A DNA stretch of 64,000 nucleotides from Kudoa neothunni (taxonomy: Eukaryota > Animalia > Cnidaria). Shown here in pieces: positions 1-64,000 of the stretch. The notes under the pieces were generated by a model, which was not told the origin of the DNA, did no database searches, and saw only the letters and a list, made by a program, of their open reading frames with translations. Location: NCBI GenBank assembly GCA_964304625.1, contig OZ199839.1, forward strand, positions 9,747,250-9,811,249, given 5' to 3'. Position 1 is the first letter of the stretch. Each line of letters opens with the position of its first letter. The position numbers and the translations under genes are program-made.

Positions 1-1942
1 ATTTAGTGTACCTTTTCTGTTTTTTAATATTAAAAATATTTTGAGCTATATATTTTCAATTAATAGTTATTTCATTAAATATTTTAGTAAAAAAAGTATA
101 TATATATATAAATCTAAGATATTTTTCATCATATTTATAGAATTATACATTGTCGGGGGAGATTGGTTTACTAGCAGAATCACAAATGATATTATGAGTG
201 CGCATGCTCCAATGTTAATTTGAATTTTTTATATTTTTAAAAAATATATCCATATTAATTAAAATGTTGTTCATATTATAATCTAAAAGTATTATTGTAA
301 TAAAACAGCGAATTTTCGTTTCATTCATACCAAGTAAAGTATTATATAATTTTGACGCATGCGTATTGTAGATATTACTTAAGTTTAAGTTGAGGCTGAG
401 GGATTGTTATGATTTAATACTTAATTTTTCAAATTAAATTAAAATTTATTCAATATATTATCTTTAGTTTAAACATTAATATTAATTTCTTCCTGATAAG
501 TTGGCGAATAAAGGTCATTTTAATAAATTATTAATAAAAATTCTTTCAACTTTTTTGATTTAAACCAAACGAAATATAATAATAACTATGGAAACATAAT
601 TTCGGAGAGAATTTGTAATAAAATATTTATAAATTAACTAGGATAAGATATAAGTATTGTAGATGGTTAATTTTTATTCGTATTTCATATTATGAATATT
701 TTAAGCTTACTACATAGATAAATTCTACGGTGTATTTTTTAATCACTTATTTATTTTCTCCATTATTAGTGCATATTTTTGCAAAAATATAATTAATATT
801 CCACTTAAATAGACTTTCATATTATGTTAGTCTCAGAAAATAATCATTTCATCAATAATTTGACTAATGAAAACTGTATGGCCTGTAAAATTTAAGTATT
901 CGGATCTATTCTAAACTATTTTATACCGAGAGAATTGCGAAAAAATAACGATTCTAAAACTTTGTATGTAGTCGGCCACAAGTAATTTAAAAAACCGGTT
1001 AGATAGAAACATTAAAAATCATTAATGTAAAAAAAAGGACTTCACTCATAATAAATATTCAAATTTTAAGTGTTTAAAATAAAAGTTTATATTATATTTT
1101 AGTAAATGTGTATATATTTAGCATAAATTACTCTTTCAACAAATGTACTAAAAACTTTTATTTCTGTTGGTCAATTATCACATTTAATAACTTAATTTTA
1201 CAGATTTTTTTACAGTTATTATTAAATTGAACTTATCCATAAGATGAAGATAAGCATTTCTATGAACGCTGTTTCAATAGGCGAAACTATGCGAAGCTGA
1301 TCCGACAGCACCAAGCAAGATTGTAATGAGAATAATTTTGAAAGTACTTCGCATTATCTTCTAGGCGACTGATTTAATAAATTTAAAAATGAACAAAATT
1401 GCTTCAACGTAATTTTTAAAACAAATTCATAATAAAATTTGGAGTCGGATTGTTTAGGAAAAATATTATATTTAATTATTCTTTATTAGACGATATAAAA
1501 ATATACAGATTTTTTGAAGAAAATATTATTTTTAGTTTTTAAAAATAAATAAAGAGATTATAGATCAGGCTTTAAAAAAATCGCTAAATTAATTATTATT
1601 CTTCCCGCAAACTATTAGTTAGCTATCATTCTGAATTATATATTAACAAATATTTCTAAATCTAGAAAAAATCCGAAATCAAAATTATTTTCTTATAAAT
1701 TATCAACTAATGTGATTTTTTTATCAAACGGTTACAATTAACCAATAACTGGAAAAAATATTAAATTCAAATAAAATCACTTATCTCACTTAAATATAAG
1801 TTTCAAATGATTAATGTTATAGCATATCTTTTAAAAGGAAAAATAAGAAAGAAAAACTAAAAAAACATGAAAAAACACAAGTTAACAAAATATTTCAGTT
1901 GATCACTCATCGAGTAATTAGAACTGTAAAATAAAAGATGCG

Positions 1943-3002
1943 TTAATAATCAAGGTAATCTTTGACCCTCTCAAAGAAAATCAGAAATATAGACCCAGTA
2001 GTTTTGAGGATAAAAGTGAACCAATAATAGACGAGATAGACGGCCATATAGTCTCTAAAGAGAGTATTCTCTTTATAATTGAAAACATCGGACAAGGGGA
2101 AAAAAGTAACAATACAGCAGGTTCCAAAATCCAAAATGACTGAAGTAAAAATTAGTCTCACATATTAAAATGTAAATGCGTATTAATTACTTGAAAAGAC
2201 TAACAAGGTTATTGTAAAATCTTTATTAATAACTACACATGCTTCGAGAGCAAACACAATCATCACCAGAAGAGTAATGAAATAAAGAGCGAGGAAAAAA
2301 GTCTTCACAATGATAGACATAATACATACGTCTCTAACTAAAGAAAAAAATTCAATGTCACATTACAACAATTAATACAGTACACATTTCATTTGACCAC
2401 ATAACAAGACTAAAGGCGCGATTATTATCTAAAAAAATTAAAATACATTATTTTTTAAAAAGTAAAATTATACGTGATATTAGAGTTTCATCTAAAAAAT
2501 ATCGTAAATATATCATTGAAGATAATAAATCGAATTACATCTCGTGCCAGAAGAATCACCTTTTATTTCTAAAGCTTGTTTCACCAAGGAAACTAAAAAA
2601 ATCAATTAATCAATTCTGTGGATGAATAAAGTTAGTCACACCTGCTCCCATTTCTTTATAATTGTAGTTATATGCTAAAAGAGTTTGATTATTTTTTGGA
2701 TAAATACCTACAATTTACCTTGATTTAGATAACCTAATTCGGCATAACAATTTGTTTCGCCGCCCTCTTGTATACATCCTGAGAGAATGCCTGACATAAT
2801 GGCACTTCCGGATAATGTAGAATAATCTTGATCTTGAGAATCAATTTGAACAAATTTGACGGCGATGTTGGGTACTATAATTTGTAATATTGACGCCACG
2901 AAAAATAACACCAGTCCAGTCACACTACACAAAGTAATGATTATCAATCCAACAGTAAATATACCAGAAAGTTTTTCTGTTGTTGTAAATTTTCGACAAC
3001 AT
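1943..3002 (-). CDS. Four-TM claudin/PMP22-superfamily-like membrane protein, 7 exons including 33, 54, 18 and 45 nt microexons
   Basis: Phase-1 GT-AG introns at 2675-2718, 2593-2641, 2492-2538, 2429-2473, 2338-2383 and 2140-2190 join ORFs 2708..2947 and 1943..2161 into one frame with four hydrophobic segments and a GILSGC-x8-C first loop resembling the claudin G-L-W-x-x-C...C motif. The ATG at 3002 needs one A removed from the A4 run at 2990-2993. Confidence 0.65.
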
Positions 3003-3249
3003 TACCACAAGTTTTCACTTCTGATATAATTAATAAGGATTAAGCTTATTTTATTTATTGCAGGTAATGAGCTAATTAATCTAACAATTAAATTAAATTT
3101 CGCTTAAAGATAAATATATTATAGTTAATCGTTTATTCATTTTTTTATTCATTGCGTCAAGTTTTTAGCAAATAACCACCATAATGGGCGTGTTAACTAA
3201 AAAAGCATTAATTAGAAGTTATTTCTGATCATGTCAAGTAGGTGTGAAA

Positions 3250-4596
3250 CCAATGGAAGACTATATACTGTGACCTTATCTATTTTACTATGGCATATAG
3301 GAACAATGATAATATCAGTGTGTGAATCTTTGTTCGGCCAACACATAATTCGACCTTAATCGTAAATAAAATTGTTTGATTATCTAATCATAAAATTTTA
3401 TGGTACTTATCTTTTTCATAATGACTACACTAAAGTATTGGCCTAGGTATCGATATCTTCAGAAAACCTCTTCTCTAAGCAATATCCAATAAAATTAGCC
3501 TTCGTTTTCAACCACAATATTACATTGTATATTAGTGAGTGTTTAACCTAAAAATCTAGCACCCACCCATAAACCTAGTGTATTTTAGATTCTATTAACT
3601 GTTTTATTAATCGTTATCCAGTGGTATACCATTTGTCAAATCCGATTATTATTTTAATGAATAACGTCACGAAACCGTCAGCAAAAGATATGATAATTTA
3701 ACTAAAAAGGTTATCCGACTCTTTTATATATTTTAATAATTTCTTAGATCAAAAAAAGGTTTAGTTTTTTGAGTTCTGAAGTATTCATTAATAAATATTA
3801 AAATCAATGAACTGCACAAATGTCATTAGTGATGAGTTTAAAAAGTGAATCATATTATGGGTAGATTAATTTTCATTCATTATCCTTTGTAGTAAGCTTC
3901 AAATAGTCATGTAATTGAGCTCATTTACATAATCACTCGTTATTTCACATAGATTTTTTCACGTTCACAACCACCATAGCTGGTATTAAAAACAAAATTG
4001 AGATTGTGTCTGATTTTACTTTGTCAACTAGACTATAAAAGTTGGTACGGCATTTTTTTTCATGATAAAAATAGGATTAAATATAATGGGTACTCATTTA
4101 CTTCGAAATTTCATCATATAAAAAAAACTATATAATCCGATTTTTAAATCGGCATTCATCGGTTTATTATTATTAATTGAAAATGTTGAGTTCTTTCGTG
4201 CATTTGCATCATAACGAAAAATTATTTTTAACAAATAATAACTCTTCCATTATAGTTCATGTATTGAATATATCTGTATGTCTGTATATATATTTTTTAT
4301 ATTGTCGGAATTAGTCGGTTATAAGGCAATTTTGTGTAACGAAATATTTATTTATCTCAAATCAAATTAATATCAATATTGTCAAATCCTCTTTAAGGAT
4401 TCATTAAAAATTTAGAGTCTTTTTGATTTATTTTGTTGCAATGACATTATAACATTCATCTTTTCTACTTCCTTCGATTAAAATATTGATTTATTCCATT
4501 GTCAAATAAAACTTATTTTTACTATATTTGGCTTAATTCTAATCTCTATTTCGCCAATTCGTCATAATCATTTTATCATTTTCTTAAGAATTAGGG
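3250..4596 (-). mobile_element. Highly decayed piggyBac-like remnant
   Basis: AGGG-TTAA terminus at 4593-4600. Minus-strand IGFDKWYTT near 3620-3650 resembles the piggyBac DN(W/F)(Y/F)TS motif. Left boundary approximate. Confidence 0.35.
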
Positions 4597-4989
4597 TTAA
4601 AATATAGAATAACGGCCGTAGTTTCCGATTAAAAATTATTCGGTAATGCAGAATTATTGCGTACTGCAAGGACACTACGCACTTTATGACATTATAGCAA
4701 TGTTTCCTAACAAAAATAAATAATTATATTATTTATAATAAGTAACATTTGAAAATGTTTAATCTAGTAAAATTATTATTAAAAATATGACCTAGAGACA
4801 GAGAAAATTTGACAGTATGCTTACAACGCACTAAAAATCCTCCAATTGGGTCCAACAGACCCAACGGCATGGTTAGTATACAGTTAAGAAAACTGAGAAA
4901 GTATCTACAGTTAGATAATAAAGTTAAAATAATAGATTATTCATATGAAATTAAAAATACAATTGTTATGATTTGTTTTAAGGATTTTC

Positions 4990-5960
4990 TTCGGTAGTTG
5001 GGTTGAAAATAACAAATTCATAGGTAAATCCGATAATGTCTTTCCTGAGATAATTTCCTCTTGGAATGGTCAACTGTTAAAGTTGGTCGATAATTATGAT
5101 TCAAAAGATATTTTTGATTTGGATGAAACTGGACTATTTTACCGGCCAAGAAAATGTAAATTATCATTTAAATTTGCATCTCTATGAGGAGTTTAATGTA
5201 TAGTTATGCATTTAAAATGAAGGAAAACTTGCGCGGCTCTAAAAAATCCAAAGAGAGAGTAACAATTGTTGTGATCTACTCGATGCCAGAAAAAAGACTC
5301 TTATTACTAATTCACAATCATGAAAAACCTTGATACTTCCGTAGAATAAAAGACTTCCCTATTACACTAACAAGAAGACTTTATTTTTTCAAATATATGA
5401 CGGTATAAAAGCTGAAATTTCTCAATGTAAGAAGAGAATCATATTATTTATTAAAAATTTCCCAGCTCACCGAATGCTAAATTTTTCGAACGTTCAATTC
5501 TGTTTCCTCCGCAAGAAACAACCAGTGTATTTAAAATAATTAGATCAAGGTGGTATTAAAAGTTTTTCATACAATTACAATAACCATCTGACGAATTATT
5601 TAATAAATAAAGTTACTGTTAATTCCACGAATGTATTTGATAACATATTAGGTAACGGTCCTCCAGGTTTACTTGATGATATGTACATGATGAAAGAAGT
5701 TTGGAAATTGGTGAGGGAAGAAACAATCAAAATTTGTTTTTTGAAGCCATTCTTTTTAATAATTGAGATCAGAAGGCATCAATCCTTCTATTGGAAGTAA
5801 TTCCCCAGAAAATCAACTTGAAGATTGTGATAACGAAGAAATTACTTTGTTCAGAGGTAAAGAAGATAACTATGTTAACTCAATAAATAATGAAGTGAAC
5901 GCAATGAATGAGTCGTTTACTGATGAAAATTATAAAAAAATGGAAATATTTATTCCATTA
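4990..5960 (+). mobile_element. Decayed pogo/Tigger (DDE_1) transposase remnant
   Basis: Broken frames read DIFDLDETGLFY, GSKKSKERVT and LDQGGIKSF. Possible 48-nt intron at 5156-5203. Boundaries approximate. Confidence 0.65.
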
Positions 5961-6168
5961 ATGAAGTCATTGAGCATTTAAACAAATTAAGAAAAAATAT
6001 TTTTTTCGTAACTTATCGATGTTATAAAATACAAAATTGAACTTTGCTATCCTTAAAATAAGAGACATGATTCGTACAAGAATGATAAAATAAACGACTT
6101 TTTTAGAGAATTTATATATTTTCGATTTGTTGTTATGTATTTTTAAAATTAACCTTCTATATTCTATA

Positions 6169-7778
6169 TCTATATACATAATAAAGTTCTTATGTCTGTC
6201 CGTGTGTGTGTGTCAGTTTGCAGTAATACGCACGTGTCACGGAGAAATTTTCCTTAAATATAGCTGTAAATTTGTATCTGAATAGATAAAACCATTAATG
6301 AAAACCGATCATTCACTTGGAAGTATAAATATAGTTAATAACACATTCCAAAGTAAGGAATTTTCTGGTTGTCTACACAAATAGCAGATTAAAAACACCT
6401 GTATAATATTGATGTTTGTTTATTTCTGATTGATAGCCAAATAAAATGAAATTTTACTCATTATATAGAAACAGAGTCTCTTAATTATGGTATAGAATGT
6501 TCTAAAAATTTTACGTATGCCTGTTGGGAGCAATTTTGAGACAAATAAAACTATTAACGTCACATTTACAAGAGTTGTCGCATTTCCCTTAAAATTTGAA
6601 GTAAAAACAAGTTATTTTGTATGTATTTTCTCTTTTCGAGCGTCATGGATATAGTTAAGCAAAATAGATTATAATCATTTTAAATAAAACACATAATTTG
6701 AGTCTCTATATGCATCCTAATTATTCCTTACCCCAGACCTTGAGGTTAATATTCAAATCAATATACTGTTTTCTTTAGGCCCGCATTAATTCATTATGAT
6801 ATAAAAGCTGCATAAAAATACACCCCCCTCTCAATGCGTGCCATGTAAATTAATAATAAATTATTGGTCTATTAGATCTAACCGATATTTTCGCAAAGTT
6901 TTCGTTAATCTAAGAATAGTTCAATACGAAGAGATTTTTTTAGGGCAGTCAAACAGTACGTTAATTTTTAAAAGGGTGCACTCTTTCAAGAAATCTAGTT
7001 AATATTTAAATATCTAAGCATTACTGTAATTTTTTAAATCAAAAACACCTTTACATTTTTGATTTAATCGTATTTTGTTAATTAAATGTGTATATTTTTG
7101 AACCAGTAAGTATTCTTGATAAAAAGCAAGGTTGGATTTATTTATAAATAGGGGAATTTTGTTACAATAATGAGTACGTTAGTTACTGCTCACAGCTTTT
7201 CAAACCATCATTGGCATCATTATAAAATTGCGATATAAGGAGTAACAATTACTGTTTATATTTTGGAGGTATCTTAGGTTGATTTTATTTTTTTTTATCG
7301 TTTGTAGACTAATAATAAATTTTATAACTAGAAGGATTAATTTTTATCTCAAAATTTTGAAAGGAACTGAAAGTCCTATTTAAGTTACTTAATGATTTTT
7401 TAATAAATAACTGAACTTTAATCGTTAATTAAATTGCTCATAAAATTAAGGTCATCATAGTTTTGGCCAATAATTTTTGAAATAAACTTAAAAATACTCA
7501 TTAATTTCTCTCAATACCTCTATTTATATTTGAATGGAAAGTGTGCGCATAATTTTGTTTTCTAAATCATCACATTGCAAAAATAATGACAAGCTTTAAA
7601 GTGCATAAATTAAAATAGAAAAATAAAATTAAAAGTTAAAATTTTCCATCACACTGTACCAGGCAAAACTGGGCATTAGTGCTATTTACTTAAAAATCAA
7701 AAAGGCTACAGTCTGCACCAGGTGTTAGCCTACTTATCTGGGAAAGGAAGCCTTCGCGAAGCGGGGCTTTTGCGCTAG
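6169..7778 (+). mobile_element. Non-autonomous or decayed Helitron
   Basis: 5' end A|TCTATATAC followed by a TG microsatellite. 3' GC hairpin AAGCCTTCGC-GAA-GCGGGGCTT followed by CTAG|T. Faint PIF1-helicase-like remnants near 6360-6600. Confidence 0.7.
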
Positions 7779-7893
7779 TTTTAAATATATATCCAGTTAT
7801 CATTAATATAGGAAAGAACATGTAATCGTTAAATAAAAAATACGACAACGCGCCATTATGATATATCTGATATAATGCGGGCGCGAACATGGA

Positions 7894-7968
7894 TACTGCG
7901 TACTGCAGGGGTACTACGCACCTAAAAGTTTTGTCCCGAAAAGTGCGTAGTATTTCTGCACTACTGTA
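7894..7968. repeat. 75-bp inverted-repeat mini element (MITE-like)
   Basis: TACTGCGTACTGCAGGGGTACTACGCAC pairs imperfectly with GTGCGTAGTATTTCTGCACTACTGTA. A related half-site lies at about 4656-4686. Confidence 0.45.
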
Positions 7969-8473
7969 ATTAGTTCAGACATTAATCCTGAATTTTTTAA
8001 ACAAATTATTATGAAATTTTTTGAACAATTCGCAGTAAGATTCTCTGCATTTTATCCAATATAAGTATTGTTGATATTGACGTTATGCATTTGATACAAT
8101 TGAACATCTAATGCTTGCAGAAAATATGATATTCCTATTCTTATAAACATAAAATTAATGTCAGGTAATTATCAAGAAGGAATTTGAACAATCCTTCAAA
8201 CTCATATCTTACAATACTTAAGCGTACCTTACTCGATTGAGAATTGATGCCTTCAGAAATAATTACGAGAGGCTAGGAGTTCAATATAATATTACAGCAC
8301 CTATTACTAATAATAAATAAAATGACGAAAGTAACCTAATGGTGATGTAACAATGATAAATACAACAACTAAAATAATTAACAGGTTCGTTTTTGGTCCG
8401 TAGTCGATGATTTGGATTATGGCCATTATTCTGTAATTCAACCAGAATTAGTCATCTAGACTCAATTTGTTAA

Positions 8474-10775
8474 CTCTTACCTGCCTGAATTTTTGTTTAT
8501 TATTAAAAAAAATTTTTGTAATAATATACATTCTTCTAATATTAAATAAACAAAAATTTGGAGCGAAACATTTTGTTTGGCTAATATTTTTAAGTTATAA
8601 ATTTTGTTCAGTAGACTGAACTATGGGATTTTGTAGTAAAGAAAGTGCTAAAAAAGAAATCGAATTATTATAACAATAGCGGATAGAGTTATCTATAAAA
8701 CAATAATTTTAAGTATTATGTCACACGTAAAAACAATTTCTACCTTTTACAAGACAACAAGGAGCGCCACATATTAAGCAAATTGTTTGGGTGTTTCTTC
8801 CACAACTTCTCCATCTACTTGGCGTAGCCATTATCTCTGAAAATAGCCTACATTATCATATCTAATATGATCTAACAAAAGAGTATTTCTCTTGCGTTTC
8901 AATATAGTAGATTCCATTATGTTTTGTGAACTAGAATTATTAACTGAACGACCACGTTTTCGAGTTTGTATTAATTAATGTTCGGTTTTTATACAATAAT
9001 GATTCACAGATTGAATAAGTGAACGAGAGCAAATCGTGAACTTTACGCTTGTTTACATTATTTATGGAATTTTCCCTCCGGTGGAATAACTACGAACTAA
9101 TGATTAATCTATATAATGACAGTGGCATATCGAACAAATCTAAACCACCCATGTTTTTGTTATATTCCGATACGACAGCTGGACACTCGATTTTAACGCA
9201 TTTTTTGTCGCCTATCATATCTATTTACGTTTGTTAGAGGTTCACTACCAGAATGAGTGGATGATAAATTCACAACTGAGCTATCATACCATCGAGTTAA
9301 TATTAATGCATCAATAGAGCTCCGAACAACGTCAAATGAGCCACCTCCTATTTTCATTAAATTTTTTTTTACCGAGTAAAGGACATCCTTTAATTCTATT
9401 ATTTCTAATAGTCCCCATCGAATATATCCCCTTTTTTCAATATAAGTTGCACTCGGAATGATGTGAATCAGTCGTCGAAATACAGTAGATACCTCCTATT
9501 CTTTGGAAATTGTTCACATAATTTTATTACAAAATCTCCGGAAACCAAACCACAGCTTTCTTTTTCTTGTACAACGGACGATTTTCCACTATAAAAATGA
9601 AAATCTTGCACTATCCCACTTATTCTACATTTAGTAAAAACTTTGAAGCCTCATATGGTCGGTTTATTTGATATATACTGTTTTGTACGGCACTTACCCT
9701 TAAAGGGAATCATTTGTTCATCGACTGAATTTATAATTTATGCTCTTTGGAGTGATTTTTAAAAATGCTTGCCTCAAATGCTCCAAAAAAGGTCTAATTT
9801 TGACGTACCGATCAAACGTTTGGAAAGACTGATCGTTAGTTGCATTGCCATTATTATTAAAATGTAAAAATTTTGAGAGTTGCTCAAATCTGTCTCTAGA
9901 AAGGACATCCGAAATAGGTGCATAATTGAAATGGTTGGACCAATAGGATCGATAACGAGGCATCCGTACATTCCCTATTAAAATTATGACTGCTTAATAA
10001 GTTTAAATTTCTAAATCGTTTGTCTTCAAATTCGAATTATTTTGTGTGGCGTATCGATTTGATTCGTTTACAATTAATTCAATCAACATCAACAAATTGG
10101 TTGAATTAAATGATCTAACTTTTCAAATTCGTCGTTTATGTTTCTCAATTCCTCTGGTAAATTTGAACTGATATCTTGTTTCTTCCATTGAAGGTCAGTG
10201 TCAATTTCAGCGTTAGAATTATCGGATGATGAACATTCTTCCGCATCTGAAAATTTGTTCAATATTGATGATGTTAACGTTGCATCGTCTTCAGAATATG
10301 TATCCGCTTCGGATATGTCGACATCAGGTAGCATTTTAATTTCCAAAGTTCTTTTTCCAGTTTTATTCTCACCATTACAAATGTCGTGATCAATTAGGAT
10401 TGTCCAAAAATAAATTCACGTGTTCCCGTTATTCAGTTTACTAACTAGACTTAAAATCGTATCATTTCAGATAATAATAAGTTTCTTAAAATTTAAGGAA
10501 GAAAATTTAATTAGCAACAACATATTGTAATTTTATAAATTTTTGATCCAAGAAATAATACATTACTTTAACGACAAACGTTCTATAAGGAATTGAACAT
10601 TGTTAATGCAATTTACTATATATATAACATCTTAAAAAATGTAATATTAACGATTTTTATAGATTTAATTGATTTAAAGTTATGTGATTTTTACGAATGG
10701 GAGACAATAGTTAAATGTTCATTTTAAACGAAGGAGAATTTAATATTCAGTATACCGCACAATAAGCTTAAAGGG
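8474..10775 (-). mobile_element. Decayed piggyBac transposon (PGBD2/3-like transposase pseudogene)
   Basis: MPRYRSYWS...SRDRFEQLSKFLHF, DEQMIPFKG, YNKNMGGLDLFD and a C-terminal Cys-rich finger, with stops and frameshifts. Degenerate ends TTAA-CTCTT (8474) and AAGGG-TTGA (10775). Confidence 0.85.
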
Positions 10776-11868
10776 TTGATAATCTCGCTTTAATTATGAA
10801 ATAGATCAATTTTTATTATAATTATTATTATTATTTATTATAATTATTATTATATGAGGTTATTTTATTCAGAATATTTAACTATAAATTGGTTATTTGC
10901 GAGGTAAATAATATTCAAATGTAATTAGTCTTGATAAATTTAATTATTTCCGGCCATAAAAAGCATGATAATGTGTGAGAAATAATTAAATATATAAAAT
11001 TCTGAAGAATTAAATCTATGTACAGCTTAAGAATAAAAGTTGTTTTGAGTAAAAACTTTTTTTGTAGCATGCGTGCATGTCGTATAAAATTAAAATATAC
11101 CACGACAATAATCTCTGTCACTTTTAAACGTATACGATTGAATCCGAATAAAATGGATTCAAATTTTGAATTGTTAATCCGATATATTGAACGCTAATCC
11201 CATTGTTGGAATTATTCTCCAAATTGAAGCATTTTAATAGATGCTTACGTTTAAACACTCATACAGTTTCGTATGTATTAGTTTAATTATAAAATCGACC
11301 AAATTGGACCTTTTTATCTTCTATATTTCTTTGTTTTGCATAGTTGGTTGGATTAGGAGGTATTAGACAATAAAACCTAATCAATATGGATTAGACTAGA
11401 ATTCACACCAGCCATAAAGTTGAAACTTTCTATTAAGAAATGAGCCTAACTATGTCAAATTTTTACTACATCTACAATGTCGTTGAATATCAATTAAGTT
11501 TATCTAAGCAGCAGTAAACGATTATAATCGATTTTAAAGTATTAGAATCTTTCAGATAATAATCCTTAAAAAACAAAAACTTTTTCTTAAATGTTACAAA
11601 TATATAGGAATGATTTCGTCTTTTTGTATTTAAAACTAGGTTTCTCAACTTAAAAACCAACATCTTTCAACAATGCGGTACAAATGATATCACCCAGCCC
11701 CAGGAGGCCTTGTTGACACAGACCACACAATAATAGTTCATTCATAATTAATTTAATTGGAAAATATTCATTTATTTCTTACAAAAAATTGGAAAAGCTC
11801 CAGCAACCAATTCCTGCGAGAATTGTACAGATTCTTCTCGTCGGTTGGCTGGCTATTGAGAATTGATT

Positions 11869-11883
11869 AGAAGATTCTAGAAT
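11869..11883 (+). promoter_or_regulatory. Heat shock element upstream of sHSP-1
   Basis: AGAAGATTCTAGAAT is a perfect nGAAnnTTCnnGAAn. TATAAG follows about 12 nt later and the ATG is at 11952. Confidence 0.85.
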
Positions 11884-11951
11884 TGACAAACAGTGTATAA
11901 GCTGCTCGAAAGCGCCGTGAGTACAGTTGTTCCTGGATTAAACCAGAGATA

Positions 11952-12647
11952 ATGTGGCCAGTTGTACCTAGAAGCTATTTGGTTGCTAACTATTGGGATG
12001 ATATTCCAGACGTTATGGACGTTGCATTCAGGTGCCCATGTGAAGACAAATTCTTTAACAGTCTATTGGGCACCCCTAACGATGACATATTCGTTGTTAA
12101 AGTCTACGTGGGAGACTACACGACTGAAGATGTGAATTGTCGTATAGAGGGAAACAAATTGATGGTGGGAGGAAGTCACGTCCGTGAAACCAAATACGGC
12201 GTGGACAAGAGTGAATTTACTCGTGAATTCGACCTACCAGCAAATGTACTCAAAGATACCCTCCGTCATTATGTTACGTCGGACGGGGTTCTTGTGATCG
12301 AAGGCAAGAAACACGTCGATGTGAGATATCCATTCCAGGACAAATCTGACAAAGAACATTTTGAGGTTGTGGTTGATGTGGAAGGTTTTACCGTCGATGA
12401 AGTCTGTGTCAGTCTCCACCAGAGAAGTTTGATTATCGAGGGAAAACATTCACTTGAAAAGAAGACCAAAAAAGGAGAAAAGACTCAAACTAAATCTTTC
12501 AAACGTGTTGTCACTGTCCCGATTGATGTGGATGAGTCTACATTGGACCTTGTTCGCAATAAGGACAACTATCTAGTGGTCAAGGCGAAACGCAACCCTA
12601 AAGACGCTTTGGCGGGACCCACACGTCTATCTATTAAGCATGAATAA
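11952..12647 (+). CDS. Small heat shock protein with two tandem alpha-crystallin domains (sHSP-1), intronless
   Basis: 231-aa ORF. ACD1 contains EFTREFDLP...SDGVLVIEG. ACD2 contains FEVVVDVEGF...SFKRVVTVPIDVD...DNYLVVKA. Confidence 0.92.
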   Translation: MWPVVPRSYLVANYWDDIPDVMDVAFRCPCEDKFFNSLLGTPNDDIFVVKVYVGDYTTEDVNCRIEGNKLMVGGSHVRETKYGVDKSEFTREFDLPANVLKDTLRHYVTSDGVLVIEGKKHVDVRYPFQDKSDKEHFEVVVDVEGFTVDEVCVSLHQRSLIIEGKHSLEKKTKKGEKTQTKSFKRVVTVPIDVDESTLDLVRNKDNYLVVKAKRNPKDALAGPTRLSIKHE

Positions 12648-15192
12648 TCGCACGTATGCTATTAACTGCATGGCACTATTTCTTGATTGATATCTTTCTT
12701 GATAATTACTGTTACTGTGTTATTGAGTTTGTTTTTTTCGCGATTTTTATTATCAAAATGTAAACTTGTTTTGCTCTTACTTATGAAACTGCTTCTGTAT
12801 TATTTTCGAGTATACCAAATATGCTTTTAAGAAGGTGGCAAATGATATTTAGGTGTCACTAGTTTTTATTAATTTATTTCTATGCCTTAACGGCTAAGTG
12901 TCGTTGCAGAAATAATTAAATATAGCGGATTCTAAAAAATAAAATCTTTAGGCTGTTTGTGAGCAAGAGTTGTTAGGATTTAAAATTATAGTTGAACGTG
13001 CGTATATACGTTCAAGAATAAAACATACGATTCAAATAGCCTCTGTCAGGGTTTCAAGTGTTAGTTTTATATAACTATTTAATAAGTCGGATAGATTTTT
13101 TTATTTTGTAATGATTCCCCTTATCATATTAGAATGACATTGTATTAATCCTCGAGTTTAATTATTTTCAACTAAAGTTATTATTTAATCAAATAATTTA
13201 AATAAAATTATGGTGAATTAGATAAATTTCTTAAAAAAATACAAGCAATTCGTAGCCATCACTCTTAAGAAAGAGGCGAGAATAAACAAGAAATTCCTCA
13301 AAAATATATGTTACGCTTGTATAAAACTACAAACTAATTATTTTAAAATTCAAGGTTGATTTTCAAGTGAATTTGTCATCTGAAAGGAACAACCAACAAA
13401 CAAAAATATCCGAAAGTTACATTTAATTTCATTTTACGATCGAAGTAGAAGGTGGGAATATTTCATTCCCTTTAAACTACTACCTTTTCTGTTATAATTT
13501 TTATTCTATGGTAAAAATCATGGCTAATTTAAAAAGAAAAGTCCTGTCATAACAAAATTAAGTATTGATCGACCTATACTTTAAAAAGTGATATATTACC
13601 AGGAGCGCTAGTGTCTTACAATAATCTCAGGACAATCTCCAAGCTTGTCTGATTGTTTCAGTAGAAAATAAAATTAAAACTTTGTCGTACTCTTATTCCT
13701 TTTATTCATTTAAAAATCAGCTTTTAGTTAAAATTAAATGAATAATAAATATACGAGATTCAAAGGCCCTTAGACACTAAAGACTATTGGTTTGGTTTTG
13801 AAAAAGTAGTCTATTATATTATAACCTTACGGGAAAAATTTTTTGTTTATTTGATATTAAAAAATTGAAGTCGTGCTTCTTGTTAAGAGTTTGATTTAAA
13901 TAATAATTTTTTCCTACTGGTATGCTAAATTAATAGGGAAGTATTTATGAAATTTCACTAAAATAAATTGCGCCTGTTAGGAATTAGGAGGAAATTATCT
14001 TATTTGGGTACCTCATCCTCATATCTACCGTCTAGTACCGGAAAGGTTACATTCAATTAAGATGTTGGCAGGAATGTTTTTAGTAACAATTATTCATAAT
14101 GCAATTATCAGTTTCCTTATTTAACGTCTCTTTTTTATTTAGAAATGTAGCCGAAAAATGCTTACCTAACAATTCCACCTTAAAGTACATATGAATTTAG
14201 CTTCCAAGTTAAGGTGGAAAATTTGGATTGTTTACCAAGTTGATGGGGTTAATTTAAACAAATGGTTAAGAGCCATTGCTTAAAGGGTAAATATTGGATT
14301 ATTTAAAATTCAACGTTATTCAAATTCTAACTCCAATCAAAATAATGAACCAAGAAAATAGCAAAATCCTTACAGCATGCAGCAACGGATGCCTTCGTAA
14401 ACATGAAATGATTTACATTTGCTATATGAAAAAAGCTAGACTATAAAAACAAATATGACTTTTTGGAATGTAATAAGTCCAATTGTGAATTATGGTTCGC
14501 TATTTAAGCTCAGTCGTTTTAAAATATTGAGACCTTTTATCTATTCACATACAAAATAAAAGACGCTAATGATCGATTATATTAGTTTTAATCAATCATT
14601 TATACTCACTCTACCATTACAATATTCCAATATAAATTAGTTAAACTTAAAAAACTTAAATAATGCGAGCTAATCATATATCTATTTATCATATTCAACA
14701 TGTTAATTTCATTCAAGATGCAGAAAATCATTCACCTACCATAAATTGTTTATTTTGAGCCCATATACAAATAAAATCAATCGGAATAAGTAAAATAGAA
14801 AGTCCATAGAATGTGTGAGTATAGCATTTAAAAGGCTTTATTTCCGCTAATAAACTGTTTAATATGTCAACTGACTCATTATTATGTATTTTTATTTATC
14901 GAATTTTAGATAAAAACCTTCAAAAAATTTATTGAAAATTCATACCCAATATCACCAAGGCTAATTCAGCCAACAATATCACTCTAAATTAGCGCTAAAA
15001 TCTGTAATAAAGTGATAAAATAAATTACAGCTTTTAATAATAACAGAAAAGCAACAAGTTAGTTTAAACACACATAAAACTTCGAATTAGAAAACAAAAC
15101 AAAAATTTTGAATTAAAATAAAGTAATAAAAGATTAGGAATAAACATAAATTAATTGTCTGCAATGTTTCTCAGTAAATGCTAAAACAATGA

Positions 15193-17537
15193 ATGCAAAC
15201 ACCTCTTTCGGGAGTGTTCGTATCAGCTTCGTTGTCCACGCTCTGTGTTCGGCTGGCAATGTCCCCAAAGTTGTCCAAAGATGTGAATCCCATACAAGAA
15301 GACATATCCATCATGTTCACAGCTGTATACAATGAGGAAGACGAGTTTTTCGAAAACACACTGCAACAATATCACAACAATATGATGGGATTGTCAATTA
15401 AAGATTTTGAACTGTTCATCGTGGGTCTTTCAAAGTTGGATTGGTGTAATATCCCGGTTGAGGACCGATGTCATCGACTTGGTCGTTTTGTGATCGATTT
15501 GGCAATGGCCTATCCAAAATACGTTATTTCATTGGTCACGAGTTTGTTGACTTCATTCGGTTCATCATCTCCTCAGGATATTAATAACCAAGTGACCAAA
15601 TGTAAAAACGATTGTAACAACCAGCCACCCACTTATTCAACAACTTATTCAGTCGCCAACAAACATCGACTAGATACAATCAAGTATGTATTGTGGTTGT
15701 GTGTTTTTGTGCCGACAATCGCTCCTTGTAATTTAGGACAGTCATAGAAACCAATGTTGAAGTAAAGAAAGCCTTTAAAAGCATAATCTCATCCAACAGA
15801 TGGAATTGTTATCAATCGACTCCAATGTTGTTGGCGTATTTTTCGAATTTTTTGGTACTCTACGACTGTCTTGATGACACTAAACCATTCACAGCCTACT
15901 ATAAACGAATGTTGTTATGGGCGATATTTTCGACACTGACTTCAATCGATTGTGAACTTGATTTGAGGTATGTTCGTGAGAAGTACACATTTATGTGTTC
16001 GTTACGTCAGAAGAATGTGTCACTGGATGTGTTGTTGAATCATCGCAAGCACAGTCTCACTCCAGATCAACTGGAACAGATTGAATTTTTCGATAAATTC
16101 GATATCTTATTTAAATACGTGTTAACCTATTTTGACAACCACCTTTCGAGTTCCCCCTCGAAGTGGACCTGTTTTTTCAATTTTATCGTTAATATATTCG
16201 ATGATATTGTTGTTAAATCTCAGAACACAATAATGGTTCAGTATTTTTGGTTTTATTATGTTTCTCGTAAGAAGGTAAGAGTTGTTGTGTTATTTGGTGG
16301 AATTAATTGGTTGGATATAGAGATTTTTGGTTTCTTTCCTCAATCATGTGTGGCACAAGATTTTCTCACCCACCACAAAATCTGCAATCAAACAACAAAC
16401 ATACATTCGATATCTTGTGGGTTTTCTTTGCTACTCCTCTCGTATCCATCTAAAACTGTGTCAGACATTCTTACTCAGAATTGACAGTTTTCTCCACAAA
16501 TATTATGAACAAGAATGTGCTCGTCAAAGTCAAATCAATCAGGAACAACATTCGTCAACCCATTGCTATATTAGCTTTTCCAACTCATCCAATGCTAATA
16601 AAAACATCGAAATCATTCGTTTTTCACGCCATAAACTCTTCTACATACTTTTCCAAGCGTTGATAGATATTATTGTGCATAAAATGTCTCATTTGATCGA
16701 ATCCAATGAACACACACCATTGATGCAGAAAATAATAACACTTTAAACGCGAATGATGTTGACGCTTTTGTGGATTTTATCAAAAATTCACTTCATCTTA
16801 ACGAGCTCGTTAATGCTAATTCATTAAATCCACTTTATTATTGTGATCCTATTGTAATTTGAACTATCTATAATGACGGCTTAATTTTTAACTGGCTTTT
16901 CTCACGCTTTATCAACTGTTACTATCTATATCTATGTTCAGTTATTCTTCTGCTTAATCTCCAAGCGAAATTTCAATTGGGAGGTTCTAAAATAGTGGCG
17001 GATTATGTGATTTTATTTTTTTGACCCAATTAAGCGTGTGAATAGCCTCGGCTGTTGTATTGTTGTTGTTTTTTTTATATTAATAATCCGGTGTTTGTTT
17101 AGATAACTGACAATTTGGCCAGATTAAACCACACACATCAACTTCTCGACTGTGACAATCTACTCCAGAAGAATTCACATCGTTGGCTGCTATGCTCTAG
17201 CTCCAAAGATCTCGCTTCGCACTTCCTGCAGACCAACTGTAAAGATTTCAACCACATTGCGAATCACTTCAAATTACCACGCGATTCTTCTCTCAACCAG
17301 CCACTTTTCTACAATCCCTTTCGTGTAGTTTTTCTACCGTTGTCAGCTCAACTACTTAAACCATATCACATTGAATGGAAGGTGATTATCTGATTTTTGT
17401 AATGCGTCGTCTTATCATTTTCTGTTGCACAGGAACTGCCCCAATCAAAACCTTCCCCTCTCAATCAGCTCACTGTAAATGTTAGCTATACGGCTGTTCA
17501 CAATCCCAACAAAGTTAGTCGTAATTGTAATCCGTAG
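15193..17537 (+). CDS. RRN3: RNA polymerase I transcription initiation factor RRN3/TIF-IA, 5 exons, one frame break
   Basis: Introns at 15684-15736, 16275-16320, 16854-17102 and 17382-17432. Motifs NIFDDIVVKSQNTIMVQYFWFY, RHKLFYILFQAL, SLNPLYYC and NPFRVVFLPLS...YHIEW match RRN3 in order. A -1/+2 shift is required within 16710-16746. Confidence 0.8.
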
Positions 17538-17656
17538 GCGATAGTTACTGTATGAAAATTTTATATCGTGTGTTTCTTCTGCGTTTATGGATAATATTGA
17601 CACCATTGAATGTATTGATATGTGCTATTTTACGTCGATTATTATTAATTGTAATA

Positions 17657-17699
17657 TGGTCAAGTGATCAAGTGGTCAAATGATCAAATGATCAAGTGG
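17657..17699. repeat. 8-bp tandem repeat (TGRTCAAR)x5
   Basis: Reads TGGTCAAG TGATCAAG TGGTCAAA TGATCAAA TGATCAAG TGG. Confidence 0.8.
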
Positions 17700-20605
17700 A
17701 AGGGGATTGTTTATTTTTGTTGTCTGCAATGTTTGAAGATCTCAGCTCGTAATATAACTTGAGCTTGATAGTTATCGGAGTAATAATATGAATCTCCCCT
17801 CAGAATTAAGTCTTAAATTGCGCCATTTTAACTGCTGATTAAATTGGTTATGGCTAATTTTTAATCCGATTTCTCTGCTTGTCTCAAGTTCTTGCTTACT
17901 TCTTCTATGGTAAATCGAATTTCACATTTGATTTTGAAGGCAAAAATATAACAAAGAGAAAACTTAGGAATTAATTAAAATTATTTTGGAATTATTGAAG
18001 TTTTGTATGAATCTATTTTTGGTGTAATTTTTATAGATATTAAATTTGAATATTTAATTGTCCAATATGAGCCATTTATAACATAAATCAATGTCTCTCT
18101 TATATTTTGTTCCTGCATATTATCCAAAATTTGAAGTTTGCTGCGCGCGATGTTATTTTAGAATATAAAAATAACATTATTTTTATTATTTTAGTTTGTA
18201 AATGAAAAGATTTAATTTTATTTAATATCAACATAATCGAGTTGATTAGCGCAATCTATCATTAGAAATTTTAATAGTTAACTTCAGATTTTCCTGTCAC
18301 ATAATCAAACTATTTAATTATATCTATTTCTAATTGAAAAATGCTAATCTTAAGTATATATTTATTAATTATAATTTTTATTGTATATTATAACCAGTCA
18401 TATTTTATTTACAATAGTATTATAATAAGAGAGACATCCCTTGTACATTATTTAATGAAAGGAAAGAGATAAAAGAACTGGGAACTTAATTCCGGCGCTC
18501 CAAAATAATTAAAAAATTAAGCTATAAATATTTCATTGAATAAAGAAACTTTTTTTGCTCTCTTCATCTATCGATAAAAAGTTCAAAACGTAGTATTTTC
18601 ATGTTGTTGGTTGATAGAACACCAAAATTGTTTTCAGGTTTCATATCGATACGTTGCCATTACCTATTATCATCAATAGGACATCCAAAGAATCAAAACG
18701 CATAAATTAGTGGAAACTAACGAATTTGATGTTAAACAAAGTTTCAACTGTTTTATATTAATTTTGATCCAATTCTCGTATCCCTTGTAGCTTATATAGA
18801 AAAATTGGTTAAGTTATTGAATAGTTGTTAGGTGAAACTTGTTTTCTATAATTTATCTATGTTTAATTAAATTATTTTATTTCACTCATTTCATTTGTTA
18901 TCTATATAAATAAAAAGGATAACTAAGTCTATGGATAATTATTTGAAATATATTCATTCGCCGATGCATCATACCACAATACCTAAATTGAACAAAATAA
19001 TTAATTCAAACAAAAAGTTTGAATTATATTTAACGATATAAAAAAATCAGAGAAAGTTGGAAAATTCCGAATTTTTTTATCCATAATGAATTTTTAAGGT
19101 TTCTGTCGTTAATATTTAGTATATTTAGTATTGTTTGGTTGTGCGATAGAAAAAGGTTCACCAATTTTTATAGTCAGCCCTCTTTCAGCGTAGACTAATA
19201 ATGACTAATTTACTACAGCCTCGTCAAAAAAATATCAATCTATTTTATGTGCGAGCGTAAATAAGTTTCTTTTTGTAGACAGATTTATTCACACGAATTA
19301 ATAAAATGTTATAGATTAAAATGATGTGTTAATACAGCTTGTACATATTTAATCAGTCCAAAGAAAAAATATACGAAAATTTTAAACATCCATTCCCACC
19401 ATACCAAACAGCTGTTATGTCTCTCTAGTTAACGGATAAAATAACTAATTATCTCATTTAGAGTAAAGTTAAAGTTATCAGTCAGGTATTTTACAACAAT
19501 CTTTTTCCCAATACATTTAGGTTACCATAATATAATCTAACTTTGCATTAAATTCAACATTAATTTTTTTGAATTACCGAAGAAATATTCATGAGATTAT
19601 GCAGAAAAAATCGAATATTTATTCATAGCTAATAATTTAATGGTTGTCATTTGTTAACATCTACAATCAACATTGAGTGATAATTTTGTATCTTGAACTC
19701 TTTTCATTAAGATTTGGCGTGTTCCACAAGACGTAGAAGTACATCTTGCCGTGCGTCAAATAATTAAATAATTGACTTGATGTTAACTTTCTCATACTTT
19801 ACTAACATCCACAAATACAATTAAGATTTGTTAATTAATCTATGAAAGTGGCTATTAGCTCGAAATATAATCTTTTTCAATGGAAATTTTTAGCCACATC
19901 TGAATATTATACAAAATAACAACAGTCACTTCCGCAACTGATTTAACCCTAGCAAGTTCTGCGGACCCCTTTTGGTCCAAAATTTAAATGCTTATAAAAT
20001 TATAGGGATATATAACTAAATTAATGGTACAACAATTTTATGTAATTATATTTACAGGAGTAAAATATTTGTTCATCCTGTGTAACTATTTTGGACGAGC
20101 TTTCTAGAGCTAATGCTCAACCCAAAACAACAAAATTAGACTTATGCGGGATTAGTTAAAGTTGGGTTTGTCTGTCTATATGTAAGTTATTTAGAAGATT
20201 ATCACCTAATGTGATTACAATTCTAGTATTGTCCCTAAAAAATACGGACCTCCGATTGACTATTGATCGTCATATGGCAAACCATACAGTGTAGTAATTT
20301 TTTCAGAAAAACATTTCAGATAATAATAAATAAATCAGAGACTCAAACAAAGGAGTTATCAACAAATATGTCTAGTTATTGATCTAATAATTAGTTGTCG
20401 TAATTTCGAATCAAGTCGTTAAGTTTGTTACAATGAGAAAGTTAGGTGGGTGGATTTCAACAAAATAAACTTAATGCATTCCAGCTCGATGTAACCATTG
20501 AAACCTTATGTTTTCGTCCATAAAAGTTATTCAACCTAAATAAAACCAAGTCCTAGGAGATTTATCATGTTGTTTCACGTTCAGTTTTATTGGTGAGAAT
20601 TGTAT

Positions 20606-20620
20606 AGAAAGTTCTAGAAT
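20606..20620 (+). promoter_or_regulatory. Heat shock element upstream of sHSP-2
   Basis: AGAAAGTTCTAGAAT is a perfect three-unit HSE, with TATAAA at about 20634. Confidence 0.85.
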
Positions 20621-20701
20621 TTAACAACTTGATTATAAACCGTTCAGTCAGTCGGGCTTTAGCGTATCGTTGCATCGTTGCTTCGAGGTTTGTTAAGTTG
20701 A

Positions 20702-21397
20702 ATGTGGCCAGTTGTATCGAGAAGCTTGTTGGTTCCTACTTATTGGGATGATTTCCCCGATGTGATGGATGTTGCCTTCAGGGATCCGTTTGAAGATAAA
20801 TTCTTCAACAGTCTGCTAAGCGCCCCTAACGATGATATCTTTGTGATAAACGTCTACGTGGGGGACTACTCCACTGATGATGTGAAATGGCGCGTTGAAG
20901 GTAAAAAATTGAAGGTGAATGGAAGTCACGTTCGCAAGACAAAATACGGTGAAGACAAGAGCGAATTCAATCGTGAATTTGATTTACCCGAAAATGTGCT
21001 CAAAGACACACTTCGTCATTATGTGACATCTGATGGGGTTCTTGTGATAGAAGGCAAAAGACATGTGGATGTGAGATATCCATTCCAGGACAAATCTGAC
21101 AAAGATCATTTTGAGGTTGTGGTGGATGTTCAAGGATTCACTGAGGACGAAGTTCAGGTCAATCTTCATCACAGAAATCTGGTGATTGAGGGTACCCATT
21201 CGACGGATAAAAAAACCAAACGCGATGAAAAGATTCAAAACAAATCATTCAAGCGGGTTATAACACTTCCGCTCGATGTGGATGAAACCACCATTGATAT
21301 TGTTCGCAATAAGGACAATTATTTGGTCGTAAAGGCAAAACGCAATCCTAAGGAAGCCCTAGCTGCCCCTAAGCGTCTTGCAGTCAAGCAGGAGTAA
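20702..21397 (+). CDS. Small heat shock protein with two alpha-crystallin domains (sHSP-2), paralog of sHSP-1
   Basis: 231 aa, colinear with 11952..12647 without gaps and with the same motifs. Confidence 0.92.
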   Translation: MWPVVSRSLLVPTYWDDFPDVMDVAFRDPFEDKFFNSLLSAPNDDIFVINVYVGDYSTDDVKWRVEGKKLKVNGSHVRKTKYGEDKSEFNREFDLPENVLKDTLRHYVTSDGVLVIEGKRHVDVRYPFQDKSDKDHFEVVVDVQGFTEDEVQVNLHHRNLVIEGTHSTDKKTKRDEKIQNKSFKRVITLPLDVDETTIDIVRNKDNYLVVKAKRNPKEALAAPKRLAVKQE

Positions 21398-22240
21398 TGT
21401 TATACCCTCCAACGATTAACCTACTTTTGTCAACTATTGTTGATTGTTGTTTGTTCGTGGTGAACATTATTGTCTTTTTCCGAGGTGTATTTTTCGCGCT
21501 CTTTTTCATAAAGTTTTTTATTGCGCACGCATTTCATTTTAAAACGTGTTGCGCCTGCGCACAAATAACAAACTACTAATCCTTACACATTGGTTATGGT
21601 GAAAACCATCGATGGTGTTCCCATTGATGAAACCAAATACGGATTGATAACAACCAGGGTCCGATTGGTAGATGTCGCTGACACGTTTCGAACGATGTTG
21701 CGATATGTACAATTACTTTCGGCTGGATTTGCTTATGTGTAAATGGTGTGTTTAGAGATATTTCAGTGAAATTTTAAAAAGTCAACCAGTAAAGTCAACG
21801 TTTATTGACGCATGCACAATTTATTTAATCTTGAATTTTTTCTCGAGAAAATACATAAGTAAATTAACAATTTTTTACGTTTCAAATTTAAATGGTCATC
21901 ATTAATTAGGGACACCCCTGAGAAGAATGAAATTTGTATTGCTGCCTGTGTGTTTAAGCTGTCCATTTATTACGTAATTCTGATACGATGGTCCCGGTTT
22001 TGTTTATTTTTATACGTATATTTAGATTGTATCATGTGAATAAAGAATTGGACTTTCAAAATGAGCTATTGATAAGATACCAATTAGGCATATTGGATAC
22101 GCCCCCCCAATTTAGATGAATGAAATGTCAATTTTTGAATTCTTTCATTTTCAATTTTGTTTTTTATTTCACTTCAATTACTCGTTTAGCTTAATTTTTG
22201 TATCAACAATATAAAAGAAGAATATCATTTACCATTTTAA

Positions 22241-22883
22241 CCCTTGAATACCTACCTGGACCTGGAGGGGACCAATCAGCGCTTATTATTATATCAATAA
22301 CTTTTACGAAATATTTTAGTTCCTTTTTCCCTAGGTGTATTTTATAGTATATTGTGTTTTTAAAAAGCTTAAATAATTGTTTTAAGTTCGATTTTTTCGT
22401 CGAAAATTAAAAAAGAAAAAGTTACACAAATTTTAAAATCTCCATCATATAAATAATAACGTTCAGATAATTCAAATATTTTTATTCACACATTAATTTA
22501 TAATGCCAAATTTCAATTTACAAAATACGAATTTATCTATTTAACATATTCGTTCCAACATGGGACAGGATTTCTTAATAAAACAAAGCCTTATTTGTTA
22601 AAATTAATAATAAATAATAATAATAGTAAAGTAAATGTGATATACTTAAAGATGTGCTATCTTAGTCGCTCATAATTCTGTTTGGTAAATCAAAATAAAA
22701 CTGTTATAATCTAAATTTAAATAATTTATATTTATGTATTTTAATATATTGATTACACTTTTTTTCACTAATGAGTTTATAAATAAATTTTACTTTCGCT
22801 ATAATATCTAATTTCGATTTGTTTATTATGTGTAGCTTGGGATCTCAGTACAAACAGCACATCCGATTTATCCATATTAAGGG
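22241..22883. mobile_element. piggyBac-type MITE
   Basis: Ends TTAA-CCCTTGAATA and TATTAAGGG-TGAA around a non-coding AT-rich interior. Confidence 0.5.
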
Positions 22884-22899
22884 TGAATGTTGACAAACT

Positions 22900-23720
22900 G
22901 TGCGGATCTGTTCATAAAACGGCAGATTTATAGTCCAAATTACAAATGAAAATACAATCGGGCTCAGCTACGAGACCATGGAGAGGTCTCAGTGATCGAT
23001 AAAGGAAGTTAGTGGAATGTTTCGATAGTTTGGAGGATGTGCTAGAAAATCATCCAGCTAACAAATACTTTGATGGATTGGACAAGAACGAATGTGTTGT
23101 TGTAGCTGATTTTTCAAAATATTTTCCGATTTCTTTGATCAGTTGGAGCAGGTGAATAGACCATCGTCGCATTTTGTAATTCGTTTAAGTTTCGATTTTT
23201 ATATTATCGTTTAGTGTTTATTGTATTTCATCGTATCAAAGCAATGATTCAAAAGCAACATGAAACTTTTATGGCGATTATTGTATGCTATGCATTTGGT
23301 AAGTTTAATGGATGGAAAATACACACAATGTATCGATATAAAACATAAAATCGCAGCTTTTCTCCACCTAAATTTTAAAAAATTTGAAATTTATTGAGTG
23401 TGAGTTTGCGAAATAAAGAATTAAATTTTGTGATAAACCACGTTGAGTCGCTTTAAATAAGCATGGCTGAACCAAACTACCCATTTAAAAAAACAAATTT
23501 GATGGTAAATCTTTGCTTGTAACAAACATAAAAAAAATTTAGAATTAATCCCAAAGAGAGCGGAACCTTCGAAAAACTATTCAATATGTTATGAACTGGA
23601 TAGTGACTCAGAAGATTTTAAATCAGAAATTCAACTGTCCATCCAAGAAAAAATCAACCAAGTTTACGAAAATCCGCTCGTTTATTGGGAAAACTCCAAG
23701 AATGAAAATCTTGGAAAATT
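22900..23720 (+). mobile_element. Possible hAT transposase remnant
   Basis: Fragments LVSLMDGKY and ENPLVYWENSK resemble the hAT LDPR(F/Y)K and dimerisation-domain PLxWW motifs. Very decayed. Confidence 0.3.
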
Positions 23721-24149
23721 AGTATTTTTTATTAAAAATAAGACACTTTTTGAGTAAATTTAATTCACTCCTCTTTATTATGTGTCATATTGCATTATCT
23801 CAAAAGCAAACTGAACAGACCTAACTTAGCCACTTAAAAAATTCACTTCTAATTATTAGACTTATAAAATTATGGTTTTAAAGTATTTTTGTCATTCTAA
23901 AAAACGTTTAGACAGACTTGATTATAGCGTAACTTAATATAGCAGGGTTCTGTTTCCAAAATCAATTTAATTATCTTTAAAAAAAACACTGATATCAAAT
24001 TTTTATTTGATAATAAAATATGAGATTATGACATGAGGTAATGTATCTCAAAAATTCCAGTAAATCAAGGTGAAGATCGTAATTGGTTATATTCAATGAC
24101 TCGTATTTTTCTTCGCTTAAAATTTAATATTAATTTCATATATAAGATC

Positions 24150-25292
24150 TTTTTTTCATGATTGTCCATAATAAAACAAAAGAATAAGGAGAGATAAAAT
24201 TTAGCATAAAATAATAACTTTTAAATTTTAAGAATTTTTCATCAAACATTGAATTGCTGTCTAATTTGTTTTAATCATCACTCATAAGTTGGTTATTTTT
24301 CATATTTTTAAGCATATAAACATAAATTTTACAATATCAGATTTATCTATGTATGTTTTTATTGATTTTAATTGTAAATAGTTTAAAAACGAGGATAACC
24401 ACGTGTTCTCAAATGCATTTTCTTAATATTCTCAGGACTGATGAGTTTTTTAAAAATAAATAAACACTATATTTTAGATGAAATTTTAATTTCAATAGGT
24501 GAATAGTTAAATGTTGATTATATGAAGTTGTTACTTTATTAGAGGAATTATTTACGTGTGTGTTTAGTATAACATTCGATAAACTTAAAAATGTAGTTAT
24601 TAAAATTCCCAAAATGGTTATTTTTATACATATATTAGTTTTAGTCAATTATATGTGTACCGATAAAAATAATAACATTAGTTAAGATATTAAATTTACA
24701 CTTAGTAATATTCTCAATTCGTGTATTTGCCCGAATTTGTTGTTACTAAATTTTTATACATACAAAAACTTATAAAACAATAATAATATAGCCTAATATT
24801 TTTTTTTCAATATATTACAAATATTGAAATGTAAAACAGTTTTCTATTATCATTTTAAAAATTTTTCCTGAAGTTTAATAATAAAAATTGAATAAATTCT
24901 TAATTTCTAGCAATAAATTGAATAAAAAAATCATAAACTAAAAAAATTGTATGACATCAATATCTATTTTTTAAAATTCAGAAATTATTTTCATTATAAT
25001 GAAAAATTAGATTTTTTCGTGAGACAAGCGGTAAGTTTATTATTAAATTTAATCCATATAAAATTGTTATACAACAATAGTAAAATATCAAAATAGTAAT
25101 AATAAATAACTTTTGCATTGATAACTAAGAAAGAAACGAAAAAAAATTCAGTGTCTGTTGCAAAAATATGGAGATTACATGTGTGTCCGACAGCGTGGGG
25201 ATGAAGAACTCTTAAAATTTAAAAGTTATTATTTTAAGCTAAATTTTATCTCTCATTATTCTTTTGTTACATTATGGAAAATTGTGAAAAAA
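24150..25292. repeat. Element with ~95-bp inverted repeats (foldback or MULE-like)
   Basis: About 24150-24243 is the imperfect reverse complement of about 25200-25292. No TSD identified. Confidence 0.6.
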
Positions 25293-25389
25293 GAAATTCG
25301 AAAAACATTCGCAATCGCAAGAGAGCGTTTTTAGGTGCCGCTGTGGCATATCTACGTATTAACAATAGCGCGTAATCATGCGCCAGTGC

Positions 25390-25470
25390 TATTGTCCATA
25401 GTCAAGTAGTAAGGTCCCGCCACCTCTAGGTTTGAGGATCATGGGTTTGACCCTCGTCCGCTACACCACA
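25390..25470 (+). mobile_element. tRNA-derived SINE head or tRNA pseudogene
   Basis: A-box-like TAGTCAAGTAGTAAGG and B-box-like GGGTTTGACCC, ending in CACCA. The cloverleaf is poor. Confidence 0.4.
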
Positions 25471-26058
25471 TACTTTACCACCATCCTCGCACACAAAACG
25501 CACGAATGGTTTCGTTCGTGTTTATAATTATGAAGAAAACTTCGTTCGCTCATCACACGAACGGGCATTGTCTGCTCGTATCACGTTAAACAATCTAATG
25601 TGTTGTCGTTCAATACAGTAAATGTTTAAACCCTGCATGGTATAATCTGAATAGGATACGTTATTAAAAATACGAATATTAATTTCGCCCATAAAAAAAT
25701 TGTTATTTAATGTTTAAAGTTTTTCAATAAAAACCCAAGATTTTGTAAAAAATGAAAAAACCCCCAAGACTCGGCCCTGGCCTGGCTCGAGGGCACCTTG
25801 GACCTAATTCACATTTTAACGCCGCGACAAGTCACCTACTGTATTTCTTTAATATTTTCAAAAAATGAAGACACCATAATATATCAGTTCTATGATATAA
25901 AATATTAACAAAGCTTATTATTGATTTAATCACTTTACAGAAAATTTTAGTGTTAAATAATCAATATATAATTCATTGAATTAGAATTTTGTAGCGCATA
26001 CAAAAAAAACAGTTTAAAAACACAAAAGAAGCGGCGGAATAGATAAATCGTCATGAAT

Positions 26059-27652
26059 TTAATTTTTTCGTTGACGAACAAAAAAAAGAATCTCAAGAAT
26101 GAGACTGTCAAAGTCATTTGACTTGGTAAACGAGTCCCCATTTTTTAAGTCGAAAATTTCATCTTCAAATTTAAGCTCCACATACGATTCATACAGTTCC
26201 TTCATATTGAGTTTGGCGTAAACATCTAGAATAGCTTTGCATTTTTCAGGGTCATCACAGGCGTAATTATCCTAAAAAATGTCATGCTAGCGTTAGGCTA
26301 CTTTGTATCTATTAATTACAACAAAAATATTGCGATATTCCTGTCGCGCAATTTCTAGAGTCTTTGCTGCAAACCATGTGCATTTACCATCGATAATATC
26401 GGTACTCGGATTTTCCTGTTACGTCACTGTCGCCATAGAGATCCAAATAGTCATCCTTAGACCGATAAAATTAGAACAACCTGAAACAAATCACTCCCCA
26501 CTTACTTGTATCTGAAAAAGCGCGCCAATTTCGATAAAATGCTTTTGTATAGAGTCAAAATGTTGAGTGGTGATTTCGTTGGTTGGCGCATTACTCTATT
26601 CAATTGGATTTTTATTCAACTAATTAATCAACCTAACTTTAGATACTAATAAAAATGCCAACTTCAATGGCAAAATAAAAGAATAATAAGTGGTTTTATA
26701 TTTGATAGTGTTCAAATAACTATAACAATGAACTCAATAATCACCTCACACATTAAAAAAAACACTAATTTTCTTGTTTCAAAAAATCTGATTAGCATTT
26801 ATCGTTAACATACTTTTCATATGTGAAATTAGAATAATTTTTATTTTTTGCTTGATCACAAAGCGTCATATCGTAATATTGACCCTGAGTAGTGTAAAAC
26901 GACATCTAGAACATAAATGTGGTTGATTTCTTGACAAATTCAAAACAACAAAATACGTGTCTAAATGTGCAGATAATCTCAGTCAATTTGGGGTGTTTCG
27001 ATAAAGTGGTTTCAAGAATCTCGTACAAACAACATTCCATCATGAAAGCATCGTTGATAGCCATTAAACCGATATTCTCCTTGAAATTGATTTTTATAAT
27101 GTGATATATACAAAATAGAATGTGATTACTAGTTTGTACCAACAGGGTTTGTTCCTTCGTAACGAGGATTGGTCCATCACATCATCCAATATCAAAAACA
27201 ACCCTTGCAACTAGAGTTGTTAAAAATTAAATACCAGGCAACACACTACCACAAAAACAATACAGCTTCAATACACCAAGCAGTCACCAAAACCTCGTCC
27301 AAAATATCCTCCAATTTCAAAGTATCATCCAGCATAGAGCAGCAGGCTTTTGTTAACGAATACGTTAAACTTCCACGTAGGTGTTTACCTTTAGTGATAC
27401 TTGTCAATTTACTAGAAATTAATCTGAAAAATGATACCATAAACCATATTATAGTCCAAGGTCTTTAATATAATCAGAAAATAAGTTGCATATAATGAAA
27501 ATTACGCGTTTTAAATGGGCTTGTAATTGTTGACCGATGTTGGTGTGTACTGGAATCTGTGGAATTTTTTCTTGAAAGCGTGCAAATGTGGTGTTAAAAA
27601 ATGCAATGTCTTTTTTGAATGCGCTGGGCAATGTAATTTCGGCAGAGTTCAT
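26059..27652 (-). CDS. FDPS: Farnesyl diphosphate synthase, 10 exons, one +1 frame break
   Basis: Spliced product contains [81 protein letters not shown] and ends RQRKN-stop. One extra base near 26407-26414. Confidence 0.9.
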
Positions 27653-28360
27653 TATAAACAGCTGGTACCAATGTAATTTGAAGGTCGGGTTTTGACGACT
27701 TTTAACGAGATAATATTCCACGTTGATTTAATATTTCTCACAGAGTCAATATTAAAACTTCAGAATGCGATACAATTCTGTTGTAATTTTATGAGAATAA
27801 TGTGGTTGAATATTAGCTTTTTATTGAACAATAAAGGGTATTTATATTGGTGCGGATTAATTTTGACATCTGGTGATTATCTAATATCACTTAAATCAAA
27901 TTCTATCTTCCATATACTTAAATATTAAAAACTAATTAAAATGTCTTTGTGTAGATATGATTTTTTTTCTTTATCTAATAAGATAAAAACTGGTATTATG
28001 ACGAAAAGTCAAGTTTTTAAATATACAGTAGATTAAAAATATTAATCTTTACGATGATAAAGGTTTTATAGGAAAATGAATATTATTTTCACTATTGTGC
28101 GACTATATTGATTTGTATTTAACGAATCTACTTATTGCACTTTATTTAAAATATTTTAGATTCCAATCACAATAAATTAATTCTATTGTAAAAAATATTA
28201 TTTTTTTATATAAAACAATAGTTCCCGATAGAGAATCGATAATAAAACAAGAATTCAAAGAAATATAACAATCATAAAATTAAAATATTGGGATAAATAT
28301 TGTGACTGAGAAAATAAATTTTTTATGATGGCTTACAAATTGAATAACTTTAATTTTATA

Positions 28361-29879
28361 CAGTAGGTAACCAATTTTCCTTAATCCCCTTGGGACCATG
28401 GGAAAGTTACTGAAAATGCCTCAGTAACGTATTTTCCGTAACTTTCTGCTCATGCGCAAATAAAAAGATTTGCCTATTTTAAAGCAATTAATTATATTTA
28501 TACATTCATCTCCTTTTATGGAAATAATATATTATTTTTATTTATATTTTTAAAGGCGAATGTCGTAATTTTATCATCTTAATTCATTATTTCGTCTAAA
28601 TAGTCAATTCCTCTCTGTCGTATATTTATTCTGCTTTTTTAAACATTTAAATACATCTTTTGATGATATAAATTCTGCAACTCCTAAATCTTTATTTTCA
28701 AAATTAGATGATTCAACAATCAAATGAGTAAGCTCGTCAAAATATTCTGATGTAGGCATAATGACTTCCTATTGAATAATCTCGGAATTTCCAGCTGAGA
28801 ATTCTTTATTGTTAAAATTAATATTTAATGAACGATCGTATTTATCGGCTGCAGGAAACTTATATTTTCTGAATCAGTTAAATACAATATCCTTTGAAAA
28901 ACCGTCCCATTATTTATAATTAGGAACAATGTTATAAGCGAATCTTGGTAGGATGTATTTATATCACTGCTAATTGCAGCAATATGGCTTTCTATTAAAT
29001 TATTTTTGTAATTTAATAGAAATGAGAAAATGATTCTATGGTCTAATAGGTGCAAAACGATAGTTGAATTTTTTTGTAAGGAATATAAGAAAGATATTTG
29101 TTAAATGTTTTATTCAGCATTCTTAAAATAACATGGTTTTTGTGATTTCCAATCGCAAGAGATGTAATGCAACCTCCAGGAGTAAATGCATGTCGCAAAC
29201 AGTAACTATTTTTTAGATTTTTTTTCTCGACAAAACATAGCATTAAAAATAATGGACCTCTTCGTTTCTACTAAAATAATGCAGCTTCGTCATGGTTATA
29301 GATACGGCCATCGTTATTACCTTTGACTTAGTCATTCAATTTAGATTACCAATTTTCTACAAAACTTTAGTCTACATAAATAGCATCGCCATGGGCAGTG
29401 ACATTTTTTAATTAAATCGTGATTTAAAACCAAAAAATCAATCATGGGTCATCACTACGTTAAGGTTCAATTCTTTTGTCGATTGGTTTCTTTCATGTAT
29501 GATATCGATATCATGAGCAGATAATTCAATTTTTTTATCTCAAGTAATTCACCCAGTCATATACTAAAGTATCGATGTCGTGATTTGAACACTGTCTAAA
29601 ATATTTTCTGTCCGAAGAAACTAATCCAGTTTATAAGATAAAACTATATCTATCTTCCTAATCAAGATGATATCTAGGGTAGAAATAGAAAGAAGCTTAA
29701 ATTTACTAAAAGTAGTATTTTTGCACTATTGTTTAGAATACTTTTAAAAAAATCAATATATTTATATTTTGGTTTTATTATTTCCTCATTTATAACTTTT
29801 CAGGCATTATAAATGTACAAAAGGCACCCCACTAAATCCGCCTAGAGTTGAAAAGTTATGGAAAATCGGTTACCTACTG
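28361..29879 (-). mobile_element. Decayed pogo-like element with TIRs
   Basis: TIR CAGTAGGTAACCRATTTTCC at both ends with TA target duplication. Minus-strand remnants IYNHDEA and TPGGCITSL. Confidence 0.8.
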
Positions 29880-31041
29880 TATGGTTTAATTTTGAAATCC
29901 GTTGATCGGTTTTTGCCGCGAACCTTGATATTCTAATATTGAGTTTAATAGGTTCTAAACAACGAGAATTATTTTAATTAGATTTGAAAAAACTTTTTTG
30001 TCTATTTAGTGATGATAAAATTAGTCCGGTTATCATTTTTATTATAAAACATAAATGCAAATATTAGATATACTTTATGAGTTATCACTTAAAAACTAAT
30101 TTTAAAATTAACGTGAGATTAATATAAAATATTTAAAATTCTAATTTTCTATATTATTTCTATATCCAAAAATTTTATTTATATATATTTTAAACTTGTG
30201 GTCGTAACTGTATATAATGTGGTAGAATATAGCGATAATTTGATTTAGACATATATTAAAGACCTTAAGAATATTTTGAATTCTTTTTCTGTATTAAAAA
30301 TTAATTTTAAAAAATGTTTGTAATGACTAAAAACGACCAAATATAAACTTTAGATCTTTATAATGTGATTTTATTAATTTAGAAGGAATTAGAAGAGTAA
30401 ATATTGAGAAATTTAATTCATGTGACAAAAACATCAGTTATAATTTTCCTGGGAAAATTTGTGGGTTAGTTAACGTTAGAAAAAATATTGTTGGATAAGC
30501 AAAAAAATTGCTAATTTCGATATTACTAATTATGATAGAAAAAGAGTTTCTTTTAAAAGTATATAGAAATTTATTATTAATTATATAAATTGGTTTCTAT
30601 GGCGATTCATCAAGGTGAGCTATTTCCAGGTTACGCTAATGTGGAAAAAGTTGCGCTTCATTTCTACAGAATCTGAATTAACAAATTTGTTGGTAAGTAC
30701 ATATTATAATTATGGTTTTTAAGAAATATGTAATCTTATTTTTAAAAATACTACGGGGAAGTAGCCAGCGTTGACATTTCATCTATTGACGAATGGATGC
30801 AACGGAATCTTCATATTATACAAATATTTCTTGATTTCATAATAAATAATAAATAATGATGCTGCAAATCTATTACTTACTTTCAAAGTCACAAACCTTC
30901 TTTTGTTTTAAAAAAAGGAAAATTGATGTTCGAGATTAAAAACAGCCAAATATCTAGTTATTTTTAGTATCCGTTTCACTGAATAGATAAAAGCTTCTGT
31001 TTTCTGTAATTAGAAAGTTTATAAATCCAAAGGTATTTTAA

Positions 31042-33927
31042 CCCTCCCTGTCCGTACTGGGTTGGCATGGACACCAAAACCGACTAATTTGAATCTAGTT
31101 TTGGACATAAGAATTTAAACCATCCCTAACTATCGCAATTCTCCTAAAAATTTAAGAAACTTTGATCGACATTAAAACATTACATTTAACAAATTATAAT
31201 GGGAAATTTTAAGAATTTTTGGGCCTTTACAGACAAAAGCAAGTTACGATTTTTAGGAAAACACATATGTACCGAGTAAACATATTTTTCTCCACTAATA
31301 GAAGATTTAAAGATTTAAGATATAATATTTAATTGAGTAAATGATGATTCTTGGCATATCATAGAATTTAGCCGCGGATTACCAAGTCATAATCCAAAAA
31401 TAATTTATATAATTTTTTGATTTAATATTCGATATTATAAGCTTGTCACTAAAAGTAAAAAAATATTTCCTCTGTTAAACTTTTAATTTCAATGTTTTTT
31501 AGGAGAATAAATAATGTAATTTAAATATAGTGGAATTTTCGGTCGTTTCATTTAACTTTAGGCACGGGCTATTCTAGGTAATAAATATCTCCTAGAATAG
31601 CTAAGATTTTATAAAACCAATTTCATTAATGTGTAAGTTATTTTTATTTCCACGAAAAAAAAATTCATAAAAATATCTTTTTGTTAAAATTCACTGGTGA
31701 GTATGATCTTTTAATCAACCTGTACTTATCGAATTCACTTGAAATTCATTTATTCGAAAACACACCAGCGGTAACATATGTTTTAAGGGATAAAAATGAC
31801 AAATTCAATAATACTGATAAGTTCAGGGGTTTTAGTCGTGAACTACATGCACCATTCGTTTTTAATGATACAAAGTTTTTCATTTTTAAAGAAATTTTTG
31901 AATTTATTTCTTAGTTTTCATTTAAAATTGATATATTTTATGTATAATAAATTTAGAAGAAATATTTACATTTTCTAATGCTCGTATTTTGAGAGTAGGT
32001 GATCATTTTTTTTCTAACTATGAGGTTTTTGTTTAAAGTTTAATGTATAAAATTTAAAAATAACTCTATTTCTTAAACCAAACTTTGTTGAAACTGAATT
32101 CGTAAAGGCTTGTTCTGTATCAACCACAGTAATGTATAATGAAAGAAATTTATAGCCATTGATAATAAACGCATAGAATTGATAAAAAAATGGTGAAAAT
32201 AAAAAATCCCATATGCTTTGAATATTAACGTTATTATCAATAGCGTATAGCGGAAATTTATGAGATCCCGCCCATAAGGAATCACAAATCAATAAGTTGT
32301 CATAGAAAATCATGGAAGGAAATAAAATCTCAATTTAATAGTAATAATTCACTCATCTACAAAAATTTTGCGTATAGTTTCTTTTGGGGTAAGATTGCTA
32401 TCCAAATATATTAAATTTATTAATTTTTGATAAGAATTTTTAATCCAAATAATAGATTTTGAAATAAGATTGAAAAGTATATTATTATGTGTAAGCAATA
32501 TAAATTTGAATTAACCTCAGCATCTTAAATTCCCAAATACAACCCTGCCAAAACAATTTTCGAATGTCAAACATAATAAATTGTAAAATAATGCCCATTT
32601 GGATATTTAATAGAGCAGAGAAGTCTAACCATCATCCTTTGGTTTAAATTTTCCATCAGAATTCAATGTATTAGGCCGAAGGTCATAGAACAAAAATTAA
32701 TGAACTTCCAAAAGACAAATTAAATTACGTCCGAAAAATTAAAAATATGTTTATTATTATTCATGTATAAATTAGTTTATAAATAGCCTCGTAAAATATT
32801 AAATATATATTTGTCATTGGATGATCTGTGAGATGCAGTAGCTATATACATATTTCAATACATTTCACGAAAGAAATATATAATTTTAAATAAAGCTAAC
32901 CAGATTCATAACGTTTACTTTTATGTAATCAACTATCCAGAGCATCGTACCTGTTATGTCTATGTAAACGCAGACGAAATCGTGCACAACTCAAATTTAA
33001 CGAACACGTAGAGTATGAATGAAGCATTTTACCACAAAATAAAGGCCCCACTAAGTGTTATTTGGACAAATTGGTGTATACATAAGCAAATTTAATGAAC
33101 CAACTACGATATAACGATCAAGCTCATCGGTGAATTTTAACAAAAAGCTTTCTATATAAAATTTTATTTTCAAGGAAATAAAAATAACTTACACATTAAT
33201 GAAATTGGTTGTATAAAATCTTAGCTATTCTATGAGATATTCTTTATCGTAAGAATAGCCACTTCCATAACTTTATAATTATGGAATCTACTTTTGATAC
33301 TATTAAATTTATAATATAAATTCTTTTATAAAAGAAATACATAGAAAATTAGAGTTTATAACAGAAATAACACGACATATCTAATTTTTTCAAATAACGA
33401 CATATGTCTGACAAAAAAGTATGTATAAATCAAATTTCCAGAGTTAATTTGAACGTTGCCTTTTATATATAATTTAAAAATTACGTTAAATTATTCATTA
33501 AAGCGAAGACACCTTTATTTAATTTAATCCGAAGATTGTTAATTTCTTCTATCCGGTTGTATACAATGACCCTGCCGCTGTTGCTGCCCGCTCGGATCAT
33601 TTTGATTTTCCATTTCCTATTTTAAAGTGAGTTTCATTTTCCAAATTACTTTTTTTCTGATGAAATATGTTAAATTTTAATTTTTATATCATGAAAATCT
33701 TCCTTAATGTTAAATAGCCGATATTGGTGCATTATGGGACTCTGTTTTGTTGCCGACTAAAGCTTCATAATTAATTTAATTTCCTACTCAGAACATCTTA
33801 CAAAATGGTTTAAAAATTGTTTAAAGAATGACAAGAAGAAATTAAAGACCATTGATATAATTTTTTCTGGAGTCCGGGCGGACCACATCTGAACACGCGT
33901 GATTTTTTCCGCGTAGTACAGGGAGGT
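31042..33927. mobile_element. Non-autonomous piggyBac element
   Basis: Ends TTAA-CCCTCCCTGT and ACAGGGAGGT-TTAA. The right end resembles that of the piggyBac ending at 55137. Confidence 0.75.
31561..33266 (-). mobile_element. Decayed Mutator-like element (MULE)
   Basis: ~100-bp TIRs starting GG and a 9-bp TSD TTAACTTTA/ATAACTTTA. Minus-strand remnants LNSDGKFK and ITVVDTEQAFTNSVSTKF match MULE DDE motifs. Confidence 0.8.
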
Positions 33928-35613
33928 TTAAAAGCGTTAGAAAGCTTCCTACTGAATATTATTCTATACAAAATTTCTGGATGGAATTATGAGTTATTTA
34001 TAAAACCATGAAGAAATGGAATAGTAAGCTTGAACCGTAGAAAATGAAGGTTCTTATCTTGTCGTATCAACTGTTTGCTCATCGAAAAATTTACACTGCT
34101 CTCCACAAGTAAAATATTTATTCTTCCCAAAAATCCTAAATGTCGTATTCGATCTTTGGAATTTGGAATAATATATTTGTTTAAATTCTGCCCTCGAAAT
34201 ATAGTTTACCAAACTTTTCAACATACGAAGATTGCGACGAACCAAAATATACATTAGTAGATTGTGTTAGAACCCATGATAAAGCATTTGGGTAAAGCTT
34301 CTCTTTAGCCATAATGAATTGTTTTAATAACTAAAAATTTTCAATAAATGTATGTATTCTATTAATTTTTTAAATTTAATTATTTAAATAAATCAAATTA
34401 CAAAATATTAGACGTGGCGTAAATATTACTCAGGAAATTCTGAAAATTTAACAAAAATTTTATTTTTAAATTGCAATCATCCTTTTAATAGTTTTCATGA
34501 ATGGCCGAGAAAAAATTGGATCGTCATTAAATAAATCATATTGGATTTTATAGAATATATATTCTTGCGTTATTCATGTAATTAAAAAAATATTTATTTT
34601 ACTTTAAAATTATAAAAATTAAGAATAATTACACTTTAAGTTAACTAAAAGTTATATGAATTATTACATTCGATTTCAATTTACAGTCGAGTATGTAATC
34701 GAAATTAATTATTCCTTTATATAAATGAATTAAAATAATTTGTTTAAATAAGCGTGAATATATATAATTTTTTATAATAGCACAAATAAAATACAAATTT
34801 CTATTCCGCGCGCATATATTAGGTTATTTTTAGATTTTCTTTGCATAGCGAAATTTAGCCGTAATGATGAAGGTTTGAATTAAATTTATTTGTATATTTA
34901 ATATTATATGACACATTATAAATAAGATAGTATTTATAACCATGCTCTTAATATTAGACTAAAATGAGACTATATTTATATTGAATGCTTTTAATATTAG
35001 ATGAAATTAAAAAATGCATATAATTGCAAACACGAGTGTAAGAATGTAATATCAAATGTTTAATGTATAAAATTTATGTATTCACGTTAATAATAAATGA
35101 TTATAACAAATATAAATTTATTAATATATGCGAGTTAAATACGCTATTTCCCTTTCGAAATTAATATCATGTCAAATTTATGCATTGTTTAATTCATAAA
35201 AACTTCATCAATATATAATAACATTTTTAATAAATAAACATTCATTTAATAATTATCTGGATTATATTATTATCGTTATTAACTACGTAAATTAAGGAAT
35301 GTTTATTTTTATTACTTCAATAGATTTAATTTATATTTAGACAAAGCATGTCTAAATGTTATTTTTTTCAAGATTGTTTATGCATTGAAAAGCGGCTAAG
35401 TTAGTAAACAAAAATACCCTCTAAATAAATGCGCAATTTGAATAAATAATAATTCGATTCTCTTCCTTTAAATGGGACCAAACTTATGATTTTGTTTAAA
35501 CACAATGATACGATTCCATAAGCAAAACCTCGCGAACCCCACCATTCTCTCATAATTATTTTTAATTTCACGCAACTTTTGAATGAACTATCCACCTTCT
35601 TAAGACTTATCAG

Positions 35614-36195
35614 ATGGATCCGTCGGAAACCCCTTCAAAACATGGCACCTACACTATCTCACTTAAAGTTGATCACTACTTACCTGAGGAAATTACCTTT
35701 CATGTGAAAAGACACACTCTCACTGTCACAGGTCTCCATAGCACAGAGACCAAATATTTCTATGAAAAAAATGAATTTGCCCGACGATTTAAACTTCCTA
35801 AAGAAGTGATTATTGACACTTTACGGTACGAGTTTTCAAAAGACGGGGTTCTTAAAATTGAGGCGGACAAAAATCCCACAGTTCGAATTCCTTTCCAAGA
35901 CAAATCCGATGCTGAACGCCTTCAACTTATTTTCGATATTCAAGGTTATAAAATGGACGAAGTGAAAGTGTCACATCAGGGAAGCATCCTATTGATTCAA
36001 GGATCTATGTGTGAACGAAAATATGACCAACAAGGTAAAAGCTTCAAAAAAATAATTGCGCTTTATCCAGATGTTGACCTAAATACTTTAAAATGCAAAC
36101 GAACCAGTGATGAGTTTCTAAATATTTCTGCTGCTAGGAACGTTCACGTTATAGAAAAAGCAGCCAAAATTGTCCCAATCCATTGGTCACAATAA
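35614..36195 (+). CDS. Divergent two-ACD small heat shock protein (sHSP-3) lacking the N-terminal arm
   Basis: 193 aa. ETKY, EFARRFKLP, SKDGVLKIEA and the linker PFQDKSD are shared with sHSP-1/2. Confidence 0.85.
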   Translation: MDPSETPSKHGTYTISLKVDHYLPEEITFHVKRHTLTVTGLHSTETKYFYEKNEFARRFKLPKEVIIDTLRYEFSKDGVLKIEADKNPTVRIPFQDKSDAERLQLIFDIQGYKMDEVKVSHQGSILLIQGSMCERKYDQQGKSFKKIIALYPDVDLNTLKCKRTSDEFLNISAARNVHVIEKAAKIVPIHWSQ

Positions 36196-36511
36196 AAATT
36201 CCCCCTATTTTATATTTGTTTCTTATCCCTCGTTTTATGCGTGAAAAAATATAAAATTAGTTTTTTCATAAATTACTTTGTTAAAAGTTTGGTTTATGAG
36301 TGTTAGTCAAATAAAATTCCGAATATAAAGCTGATCTAGAACATGAGCTACAATTCTAAGAATGTATCATTTTTAAATAAAGATTAAAGTTGTGAAAATT
36401 TTAACAATTTTTAATTTTAAATAACTTTTTTTAAGATTTAGAGGTATCAAATAAATGCAGCTTCAAATTCAAAAGTAATGCGCGAGTCGTTTTAATCCTT
36501 ATAAACTGCCA

Positions 36512-36897
36512 ATGGGGGCTTCAAATACCAAACCATTTGATTCTGAAAGCTTTGGTCCTCTTCCTTCCTATCTTGATGAATGCATTGGGGATAATAAAGT
36601 TGCGATGTTTGGTTCCTACAGTTGTAGATATTGCCGACTTGCATGCAAACTGTTTCATATTCGAGATATTCCTTTCAAAATGATAAGCACGTCAGATGGA
36701 AAAACTTATCTTGAACTATACAAATACACAAAATCTATTGAGGTGAACCTAGATTAATTTAAAGAAAATTCTAATCGAATTTTTATTACGATTAGGTACC
36801 CCAAATTTTTATCGAGAAAAAGTACATTGGTGGATATCAACAACTGAAGGAATGGGATTATGATGGAAAAAATGGCTCAATATTCAAATTATTATAG
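36512..36897 (+). CDS. Dithiol glutaredoxin, 2 exons, possible N-myristoylation
   Basis: CRYC active site. A phase-0 intron at 36743-36795 joins to VPQIFIEKKYIGGY. MGASNT fits MGxxx(S/T). Confidence 0.85.
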
Positions 36898-37891
36898 ACC
36901 AACTCCAACCACAGAGCCAGCCTAGTTGTTGTGCTATTTTAATAATAATCTGAAAGATATTTAATACATTTTTCTATATTTCATGCCAAAAATGTGTTGT
37001 TCTTTTATGTAGTTTTGTAACTGCTGCTTATTTTTAAATTTTAAATAAAGATAAATCACTCTTTTATAGTTCGGATTATTTTTAGGTTCAATAAATTAAT
37101 ATTCGATCTAAGCAAAATAAATTTAGTTGGTATCATTTTCGGGCATGTGTTCTTAGTTCTAATCGTTTATTTAAAAAATTTATTCGGATATAGAAATATA
37201 CTATTTTATTTAATGTATTTCTAGTTATTTTACTAATTTTTTTAATTATGGCTTTTATAAAAAAAATATTTTGTTTTAACCAAATTTATAATAGCATAAT
37301 TTAAATCAATTGATAACAGTGCGTCATTATGCTAGGTTCATGTTTAAATGGAAAGTAAGATTAGCTCCTTTGTATTTTTAAGTGAAAAATTTTCTATCTA
37401 GAAAAACCACACACTCGAAATATGATTTTGAATACATTTCGTAGATATAAATATTTTCATTAAATTGATATGTGACTTAAAAAGTAATTAAATGTTTTTT
37501 GAATTATGTCCACCAATTTATATCGGAAACAAGTTTCTGTTGTCCGAATCAAACTCGTTTATCCTTTCCTAGCAGTTACTTAATGTAATAATTCAATTAG
37601 CTTAATTCGAAGTCTTCCTTCGTTGAATTACCACCTATGGGTAAAAATCCAAATGATAATTTTCATCTAATATTATTCAAACGTAAATGTTTCGTATAGG
37701 ATTATATAAAACGCGTTCTGAAGTAGTATTGCAATGATTATAAAATCCTAATAACTTAAATAACTAAAAATAATCCGATTAATCTAATAATTTTTAGAGA
37801 GTATTATTTCTTTCATGAATAGTTATTGTTTATTGATATTGTAAAAAATATAATCAGATATATATTCTATATGATATAATTGAAGACAAAC

Positions 37892-40847
37892 ATGGTCTCA
37901 TTTAGCTTGCTTGTTGCATTATTTTGTAATAAATTAAAATTCTCGCATCTTTTGAACCATCTTAGGCATACAGAAGAATTTTGTGTTTGGGGTTCAAGAA
38001 GAGACTACACAGCCTGCCAAAGTTCTTACGTACCGCATAGCAGATAGTGACAAAGTACATCTGACTTTATCTGGATCAATTTATTCTGCCCAAGATAAAA
38101 AGTGTTTTATAAGAAAAGAAAAGGAAGGTGCAGTTGAATTTGATGATATAAATACATGTGAGGAAAATATTAGTGAGCATGGAGAAAGCAAATGCCTTCG
38201 TCCTTGTACTGGAGATATCAAATTGACATTTGATAAGCTTTCACCCAAAACAAAATATGTCTATGTATATTCTGGGGATGATGCCAACACAATTAAAACA
38301 AAGATCACTGGCGGAGATGTGTTTGGATTGTCAATTCGTAATTGTTAGTAATTTGTTTTAAAAATAATTAAATATAGCTCTCTTGGTGAATCCAATAGTC
38401 ACAATTTCTACAGACACTTCAGGGAAACTGAAACTTCTAACAAAAACATGCCCCAAAGTCGCTTGTCCCATTTATTACAATGGTGTTAAATATGCCGAAG
38501 GGCTGATCGCAACTAACTGTGTAACTGATATTAATAATACGGTTGATTTTGACGTGTTAATACCTTATTATGAAATGAAATGTGTAAATTATCCAAGCTT
38601 TTTCTACCATATGCCAAATACATACATGAGAAAAAACATTGATATATATAAACCCCCAATATTATGTGACCTATAAAGAGGGTGACAACGCAAAAACGAA
38701 ATATCTCTTAAAGTTTACAAATGCTTTCCCATCAGAAATTTGTTTTTTTAATGTGAAAGACGCAGCAACTACTTCACAGGGGAGTACAAATGATTACGAA
38801 TCATCGTGTGGTGGTGAGGCTGGAAAAAAATGTTATGCACCATGTGATAATGTTGAATTGGCGCTTGCTACATCCAAGCCGATCGTGAAAATATTAATTC
38901 AAACTAGATACCATACATTTGGAGTGGATGGAACCAGCGATGATGGTTATGAAGAGAAAAAATTTGGTAAGATTTCATTAAATTTTAAGTAATTTATGTT
39001 AATTTTAGCTGTTGTTGAGTCGGCAAGTGCAAGCACCCTATTAACAACACATACTGCTACTGGAGTAACACTTAACAGATCCCTCTATAATCCAGAGAAT
39101 AATAATAATAATGTTAAATTTACGAATTGCAACTTAAAATCCTTTCCAGCCGATTCTCCAAGACTTACAGAGGGAAGGGCAGTTAACTGCCCAAGCGATG
39201 CTTGTCAAAATGATTGTTCAGCAACCTCCATTATTGGCGGATTGACTGCAGGAAAAGCATATATAATTGAAATAGCTCCTACTACCGATTTAGATAATTA
39301 TACTGGTTTTAAAGAATATTTGTTTTTCAGAACAAGTAATTTAGCAAAGTTTACAATCATTATTACAATTTATTCTCAGCTAAAGCTAGCGCGTCAAATT
39401 ACGTTACTACCTCTCCCACAACAACCGACGTAACAGCTACATTAAAGGCAATATCCGAAGCAGTGGGATCTGATAAGAGTGAACCGACATGTGCATATTA
39501 TTTCAGTGAACAAGGGAAAGGAAAATTTGTGGAAGCAGTATGTGAAGATAGTAAACCATGCAGAGGATTTTGTAGGGACATCAAGAAATTGATAAATCTA
39601 AATCCCAAAACAAATTATGATATTAAGGTTGTTTCAAATAAATTCTATGGAATAAAAATATTTGAAAATGTCTCAACAAGTAAAAATATGATATTGAAAT
39701 CTCATTTAATTTACGGTTGATAGTTTTTTCAACCCTCACCCTATCCCACAAGTTTCTCGATAAAGGATTTCGAGTTGTTGGAAGATTAACAACTGCATAT
39801 CCAGAAGCAATATGTCATTATAAACTTAAAGTTAAAAATGGAATTAGTTCGGATGTAGTTTATTCCTGCCCAACAATTGCCCCTTCTCCTCCACAGGACA
39901 ACCCACCCAATACTAATGCTGTTCAATCTTCCACGAATAAAAATTTAGAACAATCTAATTTGATAAGTCATCTAAATTCTTACAATAATAGAGTAGCAAG
40001 AGCGAGTGGCGTAGCTGATATAACTCCAAGTTCATCTACGAACACTCCAACTATAATTTCTCCTACCACAACAACCAAGTCTAAGTTCCCACCATGCAAT
40101 AAACCACCTCTATGCAGCAGCATAATAATCAGCGAGGGTTACGAGGCTGATAAAGAATACCAATTATTGGTTACAGCTGTGGACAGATCGGAAGAAATTA
40201 CTATCAATATTCCCAAAAGTACGATATTTATTTATCAAACTATATAAAGTTCTAATATATCACACACAAATAGATGCTCTCCCTGAGAATCCTGAGGAAG
40301 TAGATAAACAAATCACAGTGATTATCGAAAGAGTTGGCGATACTTTAAAAATCACATCATTGCTTCCAAAACAAAAGAATGAAAATTCATTGTGTCGATG
40401 GATATTGAAAGATATGAACGATCCTTCTTTACCAATAGTGAAAAAGTGTGACACTGTTGGAAGTAGTAGGTGTAAACTTCCAACATGTAAATCATTCACA
40501 ATTGAGCGCGTAAGCGATACCAGTGATTATCATTTAACGGTTATTCACTCCCAAGACCCTACAATAAAAGGCGTTGGGAGAATTAAACAAGGTAGTTAAC
40601 AATAAATTATTATTATTTTAATGATCAATATAGGAGAAACTTCTAATCAATCAAAGTAAAATTGTAAAATGATAATATTAAATTTGATTTAATTTTTAGG
40701 GCGAGCACGTCAATGTATTTTTTTAATTATTTGAGTATATTTTAATGAGATACCATACATTTTAGGATAATTGGAATTATTGTTCCGATTGTTATCGTTG
40801 TAGTAGCAGTTGGATTGTACTTTGGTTACAAGAAGAATAAATCTTAG
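37892..40847 (+). CDS. Cys-rich modular type-I membrane protein, copy A (10 exons, +1 frameshift in a C5 run near 38653)
   Basis: Signal peptide MVSFSLLVALFCIQKNFVFG, nine 40-55 nt GT-AG introns, TM segment IIGIIVPIVIVVVAVGLYFGY and a KKNKS tail. One extra C relative to copies B and C. Confidence 0.8.
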
Positions 40848-41515
40848 GAATCGATCTAAACATCAGCTTATTAGTCTTAATAAAACAATATTTTTATTTT
40901 AAAAGTTTAAATTTTAACTTTTCATATACTTCATTTTTTTCAAATAAATACATTATTTATGTTCTATTTTGAGTTAATAACAAAATAAGTATTGGGATCA
41001 TCCCAACTATCTAATTCCATTTATGCTTTTAACCTATATTCTACATTTTTATGATATGAATTAATAAATTATTTTTTTATTTATATGATAGCTTTTCTGT
41101 TAATCTAAGTTAACTCTCAATTTGAAATACTAATAGCAGTTTATCAAAAATATTCCATCCAAAGCATATCCTATAAAACTGTTATAAAGGTTTTGAAAAT
41201 TAATAACCCAATTATATTTAAAAGAATTATTTAATTTACACGAGAATATTTCTCACAGTAAAAAAGTCATTAAAATATATTCCATTCACTATGGAATAAT
41301 TATAGATAATTAATATAAGATCACTATCTCCACATATTTAAAATTAATCATTTCTTGATTTATTTAATTAATTAATATACAATTCCTACATCATCCAATA
41401 TTAACTATTATCAAAATATTTTATTTATGGGCACAATAGATAAGACATTCATAGGAAACAACACAACAATAAACTATAAACTAAACGTGAAGATTTTTTG
41501 TCTTATTGTAATGAA

Positions 41516-41589
41516 TGATCGCGGGTGAGGTTCGAATCGGCGAGCCATAGCTTAAAAGGCGGTGGTGCCATATCGCTATGTTATTGATC
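41516..41589 (-). pseudogene. Degenerate tRNA-Lys(UUU)-like sequence or SINE head
   Basis: Minus strand has an anticodon-loop-like CTTTTAA and a T-loop GATTCGAACC. Acceptor stem broken. Paralogous copy at 51356-51421. Confidence 0.4.
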
Positions 41590-41634
41590 GCGCATTAGTT
41601 GACTTTGGTTTAAAACTATTATACCAACAATTAA

Positions 41635-41785
41635 CCCTTACAGGACGGTGTTCGGAAAATGTACGTATGTTCTGGTGTGGGGTCCGCGCGGACCCCAGCG
41701 GTTATTTCATTATGTAAGCGCAATTTTTATAATAACTACCATTTTATGTGATTAATATAGTGTAAAGATACGGAAACAATTATTA
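41635..41785 (+). mobile_element. Orphan piggyBac left end
   Basis: TTAA-CCCTT plus subterminal GGGGTCCGCGCGGACCCC. Homology to the copy-B flank stops exactly at this TTAA (51462-51465). Confidence 0.7.
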
Positions 41786-43917
41786 CATTCGGTGACCATT
41801 AATTCGTACTCCCCTCGGGGACGGAGAAAATTACGAATTATACGTCAGTAACGTCTAATTCGTAATGGCTTTGTGCGCGCGTGAAAAAAATAGCATGAAA
41901 ATTTTGATTTTATTAATTTTTAAGGCTTTCTAAAATAATCTGTTATTTTTGATTGTATTTGAGTTTTTCAATATACTCATACACATATGATTCTAATTTA
42001 GCTAATTCATCACCTAAAAAGTAGCACCAGCACCTTTGAAAAATATTTTCAAATTTTCTACAAAAATTATAGCATCTTTAGAAGTGAATTTAGGCTCCAC
42101 AGGTTCGTCCTCTACCTCTTCAGGCTCGCTAACGATTTCCTCGTATTAGATGTTCTCTAAATTATCACATACGGGAAACAAACTTTCTTCGATACCTAAT
42201 TCATCGACTTCTTCTAGAGATGTGGAACTATCTGGAGATAAAATTGTATTGGAATTTTCTGGTTCATTTACGGATGTTTTTAAGCCGAAACCAGATTTAG
42301 AAAAACAATTAATAATTGTTTCAGGAACTATTGAATTCCAAGTATCCTTAATAAGAGTCATTGCTTCCCATAAATCTAGAGGTTTTATATCCAGTCCTAT
42401 TTCTGCACGGAGCGTATATTGCCTCGTTAAGTTTTTCCGGTATGTTGCCTTAAATGAACGAATAACACCTTGATCCATTGGTTGTAGGACCGATGTGGTG
42501 TTTTTGGGGAAAATATACTATTTGAACGTTGGAGAGTTCCATGTGTTGATGGCAACTTGCATTGTCCATAAAAAGAACAATTTTTTGTTTCTACTTCTGA
42601 AAATACTATTAAGTTTTAACAGATAATTTCTAAAAATGCTTGTTATCATCCAGCCTTTCGTGTTGTACTCATAGGGAACTGGAGTATTATTTATACTTTT
42701 AAAGCATCTAGGTCGGGCATAATGACCTATCACTAAGAGGTCTAGCTTTTCACCATTCACTGAGGCTCCAAGTAGTAATGTAATCCTTTTTTTTGACTTT
42801 TTACCACAAGACATATTATTTTCAATAGCAGAAACGTAACTTTTTCCTATAATAATATAGATAAATACTTGAGCAAAAAGAATTGATTGTAGAATATTGT
42901 ATAATTTCGATCATAACGAAAAAATAATGAAGTACACATTTGGCGCCCACAAAATAATCATATTGTGGAAGTAATACTATTAACAAAAAATTTTTCATTT
43001 AATGTATGTAAAAATATCTGATCGAAACAAAAATAACCATTTTTAGGAAAAACTTACGAGGCGTTGATTGATGGAACAGCGCGGTCTCGTCGACATTGTA
43101 TATTTGATCCTCTTTATAATTTTCAAGAATTTTAATTAGTTGAGTCTTCCATTCTGTGATGATTCCTATGGGTACCATGTTAGCATCCCCATGAAAGCTA
43201 ACTTTTTTTAATTGAATCTATTTTTAAAGCCGCGAAACCATCCGTAGCTAACATTTTTGAAATCGTCATCAGAAGCACCGATCTCATTAATTTATTAATT
43301 ATTTCTGTAGTGAACCTAATATAATTAATCATCACCTTTATGTTATGGTCGAGGTTCGTCGTCGGTGGCGTGGTTAGTTTTGTTGAACCGTGTTTTCTAT
43401 AGCTTGTCGCTGCCGCGTTACAATTTCGATGGACGATAATTCGATACTTTTCGACCTCATCCAAATGAACCACTCATAAACACGTTGATCGACTTCATAT
43501 TTTCCTTTCCGCATTGATCTTCGTTGGGATGGAAGCAATTGATTCTCAAATGCTTGTGTAATTTTAGCACTTTTTTCTAAAATGCCATTCAATGTTGAAA
43601 TATAACCTATTTTGAAGTGTTTGATAGTTTCTGTCTTTCTATTTAAGGGCGGCAAACTATCATAATATTTAATTACGTCATATTTTTCCTGAAATGTTGT
43701 TCCGAATTTGTGAATTCTTTTTTCGGGCATTTAGAAATAATTACAAATTATCGGTTAATACACACTTTTAAAACTTTTTATTTGACAAAATAAAAAAATA
43801 ACTCGTATATTTAATTAACAACTAATAATAAACGTTATTTGACAAATGTAACCCAATGGATAGAGTTTTAAGGGATGTTACGAATTATCGGTTCTACGAA
43901 TTAACGGTCACCTACTG
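41786..43917 (-). mobile_element. pogo/Tigger transposon, full length, transposase pseudogenised
   Basis: TIR CAGTAGGTGACCGTTAATTCGTA (left copy has 3 mismatches) with TA TSD. CENP-B-type HTH region, IYNVDETALF, KKRITLLL, GWMITSIF and QPMDQGVIRSFK. Intron at 42847-43057. Confidence 0.92.
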
Positions 43918-43935
43918 TATTTGGTTAAAATTGTC

Positions 43936-46805
43936 GGTAAAGGGAGAGTACCCAGCTCCAAAAATTCGGCATCTTCCCGTACACGCGCATTGCCGATTGG
44001 TTTATAATTTAATTTAACACATTTTTAAAATATTGAGTGATCACGAATCAGACCCAAATTTTTATTTTGAAGAGTTGCAAAAAAACACTTTGGCAACAAT
44101 CGGGAAGCGCGCAATGTAATGCGCATACCTTTTCATAACCTTTTTCAGCCTAATTTGTCATAAATAATTCATGAAATTTATATTTTTAATTCTTATAATA
44201 TTATCGAATATGTTCTCGCGATTAAAGAATCACACAGGATAGGAGATATTTTATTTAGTGGTGTTTTGAATTTTCGATAATTATAGATGTAATAATAACT
44301 GTTATATTTATATCTCACGTTAAATTTAAAAATTTATGTGTTTTTATAATTTAATCCGATTAACAATAGTTTTTTCGATGGCGGAATTTTCAATTCAGCG
44401 TCAATTTTTATAAACTTTTGTTTAACGTGAGTGCTCTATTTACTTACCTAGCGAATAAGGGACTATTACAAAAAATGCCTGCTCGGTGCAAGAATTGCCA
44501 CGGGCATAACACTCTACGCCTCCAAGTTACAACGAGAAAAGAAACAATACTTCAATCGATCTTTGTGACGATGATATTGAGAAATACTCGTATACATGTT
44601 CAAAGTACTTTTATTTTATGTGTAGTTTTTAAAATATTAATTTTAGGAATGATTGTAGAACGCATTTTTCACTCAGGGCCTCTACCTTCTTTGGCATCAA
44701 TAACGCGATGGGGACGAATGTATCCAAATTAGCAGTGTCTCAGCTATTTGAGTTACTATACATTTGGTGTATTGAAGAACAAAGATGCAGGGTGGTAGTA
44801 TTAACTCAAATAACCGAGAAAATGGGCGGAGAAAATCGAATCGTCGAAATTGACGAATGTTTATTAAGAGGTCGCCGTAAAAACAACCGGGGAAGATTTT
44901 TAAGCATAGACAGATTGTTGGCCACCCCTAACTATTTCTTAAGGAGTAGGTTATTCCGTGGAGCGATTCCTTTGAGACGTCAGCGGAGAAATGAAAGGTA
45001 TGGTTACAGAATAAACGGCCCTTGGGTTGTTGGCATTTGCTAATGCTCTATCGATGAAGATGGCAAACGCAAATTGTTAGAATCAAGATTTTTTATTGTC
45101 CAAAAAAGGGATAAACGAACGTTGACCCAACTCGTCTTACAGGAAGTTGAAAACGGGATTACAATCTATACTGACGAGTGGTTGGGGTACACCTCTCTCC
45201 GAATTTACGGCTATAACCATATAACCGTTAATCACTCTAAAGAATATGTCACTCCAGAGGGTTACCATACTAATACGGTCGAGGTTGTGTGGCGTCATCT
45301 CAAAACAAAACTCATTCTGAAAATGAGCGTTGTGCCACGAAATTAGCTGGATTCCAACCTACATGAATCATGGTCGCGTTCCATTCATAAAGGATATTGG
45401 AATTTCTTCGAATATATTGTAACAGTTATCGCTACTATTTACCAATTAAATAATAGCTAATGAAACAAAATATTTGTGTTTTGATTCCTTTCATCTTTTA
45501 TATACTGCTATTTGTCAAAAAAACTTAAGAAAACTTTAGATTTTACCATATTAGTATTAACTATAAAATTAAAATTATATTTGCAGTAAATATATTTGAG
45601 ATTTCTCGCGCATTTTCGTTTAATGATAATAAATTAAAATATATGTTTATGATTTACCGCTAAGGCTTTATTAATGAAAAAATATTTTTTCTTTATAAAT
45701 GAAATTAGATTATGAAACTTTTTTTAAGAAAAACTAATTTTTAATTTTTGACTCACAATTGTTTCTCAGTCTTGATAATTAATACGATTATACAGTACAT
45801 TAACTATGAATTATAGTTATCACGGATCGTTACTCAAAGTATTCAATTATATTTGTACAAACCAACATTAAATTTTTTTTTGACTTATTTATAATCTAAT
45901 TATAAATAGTTAACGAATTATTCATTATACTGTCTGTAATATCATAAGGTTTTCAATTTCTTCAATATGGTTTGTTCGGTATACCGTTGTATATTTAATA
46001 TAAGTACATCAACAAAATATATGAACTAAAAAATGAAAACTTAAGGTTACACAACAATAAATAACTGGCATATATCCTTTCGGTTCAATTTCATTAATAA
46101 TTCACAGAACATATTTGATAATATTATAAAAATTAAAAATATAACTTTCACGAATTATTACGAAAAATATCTTGGTGAAAAACTATATCAAATAAAAACT
46201 TATAAAGAGTTCTAACGAAATCATTTTATAAAAACGTATAAAACAGCAAATTTATGGATTTCATATATAATATTAAAAGTTTATGTGAATTAATTCTTAA
46301 TTATTATGCTTTAGAAAGAATATTAATAATACATGTGATATATCTGTGGATTAGCTTATTTTAAAATTGGTTTGGAATATTAAAAATAATATATAAACTA
46401 AAAAATTTCATGATAAACGACTTTGCACAAGCAGAGAGCTAGAACAATTTGGCAGACGAAATTAATACACTTTAGTTATTTCGTGCAACTATAAACTGCT
46501 ATTTTTACTTTCTGCAACGTTCCGACTATTCATATTAAATTTAAGCAAGGCAAAAACACACTTAATCATGAGTAATTTGTTAAATTCATATGGAAAATAG
46601 AACAAAACTACCTTGCGCATTCACATGCACACGCACCGATTGAAGCCGAACGTGAATTTTAGCAAAAGTTTTAGAAGTGAATTATGAAGCGAATTGTTGT
46701 TCGGCCAAAAGTTTAAAATAGTGAATAATTGATTTGAAATAAAATCGGGATTGTCAGACATGCGTAAGAGGGTAAAAAATGGGAGCTGCACACTCCTCCA
46801 TTACC
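43936..46805 (+). mobile_element. Merlin (IS1595/ISXO2-like) transposon, decayed
   Basis: TIRs GGTAAAGGGAGAGTACCCAGCTCC and GGTAATGGAGGAGTGTGCAGCTCC. Motifs MGGENRIVEIDE, IYTDEWLGY, VNHSKEYV and HTNTVE. No TSD seen. Confidence 0.88.
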
Positions 46806-47783
46806 GTTCTTCGTAATAAAACGAGCATATATAATTTTATACGTAATTTTTTACATATTGAAATTGAATGTATAATTTGCTAGATTTAATTAATAACAAA
46901 ATCAACATTTATTTTTTAATGTAATTGTTACTTAAGACTATTAAAATCTACAGCATTATAATGACAATCAAAACGTAAAATCTATAATTTATGATGTTAG
47001 TCATTCCGAATAATTTATAATATCGACAGATAAAATATAACGAATAATTTTAGTGGGCATTTTTATTAATGTGAGTCTTCCGAAAGCCGAATTGATAAAT
47101 TTACAATCAAAATTTCAAAAAATGACCAATGTTTCAGAGAGATGATTCGATGAAAATAAAATTTAATGGGAGACAGAATTATCCAAGCAGCAAGAGTTCT
47201 TACTGATACATTAATATATTTTTTACTGTCAATATAACTCATTCCATACGAAATTTGAAAATTAGTTTCAATTGATTAACTACATTTTTTGCAACATATT
47301 TTCAAGAGAATAATAAAAAATGAATTAATTTTAACCCAGCTGCTACATTAAATACTCCGTTGATCTTGTTGATACAAAATCCAAAGTTTTCTTAGACAAA
47401 TTACTTTTATTAGTTGCTTTTTCATTATAACGACGGAGAGCCATTAGTTCAACTTTTTATTCTAATGAACTATGAGAAAAAATCTAATCAGCTCTTTTTT
47501 AACCCGTTTCAACCAGATATTGCATAAACAATTCCAAAGAAAGCCAAATGATAATTATTCCATATCTCTATTTAACATTAATTTTTTGTACAGAATTACA
47601 TTAAAAACGTGCTGAGGTAGTTTTGCAAAGATTATAAAATTCTACTAACTTTAAATTACTTAAATAATCCGATTAGTCATAATTTTTAGAGAGTATTATT
47701 TCTTTCATGAATAGTTATTGTTTATTGATACAATAAAATAAATAATCTGATATATATTCTACTTAATATAAATGAAGACAAAC

Positions 47784-50749
47784 ATGGTCTCATTTACCTT
47801 GATTGTTGCATTATTATGTAATAAATTAAAATTCTAGATTCTTTTTAAACCATTTTAGGCATTAAGGAAGTTTTTGTGCTTGGAGCCACAGGTGCGGCTA
47901 CCGAACCTGCCAAAGTTCTCACCTATCGCATAGCAGACAGTGACAAAGTACATCTGACTTTATCTGGAACAACTTATGCTACATCAGAAAAAAAATGCCT
48001 TATAAGGAAAGAAAAGGAAGATACGGTTGAATTTGACCATATAAATACATGTCCTAACAATGATAATTCACATGGGACTGGGAAATGTCTTCGTGCTTGC
48101 TCTGGAGATGATATCAAATTGTCGTTTGATAAGCTATCCCCCAGAACAAAATATGTCTATGTATATTCTGGGGATGGTGCCGACGCCATAAAAGAAAAGA
48201 TCACTGGTGGAGATGTGTTTGGATTGCCTATACGTATTCTTCGTTTATTATATATATATAATTGATTGAGTTTAGCGCTATTGGTGAATCCAATCATCAC
48301 AATATCCATACACGATTCAACTAAATTGAAACTTGCAACAAAAACATGCCCCAAAGTCACTTGTCCAATTTATTACAAAGGTGTCCAATACGTCGCCGGT
48401 ACCACTGGTGCTACTTGCGAAGCTGAAATTACAAATACAGTTGATTTTGACGTGCTGATACCTCACTATGAAATGAAATGTAAGAATTTACCAAGCTTCT
48501 TCTACCATATGCCAAATATATACATGAAAAAAAACATTGACATATATAAACCCCAATACTATGTGACCTATAAAGAGGGTGACAACGCAAAGACGAAATA
48601 TCTCTTAAAGTTTACAAATGCTTTCCCATCAGAAATTTGTTTTTTTAATGTAAAAGATGCAGCGGCTAGCGCACAGGGGAGTGCGAATACCTATTCATCA
48701 TCGTGCGGTGGTGATGCTGGAAAAAAATGTCATGCCCCATGTGATAATGTTGAATTGGAACTAGCTACATCCAAGCCGATCGTGAAAATATTAATTCAAA
48801 CTCGACATCATAGATTAGAAGTAGCAAACAATCAATACGATGGTTATGAAGAGAAAAAATTTGGTAAGATTTCAGTCAATTTTAAGTAATCATCATTGAA
48901 TTTTAGCTATTGTTGAGGCTACAAGTGCAAGCACTCTTTTAACAACACATTCTGCCACTGGAGTAACAATTAACCGATCTCTCTACAATCCAAGCAATAA
49001 TGAAAATAACGTAAAATTAGCTAATTGCGTATTAAAGTACTTTCCAGCTGATATACCAAGAACAACAGTGAGATCCGCGGCAAATTGTCAAAATACTGCG
49101 TGTCAAAATGATTGTTCAGTCAGCTCCACTATTGATGGATTGACTGCAGGAAAAGCATATATATTTGAAATAGCCCCTACTACCGATTTAGATAATTATA
49201 CTGGTTTTAAAGAATATTTGTTTTTCAGAACAAGTAATTTAGCAAAGTTTACAATCATTATTACAATTTATTCTCAGCTAAAGCTAGCGCGTCAAATTAC
49301 GTTACTACCTCTCCAACAACAACCGACGTAACAGCTACATTAAAGGCGATTGACGGTAATGTGGGAACAGCATCAACCGAACCAACATGTGCATATTATT
49401 TCAGTGAACAAGGAAAAGGAACATTTGTGGAAGCAGAATGTGAAGATAGTAAACCATGCAGAGGATTTTGTAGGGACATCAAGAAATTGATAAATCTAAA
49501 TCCCAAAACAAATTATGATATTAAGGTTGTTTCAAATAAAGACTATGGAATAAAAATATTTGAAAACGTCTCAACAAGTAAAAATATGATATTAAAATCT
49601 CATTTAATCTAATTTACGTTTGATAGCTTTTTCAACCCTCACTCTATCCCACAATTTCCTCGATAAAGGATTTCGAGTTGTTGGAAGATTAACAACTGCA
49701 TATACAGAAGCAATATGTCACTATAAACTTAAAGTTAAAAATGGAACTAGTTCAAATGTAGTTTATTCCTGCCCAACAATTGCCCCTTCTCCTCCACAGG
49801 ACAACCCACCCAATACTAATGCTGTTCAATCTTCCACGAATCAAAATTTAGAACAATCTAATTTGATCAGTCATATAAATTCTTACAATAATAGAGTTGC
49901 AAGGGCAAGTGGTGTAGCTGATTTAACTCCAAGTTCATCTACGAACACTCCAACTACGATTACTCCTACTGCGACTAATCAGTCTAAGTTCCCACCGTGC
50001 AATAAACCACCTCTATGCAGCAGCATAATAATCAGCGAGGGTTACGAGGCTGATAAAGAATACCAAGTATTGGTTACAGCTGTAGACAGATCGGAAGAAA
50101 TTACCATCAATATTCCCAAAAGTATAATATTTATTTATCAAACTATAGAAAGTTCTAATATATCACACACAAATAGATGCTCTCCCTGAGAATCCTGAGG
50201 AAGTAGATAAACAAATCACAGTGATTATCGAAAGAGTTGGCGATACTTTAAAAATCACATCATTGCTTCCAAAACAAAAAAATGAAAATTCATTGTGTCG
50301 ATGGATATTGAAAGATATGAACGATCCTTCTTTACCAATAGTGAAAAAGTGTGACACTGTTGGAAGTAGTAGGTGTAAACTTCCAACATGTAAATCATTC
50401 ACAATTGAGCGCGTAAGCGATACCAGTGATTATCATTTAACGGTTATTCACTCCCAAGACCCTACAATAAAAGGCGTTGGGAGAATTAAACAAGGTAGTT
50501 AACAATAAATTATTATTATTTTAATGATCAATATAGGAGAAACTTCTAATCAATCAAAGTAAAATTGTAAAATGATAATATTAAATTTGATTTAATTTTT
50601 AGGGCGAGCACGTCAATGTATTTTTTAATTATTTGAGTATATTTTAATGAGATACCATACATTTTAGGATAATTGGAATTATTGTTCCGATTGTTATCGT
50701 TGTAGTAGCAGTTGGATTGTACTTTGGTTACAAGAAGAATAAATCTTAG
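47784..50749 (+). CDS. Cys-rich modular type-I membrane protein, copy B (10 exons, ~850 aa, apparently intact)
   Basis: Same exon-intron structure as copy A. The spliced frame is open from ATG 47784 to TAG 50749. Confidence 0.85.
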
Positions 50750-51355
50750 GAATCGATCTAAACATCAGCTTATTAGTCTTAATAAAACAATATTTTTATT
50801 TTAAAAGTTTAAATTTTAACTTTTCATATACTTCATTTTTTTCAAATAAATACATTATTTATATTCTATTTTGATTTATATAATAACTTTTCTGTTAATC
50901 TTAGTTAACTCTCAATTTGAAATACCAACAACAGCTAATTAAAAATATTGAATGACATTTTCTATTAATATACTTACTTCGAAAAAATATTCCATCCAAA
51001 GCATTTCCTATAAAACTGTTATAAAGGTTTTGAAAATTAATAACCCAATTATATATCAATGATATATTAAAAAAATTATTTAATTTAGACATGAGAATAT
51101 TTATCACAGTAAAAAAGTCATTAAAATATATTCCATTCACTATGGAATAATTATAGATAATTAATATAAGATCACTATCTCCACATATTTAAAATTAATA
51201 ATTTTTTGATTTATTGTAATTAATAAACAATTCCTACATCATCCAATATTAACTATTATCAGAATATTTTATTTATGGGCACAATAAATAGGACATTCAT
51301 AGGAAACAAGACAATAATAAACTAAACATGAAGATTTTTGTCGTATTTTAATGAA

Positions 51356-51421
51356 TGATCGAGGGTGGGATTAGAACCGGCGACCCATAACTTAAAAGGC
51401 AATGATGCTCTGCCGCTGATC
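51356..51421 (-). pseudogene. Degenerate tRNA-like sequence, duplicate of 41516-41589
   Basis: Minus strand reads CAGCGGCAGAGCA...CCTTTTAAG...GGTTCTAATCC. Confidence 0.4.
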
Positions 51422-51931
51422 GCACATTAAACGACATTGGTTTCAACTCTTATACCAACAATTAAAGAGTTCTCTAAATCAGTGAATTGTTGTTTGGACT
51501 CTCACCAAACCCCAAGAAAAGCAACAAAATTATTAAAAATTTTGTAACTCTAGTATGTGAAAGCGAAAACCAGTGGAATAATTAATTGGTTTAATTATCG
51601 TTAATCTATTGTGGATTATATTCAAAAATAAATATTACTTTCATAAATCGCGTTTTGGTTTGGATCAAAATTTTTGATTTTGATGAGGGAAAATCATATT
51701 TAGAATAAATATATGAGGTTTAGACAATAATACAATGAATAGTAAACTAAATTAGAAAAACTATGTCTTATTTTATGTATAAATCTTTATCCGACAGATT
51801 ACAAATTTTATTTTCAGATACAAACGCACTTAATATAGGAATTTGAGAATTTTCAAAGCAAGTAACCAAAAATACATAAATGTAGAAACAAAACAGTCAA
51901 TTTAGGGTCTTGGAAATACCCCAGTCAGTAC

Positions 51932-54900
51932 TTTTTTTTTCTTTTTTTTTGTTTACAAGGTAAAACCCCTGGCGCAACTTGTTAGGTTGTGGAATTCTGG
52001 TTGGTCAGACCTTTTCCATTAGCGCTTTAGGCACCGCAGGATGTAACATGAAACCCCGCTCCTTATCTTAATGCGATAATGTGGGACTCTAACCCATTAA
52101 ATATCCTCGTCTCAGGGCGATTACCACCCCGAACCCTATCCCTATAAGGACGTCGGCTCCGTGAGGATTGCAAATTACTTGTCTTTCGATGGGTTCCGGA
52201 GATTCAAACTCCTATTCGCGCCCACCCCACTTCACAGCGAGTATACACTTTAACCCTTCCTATCCGATGTGGGGTATATTGGATACCCCAATATGATACT
52301 TTTTGTTATAATTCTTGACACCTTAACATGGATGTCACAAAACTTTTTTAATGTTTGTATAATGTATTAAAGTTTAAGAAGGATGAAAATTAAATGAATA
52401 TGGTGCAGTATATTTGTAAGAATGAGGATTTTAAAATATGTCACTTACTAATATATCCGATTTTATCACCAAATCAATATTATAATTTTTTTAATTGTTT
52501 GTATATGTTAGGGCTTGTTGGCGCTAATCCGCCGATTACGCCAAAACCTCCGAGGAGGATCAGACAAACACGTTAGTATTATCGTAGATTTGGTTCAATG
52601 AGTTTTTCTAACGGCTTTAACAGTATATGAGTTTTTATTGTTAAAATATCAATTATTTTTCTTTTAATGATAATAATGAAGTGTTACGGTTTTTACGCGC
52701 CGATAGAAGATCAACGGAAGTTAATCCATTCAGAGTTTTTGGGAAGGCACAGCTTGTTTCACTAAGTTTAATTTTTATCGATACTTGAGTATATTATTTT
52801 TTATTTATTTTTACTTATGTACATCTTTATTTAAAATGATTTTGGAAATATGTTCGACGACGCCGAAAAATTAATTGAGGATTCTTCTTCCAGACAAGAT
52901 GATTGTTCTGAGTTTATTGTATCCAAATCAGAAGACTCTTTCGACGAAAATTTTTGTGAACAAGATGGTAGTTATAGCGATGAAGAAGAATTATTGGATC
53001 ATTTGAAATATTTACCGATGAGTGAAAATTCAACATCTGTGCTTACTTCTCGATTTGGTTTCGAATGGTATACGAAACCTCCTACCAAAACGAAGACTGG
53101 TCTTCATAACTTTGTTTCGTCACCATCTGGAATTATTAATGAGGCAAAAAATGTTAACAAAATTGTTGAAGCTTTCGAGCTCTTTATATCGAATGATATT
53201 GTCAACATTATAGCCAAATATACAAATATGTACTTTGATTGTATAGACAAAACCAAAGAAAGGATAACTATAGAAGGACTCAAATCCTTTATGAGTCTAT
53301 AATTACATCCGGTCGCTCAAATGGTTCCTCGTTTGCTCTGAGGAATGTATGGGATTCCAACCCATTATTTAAACAATTCCATTTTTTCACAGCCATATCA
53401 AGGGACAGATTTACTCTCATCTATCAAACAATGAGATTCGATGATAAATCAACCAGATCTGAACGTTTCCAGAAATTAAAAGATAAGCTTGATCCATTGC
53501 ATGAAATATTACTCACCAGGTCCATATATAACGGTAGAAGAACGCCTGGTTCGTTTCAAAGGAAGATGTCCCTTCAGAGTTTTCATGAAGAGCAAACCAG
53601 GCCGTTACGGATTAAAATTTTGGGCGGCCGCTGATGTTGAAACTATAGTTATCTGTTGAACATCCATCCGTACACTGGTAAAGTAGACGGTAGCAGAGAA
53701 ATTAACCAAGGAGAACGTGTTGTCACAGACCTCGTCAAACCTTTTTTCGGAACCGGTAGAGGAGTCGCCGTGGATAATTTCTTTACTTAGATTCCGCTTG
53801 CACAGAAACTTTTACGAAACAATGTAACATTGACAGGAACGATTCGTTTCAACAAACCTGAAATTCCTAACGAATTCATGAGATCTCCAAAACGTGAAGT
53901 TTTTTCCACCTTATTTGGATTTAATGGTGATCTCACCCTAGTTTCCTACATTCCAAAAAAGAATTACGTGATGAATTTGTTGTTGAGTGAACACAATGAT
54001 ATTTCAATAGAAAATGAGGAACGGAAACGGCCTTAAATTATCCTACATTACAATGCTACAAAAGGGGGTGTCGATAATGCGGATAAGATGACTTATTCAT
54101 ATTCCTGCTCCAAGCCTACGCGTCGGTGGCCCCTTAAAATGTTCATGGATATGAATGACATCGCAGCGTTGAATGCGTATATAATCTGGACAAAAAAATC
54201 CTGAATGGCGAAAAAACGACTGGAGCAAGCGGCAACATTTTTCGCGCCAATTATCAATTGAATTGGCTGAGATCAACGTTTTTAAACGTCAAATGATGTC
54301 CAATAACTATTCGACGAAATTAAAGTACGGCTTCGAACTATTTCAAAATCAAACGAATAATGATGATACATTTATTGAACGGTTAAGCTTTAAAAATCAA
54401 TCTATGAGAAATAGATGCTATTTCTGTCCACGTAATAAAGATAAAAAATCGAATATTCCCTGCTACAATTGCAATAAATTTCTTTGTTGGAATCATAGAA
54501 AACAAAAAAAAGTTGCATATTGTTCAGATTGCTTTGAATAGAATTTATTCCGTGTTGTTACTCAATAAACCCAAATTCTTTATGTTTATGCAAAACCATT
54601 ACTATGCGATTTTAAAATGTTTCAATTATTTATATTGTAAAAATAAAATAGAATCGTAGTTTATCTAACTATCATTCGTTATTTTATAGCTTATTAAACT
54701 AAAATCTTAATTACCAAGAATGTTAAAAAATTACCGCGAACTTTCAAAAATTCACCGGTTGTTTCCGAGAAACCCCGAAATGTAATAAATGGAGAGTAAC
54801 ATCGCAGGCCAGTATCTCAATAGATAATGTGAGCACCAGCTTCTTTCGTCTTATTTTTTAATTTTAATGGTCTATTTATTGCTTATGTTTAAATTATATA

Positions 54901-55208
54901 ACATCATGGCATATTATTTTGTTATATTAGTATCGCATGATAATTTTTCTAAAACCTTATAACATCTAATTAAATTCTAGTAATAAGTTAAGAATATCAT
55001 GATTAAATTCTTTAAAATGCTTGCCTTCTAATAATGCATTAAGGGAAATTTAGCATAAGTTTATGGTCTTATTTTGCTGGGGTACGTCCCATATCCCATC
55101 GGAACGGGAGGATTTTTTTCGCGCATTACAGGGAGGGTCAACCACAGCCCCCAAATATGGGATAGAGACCCACCGACATGGAAGCAATTATCTTTCCTCG
55201 ACTTCTAA
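51932..55208 (-). mobile_element. ~390-bp retroposon (SINE or 5'-truncated non-LTR 3' end) split by a piggyBac
   Basis: Poly-T at 51932-51950 (poly-A tail on minus), GC-richer body, and a 7-bp TSD TCAGTAC at 51925-51931 and 55209-55215. B-box-like GAGTTTGAATCTCC on the minus strand. Confidence 0.65.
52254..55137 (+). mobile_element. piggyBac transposon (PGBD4-like transposase, frameshifted)
   Basis: Ends TTAA-CCCT and AGGG-TCAA. Motifs SRDRF..MRFDDK, FKGRCPFRVFMKSKPGRYGLKFW, VDNFF, GTIRFNKPEIP, YNATKGGVD and C-terminal RCYFCP..CYNCNKFLC. Confidence 0.92.
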
Positions 55209-55699
55209 TCAGTACCCGCAGGGTTAAGGAGTCGCGGTAAGAACAACTGAGTAAAATAAATTGGGAATGAACAAACGTTTCGAAATAGCACGTTAATACA
55301 CATAAAAATTTTAGTCAAATAACGTGTTTATAAACAAGATCAAAAAATAGGGCGAAACATTACAAAATACTGCAAAAATATAAAAACATAATATAATTGA
55401 AAATTATTCATAACATAATTATCCACGTATAATATATTTTCATTCATATATTTCTTGGTTCCATCATACATGTGAACACTTTAATATGTTATTTCAATTT
55501 ACTGGCAAAATTTAGTACTAAGTTTTATGAAAATAATATATAAACTAGAAAATAAATTATATTATATTACGTTGAAGTATTATTCAACTCAACTGCCAAA
55601 TATTTTTCAATAAACATAAAATTATATAGACGTAAAAATTATAAAAATTGAAGGATTTTGATGAATAATTACGTCAAACACCAGAGCGAAAATGTGTGC

Positions 55700-55887
55700 G
55701 CGCTGATATTCGCGATGGTCGATTGATGCCGAAACGTGATTTTTGGTATCATTCTAGAACTGAATTTTTAAAATTTGTTATGCTCACACGATATTTCAAA
55801 ATTATGTTAAATGATGATGTATAAGAATCGTACTTTGCGCACGCGCAAACATGCCGGCATTTTGGAGATGGATACTCCTCCATTACC
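55700..55887. mobile_element. Orphan Merlin-type terminus upstream of copy C
   Basis: Reverse complement GGTAATGGAGGAGTATCCATCTCCAAAATGCCGGCA resembles both TIRs of 43936-46805. Confidence 0.6.
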
Positions 55888-56850
55888 AAATAATTTTCTT
55901 TAATTTGTAGTTCTTCATAATAAAACGAGCATTTATAATTTAATAAATACTCATTTAGATATTGAGAGTGAATATACAATTTTCTACATTTAATTAATAA
56001 TAAAATTAACATTTATTTTCTAATGTAATCGTTACTTAAGACTATTAAAGTCTGCACCATTAAAGGGCTGTAAACAAATTAAATGAATATTTCTTGATAT
56101 TTTTATTCCAAATGACTTATAATACTAGTAGATAAAATATTACGAATAACTTTGGTGGGCATATTTATGGAAGTGATCCTCCCGAAAGCCGAGTTGATAA
56201 ATTTACAATCAAAATGTCACGAAATGACCAATGTTTCAGAGAGATGATTGGATAAAAATAAAATTTAATGGGAGCCAAAATTATCCAAGTAATAAGAGTC
56301 CTTACTGACACAAGATAATTTTTACTGTCAATATAACCCATTCCAAACGAAAGTTAAAAATTAGTTTCAATTGATTAACTACATTTTTTGCAACATATTT
56401 TCAAGAGAATAATAAAAAATGAATTAATTTTAACCCAGCTGCTACATTAAATACTCCGTTGATCTTGTTGATACAAAATCCAAAGTTTTCTTAGACAAAT
56501 TACTTTTATTAGTTGCTTTTTCATTATAACGACGGAGAGCCATTAGTTCAACTTTTTATTCTAATCAGCTCCTTTTTATCCGTTTCAGCCAGATATTACA
56601 TACACCATTCAAAAGAAAGTCAAATGATAATTATTCCATATCTTTATTTAACATTAATTTTTCGTAAAGGATTACATAAAATACATGCTGAGGTAGTCTT
56701 GTAAAGATTGTAAAATTCTAATAACTTAAATAATCCGAATAATCACAATTTTCAGATAGTATTATCTCTTTCATGAATAGTTATTGTTTATTGATACTAT
56801 AAAATAAATAATCTGTTATATATTCTATCTTAATATAAATTAAGACAAAC

Positions 56851-59807
56851 ATGGTCTCATTTAGCTTGCTTGTGGCATTATTTTGTAATAAATTAAAATT
56901 CTCGCTTCTTTTTAAACCATTTTAGGCATTAAGAAAGTTTTTGTGCTTGGAGCCACAGGTGCGGCTACCGAACCTGCCAAAGTTCTCACCTATCGCATAG
57001 CAGACAGTGACAAAGTACATCTGACTTTATCTGGAACAACATATGCCACATCGGGGAAAAAATGCCTTATAAGAAAGGAAAAGGAAAATGCAGTTGAATT
57101 TGGTGATATAAATACATGTAATGATAATGATAATTCACATGGGACTGGGAAATGTCTTCGTGCTTGCTCTGGAGAAAACATTAAATTGGATTTTAATGTG
57201 TTATCACCCAAAACAAAATATATTTATGTATATTCTGGGGGTGAATATGCAGAAATACATAATAAGAATAATGGAGGAGATGTGTTTGGATTGTCCATTC
57301 GTAATTTTTATTAATTTGTTTTTAAAAATAATTAAATATAGCTCTCTTGGTGAATCCAATAGTCACAATTTCCACAGATGAGTCAACAAAATTGAAACTT
57401 GCAACCAAAACATGTCCTAAAGTCGCTTGTCCCATTTATTACAAAGGTGTCCAATACGCCGAAGGGTCAGTCGCAGATAACTGTATAACAGAAATTACAA
57501 ATACGGTTGATTTTGATGTGCTGATACCACACTATGAAATGAAATGTATGAATTTACCAAGCTTCTTCTACAATATGCCAAATACATACATGAAAAAAAA
57601 CATTGATATATATAAACCCCAATATTACGTGACCTATAAAGAGGGGGACGACGCAACGACAAAATATCTCTTAAAGTTTACAAATGCTTTCCCATCAGAA
57701 ATTTGTTTTTTTAATGTAAAAGATGCAACAACTACCACACAAGGGAGTACGAATACCTACGTATCATCATGTGGTGGTGGAGCCGGAAAAAACTGTTACG
57801 CTCCATGTAATAATGTGGAATTGAAATTTTCTACTTCCAAACCAATATTAAAAATATTAATTAAAACTCGGCGCCATAAATTAGAAGTCGATGGAACCGA
57901 CGTTGAAGGTTATGAAGAGAACAAATTTGGTAATATTTCATTAAATTCAAGGTAATCGCCATTGAATTTTAGCTATTATTGAGCCAATAAATGCAAGCAC
58001 CCTTTTAACAGCACATTCTGCTACAGGAATAACACTCAATCCGTCACCGTACAATCCCACACGAGACGATAGTGTGAAATTTACTACTTGTACTTTAAAA
58101 CATTTTCCAGCCGATAAGCTGAGACCCAGCGATGGGACTGCTGCTCAGTGCGCAAACGTGCCATGTGGAACTGACTGTTCACAGAACTCTGTCCTTAGTC
58201 AGCTGGACGCAGGTAAAGCATATATAATTGAAATAGCTCCATCAACAACATTAAATACTCCCAACAACTTTAAAGAATATTTATTCTTTAGAACAGGTAA
58301 TGTAACAAAGTGTATTACAATTATGATTATTTAAATTTATTTTCAGCTAAAGCTAGCGCGTCAAATTACGTTACTACCATTCCCACAACGACCGACGTAA
58401 CAGCTACATTAAAGGCAGTTGACGGTGATGTGGAAAATAAACCGGCTGAACCAACATGTGAATATTACATCAGTAAAGCAGGTAAAAACATGTTTGTAGA
58501 AGCAGAATGTGGAGATAGTTATCCATGCAGAGGATTTTGTAAGGACACCAAGAAATTGATAAATTTAAGGCTTAAAACAAATTATGATATCAAAGTTGTT
58601 TCAAATAAAGATTATGGAATAAAAATATTTGAAAACGTCTCAACAAGTAAAAATATGATATCGAAATCACATTTAATTTACGTTTAATAGCTTTTTCAAC
58701 CCTCACTCTATCCCACAATTTTCTCGATAAAGGATTTCGAGTTGTTGGAAGATTAATAACTGCATATCCAGAAGCAATATGTCACTATAAACTTAAAGTT
58801 AAAAATGGAACTAGTTCAGATGTAGTTTATTCCTGCCCAACAATTGCTCCTTCTCCTCCACAAGCCAACCCACCCAATACTAATGCTGTTCAATCTTCCA
58901 CGAATCAAAATTTAGAACAATCTAATTTGATCAGTCATATAAATTCTTCCAATAATAGAGTAGCAAGAGCGAGTGGCGCAGCTGTTATAACTCCAAATTC
59001 ATCCGCCACCATTCCAACTACGATTACTCCTACTGCGACTAATCAATCTAAGTTTCCACCATGCAATAAACCACCTCTATGCAACAACATAATAATCAGC
59101 GAGGGTTACGAGGCTGATAAAGAATACCAATTATTGGTTACAGCTGTGGACAGATCGGAAGAAATTACCATCAATATTCCCAAAAGTACAATATTTATTT
59201 ACCAAATTATAAAAAGTTCTAATATATCACTCACAAATAGATGCTCTCCCTGAGAATCCTGAGGAAGTAGATAAACAAATCACAGTGATTATCGAAAGAG
59301 CTGGCGATACTTTAAAAATCACATCATTGCTTCCAAAACAAAAAAATGAAAATTCATTGTGTCGATGGATATTGAAAGATATGAACGATCCTTCTTTACC
59401 AATAGTGAAAAAATGTGACACTGTTGGAAGTAGTAGGTGTGCACTTCCAACATGTAAATCATTCACAATTGAGGGCGTAAGCGATACCAGTGATTATCAT
59501 TTAACGGTTATTCACTCCCAAGACCCTACAATAAAAGGCGTTGGAAGAATTAAACAAGGTAGTTAACAATAAATTATTATTATTTTAATGATCAATATAG
59601 GAGAAACTTCTAATCAATCAAAGTAAAATTGTAAAATGATAATATTAAATATGATTAATTTTTAGGGCGAGCACGTCAATGTATTTTTTAGTTATTTGAG
59701 TATATTTGAATGAGATACCATTTAGGATAATTGGAATTATTGTTCCGATTGCTATCGTTGTAGTGGCGGCTGGATTGTACTTTGGTTACAAGAAGAACAA
59801 ATCATAA
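56851..59807 (+). CDS. Cys-rich modular type-I membrane protein, copy C (10 exons, apparently intact)
   Basis: Same structure as copies A and B, from ATG 56851 to TAA 59807. Confidence 0.85.
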
Positions 59808-60754
59808 GGATCGATCTAAACATCAGCTTATTAGTCATAATAAAACAATATTATTATTTTTAAAGTTTAAATTTTAACATTTTATATAGTTTTTTTATTT
59901 TTCAAATACTAAAGTGATATAAAGCCTATGGCATACTAATAATTTAGTCAAACTTATATTAGATTTATAGTTTTATTCAATCTTGTTCTACGTATTAATT
60001 CTTTTACTAAGTCTACTAAATTAAAATAATATTTTTGTATGTTTAAAAATTTGCTCCAAATATGTTCAATGTAATAAGTTTTATTTTATTGAAAACTGAG
60101 GTTAGCTTATAGGTAGAAATCATAATTTCCGACGTTTATTTTAGAAAAGTCGACGTTTAGATAAAAAAGGAATTTATTAGTGCAAATAATCAAAATTTTC
60201 CTAAAGAATAGATATATTTTAATATTAACTATGTAATATAAAATAAAAATATTATATTGAAAACATTTTTCATCATTCACTTCTGAGATTGATGCATAAA
60301 TTGGTTTAAAAAATTTTTATTTAGAAAAATTTGTTTCGATTACGATAATTAATGATGGTATGCACATCAAATCTTGATATTGTACCGACAAAATAATGTA
60401 TTTTAATTTTTTGAGTATAACTTATTTCTATCTATAATGTTACTTCTAGAGTAAAGTTACAATAATTCTTTTTACAATTTGTCTTTTTCATTCGTATCTA
60501 GAAAATTCGAGATATCATATGTATTCAATTCTTCAATATTATTATATCTATTTACATTCGATTTCTTCATAATTTTCTGGGAATTTTCAATTGTGAAACA
60601 ACGGTATGTTTGATTTTTTATTCTTCCCGATATTTCTAAACTTTAAAATCAACAAATTCTGACATCTTAATTAAAAAAAATCTTTTGGAACAAAAGAAAA
60701 ATCAACTTCTCATCTTTAAAACTACTTAATATGTTAGACTTGTGTATACTATAT

Positions 60755-63700
60755 CAGAGGTGGCCAAACTTGCCCAGAACGGGAGTCAATTATAAGGTTG
60801 CCTAAATTTTCATCAGCCACAAAGAATTAAAATCATTTATGTAACATTTCCTTATTCAACCCTTTCACGTTCTATTTTTTGGTTTTTCTAAAAAAATATA
60901 TATTGATAATTGGATATTTTTTAGTAAAAATATATAATTTTAATTTGAAAAATAATTATATCATGAAGATTTTTTAAATTTTGTTCATGTGCATTTAATT
61001 ACACATTGGGACTAAATGATAAATAAAAGTTGAAAATGAATAAAATGTTCAAAGTAACTATTCAAACATTAGATTTAATGAATAATTATTTTAAATTTCA
61101 AAATTCATGAAACGTTATTAACAAATAACCCTAAAACAGCATGTCTCCCATGAACCATCTCCAAATTTTTTTCATTTTTCTTAGTAATAATATATAAATT
61201 TATTTATAATGTCAACATAATGTAATTTTTTATTTATAAATTTATTTTTTAACGCGTATTGGTTCGGTGTATTTAATTTCACTAAGATTAGAAGAAAAAA
61301 TGACATAATAATTTGCAAGAAAATAACACACAAAATAATAAACGTACGGATTAATTCAACTTAATTAATTTCATTTTTGATGAAATTCGTAGAAACAATT
61401 CCTTTCTATAACCCGAAAACAATTCGTTTTGCATTTAATGCATTTGAATGACATAATTTTTTGGACAAACTTTGCATCTATTACGTGTGGGCGTGCCTTC
61501 GGGGGAAGGCCCAACATTGTCGAATCAGATATCATCAGAAAGAGAGGGAACCACAATTTTCTGACTTATTGAATTCTTCAATTCACTTTCTACTGATAAT
61601 GATGATTTCCCTCGCTTTAACTTTACGTTTGTTTCCTTTTAAGAAACGTTAAAGACTCGTATTCTGAATAGGTGAAATTCAGTTAACCAAATATTTCGCT
61701 CTCTTCTATTTCTCTTTTATAATACCCAAGAGTCCACCAAAGCTGTATTTATTCCTCAATAAAATATCCTCAAGTTAACATTTTAAACCGTTGTTTGGTT
61801 GGTTTTCCATGCACATGTTGCTTTGAACAGCACCTACCTTTAAATGATATCATCTGTTCATCTACAGGTAACTTCCTTTCGGGTTGAATCTTTAACCAAT
61901 TTGATCTTAAATAGTCAAAAAATTGTCTTATTTTCAAAAACCTACAAAAAAAGGATTGGATTGTTGAGTGACTATTTCGTCATTGTATTTTAAAATGAAG
62001 AAATCAACTCAAATCTACGGCGTATGAACACGTTAGCAATTGGCTCAAACTTAAAACATCTTTGCCAATAACAACGATATCTAGGCATCCTTATTATACC
62101 CATTAAAATGATAACTCCAATAAACTTTTCTATTTCATCACTATCAGTTTTGAAACATGAATTAGATCGGCTGAAATAAAGGTTTTTTTGTTCAACCATC
62201 GAATCTATGAAAGATTTATTCATAAATTGGTTGAAGTAATCGATAGGAATAAAAAGTCCATTTATTTCTTCAAAATATCACTCTGAATTCTCATAATCAA
62301 CATTATTATTTAATGTTAAAATCTATATAATCCAATTATATTTGAAGTTCGAGTTGTATTTTTCTTCGTCGGTAACCTCATTATGGTTTTCTGAGTATTC
62401 ATCGCATTTTTCAAAAATATCGATATTTTTATTTTCTAAACAGATCTCCGGTTCTAAAATATTAGGATCGGGCATATTGACTACTTTTTGTCCTATTTCT
62501 CCACTTTTTGCAGATAAATCCGAAATATTGTAATTCATTTCTTCATCACGTGTGTTCCACGGAATCCCAATGTGCATTTAAATGCACAAGCTCTAATACC
62601 CAAATAGCTATTTATTCTTAAAATCTTTTTATATATTTTATTATTTGTTATGAAAAATTCAAATTAATTTTTAAAGTTGACGTTGATAATGAACACTGAT
62701 CAATTCTATGTGTGTAATCTTTCACGTTTGGAGCATGCTCTATATATAGATGAAAAACATAATATTTTCTTACATTTTCAAGGAAAATTATTCATACTTT
62801 TAAATAATGATGACAATTAAGTATTGATTGTGATACATCAAACATATTGAATGAAACAGTAGTTAAGTGTATTAAAAGATTGCGTTTTTCTTACGTGCAT
62901 TCAAACGCACACTGGACGCGAAAGGGTTAAACTTACATTTTTGGAAAGTTTTGGGTAAATAATAAGATATATTTATGTAGAAATATAAATAAAGGTCTTT
63001 ATTTCTTTCTTATTCAGTTACTCGCTGGAAAACTTTCATATAATTTTTATAGGTATAATTTATGATGGTTTTTCCAAAAAGGTTTATTAGGTGTTAATAA
63101 TCCAAGAAACTTTTTATCCATGAAAAATATCGCAAAAAAAATTAAATTAATTACGTGCGAATTAAATAATAACACAAGAATTTAATGCATTCGAACAAAT
63201 TATTTTTAGAAATTGTTTCTAATATTACAAGTTTTTTATGTTCCAATATTATCGGTGTGCTGGCGGTAATCTGCTTCGTAAGCTGTTAGTGCTGGATAAA
63301 TTAGTTCCTGCAGGTGTTTGTTTGGGAGGGAGGGAACCGCGATGCTTCGATTTTGCAAACTTCATCATTGAAAAAATGCAGACAACACTAAGTTTTTCCA
63401 ATGAAAACAAAAAGTGTTTGAGGCAAATTTATTTTTATTTTTAATATTTATTTTCTGTAACATATTTCCAAAGATCGTTGGATGAGTTGGAATCATGAAT
63501 CATCCTTAAAACTTTAATACGTGTTTTATTCTTTCGATATCTATCATTTTTGTAATGGATAAACCCTAGTTCTAATTGCATTTCCTAATGTAACTAGTAA
63601 TAATTCTAGTTTTTATTGAATATTAAAACTGTTTGGTAGACTATAACTATGTTTTCTAATCAAAAATATTATCTAGTTCACGATTTAAGAGTTTATTTCT

Positions 63701-63820
63701 TCACTAGATTACATAGTTTGAACTTTGCACTTTCCTGAATTAACGCACGGGTTGAATAAAAAAAAATTTTTTCAAGTGTTTCACCATAACGTTTAAAAAG
63801 CCACAGTTTGGCCACCCCTG
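60755..63820. mobile_element. hAT (Charlie/Buster-type) element, internally deleted
   Basis: TIR CAGRGGTGGCCAAACT and a perfect 8-bp TSD TACTATAT at 60747-60754 and 63821-63828. Confidence 0.9.
60860..62926 (-). mobile_element. Decayed piggyBac nested in the hAT element
   Basis: Ends TCAA-CCCTTTCACGT and ACGCGAAAGGG-TTAA. Motifs EIEKFIGVIILMG..MPRYRCYW, DEQMISFKG and C-terminal CIKCKTNC...RNCFYEFH. Confidence 0.88.
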
Positions 63821-64000
63821 TACTATATCCTAAATTTATCTAATTATTCAATATGTTTGGATAAACCTATTGAAGAATTGACCACTATTTTGGCGGATAA
63901 TTTGTAGACGAAAGCAAATTTTTTGGATAAATAAATTATTCATTCATCAATTATTACAATAATCGAATAAAACGGCAAATTTAATACTGATTCATGATGA

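Follow-up and report, generated by a model that had tools for sequence, protein, structure and literature searches.

A tandem array of genes for predicted FN3-like membrane proteins in the myxozoan Kudoa neothunni

Genes and features of the locus

Three same-strand paralogous genes of ten exons each occupy positions 37892–59807 of the window, a stretch of 64,000 nucleotides from the myxozoan Kudoa neothunni (Cnidaria), a parasite of fish muscle. These genes stand at the beginning of a head-to-tail array of 11 copies (table 1). Spacing is 9.9 kb between copies 1 and 2 and 9.06 kb between copies 2 and 3. An earlier note on this DNA had recognized the three tandem paralogs, and that description holds. 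GT/AG dinucleotides are conserved at every splice site in 13 of 13 paralogs, and exon-length differences are multiples of three except in copy 1 and an outlying copy, o13, which has off-frame lengths in exons 3 and 6. Copy 2 serves as the reference model, with splice sites and phases assigned manually. The model of copy 1 is a projection of copy 2 through a 13-copy MAFFT alignment, and its sites are all GT/AG. The 22-nt and 15-nt micro-exons are predicted from their conservation. Two alternative 5′ cassettes are found, 41–44% apart.

An intact frame of about 850 codons is present in ten of the 11 array copies. The protein length of about 850 residues given in the earlier note is correct for copy 2 (851 residues) and copy 3 (850), but not for copy 1, which carries a one-base frame break as assembled. 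Exon 3 of this copy measures 589 nt, and 11 stops follow downstream when the expected frame is read. The break may be a genuine lesion or a homopolymer assembly error; the latter is possible because k-mer coverage was about 7 for the HiFi reads behind the published assembly (PMC12239612).

GC content of the window is about 29%, and array introns are 40–55 nt long. The genome comprises three chromosomes and an 18.2-kb contig taken as the mitochondrial genome, in which tRNAs are absent. The repeat (TAAACC)n is found at exactly one chromosome end in the assembly, and 2.2 Mb separates the array from this telomere. The published K. neothunni assembly agrees with this genome in chromosomes, mitochondrial contig, telomere repeat, GC content and intron size (PMC12239612).

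Table 1. Features of the array segment. Positions are those of the window.
Feature	Position	Strand	Remark
Copy 1, first gene of the array	37892..40847	+	exon 3 frame broken as assembled
Copy 1 exons	37892-37925, 37966-38337, 38378-38966, 39009-39335, 39380-39679, 39724-40218, 40274-40591, 40634-40655, 40700-40714, 40766-40847	+	
C5 run, copy 1 exon 3	38653..38657	+	site of frame break; four bases in 12/12 other paralogs
Homogenized block, copy 1	roughly 39680-40950	+	equivalent to copy 2 block
Pogo/Tigger-type transposase, broken	42146..43730	-	CENP-B_N + DDE_1; spacer between copies 1 and 2
ISXO2-like transposase, fragmented	44418..45346	+	DDE_Tnp_IS1595; spacer between copies 1 and 2
Copy 2, intact, 851 codons	47784..50749	+	no stop in any exon frame
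Copy 2 exon 1	47784..47817	+	carries the start codon and the hydrophobic core of the signal peptide; type A 5′ cassette
Copy 2 exon 2, module 1	47859..48233	+	124 aa; Cys 46/64/76/80; flanked by phase-1 introns
Hypervariable Cys64-Cys76 loop, module 1	48050..48088	+	between strands C′ and E
F-G loop, module 1	48173..48211	+	second variable patch
Copy 2 exon 3, modules 2 and 3	48276..48863	+	eight Cys
Copy 2 exon 4, module 4	48907..49233	+	most divergent module in array and across family
Variable stretch, module 4	49050..49103	+	
Copy 2 exon 5, module 5	49278..49577	+	
Homogenized 3′ block, copy 2	49578..50849	+	intron 5 to ~100 nt past stop; 11-copy mean p-distance 0-0.09 versus 0.16-0.29 upstream, introns included
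Copy 2 exon 6, module 6	49627..50121	+	insert between second and third Cys
Ser/Thr/Pro/Asn-rich (mucin-like) insert	49770..50000	+	between Cys 2 and 3 of module 6
RVAR motif within insert	49893-49904		invariant in 11/11 array copies; RVVR in paralog o12
Copy 2 exon 7, module 7	50177..50494	+	membrane-proximal; FN3 fold (modelled)
Copy 2 exon 8, predicted 22-nt micro-exon	50537..50558	+	required for frame from exon 7 to TM exon; 0% divergence in 11 copies
Copy 2 exon 9, predicted 15-nt micro-exon	50603..50617	+	frame-neutral; inclusion inferred
Copy 2 exon 10	50668..50749	+	TM segment 50669-50731, tail KKNKS 50732-50746, stop
PiggyBac-like fragment	52850..53634	+	DDE_Tnp_1_7; spacer between copies 2 and 3; narrowly passes the Pfam cut-off (E 7.5e-5)
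Copy 3, intact, 850 codons	56851..59807	+	
Copy 3 exons	56851-56884, 56926-57300, 57342-57929, 57973-58296, 58347-58646, 58691-59185, 59241-59558, 59601-59622, 59666-59680, 59726-59807	+	
Homogenized block, copy 3	roughly 58647-59910	+	equivalent to copy 2 block

Predicted protein architecture

The encoded proteins share one layout: a signal peptide, seven modules that each hold four invariant cysteines, a mucin-like insert in module 6, a transmembrane (TM) segment and a five-residue tail. Signal peptide and TM segment are predicted from hydrophobicity alone. The N-terminus is hydrophobic, a 21-residue hydrophobic segment lies near the other end, and the copies terminate in KKNKS, in agreement with the earlier reading. 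All four cysteines are retained without exception in two sets of paralog modules, one of 23 and one of 31 (the latter for module 1). Cysteine makes up 3.3% of residues; spacings include CX3C and CX4C, and CXXC is absent among those seen.

The modules are FN3-like beta sandwiches as modelled. The AF2 model of module 7 has a pLDDT of 89.9. Its VIA matches, mostly of FN3 type, have Z-scores of 7.8–8.9 and an rmsd of 2.2–3.1 Å over 80–90 of 105 residues; the best Foldseek match is the integrin beta4 FnIII domain, and the module 7 profile also matches canonical FN3 repeat proteins. Module 1 is modelled as a beta sandwich (pLDDT 75.9) with a weaker, FN3/cytokine-receptor-like structural comparison. 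No Pfam family, the fn3 model included, matches any exon, and hhalign against an FN3 protein gives a weak result (probability 6%). Resemblance to FN3 therefore extends to the modelled fold, and homology is not established.

Family size and relatives

The earlier note called for a genome-wide paralog count. Counting the array, the family has at least 150 members, and they lie on all three chromosomes. Searching the genome with module 7 yields at least 150 loci (the best 150 of 305 candidates, all with E ≤ 1e-17), and module 1 likewise yields at least 150 (the best 150 of 259). Stops are present in three of the 150 best-scoring module 7 matches. A pattern built on the TM motif has 106 matches in the genome versus two in the control. 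Five distant genes, spread over the three chromosomes, have the same exon order and a TM segment followed by a basic tail of four to five residues. Module 4 is 33–46% identical to distant paralogs.

The earlier failure to recognize the family is borne out. PDB sequence searches return no related entry, and a sequence search finds only 24 matches among 1.84 billion representative proteins. The literature searched contains no paper pairing myxozoans with FN3, and gene families are unmentioned in the assembly paper (PMC12239612). This membrane-protein family, which we did not find described, appears to be an orphan by sequence.

Divergence and recombination

Divergence among the three window copies is 20% in exon 2, 16% in exon 3, 29% in exon 4, 13% in exon 5, 6.5% in exon 6 and 1.5% in exon 7. 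Introns 7–9 differ by 0–5%, and the 3′ flank by 7% in its first 100 nt and 37% beyond. Within the array, the p-distance of exon 4 has a mean of 0.247 and a maximum of 0.364. A ‘frozen’ membrane-proximal end had been proposed. The near-identity from exon 7 into the 3′ flank stands, the flank being included for about 100 nt only, but constraint alone does not explain it. Synonymous divergence drops from 0.32–0.42 in exons 2–4 to 0.05 in exon 7, intron divergence drops from 0.20–0.29 to 0–0.09 toward the 3′ end, and dN/dS is flat along the whole gene (0.27–0.45). Because synonymous and intron divergence fall together with protein divergence, the ‘frozen’ end reflects gene conversion and unequal crossover and not stronger constraint alone. 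Module 7 is also more conserved than modules 1 and 4 across distant paralogs, so some real gradient of constraint exists alongside gene conversion.

Mosaic copies are evident. Copies c03 and c07 differ at 116 of 324 positions in exon 4 and at one of 300 in exon 5 (36% to 0.3%; Fisher p 4e-37). Copy c08 is a hybrid, equal to c09 over 2761 nt on the 5′ side and to c07 over 978 nt on the 3′ side. For exons 2 and 4, the maximum distance within the array (0.27 and 0.36) equals that to outlying paralogs; for exons 6 and 7, distance within the array is four to eight times lower than that to outlying paralogs. Evolution of the array is concerted, proceeding through unequal crossover and segmental gene conversion. 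The 3′ half, from exon 6 to about 100 nt beyond the stop and with its introns, stays nearly identical within the array. The 5′ half is pieced together from old sequence types, and some of these differ as much as paralogs from other loci do.

Variable loops and selection

Differences are concentrated in loops between invariant cysteines, as the earlier note observed; both of its loop examples match the sequence exactly, the first being the Cys64–Cys76 loop of module 1 and the second the variable stretch of module 4. Mapped on the predicted structure, the variable sites of module 1 fall in loops. Sites 65, 66, 70 and 73 of the Cys64–Cys76 loop each have five different residues among 11 copies, with a pN/pS of 0.99 for the loop (CI 0.47–2.3). 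Sites 105, 106, 108 and 112 of the F–G loop have four to six residues, with a pN/pS of 0.70. At sites variable between distant paralogs, pN/pS is 0.76 (CI 0.62–0.94), and at scaffold sites about 0.16; omega is 0.28–0.34.

Site models (M1a/M2a) were run with our own code on fixed trees of recombining sequences. The comparison gives p=0.0025 for exon 2, with M2a posteriors above 0.85 at module 1 sites 65, 70 and 73; with segment trees, p becomes 0.05 or 0.27. Exon 3 gives p=0.007 over residues 1–90 and is significant for two sites only. In exon 4 (module 4), no class with omega > 1 is found (LRT 0.00). Recombination inflates tests of this kind, and the site-model signal is borderline. Strong purifying selection acts on the scaffold. 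About a third of sites, in loops resembling CDRs (such as C′–E and F–G of module 1), evolve near neutrality. There are hints of positive selection at a few sites at most. Diversifying selection on the loops, as originally proposed, is not shown by these values, which place the loops as a class at or below neutrality, the outcome that the earlier note had named as refuting it.

Interpretation

The locus is probably best explained as an 11-gene segment of a recombining family of at least 150 FN3-like type I membrane glycoproteins, with a constrained scaffold and near-neutral loops. On the parasite, the predicted proteins may make up a variable outer layer that serves as a coat, in adhesion or in recognition, and recombination among paralogs would supply fresh combinations of loops. 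A structural or adhesive coat (glycocalyx, spore or cell–cell adhesion) is possible, if doubtful; on this reading copy number would matter, through dosage or through paralogs specific to stages, and the loops would vary by neutral drift. FN3 loops generally tolerate substitution, as in monobody engineering, and an omega just below 1 at variable sites beside the low scaffold value, together with flat dN/dS across the gene, fits drift; the mucin-like insert points to a role in the glycocalyx. Against a purely structural coat, the hottest sites of module 1 gather at one pole, and old types persist in modules 1 and 4 while conversion homogenizes the rest, which is more easily explained if diversity is favoured or conversion is selected against. 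True antigenic variation, with one or a few paralogs expressed at a time, antibody-driven loop diversification and conversion making variants, seems unlikely. Kudoa plasmodia grow within muscle fibres and may there meet little antibody pressure, the variable-site class lies below neutrality, exon 4 gives no signal, and that of exon 2 weakens on segment trees. The large arrayed repertoire, the mosaic copies, the alternative 5′ cassettes and the omega > 1 class in exons 2 and 3 nevertheless point the other way, as do the hottest module 1 sites, which by FN3 topology would lie in loops at the membrane-distal tip. A preprint also states that myxozoans, Kudoa thyrsites among them, show antigenic variation by an unknown mechanism (10.64898/2026.02.11.705288).

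Recognition of the parasite's own cells, whether self/non-self or cell–cell, through homophilic binding of distal modules as in Hydractinia Alr, is improbable. By analogy, a cnidarian with clustered genes, variable distal modules and recombining paralogs would suit it; the modelled fold is FN3 and not V-set or I-set Ig, the five-residue tail is too short for signalling motifs, and the paralogs far exceed the few tens of Alr genes. Least credible are non-functional repeats, either decaying pseudogenes or transposon cargo. The frame break of copy 1, the off-frame exons of o13, the transposon fragments that fill the spacers and a repeat content of 45.6% of the genome in the published annotation (PMC12239612) would fit, but splice sites and open frames are retained in ten of 11 array copies, stops are rare among the best module 7 matches, and the low overall and scaffold omega values record purifying selection. 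Conserved frames and purifying selection contradict this explanation.

Comparison with known systems

The nearest known counterparts are FN3 repeat ectodomains of metazoan type I membrane proteins, above all the FN3-like domains of CD45 and of the receptor tyrosine phosphatases DEP-1, LAR and PTP-delta, which bear Cys and are mucin-associated. They have the same seven-strand sandwich as the modelled Kudoa modules, and CD45 d3–d4 is among the structural matches to module 7. Shared features include the motif L-x-P-x-T-x-Y, which in module 1 precedes strand F, the invariant Trp and Tyr of module 7, and mostly one module per exon with phase-1 boundaries, the usual arrangement for shuffled extracellular modules. 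The Kudoa exons differ in escaping the Pfam fn3 model, in their four invariant cysteines with a Cys-closed loop between C′ and E, and in the number of tandemly arrayed paralogs. Unlike CD45 and the receptor phosphatases, the predicted proteins have a cytoplasmic part of five residues, without a phosphatase or kinase domain.

Likeness to allorecognition receptors or variant antigens stays an analogy. The Alr genes of the cnidarian Hydractinia are also clustered, and they encode type I membrane proteins that vary in the domains farthest from the membrane. Their domains are Ig-like, their tails long and signalling, and their variation allelic, whereas the Kudoa proteins combine a predicted FN3 fold with a five-residue tail; representative-protein and PDB sequence searches give no sequence link. 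Giardia VSP, Plasmodium var/rif/stevor and Pneumocystis msg families likewise form big arrayed repertoires of surface type, with mosaics from paralog recombination, a conserved membrane-proximal end and variable outer parts. Giardia VSPs even carry a five-residue tail. Fold, sequence and cysteine pattern differ; the Kudoa array lies far from the one telomere in the assembly and belongs to an animal. In another myxozoan, Sphaerospora molnari, lineage-specific membrane families (VSP-like, RIFIN/STEVOR-like and ETRAMP-like) of 10–27 genes have been likened to protist proteins and proposed for immune evasion, the VSP-like ones being rich in cysteine (>10%; 10.64898/2026.02.11.705288). Both species have duplicated membrane-protein families; that of Kudoa is larger, FN3-like as modelled, and built from metazoan-style phase-1 module exons.

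Gene models and array

Three direct copies of about 3 kb, with spacings of 9.9 and 9.06 kb, were located by repeat search in the window, whose mean GC content is ~29%. They are copies 1–3 of an array of 11 head-to-tail copies on chromosome 2. The reference gene model was drawn by hand from the sequence of copy 2. It has ten exons and 851 codons, with introns of 41–55 nt, all GT-AG; introns 1–7 are all in phase 1, at positions kept in 13 paralogs. This alignment set comes from one genome and comprises the three window copies, eight more array copies and two outlying paralogs at other loci. Projection of the copy 2 model through the 13-copy alignment placed the exons in the other copies. All splice dinucleotides of the projected model are kept in 13/13 paralogs, and exon lengths differ by multiples of three except in exon 3 of copy 1 and in the outlying paralog on chromosome 3.

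The extent proposed in the earlier note was exact, since 37892 is the start codon of copy 1 and 59807 the stop codon of copy 3. Its description of three genes for proteins of ~850 aa holds for copies 2 and 3, which read through, but not for copy 1 as assembled. Copy 1 has a run of five C residues at 38653–38657 where the other 12 paralogs show four bases; this throws exon 3 out of frame and brings in 11 stops further on. A rescuing intron was considered and rejected: the candidate GT/AG pair is out of phase, and the corresponding stretch is read without interruption in copies 2 and 3, so no intron can restore the frame. Because the remainder of copy 1 is clean, the break is taken to be a lesion of very recent origin or else a homopolymer error; the published assembly is built from HiFi reads with a k-mer coverage of about 7 (PMC12239612). 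Copy 5 has GTG rather than ATG at the position aligned with the start codon. In the chromosome 3 outlier (182290–185990), exons 3 and 6 measure 590 and 494 nt; neither length keeps the frame, and stops interrupt the projected reading frames. This copy is probably a pseudogene, and boundary projection could contribute to the off-frame lengths.

Positions of the modelled features in the window
Feature	Position	Strand	Remark
Copy 2 exon 1	47784-47817	+	hand-built model
Copy 2 exon 2	47859-48233	+	hand-built model
Copy 2 exon 3	48276-48863	+	hand-built model
Copy 2 exon 4	48907-49233	+	hand-built model
Copy 2 exon 5	49278-49577	+	hand-built model
Copy 2 exon 6	49627-50121	+	hand-built model
Copy 2 exon 7	50177-50494	+	hand-built model
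Copy 2 exon 8	50537-50558	+	hand-built model
Copy 2 exon 9	50603-50617	+	hand-built model
Copy 2 exon 10	50668-50749	+	hand-built model
RVAR motif	39990-40001 (copy 1), 49893-49904 (copy 2), 58957-58968 (copy 3)	+	invariant in 11/11 array copies
5' promoter-plus-signal-peptide cassette	47564-47900 (copy 2) and equivalents	+	two kinds, A/B

The array has two kinds of 5' cassette, which differ from one another by 41–44%; a cassette takes in 220 nt of upstream flank together with exon 1, intron 1 and the opening codons of exon 2. Type A is found in copies 1–5, 7 and 10, and hence in all three window copies; type B is found in copies 6, 8, 9 and 11. Adjacent array copies form a unit of about 4.4–4.5 kb, and where copies lie at this distance the downstream copy carries the type B cassette. 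The 6–7-kb spacers in the window contain pogo-type, ISXO2-like and piggyBac-like transposase fragments. A further match to the transmembrane (TM) motif, the twelfth within the array, lies between copies 9 and 10 (chromosome 2:9857262–9857279) with no module 1 or module 7 match listed near it, and is probably a truncated copy. Upstream of the array are three intronless HSP20/alpha-crystallin genes on the forward strand (11952–12647, 20702–21397 and 35614–36195). Their closest public proteins are 72–73% identical and labelled Salmo salar, with C. elegans-derived names; these look like Kudoa-type parasite contaminants in salmon cDNA sets.

The assembly consists of contigs of 17.15, 12.04 and 11.05 Mb and one of 18,219 bp. 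The small contig has 44% GC, as against ~29% in the nuclear window, and highly divergent open reading frames in which TGA must be read as Trp. It yielded no tRNA genes and no Rfam rRNA match, and is taken to be the mitochondrial genome. Of all contig ends in the assembly, only that on the right of chromosome 2 carries the repeat (TAAACC)n (12039536–12040069, the last 530 bases). This agrees with the description of the Kudoa neothunni genome published by Weber, Paulini and Blaxter (PMC12239612), which has three chromosome scaffolds, a circular mitochondrial genome, 30.4% GC, introns with a median length of 49 bp, and (TAAACC)n at one chromosome end.

Protein anatomy

Searches, fold predictions and dN/dS estimates were all run exon by exon. 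Exon 1 and the start of exon 2 encode a hydrophobic N-terminus, exons 2–7 encode seven modules, two of them in exon 3, and exon 10 encodes a 21-residue hydrophobic segment followed by KKNKS and a stop. The signal peptide, single TM segment and five-residue tail of the earlier note are recovered in these features, the first two as predictions from hydrophobicity. Every module has exactly four Cys, 28 in total, and these are invariant in the 11 array copies and also in sets of 23 and 31 paralog modules of diverse origin within the family. A 75-residue insert rich in Ser, Thr, Pro and Asn lies between the second and third Cys of module 6 and includes the invariant RVAR motif. RVAR is a dibasic-type convertase pattern, here inside a mucin-like insert. 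Cleavage at this motif could leave two chains joined, if the flanking Cys of module 6 form a disulfide. Secretory start, disulfide-stapled modules, mucin-like insert, single TM segment and minimal tail together make up the predicted architecture of a cell-surface glycoprotein.

Module fold

The family is unrecognised by sequence, as the earlier note had said. Pfam gave no fn3 (PF00041) match at E ≤ 1 for the seven module exons of copy 1 and no match of any kind for any exon; profile searches of PDB sequences returned nothing related, and ESM Atlas features no informative annotation (best 0.77). From a 23-paralog alignment, AlphaFold2 confidently models module 7 as a seven-strand beta sandwich (pLDDT 89.9). 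Compared with solved domains, it is an A-B-C-C'-E-F-G sandwich that superposes on fibronectin type III (FN3) domains. In a search against representative structures (VIA), mostly FN3-type domains were matched at Z 7.8–8.9 and rmsd 2.2–3.1 Å over 80–90 of 105 residues, among them integrin beta4, fibronectin, tenascin, CD45 d3-d4 and receptor phosphatases. Foldseek gives a TM score of 0.62 to the integrin beta4 FnIII domain, and an ESM Atlas shape search agrees with an FN3-type fold. The model of module 1 is less confident (pLDDT 75.9), and its structural matches, to FN3 and cytokine-receptor domains, are weak (E 0.02–0.1). Module 1 has an FN3-type L-x-P-x-T-x-Y stretch ahead of strand F, and module 7 has an invariant Trp and Tyr.

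The module 7 profile also reaches a protein of Argonauta hians and a 3230-aa protein, with E values of 7e-10 and 4e-12 that are summed over several stretches. Both are canonical FN3 repeat proteins bearing Pfam fn3. Direct comparison of the module 7 profile with the Argonauta protein by hhalign is weak (6% probability). The Argonauta match was rejected as a close relative or contaminant: it lies on a 14-Mb contig and is an FN3 repeat protein of the usual kind. The modules are therefore called FN3-like by fold, with homology to FN3 no more than likely.

Family size and distribution

The paralog count proposed in the earlier note yields a family of at least 150 members on all three chromosomes. 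With module 7 as query, the best 150 of 305 candidates in the genome all score E ≤ 1e-17, and stops interrupt only three of these 150. Module 1 gives at least 150 scored matches from 259 candidates, and matches to both modules lie mostly in same-strand clusters. The back-translated TM motif has 106 matches in the genome compared with 2 in the control. Five distant members, from the three chromosomes, share the exon order, the TM segment and a basic tail of 4–5 residues. Across them, modules 1 and 4 are least conserved (31–51% and 33–46% identity), and exon 3 and modules 5 and 7 most conserved.

Outside the K. neothunni genome, only 24 proteins were found when the profile was run exhaustively against 1.84 billion representatives. 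These are mostly fragments of 77–208 aa, and the ones looked up come from ENA/Logan contigs. Two such contigs, of 33% and 24% GC, bear modules in the same order at 51% and 32–36% identity, so relatives exist in other AT-rich organisms. In the paper library searched, no account of these genes was found among FN3-like, multigene or variant surface families of Kudoa or other myxozoans.

Recombination and the homogenized 3' half

Pooled over the 11 array copies, dN/dS in exons 2–7 is 0.44, 0.27, 0.37, 0.45, 0.34 and 0.34, and maximum-likelihood omega (GY94) is 0.28–0.34 in exons 2–5. Synonymous divergence falls from 0.32–0.42 in exons 2–4 to 0.22, 0.10 and 0.05 in exons 5, 6 and 7. Intron divergence tracks the adjoining exons, at 0.20–0.29 in introns 1–4 and 0–0.09 in introns 5–9; beyond about +100 nt of the 3' flank it is 0.35. 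The gradient reflects history and not protein constraint alone, because synonymous sites and introns share it. The frozen membrane-proximal end of the earlier note is real as 3' near-identity, introns included, but protein constraint is not its sole cause.

The history behind the homogenized 3' end is recombination. Divergence switches abruptly along pairs of copies. Between copies 3 and 7 there are differences at 116/324 positions of exon 4 and at 1/300 of exon 5 (p 4e-37); between copies 1 and 6, at 52/300 of exon 5 and 1/495 of exon 6. Copies 4 and 10 run the other way, with 2/375 positions different in exon 2 and 60/300 in exon 5. Copy 8 (chromosome 2:9842500–9846200) is a hybrid that is identical to copy 9 over its 5' 2761 nt and to copy 7 over its 3' 978 nt. 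Unequal crossover between copies 7 and 9, with a breakpoint in exon 7, would be expected to yield such a gene. For exons 2 and 4, the largest distances within the array (0.27 and 0.36) equal those from the array to paralogs elsewhere in the genome; for exons 6 and 7, distances within the array are 4–8 times smaller than those to the outside paralogs. Some true gradient of constraint is also present alongside recombination, since distant arrays resemble one another more closely in module 7 than in modules 1 and 4. The 11-copy array illustrates cleanly how concerted evolution can act on one half of a gene and leave old diversity in the other.

Selection on the loops

Codons split by introns were dropped and exon 3 of copy 1 was left out of the codon analyses; the M1a/M2a tests used our own implementation. 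Surface exposure was judged by secondary structure and FN3 topology. Sites of module 1 with at least four residues among the 11 copies (65, 66, 70, 73, 88, 91, 105, 106, 108 and 112) lie within loops or at loop edges: the first four in the Cys64–Cys76 loop between strands C' and E, the last four in the F-G loop. FN3 topology would place both loops at the N-terminal pole, which for module 1 is the presumed tip of the molecule. Enrichment of sites with at least three residues outside strands was not significant in module 1 (Fisher p=0.14).

The ratio pN/pS is 0.29 in strands and 0.53 in non-strand residues, reaching 0.99 (CI 0.47–2.3) in the Cys64–Cys76 loop and 0.70 in the F-G loop. When site classes are defined solely from distant paralogs, conserved sites give 0.16 (CI 0.11–0.22) and variable sites 0.76 (CI 0.62–0.94). 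The windowed analysis suggested in the earlier note found no 15-codon window above 0.92 in exons 2–4. M2a did give a signal in exon 2 (LRT 11.98, p 0.0025; 6% of sites at omega 3.6) and exon 3 (LRT 6.28, p 0.043), with none in exon 4 (LRT 0.00, p 1; 37% of sites neutral) and p 0.12 in exon 5 (LRT 4.31). These outcomes depend on the tree: when each segment is given its own tree, the signal in exon 2 weakens to p=0.05 or 0.27, and a two-site signal appears in residues 1–90 of exon 3 (p=0.007). Recombination, rampant in the array, inflates tests of this type. None of the pN/pS ratios by class exceeds neutrality. For the loops as a class the ratios are at or below neutral, the result that the earlier note had said would refute its proposal of diversifying selection. 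We read the pattern as a strongly constrained scaffold with loops nearly free to change; positive selection may act on a handful of sites at most.

Function and significance

Myxozoans are economically important fish parasites, and their persistence in immune-competent hosts is not understood. The family offers concrete candidates for the parasite surface coat, and its size, the intactness of its genes and purifying selection on the scaffold speak for a family that is in use. As regards anatomy and evolutionary mechanism, we consider it probable that these genes encode a surface layer diversified by recombination; such a layer may function as a variable coat, or in adhesion or recognition. A structural coat whose loops simply tolerate change seems to us less likely.

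A true switching antigen system, for which the large repertoire and the two 5' cassettes might speak, appears unlikely from the genes, with loop ratios that do not exceed neutrality. Slightly less probable is a more specific form, in which the family would be the molecular basis of myxozoan antigenic variation: at least 150 FN3-like coat proteins, one or a few expressed per plasmodium, with choice made through alternative 5' cassettes and renewal by mosaic gene conversion. If true, this would be, to our knowledge, the first such system in an animal parasite, and one built from animal-type extracellular modules, not acquired from protists. With at least 150 members, intact and spliced, these membrane-protein genes would make up about 3% or more of the published gene count. 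The genome paper predicted 5,316 genes from protein hints only, reports 45.6% repeats, and is silent on gene families, paralogs and surface proteins (PMC12239612). The family may have been missed or masked as repeats in that annotation.

Comparison with known systems

Hydractinia Alr proteins combine Ig-like (V-set or I-set) ectodomains with a long signalling tail. The Kudoa modules differ in matching FN3, not Ig V-set, domains, and the tail is of five residues. Giardia-type variant surface proteins have more than 10% Cys, many CXXC motifs and a conserved C-terminal signature. The Kudoa proteins do not fit this pattern: copy 2 has 28 Cys in the 843 residues counted (3.3%), with CX3C and CX4C spacings and the tail KKNKS. 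A 2026 preprint on Sphaerospora molnari (10.64898/2026.02.11.705288) states that antigenic variation has been seen in myxozoans, by a mechanism it calls unknown; the membrane-protein families it describes are different from this one and smaller. With parasite variant surface antigens the Kudoa family shares a large paralogous repertoire and recombination-made mosaics. The mosaics show as abrupt divergence switches and a hybrid gene. The K. neothunni genome paper reports almost no parasite RNA reads (PMC12239612). As in the FN3 superfamily, the modules are delimited by phase-1 introns, an arrangement typical of extracellular modules shuffled among metazoan proteins.
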